Assembly (NCBI GenBank): GCA_041308885.1
Contig: JBFZAQ010000096.1
Coordinates: 1 to 41,012, forward strand
DNA: 41,012 nucleotides
Direction: 5' to 3'
From: Candidatus Omnitrophota bacterium
Lineage (GTDB): Bacteria > Omnitrophota > Gorgyraeia > Gygaellales > Profunditerraquicolaceae
Part shown: positions 1-41,012 of the stretch, piece by piece
How positions within the stretch are numbered: position 1 is the first letter of the stretch
Layout of the letters: each line of letters starts with the position of its first letter
Notes under the pieces: model-generated
Database searches by the model: none
Told to the model about the DNA's origin: nothing
What the model saw: only the letters and a program-made list of their open reading frames with translations
Made by a program: the position numbers and the translations under genes

Positions 1-70
1 GCTTGATTATGGATTCATTCAAGACTGGGCCGAACATCTTGGGAAAAATTGTAATGATATCGATACGCAT
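1..70 (-). CDS. trmD: tRNA (guanine37-N1)-methyltransferase TrmD, first 23 codons only; the gene runs off the window
   Basis: ATG at 70-68 on the minus strand. The translation MRIDIITIFPKMFGPVLNESIIK matches the conserved TrmD N-terminus. It is absent from the ORF track because it is truncated. Confidence 0.6.
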   Translation of the reverse strand, partial: MRIDIITIFPKMFGPVLNESIIK

Positions 71-85
71 AGTATTAGAATGATA

Positions 86-200
86 AAATCCCAATGACCA
101 AGTCCCAAATCCCAATGAATTACCAAATCCCAATGACCAATCTCCAATTGGGATTTGGTAATTGGACATTCATTGGGATTTGGGACTTGGCCATTGGGAT

Positions 201-202
<2 letters not shown>
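86..202. repeat. Palindromic intergenic element, NNNCCAA-heptamer family, copy 1
   Basis: Left arm aaatcccaatgaccaagtcccaaatcccaatgaat pairs with right arm attcattgggatttgggacttggccattgggattt. The centre is ccaattgg at 144-151. The element fills the tgt-stop to trmD-start gap. Confidence 0.9.
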
Positions 203-3904
<3,702 letters not shown>

Positions 3905-3906
3905 GG

Positions 3907-4896
3907 CTAAATAATGAGCATCGCGTCACCGTAACTATAGAACCGATAACGTTGATTTATAGCTTCCTGATAACACCCGCGCAAAAAGTCCCGGCCCATA
4001 AAAGCGGCCACCAGCATTAAGAGAGTAGTTTTAGGCAAATGAAAATTGGTTAATAAACAGTCCACCAGCTTAAAAGAGTACCCGGGATAAATGAATAAAC
4101 TCGTCTCCCCCTGAATTTGCCCGGCGGCATAGGCCTCCAGCGCCCGCGCGCTGGTAGTGCCGACTGCGAATATTCTTCCCCGCCGGCCACGCGAGTCATC
4201 AATTAACTTACGCGTGGCCTCAGGAATGACAAAATTCTCGGCATCCATAACATGCTGCTCAATTGATTCAGCCTTGACCGGCTTAAACGTGCCGAGGCCA
4301 ACGTGCAATGTCACATAACCGATACGCACACCCTTATCTTCGAGTCGGCGTAATAATCCTTGAGTAAAATGCAGGCCCGCAGTCGGAGCCGCAACGGCTC
4401 CCGGGTGCAAGGCATACACAGTCTGATAGTATTCCACATCCAAGGCTTCGCTTGCGCGCTTAATATAAGGAGGAAGCGGCATCGACCCCAAAGAATATAT
4501 ATCTTCTAAATTCTGAGTATCAAACTCTATCTCTTGGCGGCTTTTGATAACCGCCGGCAGCACCCCGCCGCTTAAAACTATCCGCTCTCCGACTTTCAGG
4601 CGCGCCGGCTTAATTAAAGCCTTAAAAACACCCGATGGCAAGCGGTTCAACAAAAGCACTTCGACTTTGCCGCCGCTGAGGCGCCGGCCGAGAAGACGGC
4701 AAGGCATAACCTTAGTATCATTGAGAATTAGGATATCATCCGGCTGCAGATAGTCAATAATATCTTTACACAACCGATGCTCGATAGCGCTGCCTTGACG
4801 CTGAGCCACCAGCATTCGCGCAGCTTCCCGCTCAGAGAGCGGATACTGAGCGATGAGCTCGGGAGGTAAATAATAATCAAAGTCAGCTAAACGCAT
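3907..4896 (-). CDS. queA: S-adenosylmethionine:tRNA ribosyltransferase-isomerase
   Basis: N-terminus MRLADFDYYLPPELIAQYP and overall QueA-like sequence. The ATG overlaps the upstream stop by 1 nt. Confidence 0.9.
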   Translation of the reverse strand: MRLADFDYYLPPELIAQYPLSEREAARMLVAQRQGSAIEHRLCKDIIDYLQPDDILILNDTKVMPCRLLGRRLSGGKVEVLLLNRLPSGVFKALIKPARLKVGERIVLSGGVLPAVIKSRQEIEFDTQNLEDIYSLGSMPLPPYIKRASEALDVEYYQTVYALHPGAVAAPTAGLHFTQGLLRRLEDKGVRIGYVTLHVGLGTFKPVKAESIEQHVMDAENFVIPEATRKLIDDSRGRRGRIFAVGTTSARALEAYAAGQIQGETSLFIYPGYSFKLVDCLLTNFHLPKTTLLMLVAAFMGRDFLRGCYQEAINQRYRFYSYGDAMLII

Positions 4897-6044
4897 TATA
4901 TGTGGGTAATTTCAGCTCCCGGATAATAATATAACAAAATTTGTTCCGCGGTTACGCCTTCCTTGGCCATAAAATACGCCCCCCACTGACACATCCCTAC
5001 TCCGTGCGCCCACCCGGTACCGTCAACGATGACATTCTCTTTGACCACGGATATATTATAACGGTTGCTGCGGATGACATTGGGTCCGAGGATATTACGA
5101 AAATCTTTACCGCTCACCTTTACTCGCCGATCTTTGGTAATGATCAATAAATCCGTAATCCTCCCCGATGGATTCGTACCGCTGACTTTAATGTCAATCA
5201 TGCCTGCAACAGAATAACCCGCTTTTATCAACAACCACTGCGCATCCTTCTTGGCTATTTCCTGATGCCAGGAATAATGTGGAGACTCACGGCAATAATC
5301 ACACACCACTCCCTTTAAAGGAACAATATCAATATCCCACAAACGAGAGGCATCTTCGGTATGACCGGCACATGTAGCATGATAATAAGCCGGGAACAAA
5401 TTGCCCTTGTAACGCAGAATCAAACCTGCCGTCTGCTCAACTGCCTCATTAGTCCGATATCGCTCGGAAATCTTGCCTCCGTAGACCTGAGAATAGATAT
5501 CGCTGGTAACATCAAAATCATTATTCCGATTTTGGCGCATCTGGTAAACCGCGTAACTGCGACAGGCAATCGCCTGGGCCTTAAGCGCTTCCGGGGGCCA
5601 ATAGTGAGAAGCCTCATGGTAAAGGATCCCTTTAATATAATCTTCAATATTAATATGATTGACCGCCGCGAAATTGCCGTTATTCTTCCTGATAAACTCA
5701 ATATCTCCGCTGAATGAACGATCGCCGATATAAATCGGATCCGCCGCTGAGGTCTTAAGCAATAGTTTGCGCACAGCATAATTCTTTTGTCCCAGCCTGA
5801 TACCATTATTATCCGCGGCTACCGTAGCCTTAATATTTGCCCCCCGCCCGATAATCTTCAGAGTCGCCCCATCCAAGAGCTGATAGGCCCCGTCAGCTTT
5901 AAGTAATAGCGAGGCCTCATCCTGAACAACAGCAACCCGAATAGGCCGACTTAGCTCTACAGATTCGGCGGATAGGGTAAAGCGAAAAGCGAAAAGTAAG
6001 AAAAATATGAGCGGGATTAGCCCGCGCCTTAGCGTCGCGACCAT
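4896..6044 (-). CDS. SpoIID/LytB-domain protein (secreted lytic transglycosylase / amidase-enhancer family)
   Basis: Signal peptide, followed by YHEASHYWPPEALKAQAIACRSYA, HATCAGHTE and GHGVGMCQWGA motifs typical of SpoIID/LytB. Confidence 0.8.
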   Translation of the reverse strand: MVATLRRGLIPLIFFLLFAFRFTLSAESVELSRPIRVAVVQDEASLLLKADGAYQLLDGATLKIIGRGANIKATVAADNNGIRLGQKNYAVRKLLLKTSAADPIYIGDRSFSGDIEFIRKNNGNFAAVNHINIEDYIKGILYHEASHYWPPEALKAQAIACRSYAVYQMRQNRNNDFDVTSDIYSQVYGGKISERYRTNEAVEQTAGLILRYKGNLFPAYYHATCAGHTEDASRLWDIDIVPLKGVVCDYCRESPHYSWHQEIAKKDAQWLLIKAGYSVAGMIDIKVSGTNPSGRITDLLIITKDRRVKVSGKDFRNILGPNVIRSNRYNISVVKENVIVDGTGWAHGVGMCQWGAYFMAKEGVTAEQILLYYYPGAEITHI

Positions 6045-6244
6045 AGCCAGAAAACTAGCGAGAGAATTACACTTACCAACAAAGAAGTCACAATCGGAAA
6101 ATAAAAAGTAAGATTCTTGCGTTGGATATAAATATCGCCGGGCAGCTTGCCAAGAAACGGTATTTTCCCAGCCAGAACCACAATCGCCCCCACCGCAATT
6201 AATCCAATACCTAAAATAATCAGCGTTTTCCCTAAATCGTGCAT
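6029..6244 (-). CDS. Small two-TM membrane protein, DUF2905-like
   Basis: 71 aa with two hydrophobic helices flanking GKLPGDIYIQRKN, a pattern I recall for DUF2905. Starts with ATG. Confidence 0.55.
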   Translation of the reverse strand: MHDLGKTLIILGIGLIAVGAIVVLAGKIPFLGKLPGDIYIQRKNLTFYFPIVTSLLVSVILSLVFWLWSRR

Positions 6245-6280
6245 AATATATTGCGACCTATAGTAACCTTCTTGCCAACC

Positions 6281-6330
6281 TGCAACCTCGATTAACCTCG
6301 GTTAACCCTGATTAACCTTGGTTAACCTGC
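6281..6330. repeat. Five tandem 10-bp units (A/G)TTAACCYYG containing two GGTTAACC palindromes
   Basis: Sequence tgcaacctcg attaacctcg gttaaccctg attaaccttg gttaacctgc. The array encodes the last 9 codons and the stop of queH. Confidence 0.85.
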
Positions 6331-6874
6331 CTTGACTCTTTTTTTTTATGCGGCTGCGCTCTAATTCCGAATACAAACACCCGCAGTATTTCTGACAGTA
6401 GATCCCTTGGGCCCTGGCTTTATTATGCGCCTCCCGGAAACCGGGACGAAAATCTTCATAGTAGAAATCTACTGCCTCTTGAAGCCCGATATCCGTACCT
6501 ATTGTCTTTAGCCTCTCCTGATCCTGATAAGGACTAACCAAAAGGGTTGTCGAGAAATAAGGAATACCCTTTTCCTTGGCGATTTTGGCGGTCTGGCGTA
6601 AACGCAGCTCCCAACAGATGGCGCACCGACCGGGAATTGCTTCCCGCATATTCACCGCGCGAAAGAATTCCTGAGGTTCATAGGCAGCATATAAAACCTC
6701 GACCCCCGCAGATTGACTAAGCGCCTCTACTGCCTGCCGGCGCATTTTATACTCGCTTAGAGGATGGATATTCGAATTACAAAATAACCCCACCACCTCA
6801 AACCCCTTAGCCCGCAGGCTCTCCAAAGGATAAATCAAGCATGGGGCGCAACATATGTGGAAGAGTAATTTCAT
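6302..6874 (-). CDS. queH: Epoxyqueuosine reductase QueH (DUF208 family)
   Basis: MKLLFHICCAPC N-terminal cysteine motif plus CAICW and CGC cysteines typical of QueH. Confidence 0.8.
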   Translation of the reverse strand: MKLLFHICCAPCLIYPLESLRAKGFEVVGLFCNSNIHPLSEYKMRRQAVEALSQSAGVEVLYAAYEPQEFFRAVNMREAIPGRCAICWELRLRQTAKIAKEKGIPYFSTTLLVSPYQDQERLKTIGTDIGLQEAVDFYYEDFRPGFREAHNKARAQGIYCQKYCGCLYSELERSRIKKKSQGRLTKVNQG

Positions 6875-6878
6875 AATC

Positions 6879-7301
6879 TCATTCTTTTAGCGGGGTAATA
6901 TACTTTTTGATAAATTTTTCGATATATCGCACTACTTCTTCTTTAGCATTGCTGGGGCTAGCGGCGACCCAAACTGCGAAATTATAAAGGGTTTGCGTGT
7001 CTACTCTCATCCATTTGTTATTATTATAAAGCATATAAAACAGAGTTGTAATGGCTATTCTTTTGTTGCCATTCTGAAACGGATGATTCTTAATCATTAG
7101 ATAGAAAATCACGCTCGTCTTGCCGGCAAAAGTGGGGTATAGGTCCTTTTTAGCAAAAGACTGAAACGGCGCTGATAGACAGCTCTCCAACACGTTAGGA
7201 TAACGGGTGCCAAAATCAGGAATCGGTTCATTAAAAGACAGGCTTTGCTGCGCTAATCTGAAAGCCACTCTCTCAACCTCTTCGACCATTAATGGCTGCA
7301 T
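6879..7301 (-). CDS. doc: Doc (death-on-curing) / Fic-fold toxin
   Basis: HPFQNGNKRIA matches the Doc variant of the Fic motif (H-x-F-x-N-G/A-N-K-R). 140 aa. It overlaps the upstream small HTH gene by 1 nt. Confidence 0.85.
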   Translation of the reverse strand: MQPLMVEEVERVAFRLAQQSLSFNEPIPDFGTRYPNVLESCLSAPFQSFAKKDLYPTFAGKTSVIFYLMIKNHPFQNGNKRIAITTLFYMLYNNNKWMRVDTQTLYNFAVWVAASPSNAKEEVVRYIEKFIKKYITPLKE

Positions 7302-7570
7302 TATGCCTGCCCTAAAAGTTTTAGAACTTCCCCGTATTCCTGAACGGTTTTTTCCACCGCCTTATCAATTTTATTCTTTGCGGCATCTCCCAAAGGTCTA
7401 CCACTAACGGCCACTGTGTTTTCCCTGACATAATCTTGGGGAATAGCGAAGCTGCGGCCTACCCTAATGGCTTTAATTTTACCCTGCTTTACTTGCTTAT
7501 ACACGGCAATCCGGCTTAATCCCATAATCTTGGCCAGTTCGGCAATGGAAATAAATTCTTTCTCTTTCAT
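7301..7570 (-). CDS. Excisionase/MerR-type HTH DNA-binding protein, probable antitoxin of Doc
   Basis: ISIAELAKIMGLSRIAVYKQVKQGKIKAIRVGRSFAIP is an excisionase-family HTH. There is a GGAG RBS, and the gene sits immediately upstream of doc with an overlap. Confidence 0.7.
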   Translation of the reverse strand: MKEKEFISIAELAKIMGLSRIAVYKQVKQGKIKAIRVGRSFAIPQDYVRENTVAVSGRPLGDAAKNKIDKAVEKTVQEYGEVLKLLGQA

Positions 7571-7601
7571 AACTATCTCCTATATAACAATTTATAACAC
7601 A

Positions 7602-7661
7602 ATTAACCTATGTTAACTAAAACTATCAGGTTAACAGTTGTTAACCCAAATATAGGTTAAC
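7602..7661 (-). promoter_or_regulatory. Cluster of GTTAAC palindromes; candidate operators of the HTH-doc operon
   Basis: GTTAAC occurs at 7612, 7630, 7640 and 7656, with ATTAACC at 7602. All lie within 60 bp between a possible promoter (TTGACC 7688-7683, TATGTT 7664-7659, minus strand) and the RBS. Confidence 0.4.
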
Positions 7662-7720
7662 ATACCAGACTATGTCTGTCAAGGTCAATCTGGATTTAAA
7701 CCGGGGAGCGAAGTTTAGCT

Positions 7721-7858
7721 TTAGCCTTGTTTAGCTTCGCACTTATTGCACACACCCGGCTCTTTAATCGAGGGCTTTACACCAAACAGTTTCAGGGGTA
7801 TCCACTTATACAGGAATCCTTCCAGCGGGACTTTGCATTTCCTACACTTCTTAGGCAT
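7721..7858 (-). CDS. Unannotated 45-aa zinc-ribbon-like protein
   Basis: ATG at 7858 is preceded by AGGAG about 7 nt upstream. Hand translation: MPKKCRKCKVPLEGFLYKWIPLKLFGVKPSIKEPGVCNKCEAKQG, with CxxC...CxxC. It is below the ORF-track length cutoff. Confidence 0.6.
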   Translation of the reverse strand: MPKKCRKCKVPLEGFLYKWIPLKLFGVKPSIKEPGVCNKCEAKQG

Positions 7859-7904
7859 GATACACTCCTGTCCCATTAATTATGCGTTTGCGGGGTTCAT
7901 CGCG

Positions 7905-8050
7905 GGCATAAAGACTGCTGCGGGGCTTTTTTACGCACGCAAAGCAAATCCCTGCGCAAATTATAGAGGCGCCCAGAAAAACGCAAGCCTTACCACCCGC
8001 AAACACGTCTTAGCCTCAAACCCAATAAAACCAAAAACGTCCCTATTTTT
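7905..8050. repeat. A-unit direct repeat, copy 1 (uninterrupted)
   Basis: About 90 percent identical by eye to 8085-8119 plus 8240-8352. The shared block is caaatccctgcgcaaattatagaggcgcccagaaa.acgcaagccttaccacccgcaaacacg... Confidence 0.85.
7960..7986 (-). promoter_or_regulatory. Candidate sigma70-type promoter inside A-unit 1, reading toward the 45-aa ORF
   Basis: On the minus strand: TTGCGT (7986-7981), 15-nt spacer, perfect TATAAT (7965-7960). The same hexamers are conserved in A-unit 2 at 8288-8283 and 8267-8262. The short spacer lowers confidence. Confidence 0.35.
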
Positions 8051-8084
8051 CTTGCACTTTACAGACTTGTAGAACCCTCCCAAC

Positions 8085-8352
8085 GGCATAAAGCTTGCTG
8101 CGGGGCTTTTTTGCGCACGAAAATTTTTTCCGTGCGCTACGGTTTGCCGCTCGCTACGGTACCTACTTACGCAAAGCCGATTACGTACCTTCGCTCGCGG
8201 CAAATCCTTGCAGACTTTTGCCAAAAATTTTCTAACGCCCGCAAACCAAATCCCTGCGCAAATTATAGAGGCGCCCAGAAATACGCAAGCCTTACCACCC
8301 GCAAACACGCCTTAATCTCAAATACAATAAAACCAGAAACGTCCCCTATTTT
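8085..8352. repeat. A-unit direct repeat, copy 2, interrupted by hairpin element B1
   Basis: 8085-8119 aligns to 7905-7939 and 8240-8352 aligns to 7938-8050. The intervening ~120 nt has no counterpart in copy 1. Confidence 0.85.
8113..8239 (-). repeat. B element copy 1: ~125-nt rod-like imperfect hairpin
   Basis: The reverse complement aligns end to end with 9102-9225 and 9363-9485 (ggcgttagaaaattttt...ggaaaaaatttt). Internal stems are ttgccgc/gcggcaa and ggtac/gtacc. Confidence 0.85.
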
Positions 8353-8357
8353 ACCAA

Positions 8358-8876
8358 CTATGCCCGTTGTAAAACTTCCTTAAATTTTTTGTAGAATAAA
8401 GACTTTCCCAGCCCGCTATAATATTTAATATTAATATCATAATCCTTAAGAGCATTTTTTGCTTTATCGCTAATAAACTCCGGATTCTTAATACGGAACC
8501 ATGCTTGATATATCGACATATCCTCAGGTATGTCGTTAGTAAGCATGATATACATTTCTACGGCGTCCAATAATAAATATTCCGTCTGCGCAGGATTAAA
8601 TTCTAATAAAGCAGACTGATCCCTATCCGCGTGTTTAAAGAAATTCTCCGCCTCGTTGACGGCGGATAAATACAAGCTAGCCTTGTCTTGTCTAATAATA
8701 TCTAATGCTAAACCTTTCACAAGTGATTTAACCCCTTTAGATCCTGATATATCCATTAATATCTGATGCGCAGCTGCCGTTAGTGTATGAATCGATATCG
8801 GGTCAGCGTCATTAAAAAAAAGACTAAGAGCAACGTCTAATTGGCGCCGTGCGGCGTCGATTTTTGATATTTTCAT
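8358..8876 (-). CDS. Hypothetical 172-aa protein, predicted all-helical, no recognised catalytic motif
   Basis: Clean ATG ORF. I recognise no Shine-Dalgarno sequence and no family. It is flanked by inverted B elements. Confidence 0.6.
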   Translation of the reverse strand: MKISKIDAARRQLDVALSLFFNDADPISIHTLTAAAHQILMDISGSKGVKSLVKGLALDIIRQDKASLYLSAVNEAENFFKHADRDQSALLEFNPAQTEYLLLDAVEMYIMLTNDIPEDMSIYQAWFRIKNPEFISDKAKNALKDYDINIKYYSGLGKSLFYKKFKEVLQRA

Positions 8877-9101
8877 TTGATTTTAGTTTAAATATCGCAA
8901 ATTATCGTAACAACTAAAAGAGTCTTTGTTCACTCGCGACAATCTCATTGTTCGTAAGAAATATCCGCCTTTTTGACTTTAGCCTTAATCACCTATACGG
9001 ACCATTCACAACAGATCCAAGTAGCGGATGACTCAAATCACGTGCCACGGATCAGAGCGGCAACCAGCGATTTGAAATTTTGCGCAGGGATTTGGTTTGC
9101 A

Positions 9102-9225
9102 GGCGTTAGAAAATTTTTTGCAACAGTGCGCAAGGATTTACAGCGAGCGGAGGTTAGTTACCGTATTACGTAAGTCGTAACCGCAGCGAGCTGTAAACCG
9201 TAGCGCACGGAAAAAATTTTAGCCC
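9102..9225 (+). repeat. B element copy 2 (pairing extends to about 9078-9250)
   Basis: Stems gtgcgc/gcgcac, tttacagc/gctgtaaa and gttac/gtaac. The left flank tttgcgcagggatttggtttgc is the reverse complement of the A-unit segment that flanks B1. Confidence 0.85.
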
Positions 9226-9337
9226 GCAAAGCAAATCACGGAGCAAAATTTGTGGCGTAGCACAAACGCCGGCGCGGAAAACCATCCCAAGGCCGAACCC
9301 GCTATATGCGACGCTCGGAAAAATTTTTTCCTCGTCT

Positions 9338-9507
9338 AGATTTTATGACTTTGATGTGCGGCGCGTTAGAAAATTTTTGGCAAAAGTCTGCGAGGATTTA
9401 CAGCGAGCGGAGGTTAGTTATCGTATTACGTAAGTCGTAACCGCAGCGAGCTGTAAACTGAAGCAGACGGCAAAAATTTTAGCGCCGCGCACAAAGTCAT
9501 AAAATCT
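9338..9507 (+). repeat. B element copy 3 with extended basal stem (~170-nt hairpin)
   Basis: agattttatgacttt (9338-9352) pairs perfectly with aaagtcataaaatct (9493-9507). The core 9363-9485 is about 90 percent identical to copy 2, with stem gtctgc/gcagac replacing gtgcgc/gcgcac. Confidence 0.85.
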
Positions 9508-9566
9508 CTGCTGGAAAAAATTTTCCGTTCACAAGCGAATCTACAGAACCCCACTCCTCTTCTATA

Positions 9567-10634
9567 TCAAAACAACTCTTCTTGTTTCTCGTAGGGCATG
9601 CCGAAGTGTTCGTAGGCAAGTTTTGTGCAGATGCGGCCGCGGGAGGTGCGCTTGAGGTAGCCGCTCTTAAGGAGATACGGCTCGACGGTGTCCACGATAG
9701 TATCTACTTCTTCATTGAGACTGGCGGCTAGCGACTCTACACCCACGGGTCCGCCGCCATAAGATTGCAGCATAGTCTTTAAGACTCTACGATCCAGATC
9801 ATCGAATCCGGCCCGATCCACCCCCAGATCATCGAGGATCTTAGCCACGGGAGACTTCTCGATAACCGCAAGCTTCTGCACCTGGGCGTAATCGCGCACG
9901 CGGCGCAAAAGCCGATTTGCCACCCGGGGCGTACCTCGGGCCCGCCGGGCAATCTCATCCGCGGCTTCCGCCGCCACATCGATACTTAAGGTTTTTGCCG
10001 AATGCAGTATAATCGTAGCCAAGTCCTCGAGCTTATAGAAGTCCAGATGGTAAAACATCCCAAATCGGCCGCGCAGCGGCGCCGAAATCAGGCCGGCCCG
10101 GGTCGTCGCCCCGACTAAAGTAAAAGGCTTGAGATTAAACTTGATCGTCTTGGCGTAAGGCCCCTTATCAATCACAAAGTCAATCTGAAAATCCTCCATC
10201 GCCGGATACAGGAATTCCTCAACCACGCGGGAGAGCCGATGGATCTCATCGATGAAAAGAATATCGCCCTTCTCCAGATTAGTCAGGATACCGATTAAAT
10301 CCCCGGCCCGCTCAATCGCCGGGCCGGAGGTTGAGGTAATCTTAGCATCCATTTCCCGGGAAATTATATGGGCAAGGGAAGTCTTACCTAATCCGGGGGG
10401 TCCGGAAAGCAGAATATGCTCCAGCGGCTCGCTGCGCTGTTTGGCCGCAGAAATGCAGACTTTTAAATTCTCGAGGGTGTCTTTTTGGCCGATAAATTCA
10501 TTCAACCGGCTTGGCCGCAGGGAGAGATTTAATACAATATCCTCATCGGTTTCCTGAGTTCCGGCAACTACCCTTTGCTCAAGATTGTTATCGACATCCT
10601 GACCCTTAATGAGTTTCTGCCGCGTCTGTGACAT
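9567..10634 (-). CDS. ruvB: Holliday junction branch-migration helicase RuvB
   Basis: LRPSRLNEFIGQ, Walker A GPPGLGKTSLA and DEIHRL motifs. Confidence 0.92.
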   Translation of the reverse strand: MSQTRQKLIKGQDVDNNLEQRVVAGTQETDEDIVLNLSLRPSRLNEFIGQKDTLENLKVCISAAKQRSEPLEHILLSGPPGLGKTSLAHIISREMDAKITSTSGPAIERAGDLIGILTNLEKGDILFIDEIHRLSRVVEEFLYPAMEDFQIDFVIDKGPYAKTIKFNLKPFTLVGATTRAGLISAPLRGRFGMFYHLDFYKLEDLATIILHSAKTLSIDVAAEAADEIARRARGTPRVANRLLRRVRDYAQVQKLAVIEKSPVAKILDDLGVDRAGFDDLDRRVLKTMLQSYGGGPVGVESLAASLNEEVDTIVDTVEPYLLKSGYLKRTSRGRICTKLAYEHFGMPYEKQEELF

Positions 10635-11364
10635 CGGGAATTATATGGGCTTTGTTTCTAGCGATGTCGATCTCGCCGAAGCGCTCTTTTTGCACTGCGA
10701 CTATTTCTTTGATCTTGATCAACTCTAATATCGCCAGAAACGTCACTACCATTTCAATTTTATTCTTAGACGATCGAAAAAGCTCGGAAATAGCTATCCT
10801 CTCTTTAACCAACAGGACATGCAGTATGCTATGCACCTTTTCTTCAACCGTAAATTCATCTTTGATAACTTCATAAAACAACTCTTTGGGGATTTCCTTA
10901 AGGGCCTGCGAGAAAGCCGAGATTAGATCAAAAAGGCTGGCTTCAAAATAAACATCCTCATCCGGCGACTTAGGCAAAGCCGCCTCCGCTTTCTGGCGTT
11001 TAAAAACTTCCTGCTGGGCAGTTTCTTTTAGGCGCAGCTCATCGGCGATCTGTTTAAATTTCTCATACTCCAACAGCCGGCGCACCAGTTCGGCGCGCGG
11101 ATCTTGCTGCTCCTGCTCATCCTGGATTACTTCCTCCGCGGGCAAGAGCATCTTCGATTTAATTTGCAGAAGCGTGGCGGCCATAACCAGGAATTCTCCG
11201 GCGATATTTAAATCCAATAAACGCATGACCTCTAAATACTGCAGATACTGATCAGTAACCTGAGTAATCGGAATATCGTAAATATTCAGATGGTCTTTCT
11301 TAACCAGGTACAACAGCAGGTCCAGCGGGCCTTCAAAAAGTTCAAGCTTGATCTTATAGCTCAT
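10606..11364 (-). CDS. scpA: Segregation and condensation protein A
   Basis: LELFEGPLDLLLYLVKK N-terminal kleisin motif, about 250 aa. Confidence 0.85.
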   Translation of the reverse strand: MSYKIKLELFEGPLDLLLYLVKKDHLNIYDIPITQVTDQYLQYLEVMRLLDLNIAGEFLVMAATLLQIKSKMLLPAEEVIQDEQEQQDPRAELVRRLLEYEKFKQIADELRLKETAQQEVFKRQKAEAALPKSPDEDVYFEASLFDLISAFSQALKEIPKELFYEVIKDEFTVEEKVHSILHVLLVKERIAISELFRSSKNKIEMVVTFLAILELIKIKEIVAVQKERFGEIDIARNKAHIIPDVTDAAETH

Positions 11365-12347
11365 TTTAATAAGCCTACCAGCTTCTTAGCCTTTAAAACT
11401 GTGTCTTCGGCAACTGCCGCGGCCCGTTTCCGGCCGTCCTCTAAAATATCGAAAACTTTATTTCTATGATTAACGTACTCTCCTCGACGCTGCGCAATCG
11501 GCTCTAAAAATCGAACCAATATCTCGGCCAATTCTTTCTTGCATTCAGTACAACCGATCTCGGCTTTGCGACAACGCTCCTCAACCTCTGTATTCTTTTC
11601 CGGAGCAAAAACCGCATAATAACTACGCACATTACACCTGTCGGGATGCCCCGGGTCAGCGCGCTTTATCCGCTTCGGATCAGTGAACATCCCTTGGATC
11701 TTTTTGCGCACATTATCAGGGTCTTCGCTCAAAGCTACGAAATTGCCGTAACTCTTGCTCATCTTGCGGCCGTCAAGCCCCAATAATCGGGGCGTCTTAG
11801 TCAATAGGGCTTCCGGCTCGGGAAATAATGTTTGCCGATAAAGATTGTTGAACCGCCGGACCATCTCTCTGGTTAGCTCCAAATGCGGCAGTTGGTCTTC
11901 GCCTACCGGAACCACATTGGCCAAATACAACAGGATATCCGCGGCCTGCAATACCGGATACCCGAGGAATCCGTAAGTACTTAAATCGCGGTTAGCTACT
12001 TCGCGCAGCTGCTCTTTATAGGTCGGGCAACGCTCAAGCCATCCTAAGGGAGTCAGAATCGAAAGCATCATATACAGTTCCAAATGCTCCTTAACCTGAG
12101 ACTGCACAAAAATGCAGGATTTCTGAGGCGAAACCCCGCAAGCCAACCAATCAATCACATTATCGATAATGGTATCCTGCAGAAATTGAGGCTTCTCATA
12201 TTCGCTCATCAAAGCGTGCCAATCCGCGACCATGAAAAAACAGTCGTATTCCTCCTGCAGCTTGACCCAATTATGCAAAGCCCCGACCAAATGCCCCAAA
12301 TGCAACACCCCAGTCGGCCGCATACCGCTCAATATTCTTTTCTTCAT
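11361..12347 (-). CDS. trpS: Tryptophan-tRNA ligase
   Basis: HLGH and KMSKS class I signatures, 328 aa, TrpRS-like throughout. Confidence 0.9.
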   Translation of the reverse strand: MKKRILSGMRPTGVLHLGHLVGALHNWVKLQEEYDCFFMVADWHALMSEYEKPQFLQDTIIDNVIDWLACGVSPQKSCIFVQSQVKEHLELYMMLSILTPLGWLERCPTYKEQLREVANRDLSTYGFLGYPVLQAADILLYLANVVPVGEDQLPHLELTREMVRRFNNLYRQTLFPEPEALLTKTPRLLGLDGRKMSKSYGNFVALSEDPDNVRKKIQGMFTDPKRIKRADPGHPDRCNVRSYYAVFAPEKNTEVEERCRKAEIGCTECKKELAEILVRFLEPIAQRRGEYVNHRNKVFDILEDGRKRAAAVAEDTVLKAKKLVGLLK

Positions 12348-12357
12348 ATGCTAGTTA

Positions 12358-12437
12358 TAAATGACCAATTCCCAAATCTCAAATCCCAATGAATTACCAA
12401 TGACCAATGTCTAATTGGGTTTGGTAACTGGTTATTG
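12358..12437. repeat. NNNCCAA-heptamer palindromic element, copy 2 (right arm truncated at the infB stop)
   Basis: Sequence aatgaccaattcccaaatctcaaatcccaatgaattaccaatgaccaatgtctaattgggtttggtaactggttatt. Confidence 0.8.
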
Positions 12438-12438
12438 C

Positions 12439-14622
12439 CTACAATTTCCTGGCAATCTTTTCTATATCATGCGCCTCAATCACATCGCCTTCTTTAACAT
12501 CGTCATAGCCGCCGAGCGATATGCCGCACTCAAAACCTTCCAATACCTCGCGCACATCATCCTTAAAGCGTTTAAGGGCGGCAATTTTCCCCTCGAAAAC
12601 CGGCTCCCCGTTTCTCATCACAGTTACCATGTTGTTACGCGTAAACTTGCCCTTAGTCACGTAACACCCGGCGACTATGCCGGACTTGGTTAATTTAAAA
12701 ACCTTGCGCACGTCGCAACGGCCGATAAAAATCTTCTTTAATTTCGGCTCCAGCAAACCCTCGACTGCCGCTTTAATATCATTGGCCAGCTCGTAAATAA
12801 TATTGTAAGTCCGGGCCTCAATCCCCTCCTTGCTCATAAGCTCGCGGGCCCGCTCATCAGCCTCCACGTGAAAACCGAGGATAAGCGCATTAGAGGCGAC
12901 CGCCAGAACTACGTCCGAAGAATTAATATTGCCGATCCCGTCATGGATGATATCCAGCTTAACTTCGGATATATCTATCTTGCTTAAGGTCTCTTTAATC
13001 GCTTCCAACGACCCCTGCATATCCGCCTTAAGGATTAGTTTTAGCTCCTTAATCTTGCCTTCAACTATCTGCGCATGTAAATCTTCCAGGCTTATCCGCT
13101 TAAAGGCTTTCATATCCTGTTGGCGTTCGCTCTCTTGGCGGGCCGCGGCCAAGTCGCGGGCCTGTTTTTCATCGGCAATGGTAAAAAAAGACTCTCCGGC
13201 TAAAGGGACACTGGATAAACCCAATATTTCTACCGGGTTAGACGGCAAAACCGAAGTTACAGCCCGGCCCCGGTCATCGAACATTGCCCGGATTCTTCCG
13301 TAGCTCATCCCCACAAGAATAGTCTGATTCAAGTACAGCGATCCATTTTGCACCAGCAGTGTTACTACCGGCCCCTTACCCTTGCTTAGCTTGGCTTCCA
13401 CCACCACACCCTTAGCCAGGCGGCCGGGGTCAGCTTTAAGCTCCAACATCTGAGCTTCCAGGAGGATCATCTCCAAAAGATTATCGATACCTTCCCCTGT
13501 CTTGGCTGAAACTCCGACGGTAATAGTCTTTCCTCCCCAATCTTCGGGCAAAAGCTGTAATTCAGCCAGCTGTTTTTTTACCCGTTCAACGTTGGCTTGA
13601 GGCTTGTCAATTTTATTTAACGCAACAATTATCGAAACTCCGGCTGCCCGGGCGTGATCAATGGCTTCGCGCGTCTGCGGCATTATGCCGTCATCGGCCG
13701 CAACAACTAAAACCACGATATCGGTAATCCGCGCTCCGCGGGCACGCATGGCAGTAAAGGCTTCGTGACCCGGCGTATCCAAAAATGTTATCTCTCCGTG
13801 CTCCAACGTAACCCGATAGGCGCCGATATGCTGGGTTATCCCGCCGTGTTCGCGCTCGGCGACTTTAGTTTTACGGATCGCGTCCAATAACGAAGTCTTG
13901 CCGTGATCAACATGTCCCATAAAAGTTACCACGGGAGCCCGCGGCTTTAAACAAGCCGGATCATCCGCCTGATCATGCACGCGCAAAGCCAACTCTTCGG
14001 CGCCGGGGGCTTTAATGATCGCAAACCCGAACTTCTCGCATACTAACCGAGTGGCATTCTCATCCAACGCCTGATTAATCCCGATCATAATTCGATTATC
14101 CATCAATAACTTGATCAGCGCAGAAGGCTTTTGCGCCAATCTTACCGCTAAATCCTTCAAAGTAATCGGCAGTTCAAGTTCGATTTCTTTGAGCGCCGGC
14201 GTACTCGGCGGAACTGCGGCCGGCTTAGGCTCTTCTTTTTTAACCGCGCTAACCGGCTCTTGAGGTAATGGCGGAGGCGCAAATTTTTTTGTCTCAACCG
14301 GCTTAGGGATAACCGGGGCGTTTACGGGCTGGGCCGGCGCAACGCCTGTCGATGCTGTCGGCGGCGGAATAACGACGTTCTTAACGACGTCCTCAGCCGC
14401 GCGCTTAACTTGCGGCCGATCGACCTTAGGGGCTTTTTCTTTCTTCGGCCTCACCGCCTTAGCCGCCTTGGAAACGCTAATGCCGGGTTTTAGGATTTCT
14501 TTAGTTACAGCTGCTTTACGCGCTGCGGTTTTTTTCTTGGGCTTTTCAACTTTCGGCTTGAGCGTACTGCTGCGCTTCTTCTCTGCTGGTTTCTTCAGTA
14601 GTTCTTTCTTAGTTTTTATCAT
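12439..14622 (-). CDS. infB: Translation initiation factor IF-2
   Basis: [13 protein letters not shown]-domain, Lys/Pro-rich N-terminal region, located downstream of nusA. Confidence 0.95.
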
Positions 14623-14624
14623 AC

Positions 14625-15836
14625 TTATTTCCCGATTATTTTTTTCGCCTGCGTTAATAATTTCCCGGCTTTGACCTTGCCGATACCTTTTATAGCTACT
14701 AAGTCCTCGGGGCTGGCCTTGGCAACAGCCTCAACCGTGGGATACCCCGCTTCTCTAAGCCCGGCGATAATCTTTTCGCCTACACCTGATAATTCCTCAA
14801 GAGAGACACCCCCTTGCTCCGCCTGCCCCTCGACAGCTTTTTCCTCAACCTTAACATCAGAGGCTTGAGACTTAGGCTGCAAGGCTTCTTGAGCGATCAT
14901 CAACTTCGTGCGAATATCCAAATCCCAGCCAACTAAACGGGAGGCCAAGCGCACATTTTGACCGTGCTTTCCGATAGCCAGAGATAATTGGTCGTCATCT
15001 ACGATTACTTCCGCTTTCAGCTGTTCTTTATTCAGCTTGATCTCGGCGATTTGCGCCGGAGACAACGCCCCCTTAATATATTCCCGGATATCCTCATTAT
15101 AACGCACAATATCGATTTTTTCACCTTGCAATTCAGTAACGATATTGCGCACCCGATTCCCTCGCATACCCACGCAAGCGCCTACCGAATCTACCTTATC
15201 GTTCTTCGACCACACGGCAATCTTGGTCCGCTCCCCGGCCTCTCTGGCAATGGCTTTGACCTCGACAATCCCTTCGTATATCTCGGGGACTTCCAGTTCA
15301 AACAGCTTCTTGACTAACTGGGGATGGGCCCGAGACAACAAAATATGCGGCCCTTTAGCCTCCTTTTTGACCTCCACAACATACGCGCGGATGCGCTGCC
15401 CTTGTTTATACTCTTCTTTCGGCGATTGATCGCGCTTGAAGATTACACCCTCAGCTTTACCCAAAAGATCTACTACCAGATTACCCTTTTCAAAACGGTA
15501 CACGGTGCCGCTGACGATCTCCCCGACTCTACCCTGAAATTCGGCGAAGACTACGTCCTTTTCGGCTTCGCGAATCTTCTGAATAATCACTTGACGGGCA
15601 GTGGAAGCGGCGATCCGGCCAAAATCTATGGAGGTTATCTCTTCTTTATTGCGATAGGCCCGGATTTTACCATTAGACCTGTCAATGGTCACGCTCAACT
15701 CTTCTTCAGGCTTACTATCGATGACTTTCCGCGCGGCGCTTAAAAGAGCGGTCTCCACCGCCTCGAAAAGCACCTCTTTTTTAATCCCTTTTTCCCGCTC
15801 AATTTGTTCCAAAATTGCGATTAATTCACCGCTCAT
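14625..15836 (-). CDS. nusA: Transcription termination/antitermination factor NusA
   Basis: N-terminal domain, S1 and KH domains (GACVGMRGNRV), plus a C-terminal helix-hairpin-helix. The rimP-nusA-infB gene order is conserved. Confidence 0.95.
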   Translation of the reverse strand: MSGELIAILEQIEREKGIKKEVLFEAVETALLSAARKVIDSKPEEELSVTIDRSNGKIRAYRNKEEITSIDFGRIAASTARQVIIQKIREAEKDVVFAEFQGRVGEIVSGTVYRFEKGNLVVDLLGKAEGVIFKRDQSPKEEYKQGQRIRAYVVEVKKEAKGPHILLSRAHPQLVKKLFELEVPEIYEGIVEVKAIAREAGERTKIAVWSKNDKVDSVGACVGMRGNRVRNIVTELQGEKIDIVRYNEDIREYIKGALSPAQIAEIKLNKEQLKAEVIVDDDQLSLAIGKHGQNVRLASRLVGWDLDIRTKLMIAQEALQPKSQASDVKVEEKAVEGQAEQGGVSLEELSGVGEKIIAGLREAGYPTVEAVAKASPEDLVAIKGIGKVKAGKLLTQAKKIIGK

Positions 15837-15952
15837 TTTTACTCACCTCATGATTCTTAAGAATCCGCAAATTCACCGCTGCACTCAATTCCGGCAGCCA
15901 CCGGCTGACGGTCAACCGCGTGCCTTGGTGACCTTGTGACCCTGGGTTTATT

Positions 15953-16414
15953 TTATCCGATTACCTGTTTGGCCTTAATAATATTACTAAAAGCAAAAAC
16001 TGTATTTTGTCCCTGGATCAAAACAACAACTTGGTTATCGTCTGCCCCGACAATTATCCCCTGCCACTCGATCTTGCCGTTAACCGGATCACGCAAGAAC
16101 AAATTGACCGCTTGATTCAAGCAGCGGTTAAAATCATTCCTGTTCTTAAGCGGCCTATCCAAGCCGGGCGAAGATACTTCTAAAATATAGCGCTGCTCGA
16201 TAAGGTTCTTCTCGTCCAGCATAACGCCTAATTCCCGATTTATGCGCGAACATTCATCCAAAAAGATGCCTCCTTCGGGCCGATCCACCAAGATACGCGC
16301 TACCAAGTCCCGGCCTTCATGGCGATAGATGAGATCAACCAGCTGAAGATTTTGCCGGACTAAATACTGCTCGACAATTGACTGCAATTCAGCGCGCAGG
16401 CTATCCCTGTCCAT
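15953..16414 (-). CDS. rimP: Ribosome maturation factor RimP
   Basis: LEVSSPGLDRPL motif, 153 aa, upstream of nusA. Confidence 0.88.
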   Translation of the reverse strand: MDRDSLRAELQSIVEQYLVRQNLQLVDLIYRHEGRDLVARILVDRPEGGIFLDECSRINRELGVMLDEKNLIEQRYILEVSSPGLDRPLKNRNDFNRCLNQAVNLFLRDPVNGKIEWQGIIVGADDNQVVVLIQGQNTVFAFSNIIKAKQVIG

Positions 16415-17657
16415 CGCCGATCTCCTTAATCCGCGCCAAGGCCTCGCAATCTTTAATCATTATCTTCTCTTGAGTGCGGCGGACTTTGACTTCCAGACAA
16501 CCGCTGCGCAAAAACTCTTTACCGATAATGATCTGTAGAGGCATGCCTAGTAAATCAGCATCCTTGAATTTAACCCCGGCTCGCTCGTCCCGGTCATCAT
16601 AAAGAACGGACATCCCGGCCCTGCTGAGCTCATCATGCAAAATTTGCGCCTTAGTCCTGATCTTTTCATCGGTAGTATCCAAAGCCATGATTAATGCCCG
16701 GTAAGGGCTGACCTGCCGGGGCCAAATAATTCCGTTGGCATCATAATTCTGCTCGATGATCGCGGCGATTAAACGGGAGACCCCGATACCGTAGCACCCC
16801 ATGATTATCGGGGCCAGGACCCCGCGGTCATCGAGGAACTGGGCTCCCAATGCCGCCGAATACTTCGTCCCTAGTTGAAAGATATGGCCGATCTCGATGG
16901 TATTAGTCGGGACCAAAGCCTCTTTGCACTTAGCGCATTCACGGATAGCGTCATCTTTAGCGGTAATGCTCTGTTTACACTTAGGACAAACTAAGACCAA
17001 ATCTTCGCCGCTGGCTGCCGGCACCATAAACTCATGAGATACGCTGCCGCCCATAACCCCGGAATCCGCCTCTACCGTGAGAATAGACAAACCACACCGT
17101 TCAAAGATTTTCCGGTAAGCCTCATATATAGCGCCATAATTTTTCTCTAAACCGGCCTGGTCTTTATCAAAACTATAGGCATCCTTCATAATGAACTCGC
17201 AAGCCCGCACCACCCCGAAACGAGGTCGGATCTCATCGCGAAATTTGGTTTGGATTTGATACAATACCAGCGGCAGTTGCCGATAGGATGAAATATTATG
17301 CTTGACTAAATCAGTGATAATTTCCTCGTGAGTCGGACCCAAACAGATATTACGCCCCCGGCGATCGGTAAAGCGGATCATCACCTCTCCGATAGTCTTA
17401 TCCCGGCCGGTCTTTTGCCATAATTCCAGCGGCTGCAAGGCCGGCAGTAGTAATTCTGCGGCTCCCGCGGCGTTCATCTCCTGGCGTATTATCCCCTGGA
17501 TATTCATCAGCACCTTTAAGCCCAACGGCAAATAAGTATACGCCCCGGCCATAAGCATGCGCACGAGGCCGGCGCGCACCATTAAAGCGTGGCTTAACGA
17601 TTCCGCTTCCTGCGGGGTTTCTTTGAGTGTCGGGATAAAAGTATGGGACCAATACAT
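16401..17657 (-). CDS. proS: Proline-tRNA ligase, bacterial type, lacking the INS editing domain
   Basis: Class II motifs and the ProRS N-terminus MYWSHTFIPTLKETP. It is only 418 aa, with CPKCKQSITAKDDAIRECAKCKE where the ~180-aa INS domain normally sits. Confidence 0.85.
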   Translation of the reverse strand: MYWSHTFIPTLKETPQEAESLSHALMVRAGLVRMLMAGAYTYLPLGLKVLMNIQGIIRQEMNAAGAAELLLPALQPLELWQKTGRDKTIGEVMIRFTDRRGRNICLGPTHEEIITDLVKHNISSYRQLPLVLYQIQTKFRDEIRPRFGVVRACEFIMKDAYSFDKDQAGLEKNYGAIYEAYRKIFERCGLSILTVEADSGVMGGSVSHEFMVPAASGEDLVLVCPKCKQSITAKDDAIRECAKCKEALVPTNTIEIGHIFQLGTKYSAALGAQFLDDRGVLAPIIMGCYGIGVSRLIAAIIEQNYDANGIIWPRQVSPYRALIMALDTTDEKIRTKAQILHDELSRAGMSVLYDDRDERAGVKFKDADLLGMPLQIIIGKEFLRSGCLEVKVRRTQEKIMIKDCEALARIKEIGDGQG

Positions 17658-17689
17658 AAGTGTGTAAGTGTAAAGTGTAAAGTTTAGAA
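17658..17689. repeat. Tandem heptamers (agtgtaa) filling the cpaF-proS gap
   Basis: Sequence aagtgtgtaagtgtaaagtgtaaagtttagaa. Confidence 0.7.
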
Positions 17690-18955
17690 TTAAGATTCGT
17701 GTCTAAAGATGTCCTCGTTGAAAATAATACCCAACTTCTTAAATTTGGCTAGACACAGCGGTTTAATACCGGTAGACTTCCAAACTCCCAAGACTTTGCC
17801 GGTAGCGGAATCAACTCCTTCCACATCGTAAAAAAATATGTCTTCGACCATAGCCTGGCCGTCCTGCAGGCCGTTAATCTGGGCAATATGTGTGATTTTA
17901 CGCGTCCCATCCGACATCTGCCGCTGTTGGACGATCAAATTAACGCTGGCGGCGATCTGCCGATGCAGCGCTTCCAGGCCTAAAGGAATACCGCTGGTCA
18001 AAACCATGGTTTCTAAACGATAAATTACATCGCGCGGAGAATCCGCGTGGATAACTGCCAGAGATCCGCTATGGCCGGAACACATCGCCTGCAACATATC
18101 CAGCGCTTCTGCCCCGCGGATTTCTCCTAGAATTATTCTATCCGGCCTCATGCGCAACGTATTTTTAAACAAATCCCGGATATTAATTTCACCTTTGCCT
18201 TCGATATTAGCCTGGCGGCCCTCTAGGCGCACCACATGTTCCTGATTTAAACGCAACTCCGCGGTATCTTCAATGGTTATAATACGCTCGTTATCCGGGA
18301 TATACGCCGACAAAACATTAAGCGTAGTCGTCTTACCCGCGCCGGTCGCGCCGGAAAAAATAATATTCAGATGCGCCTTAATCGCTGCCACCAAAAAATC
18401 TGCCATCCGCGCATCCAGCGAACCAAGAGCAACCAAATCTTCTGCCGATTTAATGGCTTTTAAGAATTTCCTTATAGTGACTACCGTACCATCCAGGGCC
18501 ACCGGAGATAAAATAATATTAACCCGTGATCCGTCTTTAAGGGAAACGTCGGTATAAGGACTTAATTCATCGACCCGACGCCTAGTCGGCGAAAGTATTT
18601 TATAAATCAACGACATCAACTGTTGCTCGCTATCAAAGGTTATTGCGACGCGCTCGGTCTTCCCGCCCCTCTCCACATAAACATTCTTAGGGCCATTAAT
18701 CATTATTTCGGTAACCTGAGCATCTTGAAGGAGATTCTCGATCGGGCCAAATCCCACAAATTCATCCACTAACTCACGGATAATTTTCTCTTTATCTTCA
18801 TCGCTGGCTGCCGTCTTCTCGCGCACAATGATATCCTGCAACAGATAAGCGATAGTCTGACGTAGATCATTCTGATCCAATGTTTCCTGGGAAAAAAGCG
18901 CGCGATATTCCGCAATAAGGCGGCGCCGGATTTTATCCTTAAAGGTTTTTATCAT
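17690..18955 (-). CDS. cpaF: CpaF/TadA-family type II/IV secretion ATPase
   Basis: Walker A GATGAGKTTTLN, RMRPDRIILGEIRG, and a CpaF-like N-terminal domain. Confidence 0.85.
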   Translation of the reverse strand: MIKTFKDKIRRRLIAEYRALFSQETLDQNDLRQTIAYLLQDIIVREKTAASDEDKEKIIRELVDEFVGFGPIENLLQDAQVTEIMINGPKNVYVERGGKTERVAITFDSEQQLMSLIYKILSPTRRRVDELSPYTDVSLKDGSRVNIILSPVALDGTVVTIRKFLKAIKSAEDLVALGSLDARMADFLVAAIKAHLNIIFSGATGAGKTTTLNVLSAYIPDNERIITIEDTAELRLNQEHVVRLEGRQANIEGKGEINIRDLFKNTLRMRPDRIILGEIRGAEALDMLQAMCSGHSGSLAVIHADSPRDVIYRLETMVLTSGIPLGLEALHRQIAASVNLIVQQRQMSDGTRKITHIAQINGLQDGQAMVEDIFFYDVEGVDSATGKVLGVWKSTGIKPLCLAKFKKLGIIFNEDIFRHES

Positions 18956-20037
18956 TGCAATTCTTTTTTAAGCTCCGCGATCAACGCCTCGACGCACCGA
19001 GAATCGGCAACCTTGCGCACAGGCTTACCGTGTTTAAATAAAAGGCCTTCCCCTTTACCGAAAGCAATACCGATATCCGCCTCTTTAGCCTCACCCGGGC
19101 CGTTAACCACGCACCCCATAACCGCTACTTTCAACGGCTTACGCTGCAGGGAAAAAGGGAAATTCCGCGTTAACGCCTGATCAAGCTGCTTGACTATCCG
19201 CACTAAATCTACTTCACACCTTCCGCACGTCGGACAACTGATAATCTGCGGGCCGAATTGCCGCACACCAGCCGCTTCCAGAATAGCCCGCGCAGCCCTA
19301 ATTTCTTCCTTAGGTTTATCAGTAAGGGATACGCGTATTGTATCACCAATTCCGTCAATGAGCAAACTTCCAATAGCCGCGCTGGAAGCAATGGCGCCCT
19401 GAAACGAGAGGCCGGTTGCGGTAACCCCCAGATGCAAGGGATAATCGGATACCCTGGCTATCTGGCGATAGGCCATAACCGTATCTCTAGTATTGGAGGC
19501 CTTAAGCGATATCACAATGTCGCTAAATTTATTCTTCTCCAGCGCCCGCACATACTTTAAAGCGCTTTCCACCATTTGTTGAGCCTGAGGCTTGCGGCTG
19601 TTGCCCCCCGGCATTCCTCGCCCGGATAACGATCCGGAATTCACCCCTACCCTTATAGGTATTCCGGCCTTACGGGAAGCCGCGGCAACATCCCTTATTT
19701 GCTCAGATTTATAAATATTCCCCGGGTTTAACCGAATCTTATCTACCCCGCTGTCTATGGCCGCCAATGCCAAACGCCAATCAAAATGGATATCAGCCAC
19801 GAGAGGAACACCGATATTTTGTTTAATCCGCTTAAGCGCTGCCGCATCCCGGGTATCCTTGACGGCCACGCGCACAATCTCACAGCCGGCCTGCTCCAAC
19901 TCCTTAATCTGACGTACCACCGCCTCCACATCCGAGGTTTTGACTTTAGCCATGGACTGGATGGCGACCGGATTATTCCCTCCGATTTTGACCTTGCCGA
20001 TCCTAATAACCTTGGTTTTATGGCGGCTTATCGACAT
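18952..20037 (-). CDS. ispG: 4-hydroxy-3-methylbut-2-en-1-yl diphosphate synthase
   Basis: KIGGNNPVAIQSM and a C-terminal CPTCGRC Fe-S motif. The start is re-called to ATG 20037, because the track start at 20094 is TTG inside the repeat. Confidence 0.9.
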   Translation of the reverse strand: MSISRHKTKVIRIGKVKIGGNNPVAIQSMAKVKTSDVEAVVRQIKELEQAGCEIVRVAVKDTRDAAALKRIKQNIGVPLVADIHFDWRLALAAIDSGVDKIRLNPGNIYKSEQIRDVAAASRKAGIPIRVGVNSGSLSGRGMPGGNSRKPQAQQMVESALKYVRALEKNKFSDIVISLKASNTRDTVMAYRQIARVSDYPLHLGVTATGLSFQGAIASSAAIGSLLIDGIGDTIRVSLTDKPKEEIRAARAILEAAGVRQFGPQIISCPTCGRCEVDLVRIVKQLDQALTRNFPFSLQRKPLKVAVMGCVVNGPGEAKEADIGIAFGKGEGLLFKHGKPVRKVADSRCVEALIAELKKELQ

Positions 20038-20044
20038 AGAATAT

Positions 20045-20164
20045 AAAATCCCAATGGCCAAATCCCAAACTCCAATGAATGTCCAATGAATCAATTACCA
20101 ACGCGCTATTGGAAATTGGTTATTGGTAATTCATTGGGGCTTGGTAATTGGAATTTGGTCATTT
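20045..20164. repeat. NNNCCAA-heptamer palindromic element, copy 3
   Basis: Sequence aaaatcccaatggccaaatcccaaactccaatgaat...attcattggggcttggtaattggaatttggtcattt. It contains the rseP stop codon. Confidence 0.9.
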
Positions 20165-21238
20165 AAATAGTTTCGCTATCTTATCCCCAAAGAACCTTAC
20201 CACATCATTATACGTCACTACAACCGCCAGCATTATCATTATCGTCATGCCTACGCGGGACACATAAGCTTCGGCTCTCTGGCTTAAGCGCTTCCCGGTG
20301 ACTTTCTCTATCCCCAGCAATACCAGATGCCCGCCGTCCAATATCGGGAGCGGCAAAACATTAAACAAGGCCAAGCTGACACTCAACACCGCGATAAGAT
20401 GCACCACCGCGATAAAACCCATATGCGCGGCTTCCGAGGTAATATAAAAAATGCCTAACGGGCCGGTAACCGACTCTCTAACCGACATCTTACCCGTGAT
20501 CATACGCCAGAGGGCTTTATAAGTCAGCACGGTTAAGTCTAAGGTTTTTTTAGCAGCCAATATACCGGACTGAACAAAGCTATGTTTAACCGTAATCAGC
20601 TCCTCATGCGGCGTTATGCCTAGTAAACCAACGCTCCTTTTTTGTCCCAGCACATCAGCAAAGTCTTTGGCTTTAATTGCGGTCCTGATGCTTAATTCCC
20701 GGCTCCCGCGAACTATCCGTAACTCTGCCGTTGTCGGGGCCTGCTTAGCTTGAATGGTCTCCTGTAACTCATCCCAATTATGCACCCGCTTTCCATCCAC
20801 GGACATAATCGTATCCCCGGCCTGCAAGCCCGCTTCCTGAGCTCCGTACCCCTCAATTACACTGCCGACCTTTGACGTAAGCGTGGGGTAACCAACAAGA
20901 AAAATAAACCAAAAGAATACAAAACCCAGCGCGTAATTCAATAACGGCCCGCAGATAATCACTTTGGCCCGCGCTCCCGGTGATTTAGCTAAATATTCAT
21001 CCGAGGCTCCTTTACTCTCCTCAATTGTATCCCCGGCTAATTTAACGTATCCGCCAAGAGGAATAGCGCTGATACTATATTCGGTCTGGCCGCGCTTTTT
21101 CTTGGCTAATATCGGGCCAAAACCAAGCGAGAATTTTTCCACCCGGATACCGACTCGCCGGGCCATATAATAGTGGCCGAATTCATGAACGATGATTAGA
21201 ACACCTAATACTAATAAGAAAATAAAAAGTGATAGCAT
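20159..21238 (-). CDS. rseP: RIP zinc metalloprotease RseP (site-2 protease)
   Basis: HEFGHY motif, one PDZ domain, C-terminal LDGG motif, GGAG RBS. Confidence 0.9.
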   Translation of the reverse strand: MLSLFIFLLVLGVLIIVHEFGHYYMARRVGIRVEKFSLGFGPILAKKKRGQTEYSISAIPLGGYVKLAGDTIEESKGASDEYLAKSPGARAKVIICGPLLNYALGFVFFWFIFLVGYPTLTSKVGSVIEGYGAQEAGLQAGDTIMSVDGKRVHNWDELQETIQAKQAPTTAELRIVRGSRELSIRTAIKAKDFADVLGQKRSVGLLGITPHEELITVKHSFVQSGILAAKKTLDLTVLTYKALWRMITGKMSVRESVTGPLGIFYITSEAAHMGFIAVVHLIAVLSVSLALFNVLPLPILDGGHLVLLGIEKVTGKRLSQRAEAYVSRVGMTIMIMLAVVVTYNDVVRFFGDKIAKLFK

Positions 21239-21267
21239 ATTATTCTCCGTCGCCGTAAGTTAACTGT

Positions 21268-21327
21268 CCAATGACCAAATCCCAATTGGAAATTGGTTAT
21301 TGGGATTTCATTGGGATTTGGTCATTT
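21268..21327. repeat. NNNCCAA-heptamer palindromic element, copy 4 (short)
   Basis: Sequence ccaatgaccaaatcccaattggaaattggttattgggatttcattgggatttggtcattt. It contains the dxr stop codon. Confidence 0.9.
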
Positions 21328-22461
21328 ATCAATAATCTCTCTTGCCCGCTCCCTGGCCCAGGAATCCACAACCATAATCTTTCTCACATTCAAAACGCGC
21401 TCCGGTTTATGCCCCCGCATGACTTTTTCTACCACAGCCGGTATGCGCATAAATGCCAGCTTGCCGGCCAAGAACTCTTGCACGCATACATCGTTGGCGC
21501 CGTTCAGGACCGCCGGCAGACTACCTCCGATATTAATCGCCTCGTAAGCTAAACCCAAACAAGGAAATTTAGCCATATCCGGCTTATCAAAGGTTAAAGC
21601 CCCCAACTTGGAAAAATCCACTTGCGCAACATTAGTAGGCAGGCGCCTGGGGAAACTAAGGGCGTATTGAATCGGTACGCGCATATCCGTGGCCGAAAGC
21701 TGGGCTAAAATCACCCCGTCAACAAACTCGACCATAGAATGAATAATTGCTTCCGGATGAATGACCACGCTGATCACCGACGGCCTAACGGCGAATAAAT
21801 GCACGGCCTCGATCACCTCGAGGCCTTTATTCATAAGAGTCGCCGAATCTACGGTGATTTTCCGGCCCATCCGCCAGCGCGGGTGTGCCAAGACGTCCTG
21901 CGATGTTATCTTACTAAAACGCGACCTGGGCACAGAATGCAGCGGGCCACCGGACGCCGTAAGAAAAATCTTCTTTAAGGCGCCTCCGGAGCCATTGGCC
22001 TTAAGACATTGCCAGATCGCCGATTGTTCGCTGTCGATGGGGATAATCCCGACTTTCTTGGCAGCGCAGCGGCGCATAATAATGTCCCCGGCCATGACCA
22101 GCGCTTCCTTGTTCGCCAACAATACCTGCTTACCGGCGTCAATCGCCGCCAATAAAGGCGCTAACGCTGCGGATCCGCTTATAGCCACAAGCACACAATC
22201 CACATCGGGCCGCCGCGCGATCTCCTCCAACCCGGGCTCTCCGGCCACCACCTTAAGCCGCCGCCCTGCCGGCAACACCCCTACCGATTCTCCGACGCAG
22301 ATGACCCGCGCCGAAAATTCCCGGGCCTGGCGCAATAAAACCTCGGTCCGCAAATTCGCGCTCAGCGCGGTTACCGAAAATTCCCTCGGGAAACGCCTGA
22401 TAACATCTAAGGCATTCTGGCCTATTGATCCGGTGGAACCAAGAAGCGCTATGCGTTTCAT
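21322..22461 (-). CDS. dxr: 1-deoxy-D-xylulose 5-phosphate reductoisomerase
   Basis: LGSTGSIGQNALDV NADPH motif, Dxr-like over the full length. Confidence 0.93.
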   Translation of the reverse strand: MKRIALLGSTGSIGQNALDVIRRFPREFSVTALSANLRTEVLLRQAREFSARVICVGESVGVLPAGRRLKVVAGEPGLEEIARRPDVDCVLVAISGSAALAPLLAAIDAGKQVLLANKEALVMAGDIIMRRCAAKKVGIIPIDSEQSAIWQCLKANGSGGALKKIFLTASGGPLHSVPRSRFSKITSQDVLAHPRWRMGRKITVDSATLMNKGLEVIEAVHLFAVRPSVISVVIHPEAIIHSMVEFVDGVILAQLSATDMRVPIQYALSFPRRLPTNVAQVDFSKLGALTFDKPDMAKFPCLGLAYEAINIGGSLPAVLNGANDVCVQEFLAGKLAFMRIPAVVEKVMRGHKPERVLNVRKIMVVDSWARERAREIIDK

Positions 22462-22462
22462 T

Positions 22463-23257
22463 CTACCTAACTATAACGCTAAGATAAAAATAATAAACCG
22501 GAGCGGTGAATAATATGCTGTCGATGAGGTCAAGGATCCCGCCCATTCCCGGTACAAGATTACCGGAATCTTTCACCTGACAATCCCTCTTCATCAACGA
22601 CTCCGACAAATCACCCAACTGGCCTAATATTCCGCCGGTTAGCCCGATCGCCGCCAGATGCAAAAAAGAAAAATGGACCAACGGTTTAACCGCCAAGGCG
22701 GCCACAACGCTAAAGATGAGCCCGCCGACAGCGCCCTCGACTGATTTCTTAGGGCTGATCCGCGGCATAAGCGGGCGTTTACCGAAGCGGCTGCCGATCA
22801 AATACGCCCCGATATCCCCCATTTTGGTAATCAGGAGTATGCCGGCCAGGAGAAACACGCCGTTAGGCAGATTGCGAATCTTAATTACAAAACTAAAAAA
22901 CCAGGAAACATAAAGTATGCCAAAGAGGGTTGTCGAAATACCGACGATAACTCCCTGATTCTCCCGCCGGCGAAACTGCATAATGATCAAAACCAAAAGG
23001 GTCAAGACCATAAAAAATAATTCCCAGGTCTTCGTCGGCTCGAAACGAAAAAGAATTGAGGCCGGGATCACCACCCCGATAGCGATACCGACATATTTAT
23101 AGATCCGGATCTCTTTCTTCTCCAGCATAGTAAAGAACTCATACAGCCCGCCGATAACAAAGAACAAGACTGCCGCGGCAAACACCCAATCAAAGAATAA
23201 AGCGCAGATAATCCCGGTAATAATAATAATCGAGCTGCTAATCCGCTGTTTCAGCAT
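22463..23257 (-). CDS. cdsA: Phosphatidate cytidylyltransferase
   Basis: Polytopic membrane protein with the SPKKSVEG and KRD signature, in uppS-cdsA-dxr synteny. Confidence 0.88.
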   Translation of the reverse strand: MLKQRISSSIIIITGIICALFFDWVFAAAVLFFVIGGLYEFFTMLEKKEIRIYKYVGIAIGVVIPASILFRFEPTKTWELFFMVLTLLVLIIMQFRRRENQGVIVGISTTLFGILYVSWFFSFVIKIRNLPNGVFLLAGILLITKMGDIGAYLIGSRFGKRPLMPRISPKKSVEGAVGGLIFSVVAALAVKPLVHFSFLHLAAIGLTGGILGQLGDLSESLMKRDCQVKDSGNLVPGMGGILDLIDSILFTAPVYYFYLSVIVR

Positions 23258-23972
23258 GGTCGCTTATTTGGCCGTACCTGCGCTCGCGCGCCTGGTAGGC
23301 TTTAATAGCCTGGGCCAAGTCTTCGGTTTTGAATTCCGGCCAGTATTTTTTCAGAAAGTAGAATTCCGCGTAGGAAAGCTGCCAAAGCAGATAATTGCTT
23401 AAACGTTGCTCGCCGCTGGTGCGGATGAGGATATCCGGGTCGGGCAAACCCCGCGTATATAAATACCGGCTCATGCTTTGCTCATCCAGCGAGTTAAGCT
23501 GCGCGCGGTTAGCTTGCACATCCCGGGCAAAATCTTTAGCTGCGTCGATAATCTCCTGGCGGCCGCCATAATTAATCGCTAGCACCAAGGTTAAACCGGT
23601 ATTGGCCGCGGTTTTAGCTTGGGCCGCCTGCATTTTCGTTACTAAACGCTTAGGAATCGGGTCATCCCTGCCGATGATTAACAACCGAATATTACTTTCG
23701 TGCAATTGCCTTACTTCATAGTCCAGGAAATGATCCAGCGCCTTCATCAGCATCGCTATTTCTGTGCGCGGACGCTGCCAATTCTCATGCGAAAAGGCAA
23801 AAAGAGTAAGAACCTTAACTCCCATTTGTCCGGCAGCCCGGACAATTTCCCTGACCCGCTGAATACCTTCTCTGTGGCCAACCGCCCGGGGCAAATGGCG
23901 CTCCTTGGCCCAGCGGCCGTTGCCGTCCATGATGATGGCGATGTGCTGAGGAATATCTCGAGTAAAATTCAT
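23238..23972 (-). CDS. uppS: Ditrans,polycis-undecaprenyl-diphosphate synthase
   Basis: HIAIIMDGNGRWA and RTSGEQRLSNYLLWQ motifs. Confidence 0.93.
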   Translation of the reverse strand: MNFTRDIPQHIAIIMDGNGRWAKERHLPRAVGHREGIQRVREIVRAAGQMGVKVLTLFAFSHENWQRPRTEIAMLMKALDHFLDYEVRQLHESNIRLLIIGRDDPIPKRLVTKMQAAQAKTAANTGLTLVLAINYGGRQEIIDAAKDFARDVQANRAQLNSLDEQSMSRYLYTRGLPDPDILIRTSGEQRLSNYLLWQLSYAEFYFLKKYWPEFKTEDLAQAIKAYQARERRYGQISDHAETAD

Positions 23973-24043
23973 GTTAGGTTATAGGTTTTAGGTTGTGGGT
24001 TTTAGGTGCTGGCTAAAACCTAACACCTAACACCTAAAACCTA
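23973..24043. repeat. Locus-specific heptamer-built hairpin filling the whole GH57-stop to uppS-start gap
   Basis: Left arm ggtttta/ggttgtg/ggtttta heptamers, loop about gtgctgg, right arm ctaaaac/ctaacac/ctaacac/ctaaaac. Confidence 0.85.
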
Positions 24044-25618
24044 CTACTGATGCACCCGGTAATCTATCTCCGGAAAAATATTATCTTTATATTCAACCTC
24101 GGACAACCATTCTTCATCGATATTATTAGACTGAATCTCTTCGTAGAGGCGGTTAAAACTAAGGAGATGATCCTTGGTGCGCTTGACTGCGTAGCTAACG
24201 TGCGTGCCGGTTCCCATGATGAATGCCCAATCTGAACTCTGCGCTAATAACAATTCCCGCAAAGCCTGATTAAGGGCCCGACGCACTATGCCATTAGAAG
24301 ACTGGTGCTTCTTGGTTAATTCGGTCATTCTATCGGAGGCCGCGTGGAGATGGCGATATACCCAATCATTGGATGCCTGAAGCCACATCTCGCTATAGCC
24401 CTTCCACCCCCAACTGGACATCGAAGGAGCAACCACCTGGTTGCGCGGGTTTTGCTCTAAATATTCCGACGGAGTAATCAGACGGATGACCTTCTGGTCA
24501 TAATGGATCTTGCGAATCAAAAAATCCAGCCACATAACCCCCTCATACCACCAATGTCCATATAACTCGGTATCGTAGGGCGAAACAATAATCGGCTTCT
24601 TCTTCATAAATTCATGCAGATATTCTACCTGAAGCTGGCGGTTAAAGAGAAAATTTCCGGCGTGCTGCGCGGCTTTTTCCCGGGCCAGATTCGGGTCATA
24701 TGCCTGCTTATTCTCATCTCCCGAAATACGATAATATTTTATCCCCGTATTAATCCGTATTCCGTCGGGGTGAATATAAGGCTTAATATATTCAAAATCC
24801 AGGTCAAAACCGATATCCCGGTAAAATTCCCGATAACAATAGTCTCCGGGATATCCTTCTACCGAAGACCAGACTTGTTTGGAAGATTCCAGATCCCGGC
24901 TAAAACAGGCCACCCCGGACTTGCAATACGCCGGCGCGAATACCCCGTATTTCGGCCTGGGAGTTCCGTGGAGCAGGCCGTGGGAATCGGTAAGAAAATA
25001 TTTTATCCCGGCCTCCTTAATTATTTCATCGTCTCCCGGATTATACCCGCATTCCGGAAGCCAAATACCCCGCGCCTTGCGGCCGAAGGTTTTTTCGTAG
25101 TGGCCGGCCGCTACCTGCACCTGCGCTCTCACCGACGGCTTAATCGCGCCCATCAAAGGAAAATAGCCATGGGTAGCCCCGCAAGTGATAATCTCCAGCT
25201 TGCCCTCATCCTGAAAATACCGGAAGGCCCGGGTCAAATCCCGATGATACCGCTCAAAGGTATTGCGGACATCATAAAATTTAACCAGGTACATGTTCGC
25301 CAAATTATGGAATTCCGGCTGCCAGCGGGTACGCTCGACCTCTTTATGACCAAGCTCAATCAATTTATTAATATGTTTTAAGTAACGCTCCTGCAAAAGC
25401 GGATCCTGCAACATCGAAATCAAAGTAGGAGTCAAAGACATAGTTATGCGAAAATCGACCTTATCGCGCACAAGCCCGTCAAAAACATGAATCAAGGGTA
25501 CGTAAGTTTCGGTAATCGCTTCATACAACCAATCTTCCTCGAGGAAATCGTCGCATTCGGGATGCCGGACATACGGCAGATGACTATGAAGCACTAAGCA
25601 CAAATATCCCCTGTACAT
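24044..25618 (-). CDS. Glycoside hydrolase family 57 protein, probable 1,4-alpha-glucan branching enzyme
   Basis: N-terminal LVLHSHLPYVRHPE and overall resemblance to GH57 branching enzymes of about 520 aa. Confidence 0.75.
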   Translation of the reverse strand: MYRGYLCLVLHSHLPYVRHPECDDFLEEDWLYEAITETYVPLIHVFDGLVRDKVDFRITMSLTPTLISMLQDPLLQERYLKHINKLIELGHKEVERTRWQPEFHNLANMYLVKFYDVRNTFERYHRDLTRAFRYFQDEGKLEIITCGATHGYFPLMGAIKPSVRAQVQVAAGHYEKTFGRKARGIWLPECGYNPGDDEIIKEAGIKYFLTDSHGLLHGTPRPKYGVFAPAYCKSGVACFSRDLESSKQVWSSVEGYPGDYCYREFYRDIGFDLDFEYIKPYIHPDGIRINTGIKYYRISGDENKQAYDPNLAREKAAQHAGNFLFNRQLQVEYLHEFMKKKPIIVSPYDTELYGHWWYEGVMWLDFLIRKIHYDQKVIRLITPSEYLEQNPRNQVVAPSMSSWGWKGYSEMWLQASNDWVYRHLHAASDRMTELTKKHQSSNGIVRRALNQALRELLLAQSSDWAFIMGTGTHVSYAVKRTKDHLLSFNRLYEEIQSNNIDEEWLSEVEYKDNIFPEIDYRVHQ

Positions 25619-25657
25619 ATTTTTGTCTCCCTTATCGGTTATGATGCCAAGTTTTAG

Positions 25658-26683
25658 TTACCGGGTTTCTCTGGTAACGATAGGAGTAACGGTGATTTCA
25701 TCAACCTCGTCAGCCGATACCCCCTTGACAGGTATGACCTGTTTGCCGTCGGGAAGCGCAAAACGCAGGCTAAATGTTCCGTCGGGACGCAAACGGATAG
25801 GCCGGCCCTGCACCGTAACTTTGGCGTCAGGCTCGGTAGCGCCGTAAACAATCAATTCAGTATTGACGATAAGCCAAAATTTCCGGTCTTTAGGAAAACG
25901 CTTCTTAGTCGGGCTCCCGACGGAAGTGATACCCGGAGAGGCCAGGACTCCCGAGAAAAGCTCCCTCTTCATCCGCTCCTGCCAGGCCTTGCCCACCGGC
26001 GAGCTCTTGCCGAATCCGAATCCCATCCCATAGAGGCGGGCAAACATCTCCTCGGGTATCATCCACTCCTCATCGGTAATCCAAGACGGGCCGTCAATCG
26101 GAGTAGTCACGGTATTAGACCGCACGATAGTAATAAATCTTCCGTCAGATAAAAGGAGCCCGAAATCCACACACCAGGATCTGCCCGGGCCTCCGGTATC
26201 GATATACCAATTAAGCGAATCATGATGCACGAACACATCAAAGAACCGATTAGCGTTGGAGCCGTTAAAAATAATATTGCTTACGTCGTATACGCGTAAG
26301 ACCCGCCTGGCGCTGTGCAAGTGTTCACCGAGATCATTGCGCAGCTTATCATAGGTCTCTCGAGTAACTTCCCAAAAAGTGTACAGCCACCAAGGATCAC
26401 GCGCGATAAGCACGATGCCGTCTTTGCCGTACGCGTTACTTAACTCCTGGGGCATTTGCCGCCTCGCCTTCACCGGAGCCGAAGTATAATACTTCATGTT
26501 CTCAATCGCCAGCTCCTGCGCCCCAAACACAGGCGCAGGCGCAGCCGCCGGAACTCCGGCCTTCGGTAACCGAGCTGCCTTAACCCTGGTCTTTAACAGC
26601 CTAACCGGCTTTCTGGCAACGCTTTGCTTTTTCGCCCGAATAATACTTTTGACCCTATTCTTAATATTCCGTATGGCAGCCAT
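25658..26683 (-). CDS. DUF4912-like protein (commonly partnered with GH57 enzymes)
   Basis: RDPWWLYTFWEV motif and basic N-terminus. The start is re-called to ATG 26683, because the track's MRRRGR prefix is the AGGAGGAGGGGG Shine-Dalgarno read as codons from a TTG. Confidence 0.55.
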   Translation of the reverse strand: MAAIRNIKNRVKSIIRAKKQSVARKPVRLLKTRVKAARLPKAGVPAAAPAPVFGAQELAIENMKYYTSAPVKARRQMPQELSNAYGKDGIVLIARDPWWLYTFWEVTRETYDKLRNDLGEHLHSARRVLRVYDVSNIIFNGSNANRFFDVFVHHDSLNWYIDTGGPGRSWCVDFGLLLSDGRFITIVRSNTVTTPIDGPSWITDEEWMIPEEMFARLYGMGFGFGKSSPVGKAWQERMKRELFSGVLASPGITSVGSPTKKRFPKDRKFWLIVNTELIVYGATEPDAKVTVQGRPIRLRPDGTFSLRFALPDGKQVIPVKGVSADEVDEITVTPIVTRETR

Positions 26684-26728
26684 ACGCCCCCTCCTCCTCA
26701 ACGATACAGTTCTAATACAACGCAGGAT

Positions 26729-26750
26729 AAAAAAAGGGGATATAATCCCC
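26729..26750 (-). terminator. Rho-independent terminator after the coiled-coil lipoprotein gene
   Basis: Minus strand ggggat-tat-atcccc followed by seven T, 26 nt after the stop at 26776. Confidence 0.55.
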
Positions 26751-26775
26751 TGGCCTTCATTTTAGCCTTGTCCTC

Positions 26776-27168
26776 CTACTTCGTAATAACGCTATCAGCC
26801 GGTTTAACCGCTAACGCTTCCTTCAAATCTGCCTCGAGTTTCTCAATACGCTTACTCAGCTTCTCAATCTCTTCCTTAAGGCTCTGGTTAATCAATTCTT
26901 CTTGAGAAAGCGCCTTAGCCGCCTTATCGGTCTGGGTTACTTTTTCTTCCAGGGCGACTGTCAATTTCTTATTCTTTTCTTCCAGTACAGCCTTGTCTCT
27001 AACCAGCTTACTGGCCTGCTCTTCAAAGTCCAAGCGTTTCTCCATCTCCTGCCGATGCCTGCCCAGCTGCCGCCGGACCTGACTGCACGAAGTTACGGTA
27101 GTCACTAAAAATAAAACGGTTGAAATTGATAAGATCAAGATGAGTCTGGTCTTAGAATCGCCTTCCAT
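26776..27168 (-). CDS. Coiled-coil lipoprotein, unknown function
   Basis: Signal peptide ending VTSC (lipobox-like), then heptad-rich E/K/L sequence. AAGGAGG RBS. Confidence 0.6.
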   Translation of the reverse strand: MEGDSKTRLILILSISTVLFLVTTVTSCSQVRRQLGRHRQEMEKRLDFEEQASKLVRDKAVLEEKNKKLTVALEEKVTQTDKAAKALSQEELINQSLKEEIEKLSKRIEKLEADLKEALAVKPADSVITK

Positions 27169-27198
27169 CTACCAACCTCCTTAGCAATGAACAACCCG

Positions 27199-27867
27199 CT
27201 ACTTTAGATTTTCCCGAGGCTCAGACATCAACTCCTCGTCAACAATCTCCGGGGATGACGGCCGGCCTTTGACTTTTATGACATTGGGGACAATTACGAT
27301 TTCCACCCGCCGATTCAGCGCACGGCCGTCTGCAGTATCATTTAAGGCTACCGGATGGTACTCGCCATAACCCAACACCGACATGCGCTTAGGCGCAACA
27401 TTATGATCATCCACTAAATAATGCAAGACGCTTTGGGCCCGAGCGGTAGAAAGCTCCCAGTTTGATTTCCAGGTGGAAAAACGAATCGGCTGGTTATCGG
27501 TGTGGCCTTCTATGCCAACATTTAAATCGGGGACATTTTCATTGAGGACTCGGGCAACTTTAGCCAGCGAATCCTTGGCCTCAGGTTTAATCTTAGACTT
27601 GCCCGAATCAAATAGAACATCGGAAACAAAGGTAATAACCAGGCCTTTCTCCATCATCTCCAATTTAACCTGTTTATCATCAATTTCCTTAACTAGCCTG
27701 TCCTCAAGGAGCTTTTTAGCTTGAGCAAGCTCATCCAACTGCTGCGAAAGTTCCTGTATTTTATCCGCGTCAGAACGCCTACCCCCCTGAAAGATCACGG
27801 TGCACCCCGACAAATAAATACCTGCCAATAAAATCACTGCCCAACAGCTCGCTCTACTCGTAAGCAT
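27199..27867 (-). CDS. OmpA/MotB-family peptidoglycan-binding lipoprotein with N-terminal coiled coil
   Basis: EGHTDNQPI...NWELSTARA...NRRVEIV OmpA-like domain. The start is re-called to ATG 27867 (GAAGGAG RBS, MLTSRASCWAVILLAGIYLSGC lipobox); the track start is an upstream GTG. Confidence 0.8.
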   Translation of the reverse strand: MLTSRASCWAVILLAGIYLSGCTVIFQGGRRSDADKIQELSQQLDELAQAKKLLEDRLVKEIDDKQVKLEMMEKGLVITFVSDVLFDSGKSKIKPEAKDSLAKVARVLNENVPDLNVGIEGHTDNQPIRFSTWKSNWELSTARAQSVLHYLVDDHNVAPKRMSVLGYGEYHPVALNDTADGRALNRRVEIVIVPNVIKVKGRPSSPEIVDEELMSEPRENLK

Positions 27868-28030
27868 ACTTCGCTCCTTCACGCAAGTAAATACCGGTCT
27901 ATCCGATAAGGCCGGATGTGATAACCGAAACACTTGACCATCCGATAAATTAGAGGGTTAAACACAAGCTTATCCCAAACTATCCGCTAAGTTTAGAGAC
28001 AAGCAAATCCTTGATTCCATCTGAATGGTA

Positions 28031-28059
28031 ACTATAACACAGCCAATGGGTTTAGTCAA
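28031..28059 (-). promoter_or_regulatory. Candidate sigma70 promoter for the OmpA-like / coiled-coil pair
   Basis: Minus strand TTGACT (28059-28054), 17-nt spacer, TATAGT (28036-28031), lying between the purA stop and the OmpA-like start. Confidence 0.5.
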
Positions 28060-28080
28060 GCGAAATGAAGCTAAGATAAC

Positions 28081-29500
<1,420 letters not shown>

Positions 29501-29504
29501 TTTT

Positions 29505-30740
29505 TTATGGGTTCATCGTAAAAATCTTCTCCGCCACATCCGGATAGGTAGCGATAAAACGCAGTTCTTCATCGACTAAAGGCTTCTGATTATGCACATT
29601 GGCATAACGCACTAATTCCAGAATTCGGGCAGCCTCTTCGTCGTCTTTAAAAGGGACTTCCAGCTTTTCGTAGACATTGCGAAAACCCTTGATCCCGGAA
29701 TATTCTCCCGCCGTGATCTTGCGGCCGGTCTCGATTATTTCCGGCTCGCCTCTTCCCAATTCTTCATAGTCATACAGCTCGTAATTACGCCTGTCTTTCA
29801 GCGCTCCGTCGGCATGGATGCCGGATTCATGGGCGAAAGCGTTGGAGCCGATACCGGGTTGATTAATCGGTATGGGAACACCGAAAGCATACGAAGCATA
29901 CTTGCACAACTTCCAGGAAGCCTTTAATTTGATCCGCTCGTCCAGATAATAATCCTGCATATTGCTGGCGTACTTAATAGCCAGAATCACCGAAACTAAA
30001 TCGGCGTTTCCGGCCCGCTCGCCCATGCCGTTGACACAAGTGTTAATATAGGCATCAAACCCGGCGTCATTGGCGGCCTTGGCTCCGGCAATCGAATTAG
30101 CCACCACCATGCCTAGATCATTATGGCAATGCACCTCGATAGGCAGGCCAACCTCTTCAGCGAGCATCTTAATCCGCTCATAAATACTGAACGGCGAATC
30201 GCAACCCAGCGTATCGCAATAACGAAAACGGTGGGCGCCGGCTTTTTTTGCCTGCCGGGCGAACTCGATCAAATACTCCATGCGCGTGCGCGAAGCATCC
30301 TCGGCATTTACGCCGATTGACTGGGCCCCGGATTTAAGCGCTTCATGCACCCCTTCAGTCATCTCTTTAATCACCGAATCATGATCCAGTTTGCCTTTAA
30401 ACTTATGCATAATCATCTGGTCTGAAGTTGACATTGACATATTCAGATGCTCCAACCCCGGAACGAACCTAAAGGCGTTCTTGACATCTTCTTTGGTCGC
30501 CCGGATCCATCCGCCAAGGCGCATAGGTGAAATAGCCTTAACTTTGGCTAACTCCAGATTGGCATTTAAATAATTAGTTTCGTGGCGGGTAACCGGAAAC
30601 CCGAACTCCGACTGATATATGCCCATTTCATTGAGCAGCACATTCAGCATGGTCTTCTCAAGCTTAGACAGGCAGATGCGCGAAGTTTGCACCCCGTCGC
30701 GGTTAGTGACGTCGATTAGATAAATCTTGGGCTTACTCAT
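29505..30740 (-). CDS. HMGL-like (DRE-TIM) acyl-CoA:2-oxoacid condensing enzyme: homocitrate / isopropylmalate / citramalate synthase family, short form
   Basis: IDVTNRDGVQT, HCHNDLGM and HESGIH motifs. The start is re-called to ATG 30740 (GAGGAG RBS); the track's first 27 codons translate the repeat. Confidence 0.75.
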   Translation of the reverse strand: MSKPKIYLIDVTNRDGVQTSRICLSKLEKTMLNVLLNEMGIYQSEFGFPVTRHETNYLNANLELAKVKAISPMRLGGWIRATKEDVKNAFRFVPGLEHLNMSMSTSDQMIMHKFKGKLDHDSVIKEMTEGVHEALKSGAQSIGVNAEDASRTRMEYLIEFARQAKKAGAHRFRYCDTLGCDSPFSIYERIKMLAEEVGLPIEVHCHNDLGMVVANSIAGAKAANDAGFDAYINTCVNGMGERAGNADLVSVILAIKYASNMQDYYLDERIKLKASWKLCKYASYAFGVPIPINQPGIGSNAFAHESGIHADGALKDRRNYELYDYEELGRGEPEIIETGRKITAGEYSGIKGFRNVYEKLEVPFKDDEEAARILELVRYANVHNQKPLVDEELRFIATYPDVAEKIFTMNP

Positions 30741-30757
30741 AAAACACTCCTCTGTAT

Positions 30758-30869
30758 GAATGACCAATGACCAAATCCCAAATCCCAATGAATTACCAAT
30801 AACCAAATCCCAATTAGACATTGGTCATTGGGGTTTCATTGGGATTTGGTCATTGGGGTTTGGTCATTT
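30758..30869. repeat. NNNCCAA-heptamer palindromic element, copy 5
   Basis: Sequence gaatgaccaatgaccaaatcccaaatcccaatgaat...ttcattgggatttggtcattggggtttggtcattt. It contains the stop codon of the 596-aa gene. Confidence 0.9.
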
Positions 30870-32654
30870 CTTAAGTATCTTCTCCAGCTCCTGCTTCGCC
30901 GGAGCTCCTTTAGTGGAAAATATCTCTTGGTTATCCACCAAGTAGCTCGGGCCAAACATAATCTCCAGTTCCTTATTCAGGCGGATATTTTCGCGCAATA
31001 ACTTCTTGCCTTCTTCACCTTGCGCGCAGGACTTGATCTTAAGCGTATCCGCTGCGCCCTTTAGACAATCATCCCACCAGGAAGAGCTTAAGTTGCCGGA
31101 CCGGCAAACCAGATAATCCCAGAAGGTCTCGGGATAATATTTCTCGATGCACACGCCTTTTAAATATTCTTCTACCTCTACTGATCCCTTGGCCGCGTCA
31201 AAACCAGCGTCTTTCTCAACGGCTAAAAAATGTACCTCGGGAGAAAAAGAACGAACGACTTCCAGCGTCTTATTCGCGCCGGCATCGAAGAGGCTTACAA
31301 ATATATCTAAAGCACCCGCCTTCCTACCGCGTTTGAGAAAGAAAGAAACCCCGCTCACCTGAGGCTTAACCAGATAAACATCCCCTACAAGATCGACCCT
31401 ATCTTGAAGCATTTCAAAGTTCTTCTGCCGCTCTATGTCTTTATCAAAAACATAGGCCGGCAGACGGCTTAAGCCTAATTTGGCAATCATCTCCTGAGCG
31501 CCGGGATCCGGATAATACAAAGTAGACACTGTTAATCCCGGAAATGGCTTCTTTAAGAAATCAACAAATTGCTGCGGGCTGCAAACCTTACACGCCTTAG
31601 GGGTAATCACCGTCAAGCCCACTTTAACCGGCTCGCTAAAAACGCAGCTGGCTTTTAACGTTGCGGGATCCTGGCAAGTGCCAACCAGCCCTTCTTGCTT
31701 ACAATTATCGTCGGAAAAACAGCGCGGCAAAAATTCGACGATCTCCCGGTCATCGGCAATATCCGCAGACAAACGGAGTTGTTCGGCTTGGTGAGAAATA
31801 ATCTTTCTATCTTGGATATTTAACTTCAGAACTCCGAGCTTTCTCCCCTGCCATGACGGCCACACAATGATCGTCTGCCCGATTTTAGAAACGATTTCTC
31901 CTTGCGGATGCGCAATACCGGCGATAAGCAGATCGATCCCCTTGACTTGGTCTAACAGTTTCGCATCTTCGGCATCACTCTGGTGGCTCAAAAGTATAAT
32001 CAAATCAACTTTCTTGCCCCTAAGCTCAGCTACAGTTTTGGCCGCCGCGGACTTAGGATCAATGATCGGTAACCCACCGGATTTCGGCGCGGCACTAAGC
32101 GGGGTAAGGCCGATAATGCCGATTTTTAACCCGGAAACCTCTTTAAGTACATACGGCAAAAAAGGCTTTGCTTGAATATTATAGGAAAGAAAGGGGATCT
32201 TGGTCTTGGCCGCGTTATCTAATAGATATTCTTTGCCGAAATTAAACTCATCGTCTCCAACGGCAACCGCATCATAGCCCATGACCTCCATGCCCTTCAA
32301 CTGCAAATTAGTGCGCTGCATATCCAACTGCACATTCTGGGTATACTGATCCAAAAGGCCGCCGGCAAAGTAACTTCCGGAGTCAACCAGAATAACTCCC
32401 GGCGAGCTTTTGCGCAGCTGCTTGATCAGCGTGGCCCGGCGGGCCAATCCCCCGTCGCGCTCAATCGGGCAGTTGCATTGATAAAGCATCGCGTGGGTCT
32501 GACCGGTATACAAAATAGTCAGTTCTTCAGCCTGAACATAAGACGCAGGACGCAGGACGCAGGACGCAATAAGAAGGATTAGAAACGCGCAACTTTTTCC
32601 TCCTAAGCTTGCGTCTTGCGTCTTGCGTCTTGCGTCTATAATTTTCGCGCTCAT
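30864..32654 (-). CDS. Secreted fusion: 5-prime-nucleotidase/metallophosphatase-like N-terminal domain with substituted metal ligands, plus Cys-rich thioredoxin/DsbA-like C-terminal domains
   Basis: ILYTGQTHA, VDSGSYFAG, GDDEFNFG, LSHQS and AGIAH align to the ND-HG, DAGD, GNHEFD, SH and GGHSH motifs of UshA-type enzymes, but most ligands are replaced. The C-terminus has CKVC (CxxC) and a DsbA-like end. The ATG overlaps the serA TGA (ATGA). Confidence 0.6.
   Translation of the reverse strand: MSAKIIDARRKTQDASLGGKSCAFLILLIASCVLRPASYVQAEELTILYTGQTHAMLYQCNCPIERDGGLARRATLIKQLRKSSPGVILVDSGSYFAGGLLDQYTQNVQLDMQRTNLQLKGMEVMGYDAVAVGDDEFNFGKEYLLDNAAKTKIPFLSYNIQAKPFLPYVLKEVSGLKIGIIGLTPLSAAPKSGGLPIIDPKSAAAKTVAELRGKKVDLIILLSHQSDAEDAKLLDQVKGIDLLIAGIAHPQGEIVSKIGQTIIVWPSWQGRKLGVLKLNIQDRKIISHQAEQLRLSADIADDREIVEFLPRCFSDDNCKQEGLVGTCQDPATLKASCVFSEPVKVGLTVITPKACKVCSPQQFVDFLKKPFPGLTVSTLYYPDPGAQEMIAKLGLSRLPAYVFDKDIERQKNFEMLQDRVDLVGDVYLVKPQVSGVSFFLKRGRKAGALDIFVSLFDAGANKTLEVVRSFSPEVHFLAVEKDAGFDAAKGSVEVEEYLKGVCIEKYYPETFWDYLVCRSGNLSSSWWDDCLKGAADTLKIKSCAQGEEGKKLLRENIRLNKELEIMFGPSYLVDNQEIFSTKGAPAKQELEKILKK
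32541..32637. repeat. Intragenic heptamer palindrome inside the signal-peptide codons of the 596-aa gene
   Basis: agacgcaggacgcaggacgcaggacgcaa (32541-32569) against ttgcgtcttgcgtcttgcgtcttgcgtct (32609-32637). The mismatches are G:T wobble positions. Confidence 0.85.
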
Positions 32655-34237
32655 GTCCTAATCCCCTTCGCCGTGAGAATATTCTCTAATTTTTTAATCT
32701 GCTCCAGCAGCGCTCCCGATACCGGGCTATCCACGTTTAAAACGCTGATCGCCCGTCCGCCGGGCACATCGCGGCCAAAGGTCATTGCCGCGATATTAAT
32801 ATTGTTCCGGCCTAAAAACGTCCCTAAACTGCCGATAAGCCCCGGCTTATCCCAATTCTGGATAAAAATCATATCACCGGCCGGCGATAATTCCAGATAG
32901 GAATCATCAATCTTGACAATACGCGGCTGCTTGCTGGAAGAGAGCGTACCGCAGATACGCTTGGTTTCCTTATCGGTAACTAACTCCAGCTGAATAAGGG
33001 TGACAAACTCCTCTTCTTTAGATGATTTTGACTCCTGGATCTTAATCCCTCTCTCTTTAGTCAGAGAAACGGCGTTGATAAAATTCACCGTTTCCTTTAA
33101 GATCGGCGATAAAATTCCTTTGGCCAGCGCCATCGTCAACGGGCTTAAATCATATTTGATAATGTCGCCGCCGTAGGTTATGCGCATCTCTTGGAATCTG
33201 CCCTCCACCAATTGGCTGGCGAACAAACCCATCTTCTCGGCTAATTTTATATACGGATCAAGGACTTTGCAAACTTCGGCTTCCAAACACGGATAATTGG
33301 CGGCATTGCGTATACCTTTACCTAAGAGCGCGTCGCGGACAATTTCGGCTACTTCAATAGCTACATTTACCTGCGCCTCTTCGGTTGATGCTCCCAGATG
33401 CGGGGTAAGAATAACATTATCCAACTTCAATAACTCGCTCTCCGAAGACAACGGCTCTTTTTCAAAGACATCCAGTGCAGCCGCGGCCACGGTACCGTCT
33501 TTAACCGCGTTGATCAAGGCCTGCTCATCAATGATACCACCCCGCGCGCAGTTAATGATCCGGACTCCTTTTTTCATCAAGGCAAATTCTTTAGTAGAAA
33601 TAATGTGCTTGGTTTCCTCGGTTAGCGGGGTATGCACGGTAATATAATCGGCCCGCGCGAAGATATCTTTCAATTCTCCGACTTCAACACCGAGGCTTTC
33701 GGCGACCTGACGGTTAAGAAACGGGTCAAAGGCCAAGACCTTCATCCCGAAAGATAAGGCCCGCTTGGCCACTTCTGAACCGATACGGCCAAATCCGACG
33801 ATACCGAGGGTCTTAGTATACAATTCCACCCCCATGAATTTCGACCGCTTCCATTCGCCTTTCTTCATCGAGGCGTTGGCCTGCGGAATGGTCCGTGACA
33901 AGGCTAAGATCATGCTCAGAGTATGCTCGGCCGTAGATATAGTATTGCCCGCCGGGGTATTCATAACGATAACGCCCTTTTGAGTGGCCGCTTCCAAATC
34001 CACATTATCCAGCCCCACCCCGGCCCGGCCGACCACTTTAAGTTTCGCCGCTGCCCCAAGGATATCTTTAGTAACCTTGGTGGCGCTGCGCACAATCAAA
34101 GCGTCGTAATCCTTAATAATCTCTTTAAGGCCTTCGGGCTTAAGGTCGGTTTTTACATCAATCTGAAACGCCCCGGCTGACTCCAGAATCGAAATTGCCT
34201 CCGGAGCTAATTGATCACTGATAAGTATTTTGTGCAT
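32651..34237 (-). CDS. serA: D-3-phosphoglycerate dehydrogenase (long form with ACT domain)
   Basis: GFGRIGSEVA NAD motif, catalytic R/E/H region, 528 aa with C-terminal ASB/ACT-like region. AAGGAG RBS. Confidence 0.9.
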   Translation of the reverse strand: MHKILISDQLAPEAISILESAGAFQIDVKTDLKPEGLKEIIKDYDALIVRSATKVTKDILGAAAKLKVVGRAGVGLDNVDLEAATQKGVIVMNTPAGNTISTAEHTLSMILALSRTIPQANASMKKGEWKRSKFMGVELYTKTLGIVGFGRIGSEVAKRALSFGMKVLAFDPFLNRQVAESLGVEVGELKDIFARADYITVHTPLTEETKHIISTKEFALMKKGVRIINCARGGIIDEQALINAVKDGTVAAAALDVFEKEPLSSESELLKLDNVILTPHLGASTEEAQVNVAIEVAEIVRDALLGKGIRNAANYPCLEAEVCKVLDPYIKLAEKMGLFASQLVEGRFQEMRITYGGDIIKYDLSPLTMALAKGILSPILKETVNFINAVSLTKERGIKIQESKSSKEEEFVTLIQLELVTDKETKRICGTLSSSKQPRIVKIDDSYLELSPAGDMIFIQNWDKPGLIGSLGTFLGRNNINIAAMTFGRDVPGGRAISVLNVDSPVSGALLEQIKKLENILTAKGIRT

Positions 34238-34281
34238 GTTAACTCTCCTTATAGAATAACTGCTCAGCCGTTAAAAACGTT

Positions 34282-34420
34282 TATCAGCATATCAGATGAT
34301 CAGTGGATAGATCATCAGGAAATTAGAATATCAGTTTTAAGAGAATACTCCCCATTGACTGTCCTGATATTCCGGTCTACTGATATCCTGCCTACTGATA
34401 CTCTGATAATCTGATATGCG
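34282..34420. repeat. Locus-specific hairpin built from ATCAG-containing repeats and their complement
   Basis: Left arm tatcagcatatcagatgatcagtggatagatcatcagg...atatcag. Right arm cctgatattccggtctactgatatcctgcctactgatactctgataatctgata. Confidence 0.8.
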
Positions 34421-34435
34421 TATTTAAACTAATCT

Positions 34436-35572
34436 TTATTTCAAAAACACCGCCTGCGCCGCGCCAACGCCTACGCCCAGTTGGAATTTATAACCCATTT
34501 GAGCCAATACTTTCTCCAGGCAGGAGATTCCGATAATGATATCAAACTCGGCGATATAGCCCATGTGGGCGATACGGAAAATTTTCCCCTTCATCTCATC
34601 TTGCCCGCCGGCAATAGTTACGCCATAGGTATCCCGCATGACCTTAACCAGCTTCTCGCCGTCGACACCCGTAGGCACCTTGACCGCAGTCACCACATCC
34701 GAACCGGCGTCAGGCGCAAACAACTCCAATCCCAGCGCTTTCATCGCCGCGCGGGTCGCATCCGCCATTTTATGGTGGCGGCTGAATACGGCTTCCAGGC
34801 CATCCTGCTTCATTATATCCAAAGCTTCATTTAAGGCAATAACCAAAGATATCGCCGGAGTAAACGGAGTATCGGTTTTATCCGCGGCTTTCTTGGCTTT
34901 GCGTAAATCGAAATAATAACGCGGGCTCTTGGCAACTTCTATTAATCTCCAGGCTTTAGCACTTAGCGAAATAAATCCCAGGCCCGGCGGCAGCATCAAG
35001 CCTTTTTGCGACCCCGACACAACGCAATCGCAACTCCAGGCATCGGTTTTTAAATCAATGGCGCCTAAGCCGCTGATAGCATCAACTACCAAAACAGCGG
35101 CGGTACTCTTAACGACTTTACCCAGGGCCTCAATATCATTAACCACGCCAGTCGAGGTTTCGCAAAGCGTGGTAAATACCGCTTTGATCTTAGGATTGGC
35201 TTTCAGGCGCTGCTCAATTTCCTGAGGTAAAACTGCCTGTCCCCAAACCACGTCCACAACCTCAGTAGCGATGCCGTAGCTTTTACAGATTTCCGTCCAG
35301 CGCTCGCCAAATTTACCGCCCTGGATACACAAAGCGGTATCGCCGGCAGATAACAAATTAGCTACCGCCGCTTCCATAGCCCCGGTTCCTGAAGACGTCA
35401 GGATAAAAACATCGCCCGCGGTCTGAAAAATTGATTTTAACCCTGCAACTGCTTTCTTTAACTCTTCCTGGAACTGCGGTGTACGATGATGGATAATCGG
35501 CCGGGCCATCGCCTCGCAGACTTGCGGGGGCAGCGGAGTCGGCCCTGGGGTCAATAGATAATTCTTACGCAT
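34436..35572 (-). CDS. Class V aminotransferase (AGXT/serine-pyruvate type); probable phosphoserine aminotransferase given its position next to serA
   Basis: LLTPGPTPLP N-terminus and SGSQKGL PLP-lysine motif. The start is re-called to ATG 35572 with GGAGG 5 nt upstream; the track start is TTG. Confidence 0.75.
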   Translation of the reverse strand: MRKNYLLTPGPTPLPPQVCEAMARPIIHHRTPQFQEELKKAVAGLKSIFQTAGDVFILTSSGTGAMEAAVANLLSAGDTALCIQGGKFGERWTEICKSYGIATEVVDVVWGQAVLPQEIEQRLKANPKIKAVFTTLCETSTGVVNDIEALGKVVKSTAAVLVVDAISGLGAIDLKTDAWSCDCVVSGSQKGLMLPPGLGFISLSAKAWRLIEVAKSPRYYFDLRKAKKAADKTDTPFTPAISLVIALNEALDIMKQDGLEAVFSRHHKMADATRAAMKALGLELFAPDAGSDVVTAVKVPTGVDGEKLVKVMRDTYGVTIAGGQDEMKGKIFRIAHMGYIAEFDIIIGISCLEKVLAQMGYKFQLGVGVGAAQAVFLK

Positions 35573-35594
35573 GAGTTCCTCCAATTATCGTCTT

Positions 35595-35673
35595 GTCTAT
35601 GGTCTATGGTCGATAGTCTATAGTCCAAATCTTTTACCATTGACCATTGACTATAGACTATAGACTATAGACC
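35595..35673. repeat. Locus-specific hairpin built from GTCTATG/GTCTATA heptamers and their complement
   Basis: gtctatggtctatggtcgatagtctatagtc (35595-35625) against gactatagactatagactatagacc (35649-35673). Confidence 0.85.
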
Positions 35674-35676
35674 AGT

Positions 35677-36282
35677 CTATTTTTTCTTCCCAATAATAAC
35701 CTCATCAATAATTCCATACTCTTTCGCTTCCTGGCCGGACATGAAGTAATCGCGGTCGGTGTCTTTCTGCACTTTTTCCAACGTTTGGCCGGTATGGTTA
35801 GCCAAAATCTGATTTAACCTGTCCCGCAGGCTCAAAATTTCCTTGGCATGGCGCGAGATATCCTCGGCCGCACCCTGAACACCGCCCCAGGGCTGATGGA
35901 TCATTACCCGCGAATTCGGTAAAGTGAAACGCTTGCCCTTAGTACCCGCGGCTAATAATAAAGCCCCCATGCTGGCTGCTTGCCCGACGCAATAGGTGGC
36001 CACATCCGGCTTGACAAACTGGATCGTATCATAAATCGCCAGCCCCGCGGTAACCGACCCACCAGGTGAATTAACATATATGCTGATATCCTTGTTCACA
36101 TCTTCCATCTGCAAGAATAACATCTGGGCGATGACCAGATTCGCCACGTAGTCATCGATCGGGGTACCGATAAATACTATCCGGTCCTTAAGCAGGCGCG
36201 AATAAATATCATAGGCCCGCTCATATCCGCGGCTGGTCTGTTCGATAACCATAGGCACTAGGGTCTGATTCATGATAGCCAT
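35677..36282 (-). CDS. clpP: ATP-dependent Clp protease proteolytic subunit
   Basis: [14 protein letters not shown] and MIHQP motifs. The start is re-called to ATG 36282 (GGAGG RBS); the track's first 19 codons translate the repeat. Confidence 0.93.
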
Positions 36283-36302
36283 ATACACCTCCGTATTAAA
36301 TT

Positions 36303-36405
36303 TCCAATTACCAATGACCAAATCCCAATGAATACCCAATTGCCAAATCCCAATTGGGTATTGGTTATTGGTAATTCATTGGAATTTGGGGCTTGGTCAT
36401 TGGTA
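36303..36405. repeat. NNNCCAA-heptamer palindromic element, copy 6
   Basis: Sequence tccaattaccaatgaccaaatcccaatgaatacccaattgcc...ggtaattcattggaatttggggcttggtcattggta. Confidence 0.9.
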
Positions 36406-36412
36406 TTTTTGC

Positions 36413-37291
36413 TTATACTACGCTCCAATCCGCTTCCCTCAACAACAGCTCGATCACTCTCTGGGTCATATGGTCATCCAGAGGAATTTGCTCTTTCTTG
36501 GCAATTTCGGCTAAGACCAGATAAGTTTTAACCTGCCGGCGCGCCTGAGGCTCCAATTCTTTAACGATATCTTTTTCCTTGCTGTCGATTTCTTCGCGGG
36601 GCATCCCCTTCATCGCTAAATCAACTTTCGCGCGCCTGAGTTGATCATCCAGTTGACGCTGCACAAACGCCTGCGGCAATTTAATCTCCAGGTCTTCGGT
36701 CACGGCTGTAATAACTTCATGCTCGATCCTCTGGCGCTGCAGATTATCCTTTTGCAGCATGAGTTGGCGCTTAACCGATTCCTGGAGTTCCTTTAAATTC
36801 GGATATCCGACGCTCTTAGCCAAAGCATCGTCGATGTTTTCAACTTTACGCATCTCTTTAAAGCTATCGATTGAGCGCTTGACTTCATCATCGGTAACCT
36901 CAATCTGCTTAAATCCGACCTTGAGGCCTTTATAATTCTTTAACTTTATCTGCGGACTGACTTCCACCGTAGCCTTAAAAGACAAATTTGACCGGTCAAG
37001 CTTAACCTCGCTTATGCTCGGCAACTCGATAACCTCCAACTGCTCAGCTTTGACCACTGCATCGTAAATCTCCGGAATAAGCTCCTTTAAGACTTGCTCG
37101 GTAGCAGCTGCGGAGAAATTCTTTTCAATAATATCCCGCGGGGCTGCCCCCGGCCGAAAACCCGGGACCTTGGCGTTTTTGGCTATCTCTTTAAAGACCG
37201 TTTCGAACTTATTCTTGACTACATCGCCTTCAGCCTGAATATCGATTTCCCTTTTCGTAGCATCTATTTTTTTGACTTCAACCTTTTTCAT
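36413..37291 (-). CDS. tig: Trigger factor lacking the PPIase domain and the distal C-terminal arm
   Basis: GFRPGAAP ribosome-binding signature and N domain, joined directly to C-domain-like sequence. It is 292 aa against about 430 aa in canonical trigger factors. Confidence 0.8.
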   Translation of the reverse strand: MKKVEVKKIDATKREIDIQAEGDVVKNKFETVFKEIAKNAKVPGFRPGAAPRDIIEKNFSAAATEQVLKELIPEIYDAVVKAEQLEVIELPSISEVKLDRSNLSFKATVEVSPQIKLKNYKGLKVGFKQIEVTDDEVKRSIDSFKEMRKVENIDDALAKSVGYPNLKELQESVKRQLMLQKDNLQRQRIEHEVITAVTEDLEIKLPQAFVQRQLDDQLRRAKVDLAMKGMPREEIDSKEKDIVKELEPQARRQVKTYLVLAEIAKKEQIPLDDHMTQRVIELLLREADWSVV

Positions 37292-37308
37292 TTATATCTC
37301 ACCCTTCT

Positions 37309-37343
37309 CCATTTAACCATTTAACCAATCACCATTTAACCAT
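37309..37343. repeat. Tandem CCATTTAA octamers in the lptB-tig gap
   Basis: Sequence ccatttaaccatttaaccaatcaccatttaaccat. Confidence 0.7.
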
Positions 37344-38066
37344 CTACATCCTAAATTTCTCACCCAAATAAATCTGGCGGGCCTTGGGGTTATCGATCAA
37401 ATCCTGCGCCGATCCGGAAATAAGAATAGAACCTTGCGCGATCAAATAGGCCCTATCAGTTATCGAAAGGGTCTCCCGGACATTGTGATCAGTCAAAAGG
37501 ATCCCTAAACCCTTGGCCTTTAGTTCTTTAATAATCTCCTGCGCCTCGTTGACCACGATCGGATCAATTCCCGAAAACGGCTCATCCAGTAATATGAACG
37601 AGGGATTCGTGACTAAGGCCCGAGTTATTTCTAACCGTCTCCTTTCTCCTCCCGATAAAGTATAGGCCTTACTCTTGGCCAGATGGCTGATATTCAATTC
37701 TTTAAGCAGTTCGACTAAGCGCTGCCGGCGCGCGGCCCGGCTGATCGGTAGAGTCTCCAATATTGCCAGGATATTTTCTTCCACGGTCAACTTCCTGAAG
37801 ATCGAGGACTCCTGAGCCAAATAACCGATGCCATAACGGGCCCGCTGGTGAATCGCCAAATTAGTAATATCGTGATTATCGAATATTATCCTGCCCCGAT
37901 TAGGCGGGATAACTCCGACGATCATATAAAAGGTAGTCGTCTTGCCGGCGCCGTTAGGCCCCAGCAGGCCGACAATCTCTCCGCGCTTAACCAGCATATT
38001 CACATTCTTGACGACCGGTTTACTATCGTAAGATTTAGAAAGATCCTTAATCTCCAGCAAGTGCAT
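37344..38066 (-). CDS. lptB: LPS export ABC transporter ATP-binding protein
   Basis: Walker A GPNGAGKTTTF, LSGGERRR signature, 240 aa, downstream of lptC/A. Confidence 0.9.
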   Translation of the reverse strand: MHLLEIKDLSKSYDSKPVVKNVNMLVKRGEIVGLLGPNGAGKTTTFYMIVGVIPPNRGRIIFDNHDITNLAIHQRARYGIGYLAQESSIFRKLTVEENILAILETLPISRAARRQRLVELLKELNISHLAKSKAYTLSGGERRRLEITRALVTNPSFILLDEPFSGIDPIVVNEAQEIIKELKAKGLGILLTDHNVRETLSITDRAYLIAQGSILISGSAQDLIDNPKARQIYLGEKFRM

Positions 38067-39102
38067 TACTGCTCATCTCCTCGGTTGAATAAATTACCAG
38101 GCGCGGTTTCCCGACTAAAGTAATCTTTTTGCTCATTCCCGAATAGACCGCTTCCTGACTGTAGGAAATATTCTCCCCTTGCACGATCTTGACATTCCCG
38201 CGGGCGATGATCTTATCAATCTTTGACCCCATGCCGGCAACACCCTCGGCCCCGGCAGCGTCTTTTTCTTCCTGCTCCTTATCTTGACTCTGCTTATTAT
38301 TGAGGAAATAAACCAGGAGCGTATCGCTATAGATCTGCGCGTCATCGCGGTCAACTTTTACGTTATTGTTAAAAGTCGCTATCCCCGCATCATAATCGAC
38401 CTGCAACGGCCCGTCGCAAGTAATGGTAATTTTAGTAGCCTTATTCTCAGGCGCGCCTTCAGCGTTTTTCTCCTGAGGAAAAATCTGGACGTTAACCTCT
38501 TTTTCCAAATCGACTTTTTTGAGATTCGGCTCGCCGGATGCCCCGAGTGCCGCCGCCATCATATTATCGCGGGCGATATTAACCTGATCAACGGTAGTTA
38601 CGGTCTGATTTTTTCTGTCCCAATCTAAAGAATCGGTGGTTAGTGTGGCCCCCTGCGAAGTCGTGATCACCACGTTATCCTGCAGATGGACTTTACCGTC
38701 GGTTTTGTTAAAATCCCCCATATCCGCATTCAGTTGGATATCCTCTTTTTCTCCGTAAAGATTCCCGGTAACATCTTTAAGCTTAACCGTATCGCTAATG
38801 ATATCGGCTGATTTCCCGGATATATCCCAGGCTTTCTTCCCCTTATCCCCATACCCGGCCAAAGAAAAGTCACTGATCTGCTGATCAGCTCCGGGAGCGG
38901 CTTCGCTGGCTGCTAATGCCGCAGAATACTTAACGCTTAAAAGCAAGAATAAAAAAACAATTGCCCTGCCGACCCGCAATGAAAAACTGTCATTGCGAGG
39001 CACGTAGTGCCGAAGCAATCTCAACGCCAACCTAGATTGCTTCGTCGCAAAAAAAACTCCTCGCAATGATATATTATTTTTCATATAAGGCCAGCGCTTC
39101 AT
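38047..39102 (-). CDS. Fused LptC-like and LptA-like (OstA fold) LPS transport protein; start uncertain
   Basis: There are two successive beta-jellyroll-like halves (DFSLAGY...VTTVDQVNI and ITITCDGPLQVDY...ITLVGKPRLV) at the position occupied by separate lptC and lptA genes in the E. coli kdsD-kdsC-lptC-lptA-lptB locus. Codons about 12-43 are a palindromic repeat. Confidence 0.65.
   Translation of the reverse strand: MKRWPYMKNNISLRGVFFATKQSRLALRLLRHYVPRNDSFSLRVGRAIVFLFLLLSVKYSAALAASEAAPGADQQISDFSLAGYGDKGKKAWDISGKSADIISDTVKLKDVTGNLYGEKEDIQLNADMGDFNKTDGKVHLQDNVVITTSQGATLTTDSLDWDRKNQTVTTVDQVNIARDNMMAAALGASGEPNLKKVDLEKEVNVQIFPQEKNAEGAPENKATKITITCDGPLQVDYDAGIATFNNNVKVDRDDAQIYSDTLLVYFLNNKQSQDKEQEEKDAAGAEGVAGMGSKIDKIIARGNVKIVQGENISYSQEAVYSGMSKKITLVGKPRLVIYSTEEMSSNALAGD
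38975..39069. repeat. Nested CATTGCGAGG / AGCAATCT palindromic element inside the lptC/A 5-prime coding region
   Basis: tcattgcgagg (38990-39000) pairs with cctcgcaatga (39059-39069). cgaagcaatct (39011-39021) pairs with agattgcttcg (39034-39044). A third copy, cgcaatga (38975-38982), can pair instead with 38990-38997. Confidence 0.85.
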
Positions 39103-39601
39103 CCCACAGTCCTTTAGCTTTTAAAATCAATTCGGCCGCCTCGCGCACCGCGCCTCTGCCGCCGTGACGAATAGTGATATAAAAGGCGGCTTTCTTAATG
39201 TCCTGGGCAGCATTAAATACCGCTATCGGAAGCCCGACCCGTTTCATCACTCCTAAATCAACCAGATCGTCACCGACAAAACAGATCTCCTCGCAGCCCA
39301 GGCCATATTCTTTAATCACTTTATCCAAGACGATTGTCTTGGGAGTGATATCGGCAAAAACTCTTTCCACCCGCATATCTTTAGCTCGCGGAAGAATTGA
39401 TTTTGACCCCTTAGCCGTAACTAAGATAGTCTTAATCCCCATCTTATTCAACAGATACACCCCTAAGCCGTCATGCACGTCAAAAAACTTGGCGTCGCGG
39501 CCTTTAGAATCGTAGATAATCCGCCCATCAGTCAATACCCCGTCGACATCAAGCATGAGCAACTTGATCTTTCGGGCTCTATCTTTTAATTCGGGTTCCA
39601 T
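39074..39601 (-). CDS. kdsC: 3-deoxy-D-manno-octulosonate 8-phosphate phosphatase
   Basis: HAD motif LLMLDVDGVLTDG, 175 aa, between kdsD and lptC. Confidence 0.88.
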   Translation of the reverse strand: MEPELKDRARKIKLLMLDVDGVLTDGRIIYDSKGRDAKFFDVHDGLGVYLLNKMGIKTILVTAKGSKSILPRAKDMRVERVFADITPKTIVLDKVIKEYGLGCEEICFVGDDLVDLGVMKRVGLPIAVFNAAQDIKKAAFYITIRHGGRGAVREAAELILKAKGLWDEALALYEK

Positions 39602-39621
39602 GGCAAGTGTGTAGGTGGAAA

Positions 39622-39647
39622 GTTATGAGTTATGAGTTATGAGTTTA
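39622..39647. repeat. Tandem GTTATGA heptamers in the kdsD-kdsC gap
   Basis: Sequence gttatgagttatgagttatgagtttac. Confidence 0.75.
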
Positions 39648-39648
39648 C

Positions 39649-40611
39649 TTAAACTAGGCCGGCGCGCAACAAATCCTGCACATCCAGCAGGCCTATAGGC
39701 TTACCCAATTCATCGACCACCGGGACTTCATCTATTTTTTTGGTTTCCAGCAAATGCATAGCTTCGGCTGCCAAGGTGTTCTTTTTCACCACCAAGGGAT
39801 TGCGCGTCATAACCTTATCTATTAACCGATTAGGCAAGCCCGTATCACTCTCGAGGTGCCGGCGCAAATCTCCATCGGTAAAAATACCCACCAGCTTGCC
39901 GGATTTATTAACGATAGAAACGCAACCTGCCCGGGCTTGGGTTATAATCAACAAAACCTGCGCAACCTTAGAATCTTGACGGGCTACCGGATTATTCCTG
40001 CCGGTGCGCATAAGATCTTCAACTTTAAGCAGTAAACGCTTGCCCAAAGCGCCGCCCGGATGAAAAAAAGCAAAATCCTTCTCTTTAAAGCCTTTTAATT
40101 CCAATAAACAAACCGCTAAAGCATCAGTCATGGCCAAGGTAGCCGTTGTCGAAGCCGTCGGGGCTAAGCCTAAAGGGCAAGCCTCTTTTTTTACCGCCAC
40201 ACTCAAAACTACGTCGCTGTATTGAGCCAACAAGGACTTCGGATTACCGGTCAAGCCGATGACCCGCGCTCCGATCTTCTTTAACAAGGGCAGCAACTGG
40301 CGAATCTCCTCGCTGTTACCGCTGTTGGAAATAATGACGATTATGTCATCGGGAGTTACCCGGCCTAAATCGCCGTGTACTGCCTCCGTAAGATGCAGAT
40401 ATAGGCTGGGAGTTCCCGTTGACGCTAAAGTCGCGGAAAACTTCTGGGCGATGATCCCGGTTTTACCCATGCCGCTGACTACCACCCGGCCTTTAGCCCC
40501 CAGCAATAAATTGACCGCTTTCTCGAATTTAGCGTCAATTGACTCTTTGAGCTGCCGAATGGCTGCGGATTCAATATCTAAGACCTCTTTGGCGCGTTTT
40601 AAAATATCCAT
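39649..40611 (-). CDS. kdsD: Arabinose-5-phosphate isomerase (KdsD/KpsF; SIS plus tandem CBS domains)
   Basis: SIS motif VVVSGMGKTGIIAQK and two C-terminal CBS repeats. The start is re-called to ATG 40611; the track's first 21 codons translate the repeat. Confidence 0.88.
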   Translation of the reverse strand: MDILKRAKEVLDIESAAIRQLKESIDAKFEKAVNLLLGAKGRVVVSGMGKTGIIAQKFSATLASTGTPSLYLHLTEAVHGDLGRVTPDDIIVIISNSGNSEEIRQLLPLLKKIGARVIGLTGNPKSLLAQYSDVVLSVAVKKEACPLGLAPTASTTATLAMTDALAVCLLELKGFKEKDFAFFHPGGALGKRLLLKVEDLMRTGRNNPVARQDSKVAQVLLIITQARAGCVSIVNKSGKLVGIFTDGDLRRHLESDTGLPNRLIDKVMTRNPLVVKKNTLAAEAMHLLETKKIDEVPVVDELGKPIGLLDVQDLLRAGLV

Positions 40612-40633
40612 AGCGCTCGACCTTATATTCTTG

Positions 40634-40736
40634 AAATCCCAATGACCAAATCCCAAGCCCCAATGAACGACCAATTACCAATTCTCAATTGAGATTTGGT
40701 TATTGGAAATTCATTGGGATTTGGAAATTGGGATTT
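40634..40736. repeat. NNNCCAA-heptamer palindromic element, copy 7
   Basis: Sequence aaatcccaatgaccaaatcccaagccccaatgaac...aaattcattgggatttggaaattgggattt. Confidence 0.9.
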
Positions 40737-40743
40737 AGTGATT

Positions 40744-41012
40744 TTATAATACCTTTTCTATATTCTTAATCTCTTTGAGCAACTTAGTAAGAGCCTTATA
40801 ATCAATCATATTCGGCCCGTCACACGGCGCTTCGTCCGGCCGCGGATGGACCTCGAGGAACAATCCGTCACAACCAAAAGCAGCTGCCGCCCGCGCTAGG
40901 CCGGCCACAAACTCCCGCCGGCCGCCCGATGAACCGCCTTTCCCGCCCGGCAGCTGAACACTATGCGTGGCGTCGTAAATGACCGGATACCCGAAATCCC
41001 GCATGATCTTCA
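40744..41012 (-). CDS. kdsA: 2-dehydro-3-deoxyphosphooctonate aldolase (KDO-8-P synthase), C-terminal part; the gene continues beyond the window
   Basis: [15 protein letters not shown] and LFLEVHP motifs. The reading frame stays open to the window edge (..KIMRDFGYP). Confidence 0.88.

Follow-up and report, generated by a model that had tools for sequence, protein, structure and literature searches.

A duplicated unit with and without a 122-nt segment

Two neighbouring units in an Omnitrophota genome, A1 and A2, are close copies of each other, and A2 carries a segment, B1, that is missing from A1. Was B1 gained by A2 or lost by A1? The units lie on contig C96 of a 1.69-Mb, 233-contig MAG (G000), and the window, that is the whole stretch of DNA analysed, comprises 41,012 nt of this contig. 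A sequence-only reading of the locus had offered both answers, the insertion of a MITE-like hairpin into a pre-existing short palindrome or the palindrome-mediated deletion of its apex. The evidence below points to the second. A1 is probably a hairpin copy whose apex was lost by hairpin-promoted deletion after a local duplication, and A2 is the intact copy. The features of the two units are as follows.

7905–7968, plus strand: A1, core-less hairpin element; left outer stem, one GC clamp (ACGCACGC) and right outer stem, without the core and both AAAATTTT boxes
7969–8050, plus strand: A1 tail, a flank of ~82 nt copied along with the element; ends in the short dispersed motif ATAAAACCAAAAACGTCCCTATTTT (8025–8050)
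8051–8084, no strand: spacer between the A units; 34 nt, unique, without significant likeness to the sequence after A2
8085–8271, plus strand: A2, full element; imperfect palindrome of ~187 nt, left outer stem 8085–8119, right outer stem 8236–8271
8113–8234, plus strand: B1, the segment that A2 has and A1 is without; one GC clamp, both boxes and the core
8272–8352, plus strand: A2 tail, 92% identical to the A1 tail, directly 3′ of a minus-strand 172-aa ORF; dispersed motif at 8327–8352

In a pairwise alignment A1 (7905–8050) and A2 (8085–8352) are identical at 131 of 142 positions (92%) outside the extra segment, which agrees with the ~90% first estimated by eye. Residues 7905–7932 of A1 match 8085–8112 of A2 at 26 of 28 positions, and 7933–8046 match 8235–8349 at 105 of 114. 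The 122 nt of 8113–8234 are present in A2 only, with an exact placement that is ambiguous by a few bases in the global alignment. The A2 junctions read ...TTTTTTGCGCACG / AAAATTTT...TTCTAACGCC / CGCAAACCAAATCCC, and A1 reads ...TTTTTTACGCACGCAAAGCAAATCCC. A CG is common to both sides of the A2 indel and can be assigned to either. The junction strings, the common CG and the absence of B1 from A1 had thus been described correctly. Both A blocks were also recovered by the repeat search of the window.

The likeness between the units stops at 8050/8352; past these points 119 of 500 shuffles align as well, showing that a unique 34-nt spacer separates the units and that they are not strictly tandem. 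An extension of the duplication into the end of the 172-aa ORF, with a 9-nt ATAAAGACT repeat as the junction, was dropped because the likeness past the tail is not significant. In its full length (82–90 nt) the tail occurs at this locus only, while its last ~26 nt recur elsewhere; in relatives, the tail is not conserved beyond these ~26 nt. Taken by itself, the internal palindrome ascribed to A1 is not a stable hairpin, its fold being on a par with that of shuffles (z = +0.39 and −0.09). The nhmmer match in A1 covers the right outer stem alone.

Structure of the element and its copies in the genome

The full element is an imperfect palindrome of ~187 nt, with the layout outer stem, GC clamp, AAAATTTT box, 121-nt core, box, clamp and outer stem. 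The covariance model of the 121-nt core (CM R1) defines the ~187-nt rod hairpin family of Omnitrophota. A2 has the parts of a family member (a match to the 121-nt core, the AAAATTTT boxes and an outer stem of ~35 bp), with an nhmmer score of 190.6 bits, a CM R1 core match at 8117–8242 of 115.5 bits and a fold z of −3.6. A1 keeps the outer stem and one clamp. BLAST and nhmmer searches found eight full copies in this MAG, three on C96 and one each on C200, C125, C209, C6 and C159, together with four solo left arms on C203, C2, C17 and C115. A1 is the sole core-less copy in this genome. The two other full copies in the window are both inverted relative to A2.

9073–9256, minus strand: B2, second full copy; nhmmer 184.3 bits, CM 124.8 bits
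9334–9512, minus strand: B3, third full copy; 55 nt past the ruvB stop, sense orientation

B3 corresponds in position to the one element that related metagenome contigs have between ruvB and queH. It also has an extra GGAAAA(A)ATTTTTTCC box pair outside the outer stem (window 9315–9327 and ~9497–9512), which makes a third palindromic layer. Modules of 20 nt and 48 nt lie inside some copies of the element, the 48-nt module in two. The eight full copies have no conserved ORF, and no element copy of G000 contains a coding insert; the solo left arms run into housekeeping genes or other repeats.

When the eight full copies are aligned, the A-type flanks are seen to continue the palindrome at unrelated loci, as in the comparison of GGCATAAAGCTTGCTGCGGGGCTTTTTTGCGCACG ... 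CGCAAACCAAATCCCTGCGCAAATTATAG at this locus with CATAAATCTTGCTCTGGGGTTTATTCGCGCACG ... CGTGCGCGAATATACCCCTCCGCAAGATTTATG on C200. The flanks of B are therefore its outer stem and not a separate palindrome. Homologous outer stems surround the core in every copy examined, as far as the contigs reach (41 rows in all, of which L026 ends at a contig end on the left side). The proposal of a MITE-like hairpin B inserted into a pre-existing palindrome is not borne out, since B is always flanked by homologous outer stems in all eight full copies and the others examined. Nor does B behave as an autonomous unit; in the genome-wide check of its copies it was never apart from A-type flanks, the result that the sequence-only reading had itself named as telling against an autonomous B.

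The relations among the copies also bear on the history of A1. Over 47 nt, the right arms of A1 and the full copy C209 are 96% identical, and the whole of A2, flanks and core, is 87.6% identical to the same copy. The arms of both A1 and A2 are mosaic, with a left arm like those of C125/C200 and a right arm like those of C209/B2. This arrangement would be compatible with an origin of A1 by recombination of two different full copies in direct orientation, taking the left arm of one and the right arm of the other, and chimeras of repeat families joined at shared palindromes do occur elsewhere in the genome (C2 and C17). However, A2 has the same mosaic arms and has kept its core, so that the mosaic is older than the split of A1 and A2, and a clean internal loss at an orthologous site is documented in G191 (below). 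An origin of A1 by such recombination is therefore quite improbable.

Core-less copies in related genomes

Two sister genomes carry the element at the same site in different states. The element is full in G190 (C5) and core-less in G191 (C8), with flanks 86–89% identical. The G191 copy reads ...GCGCGCATTAGAAAATTTTCAGCGCAC..., namely the outer stems and a single GAAAATTTTC box; exactly the core and one box are missing. At a second, tRNA-adjacent site the element is full in G190 and G192 and core-less in G204, where the junction is GGTATTGTT / ACGCGCGC / TCC, or in a longer reading GGTATTGTT / ACGCGCGC / TCCTCAATACC. This junction is of the same type as that of A1, GGGGCTTTTTT / ACGCACGC / AAAGC, with the core, both boxes and one clamp gone. 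G191, G186 and G203 are without the element at the tRNA-adjacent site, and the flanks of G190 (with) and G191 (without the whole element) are 93% identical there.

The single-box signature CTGAAAATTTTCTAATG occurs exactly 12 times in the order, against 0.06 expected by chance. Two of the 12 occurrences were inspected, and both consist of the outer stems without the core. G112, G011 and G049 have two to three single-box short forms per genome, given which the short form may propagate as such too.

The junctions thus are of two kinds, box-to-box and clamp-to-clamp, and they sit in self-complementary motifs, GAAAATTTTC and CGCRCGC. A self-complementary motif gives the same reading on both arms of a hairpin, so that the apex lies between direct repeats formed by these motifs. 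In A1 and G204, the two clamp-type junctions, the retained clamp is preceded by an A, as it is on the right arm. This A is unexplained by a simple clamp-to-clamp crossover unless the ancestral left arm had an A too. The right clamp of A2 today is CGCCCG, and only CG is shared as a direct repeat. If the parent of A1 had a right clamp of the C209 type, as A1 and the right arm of C209 suggest, the repeat would have been 6–7 nt long, CGCACG or possibly ACGCACG.

Origin of the core-less copy

Palindrome-mediated deletion of the apex, one of the two possibilities first put forward, gains support from the core-less copies at orthologous sites in sister species and from their junctions in short direct repeats. 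In the simplest course of events, one hairpin element and ~82–90 nt of its right flank would have been duplicated locally to give A1 and A2. A1 would then have lost an apex of 122 nt, comprising the core, both boxes and one clamp. The CGCRCG(C) clamps and the GAAAATTTTC boxes would serve as short direct repeats that are brought together by the hairpin, and slipped-strand mispairing or template switching over the folded hairpin in replication would delete the interval while one copy of the repeat is kept. Direct repeats at the base of an inner hairpin are the classical substrate of slipped-strand palindrome deletion, and slippage is the mechanism that we infer here.

The direction of the A1 event would follow from parsimony, as the exact locus has no outgroup. 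Exact-protein look-ups of the 172-aa ORF and RuvB found no same-species contigs for an empty site here, and the best metagenome relatives of RuvB are only 75–80% identical. In the copies examined the core always has outer stems, and the whole of A2 is a paralogue of C209, which together place A1 as the derived, deleted form. The recurrence of core-less copies at orthologous sites argues likewise for deletion rather than for a small mobile element entering an empty site.

The opposite polarity has B (clamp, box, core, box) as a separate mobile hairpin that inserts in the centre of a shorter palindrome, with A1 and the other short forms as unfilled targets. The 10-nt GAAAATTTTC box on either side of the core does resemble a target duplication. 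Short forms are found in several genomes, at times two to three in each, several unrelated repeats of this genome have a perfect palindrome of 20 nt nested at their centres, and some family copies contain the 20-nt and 48-nt modules. Yet in the copies examined the core never occurs without homologous outer stems, and the short forms are rare: 12 exact signatures compare with 141 genomes that each have between one and more than 15 full copies. The A2 indel (GCGCACG... and ...TTTTCTA) does not end in inverted repeats. The flanks and the core of A2 are both related to the full copy C209, and at one site the whole element is present in G190 and absent from G191. Finally, independent pairs of filled and short sites differ in their boundaries, box-to-box in one and clamp-to-clamp in another. 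Insertion of an element with fixed ends would give one junction type; different junctions between events are accounted for by sporadic deletion at whichever direct repeat is used. We therefore regard the insertion of B into A2 as unlikely.

A wider reading is that of a layered, centre-targeted origin. The rod may be a class-wide structured element, either an RNA in operon spacers or the ssDNA substrate of some enzyme, built from nested palindromic layers (box, outer stem, box, core), whose core once invaded the AAAATTTT centre of a shorter hairpin. Short forms of the A1 kind would then either have reverted or be remaining targets of a centre-targeting process that is still active. The 20-nt CCTGCCTGCCGGCAGGCAGG palindrome (see the last section) suggests that palindrome centres are true insertion targets in these genomes. 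We give this reading a small but real chance, somewhat better than that of the simple insertion.

With the apex deletion as the preferred explanation, the local event is of an ordinary mutational kind, and its resolution yields the anatomy of an apparently undescribed repeat family. It also yields a rule: when a long stem contains self-complementary motifs, these serve as direct repeats too, which explains why the apex is shed at fixed places. The rule could aid the annotation of truncated copies in these poorly known uncultured bacteria.

The promoter-like motif of the A units

Both A units carry the sequence TTGCGT-15-TATAAT on the minus strand, as the sequence-only reading had noted.

7960–7986, minus strand: TTGCGT-15-TATAAT in A1; −10 at 7960–7965, −35 at 7981–7986, read directly
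8262–8288, minus strand: TTGCGT-15-TATAAT in A2; −10 at 8262–8267, −35 at 8283–8288, read directly

The motif is common to A1 and A2 because the units are duplicates. It might be supposed that the A units are promoter modules, A1 driving a CxxC ORF of 45–51 aa and A2 the transcription of the hairpin, with the unit without B as a selected regulatory variant. The TATAAT is perfect in both units, the −35 matches at four of six positions, and A1 lies ~85 nt upstream of the small CxxC ORF. The 15-nt spacer, however, falls outside the range of a promoter scan with spacers of 16–18 nt, which did not report the A1 motif. The TATAAT is a variant of the terminal CATAAAT motif of the element and is also found at the end of the C209 copy, there without a −35, and the −35 lies in the tail, overlapping a weak terminator-like hairpin. 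A selected promoter function for the units has a low prior and would be very unlikely.

Distribution and conservation of the family

In the order, 141 genomes out of 234 and 78 genera out of 121 have the CM R1 core, the copy number per genome ranging from 1 to more than 15. Sampling of 401 genomes of the phylum gave 69 with the core, all in the same class and including other orders. The family is thus present in ~60% of the genomes of one Omnitrophota order and reaches across the class.

The core is conserved as a structure. An alignment of 40 sequences has 95.7% of its cells paired and shows changes on both sides in 19 of 30 pairs. None of 500 shuffles reaches the observed values, and slid controls give at most 0.077 against 0.311. 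Nearly all the pairs are Watson-Crick, and several asymmetric, pyrimidine-rich internal loops are invariant. G-U versus A-C pairs in the well-aligned stems gave no strand signal (4 versus 4).

Rfam, 6S RNA included, has no match at gathering score over the window, and at E up to 5 the region 7600–9700 gives one chance-level match, STnc220, with 20 bits against a gathering score of 60. A 6S RNA was rejected for want of an Rfam match. Among the 15 best-ranked of 5,977 papers matching on palindromes, MITEs or REPINs, none names Omnitrophota or Omnitrophica. The rod hairpin repeat family, class-wide in Omnitrophota, has apparently not been described so far.

Genomic context of the element

At 44 loci the element lies in sense between co-directional genes in 30, in antisense in 8, between divergent genes in 2 and between convergent genes in none. 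The bias has a binomial p of 5e-4, or 3e-3 without the RuvB-anchored loci. GC skew was compared with orientation in G000 and set aside, as it only mirrors the gene strand.

The element is often retained at the same gene junction across genera. Directly after the ruvB stop it is found as B3 in the window, in four metagenome contigs whose RuvB is 75% identical, and in G157. The genes ruvB and queH are normally 5–30 nt apart, with 52 of 80 loci syntenic. In the window the gap is 2.7 kb (6874–9567) and holds B3, B2, the 172-aa orphan ORF, A2, A1, the small CxxC ORF and an HTH-Doc pair. The ruvB-queH junction is an insertion hotspot, widened to 0.2–2.7 kb by various inserts in the closer relatives (L043–L122).

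The 172-aa orphan ORF (window 8358–8876, minus strand) has relatives of 37–68% identity patchily spread over many phyla, among them Omnitrophota, Gracilibacteria, Peregrinibacteria, Planctomycetia, Binataceae, Francisellaceae and others. It has no Pfam or NCBIfam match. One relative, in L198, adjoins an MNT/HEPN toxin-antitoxin pair, and the ORF probably belongs among accessory genes for defence or toxin-antitoxin functions. The idea that it travels with the hairpins was rejected; elements occur at 1 of 17 relative loci (L197–L213), where the element is not adjacent to the gene.

Two orthologous elements of G190 and G191 equal or exceed the surrounding genes in conservation (96% versus 89%, and 90–92% versus 88%). 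The family combines retention at the same gene junctions across genera with gain, loss and truncation within a genus. It behaves as a gene-less intergenic repeat prone to gain and loss, resembling ERIC or REPIN. The ends of the copies on C200, C125, C159, G190:C5 and G190:C8 have no common direct repeat, and the empty sites of congeners are too diverged to give the ends at base level.

Candidate mobilisers and comparison with known repeats

Y1_Tnp genes are common in the order (192 of 234 genomes). Of 31 Y1 loci in the order, only one has the element nearby, and that one is a decayed IS200 tnpA. The element is present in 14 of 20 Y1-negative genomes listed, with at least 15 copies in G123, 13 in G088 and 9 in G016, and many Y1-positive genomes are without it. 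A RAYT as mobiliser was therefore rejected, having neither adjacency to nor co-occurrence with the element. The sole Y1-domain gene of G000 (C116, 402 aa) has no element nearby, and the two small GIY-YIG ORFs of this genome are not flanked by one.

The C116 gene deserves mention on its own account. This Y1_Tnp (HUH) gene (971–2179, minus strand) encodes a protein with a predicted membrane segment and a long C-terminal extension, and is preceded by a c-di-GMP-I riboswitch (RF01051, 53 bits; leader L123:1975–2059). A transposase-like domain under c-di-GMP control, as this arrangement would predict, is unusual.

ERIC or IRU sequences are gene-less imperfect palindromes of ~127 bp that occupy many intergenic regions family-wide in Enterobacteriaceae, form stable stem-loops, have no known mobilising enzyme and show TA ends and a TA duplication (PMC2759123). 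The rod has no sequence kinship with them, is ~187 nt long, has a 121-nt core that is conserved and covaries class-wide, shows no TA ends or TA duplication and is strongly biased to the sense orientation. Wilson and Sharp in 2006 reportedly described shorter ERIC variants that result from internal deletions and longer ones that carry insertions at fixed internal positions. The core-less and the module-bearing copies of the rod parallel these short and long variants.

REPINs or BIMEs, REP doublets moved by Y1 transposases of the RAYT type, are long hairpins of inverted repeats, intergenic, multi-copy and persistent in a lineage, which are more alike within than between genomes (PMC3116915, PMC3337134). 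The rod shares the long inverted-repeat hairpin, the intergenic multi-copy state, the persistence in a lineage and the greater likeness of copies within a genome, but it is not a doublet of a short REP, has a low copy number (1–15) and has no link to a RAYT that we could find. The REP tag of a REPIN is GTAG/CGTC (PMC3733652). The left arm of the rod has an invariant GCTACGG (CTAC), which is not beside a local REP-type hairpin.

The rod resembles MITEs such as Correia/NEMIS and MITEAba12 in being small, non-coding, dispersed and present or absent between close relatives. As in MITEs, this short multi-copy element has terminal inverted repeats, since the whole of it is palindromic. It differs in that no target-site duplication is evident, no parent insertion sequence with matching ends was found, and its full length, beyond the termini, is conserved class-wide.

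In the precise or near-precise excision of Tn10 and Tn5, as in slipped mispairing at hairpins generally, palindromes are deleted between flanking short direct repeats. The rod is similar: here too a long inverted repeat loses its apex, and the junctions lie in short direct repeats at the hairpin base. It differs in that the direct repeats are self-complementary motifs inside the stem (the AAAATTTT box and the CGCGCG clamp), and hence the outer part of the palindrome survives.

Integron attC sites were also considered and rejected. The ends of the rod fail the RYYYAAC ... GTTRRRY pattern (the box GTTAGAA misses the last position), A2 is inverted relative to B2 and B3, and the copies on other contigs are dispersed singly. 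Overall, the rod passes the defining tests of neither REPIN-RAYT systems nor classical MITEs, and in behaviour it is closest to ERIC and REPIN.

Other repeats in the window and the genome

A second, unrelated palindromic family, made of CCAATGACCAAATCCCAAT / ATTGGGATTTGG units, was found by repeat search in seven copies of ~60–120 nt in the window, at these positions.

82–208
12356–12422
20042–20170
21265–21326
30752–30874
36294–36414
40630–40749

The 20-nt perfect palindrome CCTGCCTGCCGGCAGGCAGG occurs 26 times in the genome, nearly always at the centre of an unrelated palindromic repeat. Its hosts include three rod copies and copies of the CCAAT family; examples are C6:4760–4779, C125:3584–3603, C2:4368–4387, C154:13022–13041 and C203:15029–15048. 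Judged by its positions, it looks like a centre-targeting mini-element.

A GC-rich repeat of ~100 nt (CCAGCGGGTGACTGCG...GGCGGGGTGGCGCAGCAGGCAGGACCCGCTGG) has nine copies in G000, often a few hundred bases from a rod. They are at C6:~4990–5096, C125:~3250–3346 and C200:~4620–4730 and ~5300–5410, and on C17, C87, C136, C155 and C2. The copies on C2 and C17 are chimeras of this repeat with a left arm of the rod, that on C2 being joined at the 20-nt palindrome.

In genus g24 the 3′ end of a tRNA gene (GTCGCGGGAGGCTCA) is duplicated round a GC-rich insert of 100–190 nt, at the site of the G190 rod. These duplications, which look like att-type repeats from small integrating elements, are the following.

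L217 (G171:C38)
L218 (G178:C49)
L220 (G192:C11)

The short motif AAAATAGGGGACGTTTCT(A/G)TTTTTT, which ends the two tails on the minus strand as AAAATAGGGGACGTTTCTGGTTTTAT (window 8025–8050 and 8327–8352), occurs eight times in the genome, the others being on C4, C125, C136 (twice), C137 and C154. It is also present in other genera (G019, G043, G087, G014 and G015). One copy lies directly after a tRNA gene, and one is in a hairpin with an inverted partner.

Follow-up and report, generated by a model that had tools for sequence, protein, structure and literature searches.

Three hairpins between ruvB and queH

The stretch between ruvB and queH of an uncultured Omnitrophota bacterium contains three long imperfect hairpins, two of which enclose a small open reading frame. 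The question raised by this locus is whether the hairpins are genes of a structured RNA, recombination sites bounding a gene cassette or pieces of mobile DNA. The window, to which all window counts refer, is a whole 41-kb contig (41,012 bp) of a metagenome-assembled genome. A sequence-only reading of this contig had noticed the hairpins and the paired base changes in their arms, and had suggested a functional RNA or a substrate of single-stranded-DNA recombination or transposition.

The three hairpins were found where that reading had placed them, and their rod-like folds exceed shuffled controls. B1 lies on the minus strand at 8108-8245 (core about 8113-8239; covariance model 149 bits), B2 on the plus strand at 9075-9251 (core 9102-9225; 156 bits at 9096-9232) and B3, detected also as inverted repeat I6, on the plus strand at 9316-9526 (core 9363-9483; 145 bits at 9356-9492). 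RNA folding of B1, B2 and B3 gave z-scores of −5.5, −3.9 and −6.8, respectively, and folding with DNA parameters −3.4, −5.3 and −7.1. Together with its outer stems B3 forms a 231-nt RNA fold of −102 kcal/mol (z −10.4). Mutual identity of the copies is 85-91%: B2 (9103-9223) and B3 (9363-9483) are direct repeats with 91% identity, and B1 is inverted relative to B2, with 85-86% complementarity between the arms 8178-8262/9079-9163 and 8110-8174/9166-9230. These arms form the ~150-nt inverted repeats that had been described around ORF 8358-8876, and they include the common flank TTTGCGCAGGGATTTGGTTTGC (8241-8262, minus strand; 9079-9100, plus strand). A degenerate core pattern matched the window exactly three times, at B1-B3 (0 matches expected from shuffles). 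The covariance model, run with filters off, detected no fourth copy in the other 39.6 kb, and the three copies are contained in 1.4 kb.

Two of the compensatory changes seen earlier were present without qualification, one in the middle stem (TTTACAGC/GCTGTAAA versus TTTGCCGC/GCGGCAAA) and one in the apical stem (GGTTA/TAACC versus GGTAC/GTACC). In the outer stem the change between B2 and B3 (GTGCGC/GCGCAC versus GTCTGC/GCAGAC) is also present, but B1 is a hybrid, in which GTCTGC faces GCGCAC, and its outer helix is therefore partly broken.

Outside the core, the B2 stem consists of the flank motif and a degenerate inverted copy of it (9075-9104/9222-9251; inverted repeat I7, 30 nt, 83% complementary), and the fold pairs both flanks. 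The B3 core is enclosed by a copy-specific outer stem (9338-9362/9484-9507), whose base is the perfect 15-bp stem reported before (gattttatgactttg/caaagtcataaaatc, 9338-9352/9493-9507), and A/T palindromes of the GGAAAAATTTTTTCC type lie on either side of the hairpin (9316-9331 and 9511-9526). A solo right-end module, GCGACGCTCGGAAAAATTTTT, at 9304-9328 (plus strand; direct-repeat families D5 and D6) resembles the 3′ end of the core.

B1 constitutes a 122-nt extra segment within the second copy of a tandemly duplicated 180-nt unit (7880-8362, minus strand; copies at about 7880-8060 and 8060-8362, spacings 180 and 302 nt, alignment A7). In the first copy, which has no hairpin, the flank motif reads TTTGCGCAGGGATTTGCTTTGC (7939-7960, minus strand; found by 1-mismatch pattern search and unit alignment). 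It may be an empty site or what a deletion left behind; the 6-18-nt imperfect direct repeats at the B1 site are also compatible with deletion. Both units carry, on the minus strand, a sigma70-like TTGCGT-N15-TATAAT box, which was noticed on reading the sequence and not called by the consensus scanner. The TATAAT box of the second unit is ~25 nt upstream of B1, whose purine-mismatch ('G.A') strand is the minus strand, that is, gene sense. ORFs 7961-8308 and 8111-8383, which overlap B1, are spurious reading frames created by the hairpin.

Rod hairpins of another, unrelated family, ~115 nt long, occur at seven intergenic sites (gene ends) of the same contig.

A small hairpin family in Omnitrophota

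Scanning with a covariance model, as had been proposed, revealed four more copies: one in contig L027, two in L087 (C1 and C2) and one in L109/L110, which is orthologous to one of the L087 copies. The seven copies represent five independent loci on four contigs and scored 77-143 bits with model R2. L027, L087 and L109 come from different organisms (L087 from assembly GCA_043802125.1, L109/L110 from Hainich groundwater assemblies), and the flanks of their copies are unrelated. In the seven-copy alignment 94.9% of the cells pair, and 20 of the 38 pairs show two-sided changes. This number was reached by 0 of 500 shuffles, and slid controls had one or two such pairs. The claim that structure is kept through sequence change is thus borne out.

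The rod unit is 125-210 nt long. All seven copies have conserved inverted end modules, 5′-AGARATTTTTKGCA..GTCTGCRAGG and CYGNAGCAGACGGCAAAAAWYT-3′. C1 and C2 share their ends and have an identical apical loop, whereas their middle stems are wholly different yet still paired. In B1-B3 and the L027 copy the inner core is GCGAGCG-N-AGG / CC-G-N'-AGCGAGC, giving tandem G.A mismatches. An outer stem of up to 28 bp, differing from copy to copy, is present in most members, A and T runs flank the stems, and the L027 copy and C2 contain bulge inserts. End modules and mismatches are kept between genomes whose shared ORF172 protein (see below) is only 68% identical. All copies are intergenic and often follow straight on a stop codon, as on that of ruvB (B3), of the M29 peptidase gene (C2) or of a gene of 222 aa (C1).

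Other Omnitrophota loci, ~235 kb in total, yielded no further copy, and a strict 27-base core pattern had no match in the genome contigs. A looser pattern matched, among genomes, mainly repeats of Myxococcota (Anaeromyxobacter) and assorted, mostly coding sequences, none of them from Omnitrophota; among metagenomes L027 was the only true relative, and viral contigs yielded nothing related. There was no match in the plasmid, phage and E. coli collections, the last comprising 5,426 genomes (blastn, word size 11). Rfam 15, which the sequence-only reading had suggested to search, had no match at the gathering threshold in the window, nor in L027, L087 or L109; the best sub-threshold match near the hairpins was STnc220, with 20 bits against a threshold of 60. 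The literature on Omnitrophica or Anaeromyxobacter repeats contained nothing relevant that we could find. The hairpins form a real family, small, lineage-restricted and previously undescribed, in uncultured Omnitrophota. A 27-nt inverted repeat in L098 was considered as a member and rejected: it holds a stretch similar to a tRNA T-arm and looks tRNA-related.

Filled and empty sites in relatives

The comparison of relatives, another step put forward earlier, showed that the hairpin varies in presence. Between the stop codon of the M29 peptidase gene and the next core gene L087 has a hairpin of ~205 nt, and L109/L110 has the orthologous copy. The same site is 14 nt long in three relatives and 56 nt in a fourth; in L101 and L105 it reads TAG-CAC/CAT-AGGAG, and L111 is also devoid of the hairpin. 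Comparison of the filled (L087, L109) with the empty sites (L101, L105, L111) revealed no target-site duplication. A hairpin placed between core genes so close together has the appearance of inserted mobile DNA, and gain is documented by two lineages only. At the site of C1, L101 carries a short hairpin of 13 bp; its loop and right arm show homology to the C1 flank. L086, a relative with 95% RuvB identity, was initially read as having an empty B3 site; this was withdrawn because the contig ends 6 nt in, and those nucleotides, AGATCG, may be the first of a diverged element.

Orthologous hairpin cores are 90% identical, compared with 80-88% at the four-fold synonymous sites of the flanking genes, and one 28-bp outer stem has three double substitutions between two orthologous copies. 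Because the orthologues diverge approximately neutrally and yet carry three double changes, covariation alone cannot prove selection for an RNA. Self-templated correction of DNA palindromes would yield the same pattern.

Strand asymmetry and end hairpins

The two strands of the hairpins are not equivalent. Six extended hairpins contain 53 purine-purine versus 11 pyrimidine-pyrimidine mismatches and 18 G.T versus 8 A.C, and the purine strand was the more stable one in all five copies that were folded both ways. In the core helices alone the numbers of G.U (6) and A.C (5) are about equal; the asymmetry thus comes from mismatches in internal loops and from the outer stems. The purine strand is antisense to the flanking genes at four of the five loci (five of six non-orthologous copies).

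In B1, C1, C2 and the L109 copy the flank of the end module is complementary to the neighbouring stem arm (e.g. GCAGAC-GGCAAAAAATCTC-GTCTGC), so that in these four of the seven copies a small hairpin is possible at each end. The core is preceded by TTAG in B1-B3 and L027, and by AATC or AATA in C1, C2 and L109. TTAG was considered as a fixed target of the IS200/IS605 type, and was rejected as a family feature on account of the L087 and L109 copies.

Genes next to the hairpins

The reading frame between B1 and B2, ORF172 (8358-8876, minus strand), had been called an orphan, wrongly: it encodes an all-helical conserved protein of a widespread family, with 256 homologues at E ≤ 1e-3. The protein is weakly AbiV/HEPN-like and weakly UzuA-like (PADLOC UzuA 1.9e-5). 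Its AlphaFold model (pLDDT 90) had AbiV as best PDB match, with a TM of 0.48-0.54 and an E of 0.3, which is not significant.

The idea of a cassette bounded by structured sites did not survive either. A link between ORF172 and the hairpins held only in L087; the homologues checked elsewhere (L055, L088-L100) have no copy, and the L087 hairpins flank a core gene. ORF172 is a neighbour of the hairpins and not a part of them. The 222-aa gene between C1 and C2 was likewise rejected as cassette or partner, being a core gene conserved throughout Omnitrophota.

ORF172 belongs to an accessory island, the only one of the contig, located between ruvB (9567-10634) and queH (6302-6874). As judged by Pfam, PADLOC and translation, the rest of this small island (6879-7876, minus strand) encodes a Cys-rich protein of 51 aa (7721-7876), an HTH_17 protein (7301-7570) and a Fic/Doc protein (6879-7301), all on the minus strand. 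HEPN-like, MNT/HepT and Fic/Doc genes occur in the islands that hold or adjoin hairpin copies. Pfam searches with all substantial ORFs agreed with the earlier statement that the window encodes no integrase, transposase or reverse transcriptase. No recombinase, Y1_Tnp domain, tnpA or tnpB was found in the window, no transposase was seen beside any copy, and a parent insertion sequence with the same ends was absent from the window and from all loci compared.

Candidate mode of spread

The sequence-only reading is partly supported. It was not refuted, because the structure covaries, further copies exist and relatives vary in presence; its broader proposal, a functional RNA or a substrate for recombination or transposition of single-stranded DNA, stands, with transposition as the favoured reading. 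In our view the hairpins are a low-copy, lineage-restricted, REPIN/MITE-like selfish element of Omnitrophota, which would have moved as a single-stranded hairpin. We assign this explanation a probability of roughly 0.55.

The element would spread, or have spread, as single-stranded DNA folded into the hairpin, which an enzyme encoded elsewhere in the genome may cut and paste or copy. HUH/Y1 transposases act on imperfect hairpins in a strand-specific manner and leave no duplication; for these reasons an enzyme of this type (RAYT or TnpA of IS200/IS605) is the best-fitting candidate mobiliser. As no transposase was seen in the window or beside the copies, the mobilising enzyme is something that we infer. 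After insertion, pairing of the arms could be upheld in part by self-templated correction of the palindrome at replication, producing apparently 'compensatory' changes, and the conserved purine-purine mismatches may have been kept either as a requirement of the enzyme or because long palindromes that pair perfectly are not tolerated. Local duplication and inversion of a single extended copy is probably the main source of the three copies in the window, given the 22-30 nt of flank common to B1 and B2 and the 91% identity between B2 and B3. If the hairpins influence transcripts, for example by terminating or stabilising them downstream of ruvB, this would be a secondary effect.

Several observations speak against this explanation, among them the lack of a transposase in the window and beside the copies, the variable GTAG position, the nearly equal G.U and A.C numbers in the core helices and a gain seen in only two lineages. 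The copies are few and clustered, three of them within 1.4 kb. The 'empty site' in the window can equally be explained by slippage deletion between 18-nt imperfect direct repeats. Conserved loops next to freely covarying stems would also be expected of a structured RNA, and B1 follows closely on a good −10 box of the correct strand.

Relation to known repeat elements

REP and REPIN families are usually abundant and dispersed, and RAYT, a single-copy gene of a Y1 HUH transposase, is usually flanked by REPs. REPINs have conserved inverted ends around a variable spacer, constrained in nothing but its length and its capacity to form a hairpin, and compensatory changes in them are common (PMC3116915). 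The Omnitrophota family has the same two conserved inverted modules around a variable hairpin-forming spacer, and is likewise extragenic, free of target duplication and strand-specific in its single-stranded structure. The small hairpins possible at each end recall REP units and the ends of IS200/IS605. In contrast to REP modules, in which a conserved 5′ GTAG adjoins a short palindrome, GTAG is not conserved here (the position reads GTAG, GCAG, GAAG or GGAG, i.e. GNAG), the end modules contain A/T palindromes, and the copy-specific outer stems are long. The copies are few and clustered, as counted in the 41-kb contig and ~235 kb of related loci, compared with hundreds of dispersed REPINs, and no RAYT was seen in the single contig.

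The ERIC/IRU elements of Enterobacteriaceae, imperfect palindromes of about 127 bp, are similar in length, in their rod-like form, in their intergenic position inside or next to transcription units and in their presence or absence at orthologous sites. Shorter ERIC forms with internal deletions and longer forms with internal insertions are described, to which the short hairpin of L101 and the bulge inserts of C2 and the L027 copy are similar. ERIC differs in phylum and has no sequence similarity to the family (blastn, 5,426 E. coli genomes). The comparison with ERIC is descriptive only.

With classical palindromic MITEs (Correia/NEMIS, RUP, Nezha) the family shares short, non-coding, hairpin-forming, intergenic units in several copies. 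It differs from them in the lack of a target-site duplication at its one clean gain, in the lack of a parent insertion sequence with the same ends in the window or the compared loci, and in a modular conservation (ends, loops, mismatches) that goes beyond terminal inverted repeats. A PATE derived from IS200/IS605, or a TnpB omega-RNA remnant, would have a fixed target tetranucleotide 5′ of its left end, subterminal hairpins at both ends and tnpA/tnpB in the genome; here the tetranucleotide is TTAG in B1-B3 and L027 and AATC or AATA in C1, C2 and L109, end hairpins are possible in four of the seven copies, and the window has no tnpA or tnpB.

Alternative explanations

An unlikely but serious alternative is that the hairpins are genes of a structured, ~130-nt non-coding RNA read from the purine-mismatch strand, and that the gene was locally duplicated and occasionally moved. 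Such an RNA would have a regulatory, antisense or protein-binding role, possibly tied to the toxin/defence-type genes nearby (HEPN-like, MNT/HepT, Fic/Doc). It would account for loops, bulges and tandem G.A motifs that are conserved while the stems covary freely, and for mismatches strongly purine-biased towards one, more stable strand. That this strand is antisense to the flanking genes at four of five loci suggests independent transcription, and the TTGCGT-N15-TATAAT box ~25 nt upstream of B1 has the right orientation, but no promoter-like or terminator-like signal is common to the copies. Orthologous copies drift at about the synonymous rate, copy-specific outer stems of up to 28 bp are unusual for RNA genes, and there is no Rfam match and no consistent protein partner, the ORF172 homologues checked elsewhere being without hairpins. 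Gain of the whole hairpin between tightly spaced core genes resembles mobile DNA.

We give little credence to the hairpins being host elements that act at the transcript level, i.e. bidirectional terminators or stabilisers of mRNA 3′ ends recruited from repeated DNA. The intergenic position of all copies, often straight after a stop codon, the A and T runs flanking the stems, the 13-bp hairpin of L101 at the C1 site and the second hairpin family at seven gene ends agree with such a role. However, the T run is within the stem and not after it, relatives cope with a 14-nt spacer at the equivalent site, three copies are stacked in 1.4 kb, and termination needs neither conserved mismatches nor end modules.

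Less credible still is purely local decay, in which one palindrome was duplicated, inverted and self-corrected, with neither mobility nor function. Such a history would suit the window, where the copies are clustered (B1 and B2 sharing a flank, B2 and B3 260 nt apart) and no other copy exists, and palindrome self-correction accounts for double changes at a neutral rate. Copies in other genomes already go most of the way to refuting it: those in L027, L087 and L109 have unrelated flanks in different organisms, one was gained at a site only 14 nt long in relatives, and end modules and mismatches are kept across genomes in which ORF172 is 68% identical.

It is hardly conceivable that the hairpins are attC-like single-stranded sites bounding a mobile ORF172 cassette for an integron-type tyrosine recombinase. 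Size and form are within the attC range (60-140-nt imperfect hairpins used as single strands, with conserved unpaired bases and with structure conserved above sequence), and B1 and B2 flank a single ORF. But the sites of an attC array all point the same way, one after each cassette ORF, and B1 is inverted relative to B2 and B3. The purine strand has GTTAGAA at its 5′ end and the opposite strand has the complement, TTCTAAC, at its 3′ end, the reverse of the RYYYAAC...GTTRRRY found at the base of attC hairpins; GTTAGAA is absent from C1, C2 and L109. The hairpins are not cassette-bound (in L087 they flank a core gene, and the ORF172 homologues checked elsewhere lack them), and the window has no integrase.

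The inner core in other phyla

To our knowledge structured intergenic repeats such as REP/REPIN, ERIC and MITEs have come almost entirely from cultured Proteobacteria and Firmicutes. The present family is a documented case in the uncultured phylum Omnitrophota, in which filled and empty sites are clear-cut, conservation is modular and mismatches are strand-specific. Hairpins of this kind break metagenome assemblies, create spurious ORFs and can be mistaken for RNA genes or attC sites; the 'compensatory' changes that arise in long DNA palindromes at neutral divergence are, taken alone, no proof of a functional RNA. If the mobilising enzyme is found, the hairpins would represent a new type of substrate for single-stranded-DNA transposition.

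It would be a long shot to regard the inner core, GCGAGCG-N-AGG[hairpin]CC-G-N'-AGCGAGC, as a structural module common to several phyla, made up of tandem G.A pairs and a G.A / N-N' / A.G loop. If the similarity is not convergence, the core would mark the recognition site of an unknown hairpin-specific enzyme or RNA-binding protein, and the Omnitrophota family would be one branch of a widespread class of hairpin elements. The same 22 specified core bases frame a 42-nt hairpin repeat that is present in high copy number in Anaeromyxobacter and further Myxococcota, and they recur in single hairpins of a Planctomycetaceae and a Bdellovibrionales metagenome-assembled genome and in a hairpin of a soil viral contig.

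Hairpin copies in the window and their setting

Protein neighbours assign the window, which is an entire contig, to Candidatus Omnitrophota. All credible genes of the window are on the minus strand. Pfam annotation identified housekeeping genes across it (tgt, queA, queH, ruvB, scpA, infB, nusA, ispG, dxr, uppS, purA, clpP, tig, lpt genes, a class-Ib (Trp/Tyr-type) tRNA synthetase and others) and a single small accessory island that separates ruvB from queH and contains ORF172 (8358-8876), a small 51-aa Cys-rich ORF (7721-7876) and an HTH_17 and Fic/Doc pair. The hairpin copies B1, B2 and B3 are all located inside this island. As the sequence-only reading had stated, the window encodes no integrase, transposase or reverse transcriptase recognizable by Pfam annotation.

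Direct reading, repeat alignment and folding confirmed the three rod-like hairpins, and every compensatory change previously named between them was found. B2 (9103-9223) and B3 (9363-9483) are direct repeats with 91% identity; B1 (core around 8113-8239, minus) is inverted relative to both, the arm pairs 8178-8262/9079-9163 and 8110-8174/9166-9230 being 85-86% complementary. Each of the three folds into a long imperfect hairpin, with RNA fold z-scores of -5.5 (B1), -3.9 (B2) and -6.8 (B3) relative to dinucleotide shuffles; when the outer stems are included, B3 folds at -102 kcal/mol (z -10.4). Folding with DNA parameters gave the same picture. A degenerate core pattern matched only these three sites (chance expectation 0).

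A 22-nt flank, TTTGCGCAGGGATTTGGTTTGC, adjoins B1 (8241-8262, minus) and B2 (9079-9100, plus), so this flank was duplicated along with the hairpin. The flank recurs, with one mismatch, at 7939-7960. Judged by the common B1/B2 flank, the near identity of the adjacent B2 and B3 and a solo right-end module at 9304-9328, B1-B3 look mostly like local products. B1 lies in a tandem duplication (7880-8362, minus) of a 180-nt unit with a sigma70-like TTGCGT-N15-TATAAT box, upstream of the Cys-rich ORF. Only the second unit contains B1, and at the junctions lie imperfect direct repeats of 18 nt (TTTGCGGGCGTTAGAAAA and TTTTCGTGCGCAAAAAAG), which take in part of the element's own end. Because of these repeats, the first unit is as likely to have lost B1 by slippage deletion as the second is to have gained it by insertion. 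The transcribed leader of the unit begins with the motif TTTGCGCAGGGATTTG, which also makes up the outer stem of B2. Three ORFs of 90-115 aa extending across B1 and both promoter-bearing units (7961-8308, minus; 8111-8383, plus; 7746-8072, plus) are almost certainly artefacts of the repeats; the first and the third had no family match.

ORF172, which had been taken for an orphan, has 256 homologues at E<=1e-3, and the residues N-F-x-K-H-A..D are invariant in its family of at least 256 proteins. PADLOC gave a weak match to UzuA. The AlphaFold model is confident (pLDDT 90) and all-helical; its best PDB matches, AbiV and other HEPN proteins, were non-significant. Homologues have restriction-modification, GmrSD and recombinase genes (contig L055) or MNT/HepT (contig L087) as neighbours, and by these neighbourhoods ORF172 may be a defence or toxin protein.

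Further copies of the family

The Rfam search proposed earlier identified no family in the window, either at the gathering threshold or at E<=10. Scanning metagenomes with the core pattern yielded one true relative, L027 (JGI metagenome), which has the core of the B copies, differs from them at the apex and is enclosed by a perfect 24-bp outer stem of its own. With filters off, a covariance model trained on B1-B3 and L027 found B1, B2, B3 and no others in the window, thus the element is not dispersed over the remaining 39.6 kb. Further copies were found in other contigs: the same model detected C1 (4560-4692, minus) and C2 (3678-3826, minus) in L087, an Omnitrophota MAG contig found through an ORF172 homologue of 68% identity, and the rebuilt model R2 detected the C2 orthologue in L109/L110. 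R2 found no copy in about 235 kb of other Omnitrophota loci, and nothing similar was present in plasmid and phage collections. With seven copies at five independent loci on four contigs the family is rare. The copies in other genomes refute a purely local decaying duplication.

Anatomy and strand asymmetry

Two end modules, read on the strand bearing the purine-purine mismatches (purine strand), are common to all copies. The left module consists of an A/T palindrome, GGCA, a short or long bulge, GTCTGC and AAGG, the right module of CYG-N-AGC, AGAC and GGCAAAAAAT. The inner core of B1-B3 and L027 is GCGAGCG-N-AGG...CC-G-N'-AGCGAGC, in which the opposed GCGAGC segments form tandem G.A pairs, with covariation at N/N' (A-T, G-C, T-A). 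The ends and the apical loop (GTAGCGACAATCTTCTATGGAGCGTAAC) do not differ between C1 and C2, whereas the middle stems of the two are wholly different with pairing kept. Most copies lie inside an outer stem, up to 28 bp long, that is specific to the copy. In B1, C1, C2 and L109 the flank beside an end module is complementary to the neighbouring stem arm, as in GCAGAC-GGCAAAAAATCTC-GTCTGC, so each end could form its own small hairpin. The whole element is thus predicted to have two interchangeable forms, a rod and a set of three hairpins; for B1 the latter is the fold of minimum energy.

Some mismatches persist across all copies and are strongly biased: the purine strand has 29 G.A/A.G, 14 G.G and 10 A.A mismatches versus 7 C.T, 3 T.T and 1 C.C, and 18 G.T versus 8 A.C. 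Restricted to the core helices, the wobble test gives near-equal counts (6 versus 5). For the five copies of which both strands were folded, the purine strand was the more stable. Relative to the flanking genes it is antisense at four of five loci (5/6 non-orthologous copies), B1 being the only copy with this strand in sense orientation. It is the single-stranded form of one particular strand that matters, whether as DNA or as RNA.

Covariation and gain of the element

Covariation was assessed in seven copies, few and related, that were model-fitted to the same structure. Standard pairs occupied 94.9% of cells, and 20 of 38 pairs showed both-sided changes. None of 500 column shuffles matched any of five covariation measures, and sliding the partners by 1-3 columns reduced paired cells to 35-47% and double changes to 1-2.

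The gene between C1 and C2 encodes a 222-aa protein with 145 homologues; those with a named source are all from Omnitrophota except one labelled Deltaproteobacteria. Since this core gene is conserved Omnitrophota-wide, orthologous sites can be compared. In the relatives L101-L108 (89-91% protein identity) 14 nt separate the stop codon of an M29 peptidase gene from the 222-aa gene (..GAATTAG CAC AGGAG...), whereas the L087 spacer is about 205 nt long, comprises the 28-bp outer stem and the C2 core, and shows no target duplication. The element is also absent from this site in L111 (76% identity) and present as an orthologous copy in L109/L110 (95% identity). The unit gained was therefore the whole extended hairpin, and the C2 site varies between relatives in presence or absence of the element. 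At the C1 site L101 has only a 13-bp hairpin, with loop and right arm homologous to the C1 flank, which is either a precursor or a remnant; L105 and L111 have no hairpin there. L086, a relative with 95% RuvB identity, has the B3 outer stem arm, and its contig stops 6 nt beyond. Downstream of the 222-aa gene, where L087 has an accessory island, L101 contains a tRNA-like sequence (9330-9410); this variable region may be a tRNA-linked integration hotspot.

Between L087 and L109 the C2 core is 90% identical and the four-fold synonymous sites of the flanking genes 80-88%, indicating that C2 drifts at a roughly neutral rate. In the same interval the 28-bp outer stem acquired three pairing-preserving double substitutions (GCCGAC/GTCGGC versus GCAGAC/GTCTGC, CCCTG/CAGGG versus CTCTG/CAGAG, and GTTTA/(T)AAAC versus GTTCA/(T)GAAC). 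Templated mutation in quasi-palindromes is an established model, and self-templated correction of a DNA palindrome would explain so many double changes in a short time no less well than would selection on an RNA.

Relation to known elements

The hairpin family is real, behaves like known hairpin-type intergenic repeats and constitutes a new family of such repeats in an under-studied phylum. Its closest match in layout is the REPIN, which has two conserved inverted modules, a spacer constrained only in length and hairpin formation, and frequent compensatory changes (PMC3116915). The lack of target duplication, the strand-specific imperfections and the possible end hairpins suggest that the element would be mobilised in single-stranded DNA form by an HUH/Y1-type enzyme whose gene lies elsewhere; no HUH/Y1-type gene was seen in the window. 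Unlike REP/RAYT elements, the copies are few and clustered and do not conserve GTAG.

A structured RNA gene family is a possible alternative. The conserved loops and G.A motifs, the favoured strand with most copies antisense, and the promoter-like box upstream of B1 would fit it, whereas drift at the neutral rate, outer stems that differ from copy to copy, and the lack of a partner and of common promoter or terminator signals argue against it. The intergenic repeat could also have a secondary role as a terminator or stabiliser. Classical MITEs differ in that the clean gain lacked target duplication, and ERIC in that no sequence similarity to the family was found in 5,426 E. coli genomes. A cassette bounded by structured sites, as first envisaged, is contradicted by the hairpin-free ORF172 homologues checked in L055 and L088-L100 and by the differences from attC (wrongly arranged core sites, mixed orientation, no integrase, no tie to cassettes).

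Related cores and other hairpins

Hairpins framed by the 22 bases specified in the B core (GCGAGCG-N-AGGT ... ACC-G-N-AGCGAGC, with G.A mismatches) occur elsewhere as well. Anaeromyxobacter and other Myxococcota have a high-copy repeat of this type, a 42-nt hairpin with G-runs and a second hairpin after it; Planctomycetaceae, Bdellovibrionales and a soil viral contig have single ones (loci L001-L053 and L057-L085; e.g. L048:13088-13129, L071:1242-1283, L059:1604-1660, L083:2626-2668, L016:509-551). These had no Rfam match and mixed orientation relative to genes, and N/N' covariation was absent from the Anaeromyxobacter copies. The G.A-rich core might be a module common to the B family and the hairpin repeats of Myxococcota and other phyla, or the recurrence may be convergence.

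L087 also contains a non-coding multi-hairpin segment of about 300 nt (6870-7170), unrelated to the B family, with a 21-nt inverted repeat at its borders, between a frameshifted ORF172 homologue and the MNT/HepT pair. A second hairpin family in the window, likewise unrelated to B and far more abundant in the contig, consists of rods of about 60-120 nt built of CCAAT/ATTGG-rich modules (CCAATGACCAAATCCCAAT...). It occupies seven intergenic sites between housekeeping genes (about 85-205, 12356-12420, 20045-20170, 21265-21326, 30755-30870, 36295-36410 and 40630-40750), and the four copies folded had z-scores of -5.6 to -12.7.

Follow-up and report, generated by a model that had tools for sequence, protein, structure and literature searches.

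The window, as the whole stretch of 41,012 nucleotides is called here, belongs to the 1.7-Mb genome of an uncultured Omnitrophota bacterium (G000), an 87%-complete metagenome-assembled genome (MAG) for which crude ORF calls were used. Arrays of period 7 or 14 lie in 10 of its 22 gaps of at least 25 nt, and tandem repeats of any kind in 16 of them (Table 1). One hairpin fills the gap from the stop of a GH57 gene to the start of uppS, and another forms part of an exported metallophosphatase/5'-nucleotidase gene. No rRNA match was found in the window. Eight arrays had been listed in a sequence-only reading of this DNA, and TRF and inspection of the sequence place all eight where they had been put. 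The seven-nucleotide period claimed for them holds at six sites, whereas two have a period of 8 or 8/15. Mirroring into hairpins holds at five, which fold strongly (z -5.3 to -7.8, each with 0/200 shuffles folding as well); the other three are single arms without a fold. The further claim that most intergenic gaps carry such motifs is overstated for period 7, both by the window count and by the genome-wide value of 24% of co-directional gaps.

Table 1. Repeat elements in the window, with the basis of each assignment and the energy of the fold.
Feature	Coordinates	Strand	Basis or gene	Fold (kcal/mol; z)
CCAA-family hairpin, units AAATCCC/AATGACC, loop without gene	86..202	.	TRF and sequence; aligns with C196 gene-bearing arms	
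10-mer array AACCTCGATT, GTTAACC family	6284..6328	.	TRF	
CCAA-family hairpin, right arm truncated	12358..12440	.	TRF, sequence, alignment	
Single arm, ~3.3 GTGTAAA units, whole stop-to-start gap	17658..17689	.	TRF array 17662-17683, period 7	no fold
CCAA-family hairpin	20046..20165	.	TRF, sequence, alignment	
CCAA-family hairpin, short	21265..21325	.	sequence, alignment	
GGTTTTA/GGTGTTA hairpin, TAGGT core, 2 wobble positions	23973..24043	.	TRF 23974-24043, period 7	RNA fold -30.3; z -5.3
GTGTAAT element, full-length, ~140 nt	29357..29504	.	TRF array 29360-29502, period 7, mirrored	RNA fold -51.9; z -6.9
CCAA-family hairpin	30752..30875	.	TRF, sequence, alignment	
GACGCA[AG] palindrome, coding	32542..32637	-	N-terminal signal peptide of ORF 30864-32654	-52.3; z -7.8
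ATCAG/CTGAT hairpin, irregular ~8-nt units	34282..34420	.	TRF period 8/15, array 34364-34416	-52.6; z -6.5
GTC[TAG]AT[AG] hairpin	35595..35674	.	TRF period 7	-35.4; z -7.3
CCAA-family hairpin	36295..36400	.	TRF, sequence, alignment	
Single arm, ~4.5 CCATTTAA units, period 8	37309..37343	.	TRF	no significant fold
Single arm, 3.6 AGTTATG units, AACTCAT family	39621..39645	.	TRF period 7	no fold
CCAA-family hairpin	40630..40745	.	TRF, sequence, alignment	

The palindrome reported as coding at 32541-32637 is indeed translated. The ATG at 32654 is the only in-frame start that retains both the signal peptide and the conserved ITILYTG motif, and every homologue starts with a signal peptide, the length of which varies. 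Its stem has a mismatch at every 7th base. The Rickettsia palindromic elements (RPE) are likewise palindromic repeats in frame inside protein-coding genes and are not built from heptamers; the palindrome described here differs from them in its heptamers and in supplying an N-terminal signal peptide.

Period-7 arrays are about 9 times commoner in the genome than in dinucleotide shuffles (332 against 27-43), the comparison on which the sequence-only reading had staked its claim. The scans that it had called for were also positive: the autocorrelation of intergenic DNA peaks at lags 7, 14 and 21, and an inverted partner lies within 150 nt of 129 of the 332 arrays, where random placement gives 10 of 332. 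The per-base density of the arrays is 18 times higher in intergenic DNA than in ORFs. Some copies lie inside ORFs. These are heptanucleotide simple sequence repeats (SSR) of the STRR (short tandemly repeated repetitive) type, with 7-nt tandem units, an excess above chance and an intergenic location. The design of a hairpin whose arms are tandem arrays of about four heptamers, each unit with 1-2 wobble positions, recurs with differing units in G000, in related Omnitrophota and in other phyla. The proposed shared grammar is real and reaches well outside the window.

Divergent gaps are depleted in period-7 arrays (2/44 against 143/594, p = 0.0013). The strong folds, and a position after the stop codon and before the ribosome-binding site in gaps that are co-directional or convergent, would suit RNA structures selected by the host, such as 3'-exonuclease barriers, attenuators or translational couplers, with the repeats as a convenient way to build stems; repeat regions of Xanthomonas are transcribed (PMC4692102). 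As the main explanation this is unlikely. Orthologous gaps in related genera hold different families or nothing, and the three single arms without a fold and the copies inside ORFs also speak against it. Nor do the stems resemble intrinsic terminators: they are long and A+T-rich, their flanks read GTTT-stem-AAAC or have at most 3-4 T, and no U-tract consistently follows them in the window. Host selection is compatible with the explanation preferred below, and domestication of some copies is possible.

The motifs had been described as locus-specific, but every one of them is a dispersed family, with 13-29 loci in the counted groups of G000: 29 for GACGCA[AGT], 28 for GTGTAAT, 21 for GTCTATA, 19 for GGTTTTA, which has near-identical arms on other contigs, and 13 for AACTCA[CT]. 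In G010 the orthologous GH57 gap holds a hairpin that is itself dispersed in G010 and G012. Twelve aligned GTGTAAT copies have sharp boundaries and unrelated flanks, with no clear target-site duplication, and unlinked copies share a GCGGGTG interruption, a 7-nt spacer and a GGAAAAA loop start. The same element of ~140 nt has a patchy distribution in the order, occurring in 7 of 81 genomes (G000 and six others, from three families) with 72-79% identity over its full length. GTGTAAA is a frequent unit variant within these elements, and by this resemblance the arm at 17658..17689 is probably akin to the GTGTAAT family. The CCAA family likewise has sharp ends, and its non-periodic signature CCCAATGAAT[GT]ACCAAT / ATTCATTGGGATTTGG is common to the window copies and to the arms of a gene-bearing element at C196. 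The sharp ends and common signatures of these two families are explicable by common descent only.

These features bear on a purely in-situ generation of the arrays, in which slippage on a chance heptamer is followed by intramolecular template-switch mirroring and no element moves. Several observations agree with it. Unit number varies among copies inside families, pure arrays reach 9-11 units (C175, C110), one arm at C69 has expanded far beyond its partner, and heptamer number differs between Coxiella strains and between Xanthomonas species. The variation in the present organism is that among copies of one genome; no exact protein matches turned up in other assemblies. Wobble positions are often non-complementary between the arms and uncompensated, a pattern as compatible with separate slippage of the two arms as with recognition by a protein. 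Heptamers are the over-represented SSR class, and Mrazek et al. 2007 (summaries in PMC4679880 and PMC4692102) put forward the idea of a 7-nt polymerase footprint. Generation in situ is nevertheless quite improbable, since unlinked copies share non-periodic features and sharp ends, one element recurs in seven genomes of three families, and array copy number has its maximum at 4.0-4.5 units, with a distribution that is not geometric. It also leaves without reason the tight link of the arms to one gene family.

That family is Pfam PF05635 / TIGR02436 (S23p type), with genes of ~120 codons for a four-helix bundle, known from 23S rRNA intervening sequences (IVSs). Each of the six PF05635 genes of G000 is enclosed by inverted repeat arms and occupies a hairpin loop, and they are the top-scoring among 655 short genes when cases explained by two separate hairpins are excluded. 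In other genomes of the order 27 of 29 PF05635 genes are in a loop, against 0 of 54 shifted controls (Fisher 8e-20); for genomes labelled Nitrospirota, Binatia, Desulfobacterota-like or Verrucomicrobiia the values are 23/30 and 1/53, and the pooled controls give 1/107 with such flanking arms. The gene-flanking arms have a median length of 30.5 nt (4.4 units), and their best self-match lag is 7 in 80 of 108 cases, against 3 of 52 control segments. Protein clades track the arm units (pairs with at least 55% identity, arm 6-mer Jaccard 0.089 against 0.023, permutation p = 1e-4). Hairpin-rich genomes have more PF05635 copies (median 4.5 against 1, MWU p = 9e-5).

Four window families have gene-bearing counterparts with common non-periodic signatures. 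The GTGTAAT element at G055:C26 carries a PF05635 gene exactly in its loop; this is the only 'autonomous' form of the type found, and it has no transposase. Arms of the GTC[TAG]AT[AG] unit surround PF05635 genes at C132 and in no fewer than four further genera, a fifth case being weaker, and the GTTAACC unit family forms arms around the gene at C209:6487-6786. The arm at 37309..37343 is similar to those of the gene-bearing element L125 (CCAATTACCATTTAACCAA). Within G087 the same family exists with and without the gene, AATCCAA arms being present on L184 as well as on L056. For GGTTTTA, GACGCAA, AGTTATG and the ATCAG 8-mer no gene-bearing copy was found in this 87%-complete MAG; the link of GACGCAA and AGTTATG to the gene is unit resemblance to elements elsewhere, AGTTATG matching the arms of a gene-bearing element upstream of purA in L013, while GGTTTTA and ATCAG show no gene link. 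PF05635 is present in 10 of 16 genomes in which no hairpins were seen near purA, and the 40-kb samples of several PF05635-positive relatives contain few arrays, so the gene is not sufficient for proliferation. In the reverse direction, the gene could have homed into the loops of pre-existing hairpins.

The gene between the arms also bears on mobilisation in trans by a RAYT-type Y1 (HUH) transposase. Like REP/REPIN-RAYT systems and MITEs, the repeats are short, palindromic, intergenic and of many copies, and the gene is flanked by inverted copies; a protein with a Y1_Tnp domain is encoded by G000 and, in the family, by 18 of 21 genomes. Such a system is very unlikely here. The Y1 protein of G000 (C116:971-2179, 402 aa), a fusion protein that also comprises a membrane segment and a C-terminal domain, has none of the repeats in its flanks; a RAYT is marked by its own REPs on either side. 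The arms consist of tandem heptamers and not of ~20-nt REPs with a conserved 5' tetranucleotide, and the gene that they enclose is PF05635. The tandem arms are also a difference from MITEs; sharp ends are present, no terminal inverted repeats matching an IS element were seen, and the twelve aligned GTGTAAT copies show no clear target duplication. A diversity-generating retroelement (Avd plus reverse transcriptase) was rejected, as no RVT_1 domain was found in G000. The sole protein matching the Avd equivalog scores 26 bits against a cut-off of 80, and both proteins scanned in full pass TIGR02436.

The heptamer repeats themselves are of a known kind. STRR heptamers were reportedly described from heterocystous cyanobacteria by Mazel and colleagues in 1990, in a paper that PMC4692102 cites. 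The STRR2 unit TTGGTCA occurs literally in the CCAA family. To our knowledge no link of STRR to a protein gene has been described. The present arrays resemble STRR and long heptanucleotide SSRs in that the tandem heptamers are intergenic and of several types within one genome; they differ in occurring in Omnitrophota, in being mostly mirrored (~4.4 units) and in forming defined dispersed elements. The GGGAATC repeats of Xanthomonas and the GGGGA[TC]T repeats of Nostoc (Rehm et al. 2015, PMC4692102) have 7-nt units, four in most arrays, sit for the most part between co-directional genes, seldom occur in divergent gaps and differ between close species; Xanthomonas has 70-75 convergent (inverted) pairs per genome. 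They are read as G-quadruplex formers (PMC4692102), whereas the Omnitrophota units are not G-rich. In the supplement of that study, though passed over in its text, a 4-unit GGGAATC array overlaps the start of XCC0516 of Xanthomonas campestris, which is a crystallised pentameric S23p homologue (PDB 2GSC). The multicopy elements described from Geobacter metallireducens (Aklujkar et al. 2009, PMC2700814) consist of tandem heptanucleotides, four or five of them, and some were drawn as hairpins. These share with the present elements 4-5 heptamers per arm, dozens of copies and a location between and within genes; they were proposed as binding sites of global regulators or regulatory RNAs, and no linked gene was named. 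The link of heptamer hairpins to a gene appears to be undescribed.

IVSs encoding S23p occur in the 23S rRNA of Leptospira, Coxiella and Xanthomonas, and in Coxiella tandem GACAGAT heptamers, in a number that varies between strains, precede the S23p ORF (PMC4990558). The gene-bearing relatives share this architecture, with complementary termini that form a long stem and a PF05635 ORF in the loop. The window copies have no ORF and are tied to these relatives by shared arm signatures. In contrast to 23S IVSs, the window copies and the gene-bearing copies whose flanks were read lie between or within protein or tRNA genes, and none is at 23S rRNA helix 25/45. IVSs are excised by RNase III; no RNase III domain was detected in this lineage (PF14622 in 0/31 and PF00636 in 0/21 genomes of the family, with responding controls).

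The gaps hold several related families of small palindromic elements, which we consider to be probable gene-less derivatives of PF05635-bearing elements, with arms further reshaped by slippage. Each arm is a tandem array of about 4-5 heptamers (8- or 10-mers in some families), in which five bases form a conserved core and 1-2 positions wobble, and the window hairpins would be solo or miniature forms of gene-bearing elements like the S23p-encoding IVSs. Descent is from several related elements, not from a single one. The sequence-only reading had favoured an active generative mechanism or a structural requirement over descent from one mobile element, which as worded is not supported in view of dispersed families with sharp ends and gene-bearing counterparts. 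Of the mechanisms that it named, slippage with template switching survives in part, since slippage acts on the arms as a secondary process, seen in variable unit numbers, pure arrays of up to 11 units and the C69 arm. No repeat-building enzyme or reverse transcriptase was found, and the one protein with a consistent link is a small helical bundle that does not look like an enzyme.

Later remodelling by replication slippage and exchange between arms would give the variable unit numbers and wobble positions. That they do little harm may explain why the elements persist between stop codon and ribosome-binding site within co-directional operons, and now and then in frame at protein ends that tolerate them. 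This lineage has no detectable RNase III that could cleave long RNA stems. Most speculatively, the pentameric PF05635 protein might recognise the 4-5 heptamers of its own arms with one subunit per unit, which would underlie both the shared grammar and the family-specific 'words'. The route by which the elements spread and the binding of the protein to the heptamers are what we only infer. The link to the gene provides a testable clue to the abundance of 7-base repeats among bacteria.

Comparison across contigs and genomes showed that the heptamer repeats form dispersed families, which have their architecture in common with elements that carry a gene in the hairpin loop. That gene encodes a small four-helix-bundle protein of the family PF05635 (23S_rRNA_IVP, S23p). 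Tandem arrays were present at all eight sites between 17658 and 39647 where the sequence-only reading had placed them, as determined with Tandem Repeats Finder and by direct reading of the sequence. The period of seven claimed for these sites was found at six of the eight; the exceptions are the ATCAG array at 34282-34420 and the CCATTTAA array at 37309-37343 (period 8). RNA folding of the transcribed strand gave strong hairpins at five sites (-30 to -53 kcal/mol, z -5.3 to -7.8, none of 200 shuffles folding as well); the remaining three are single arms without structure. The features are summarized in the table.

Repeat features of the window, dispersed families in the genome (G000), and arms of its PF05635 genes (C, contig)
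Feature	Location	Unit	Loci	Basis
Strong hairpin	23973-24043			fold of transcribed strand
Strong hairpin	29357-29504			fold of transcribed strand
Strong hairpin	32538-32640			fold of transcribed strand
Strong hairpin	34278-34422			fold of transcribed strand
Strong hairpin	35592-35676			fold of transcribed strand
Single unstructured arm	17658-17689			folding
Single unstructured arm	37309-37343			folding
Single unstructured arm	39622-39647			folding
Dispersed family	G000	GTGTAAT	28	
Dispersed family	G000	GACGCA[AGT]	29	
Dispersed family	G000	TAGGT[TG][TA] (=GGTTTTA)	19	
Dispersed family	G000	GTC[TAG]AT[AG]	21	
Dispersed family	G000	AACTCA[CT]	13	
PF05635 arms	C69	GCAAGGG/ACAAGT		
PF05635 arms	C105	8-mer GTGTCAGA		
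PF05635 arms	C132	GTCTATA		
PF05635 arms	C209	10-mer GTTAACCnnG		
PF05635 arms	C196	CCAA family		
PF05635 arms	C105	ACAAATG		

G000, of which the window is contig C96, is a metagenome-assembled genome (MAG) of 1.69 Mb in 233 contigs with a G+C content of 48%. Its completeness is 87%, and its gene calls are crude and ORF-based, with 91% of the sequence called as coding. Several contigs end in or beside heptamer arrays (e.g. C47:94-124, C18:4683-4702 and C1:2433-2515), so the repeats probably fragment the assembly. Every long ORF of the window (about 38 in 41 kb) lies on the minus strand, with the housekeeping products uppS, GH57 branching enzyme, purA, serA, clpP, trigger factor and type IV pilus ATPase. 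The window purA is 61-69% identical to purA of MAGs titled Candidatus Omnitrophota or, for some, 'uncultured Planctomycetales'. A cyanobacterial source, which the STRR-like units had suggested at first, was rejected on the evidence of these purA relatives; exact-protein matches of clpP, uppS and purA to near-identical strains were not found, and Rfam gave no match to the window. The trigger factor homologue (36413-37291, minus strand) has only 292 amino acids and matches Trigger_N and Trigger_C, while the PPIase domain between them is unmatched.

The genome-wide excess of period-7 and mirrored repeats over shuffled sequence and random placement, the test set by the sequence-only reading, is real, since array counts, density, autocorrelation and inverted-partner tests agree. 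G000 has 332 period-7 arrays, whereas five shuffles that preserve dinucleotides yielded 27-43; for period 8 the counts are 212 versus about 42, and for period 14 they are 76 versus about 7. Under the crude ORF calls, the density of period-7 arrays per base is 18 times higher between ORFs than inside them, and the autocorrelation of intergenic DNA peaks at lags 7, 14 and 21. An inverted partner lies within 150 nt of 129 of the 332 arrays versus 10 of 332 under random placement. Copy number peaks at 4.0-4.5 units (78 of 332 arrays) and shows no geometric decay. Genome-wide, the share of gaps with a period-7 array is 24% whether the flanking genes are co-directional or convergent, but only 2 of 44 gaps between divergent genes hold one (Fisher p = 0.0013). 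The claim that such repeats fill most gaps has to be narrowed: among the 22 window gaps of at least 25 nt, 16 hold a tandem repeat of any kind, but only 10 hold one of period 7 or 14.

The motifs had also been taken to be locus-specific, which they are not: they recur across the contigs of G000. The 332 arrays collapse to 103 canonical units, of which a few predominate, and a plain DNA search found near-identical arms to 23982-24043 on seven other contigs. In an alignment of twelve copies of the GTGTAAT family, similarity extends for about 140 nt and stops sharply at both ends (TGTGTAATG ... CATTACACA), the flanks being unrelated. Common to the copies are several non-periodic features: GCGGGTG as an interruption, a spacer of 7 nt, an inner unit and a loop that starts with GGAAAAA. 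The element is found at full length, with 72-79% identity, in 7 of 81 sampled genomes of the order (G000 and six others), in three families. Judged by this alignment, the GTGTAAT hairpins are defined elements and more than microsatellites. The orthologous gap downstream of the GH57 gene in the related genome G010 holds a hairpin with other units (AAATTCT/ATTTAGG), and this hairpin is in turn dispersed in G010 and G012. The other families are looser. Slippage clearly acts on the arms, because copies differ in the number and variants of their units and in their loops, some pure arrays are 9-11 units long, and the two arms of a hairpin are often non-complementary at wobble positions. A CCAA-family hairpin at C19:925-1121 has a 150-nt loop with a nested G+C-rich palindrome, an element within an element.

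The palindrome at 32542-32637 had correctly been described as embedded in coding sequence; the ORF 30864-32654 (minus strand) is open throughout. The palindrome translates as MSAKIIDARRKTQDAS...FLILLIASCVLRPASYVQA|EE, which could plausibly serve as a signal peptide. Further in, the frame has starts only at codons 48 and 56, and with these the protein would lose its signal peptide and the conserved ITILYTG motif would be cut. Two alternative starts, an AGGAGG-N6-TTG within the loop of the hairpin and an ATG beyond it, were rejected because they are out of frame. The homologues are Omnitrophota metallophosphatases/5'-nucleotidases, all with an N-terminal signal peptide of variable length, and some of their N-termini are visibly repetitive, e.g. 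FTFYFLLFTFYFLL. At the N-terminus of this exported metallophosphatase/5'-nucleotidase (32513-32654), the GACGCAA palindrome would thus encode the signal peptide: the basic n-region comes from the purine-rich arm, and the complementary arm contributes to the hydrophobic/cleavage region. Heptamer hairpins also lie, with the frame unbroken, in very long open frames of up to 3,909 codons (C13:8006-8088 and 9320-9399; C177:290-357 and 2543-2610; C107:7925-7986; C77:569-643). On C13 and C177 one hairpin occurs twice each with identical flanks, as if within a duplicated protein module.

The first lead to a gene in the loop was the purA locus L013 of a related genome, where an insert of about 360 nt between heptamer arms encodes a PF05635-type protein. 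All six PF05635 genes of G000 lie between inverted tandem-repeat arms, the unit being different for each. When 655 short ORFs were scored, PF05635 genes came out top for inverted flanks not due to two separate complete hairpins. Other genes in long loops (the transketolase N-terminal part, prmC, fur and hisB) were rejected as ordinary genes whose flanks hold two separate complete hairpins or their own operators. In the order, inverted arms were found at 27 of 29 PF05635 loci from 29 other genomes versus 0 of 54 controls of the same geometry (p = 8e-20). Ten further genomes, labelled Nitrospirota, Binatia, delta-proteobacterial/Syntrophobacter and Verrucomicrobiia and chosen for heptamer hairpins upstream of purA, all encode the family, with 2-16 copies each and arms at 23 of 30 genes versus 1 of 53 controls. 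Pooled across several phyla, the relatives being a sample rather than an exhaustive survey, the gene lies in the loop in 56 of 65 cases versus 1 of 107 controls. The arms of 54 armed elements have a median length of 30.5 nt (4.4 units), and 80 of 108 arms match themselves best at a lag of 7, versus 3 of 52 control segments.

The median number of PF05635 copies is 1 in sixteen genomes without hairpins near purA versus 4.5 in the hairpin-rich genomes (p = 9e-5); heptamer arms are still found on half of the copies in these sixteen. Simple presence or absence of PF05635 is a weak predictor of heptamer density: raw period-7 density in 40-kb samples shows no difference (p = 0.22), and only strong arrays differ (23 versus 3, p = 0.008), a difference driven by two genomes. 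Gene-bearing elements of different genera recur at the same few intergenic sites, namely the pgk-tpiA gap (loci L107, L122 and L124), upstream of fmt (L104, L108, L109 and L115) and beside tRNA genes (L101, L102, L113, L118 and L123). The units in the pgk-tpiA gap differ (TAGCGTA versus a GAACT core).

By their arms, gene-bearing and gene-less copies are members of the same families. The C196 gene-bearing element and the CCAA hairpins of the window have CCCAATGAAT[GT]ACCAAT and ATTCATTGGGATTTGG in common. In the related genome G055 (C26), a PF05635 gene of 125 amino acids stands exactly at the short-loop position of gene-less GTGTAAT elements, with ...GTGTAATG-TTTAAT-TGTGTAACGGAAAAATC on one side and TTTTACATTACACATTACAC... 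on the other. In genome G087, locus L184 has AATCCAA arms equal to those of a hairpin without a gene that precedes purA in L056. GTC[TAG]AT[AG] arms are common to five to six genera, and their proteins are 64-77% identical; TAGCGTA and CTACTAT each occur in three genera and GTGAACT in two. Sharing of arm 6-mers is far higher for protein pairs of at least 55% identity (Jaccard 0.089) than for others (0.023; permutation p = 1e-4). These comparisons show protein clade tracking arm unit: protein and unit are inherited together.

The PF05635 proteins are TIGR02436 'four helix bundle proteins'. Only one matched the Avd model of diversity-generating retroelements (DGR), far under the cut-off. Among solved structures, the nearest to them is XCC0516 of Xanthomonas campestris, a pentamer (PDB 2GSC, E = 9e-23). 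A role in defence systems was discarded when PADLOC gave no match to the proteins. That the repeats stem from a DGR or a reverse transcriptase was likewise discarded, RVT_1 not being found in G000. Excision by RNase III, as for 23S rRNA intervening sequences (IVSs), was dropped for this lineage because an RNase III domain is undetectable in the family (PF14622 in 0 of 31 and PF00636 in 0 of 21 genomes, those at least 90% complete included), the search being positive in 8 of 14 control genomes. Lack of RNase III throughout a family of bacteria would be unusual if true, and its absence may allow long stems within operon transcripts to be tolerated. A Y1 (HUH) transposase-like gene is present in most of these genomes. 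In G000 (C116:971-2179) it encodes 402 amino acids, in which an N-terminal IS200-like Y1 (HUH) domain is fused to a predicted membrane segment and to a further domain at the C-terminus. None of the repeats flanks this copy, which leaves a RAYT/REPIN relation without support. Several relatives have similar open frames of about 400 amino acids.

Heptamers are the over-represented class of bacterial long simple repeats known since 2007, and STRR have been known since 1990; we know of no accepted cause for either. To our knowledge, two crystal structures represent the S23p/PF05635 family, which apart from Avd of DGRs has no assigned function, and the origin of 23S IVSs is not settled. The gene-in-loop association is echoed, unremarked, in published data on Coxiella and Xanthomonas. 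The 23S IVS of Coxiella burnetii forms a stem-loop that contains an S23p ORF, and ahead of the ORF stand tandem GACAGAT heptamers in strain-dependent number (PMC4990558). In Xanthomonas (Xcc), the four-unit repeat #15 (GGGAATCGGGAGTGGAGAATCGGGAATC) is situated between XCC0517 and XCC0516, overlapping the start of the latter (Rehm et al. 2015, supplement). Most Xanthomonas arrays have four units, with 70-75 inverted pairs per genome, and are rare in divergent gaps (Rehm et al. 2015). In Geobacter metallireducens, multicopy elements are composed of four or five heptanucleotides (PMC2700814). Polymerase slippage as the source of the heptamer excess is an idea of Mrazek, as summarised in PMC4679880. 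A full-text literature search of incomplete coverage found no link of the repeats to the PF05635 family.

The window hairpins, all gene-less, most likely derive from gene-bearing elements that lost the gene in their loop, or spread as miniature forms, and slippage would then remodel their arms. It is conceivable, if rather doubtful, that STRR, Xanthomonas GGGAATC, the Geobacter 'global regulator sites', the Omnitrophota hairpins and the S23p-encoding 23S IVSs are one class across Bacteria, with its own arms bound by a homopentamer. A homopentameric four-helix-bundle protein, a relative of Avd, would bind about 4-5 heptamers of its own arms with one subunit per unit, which would set the 7-nt period and the arm length of about four units; gene-less copies would be trans-dependent or decayed derivatives. 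The idea of binding comes from two points, the closeness of five subunits to 4.4 units and the tracking of unit by clade. For annotation, it is of note that signal peptides and in-frame inserts can come from heptamer hairpins, and that assemblies of small genomes can break at them. A single class, if true, would explain the long-noted heptamer excess of bacteria and give S23p a function. The gene-in-loop association ties the heptamer excess, the function of S23p and the origin of the IVSs together, in a form testable by a simple binding assay.
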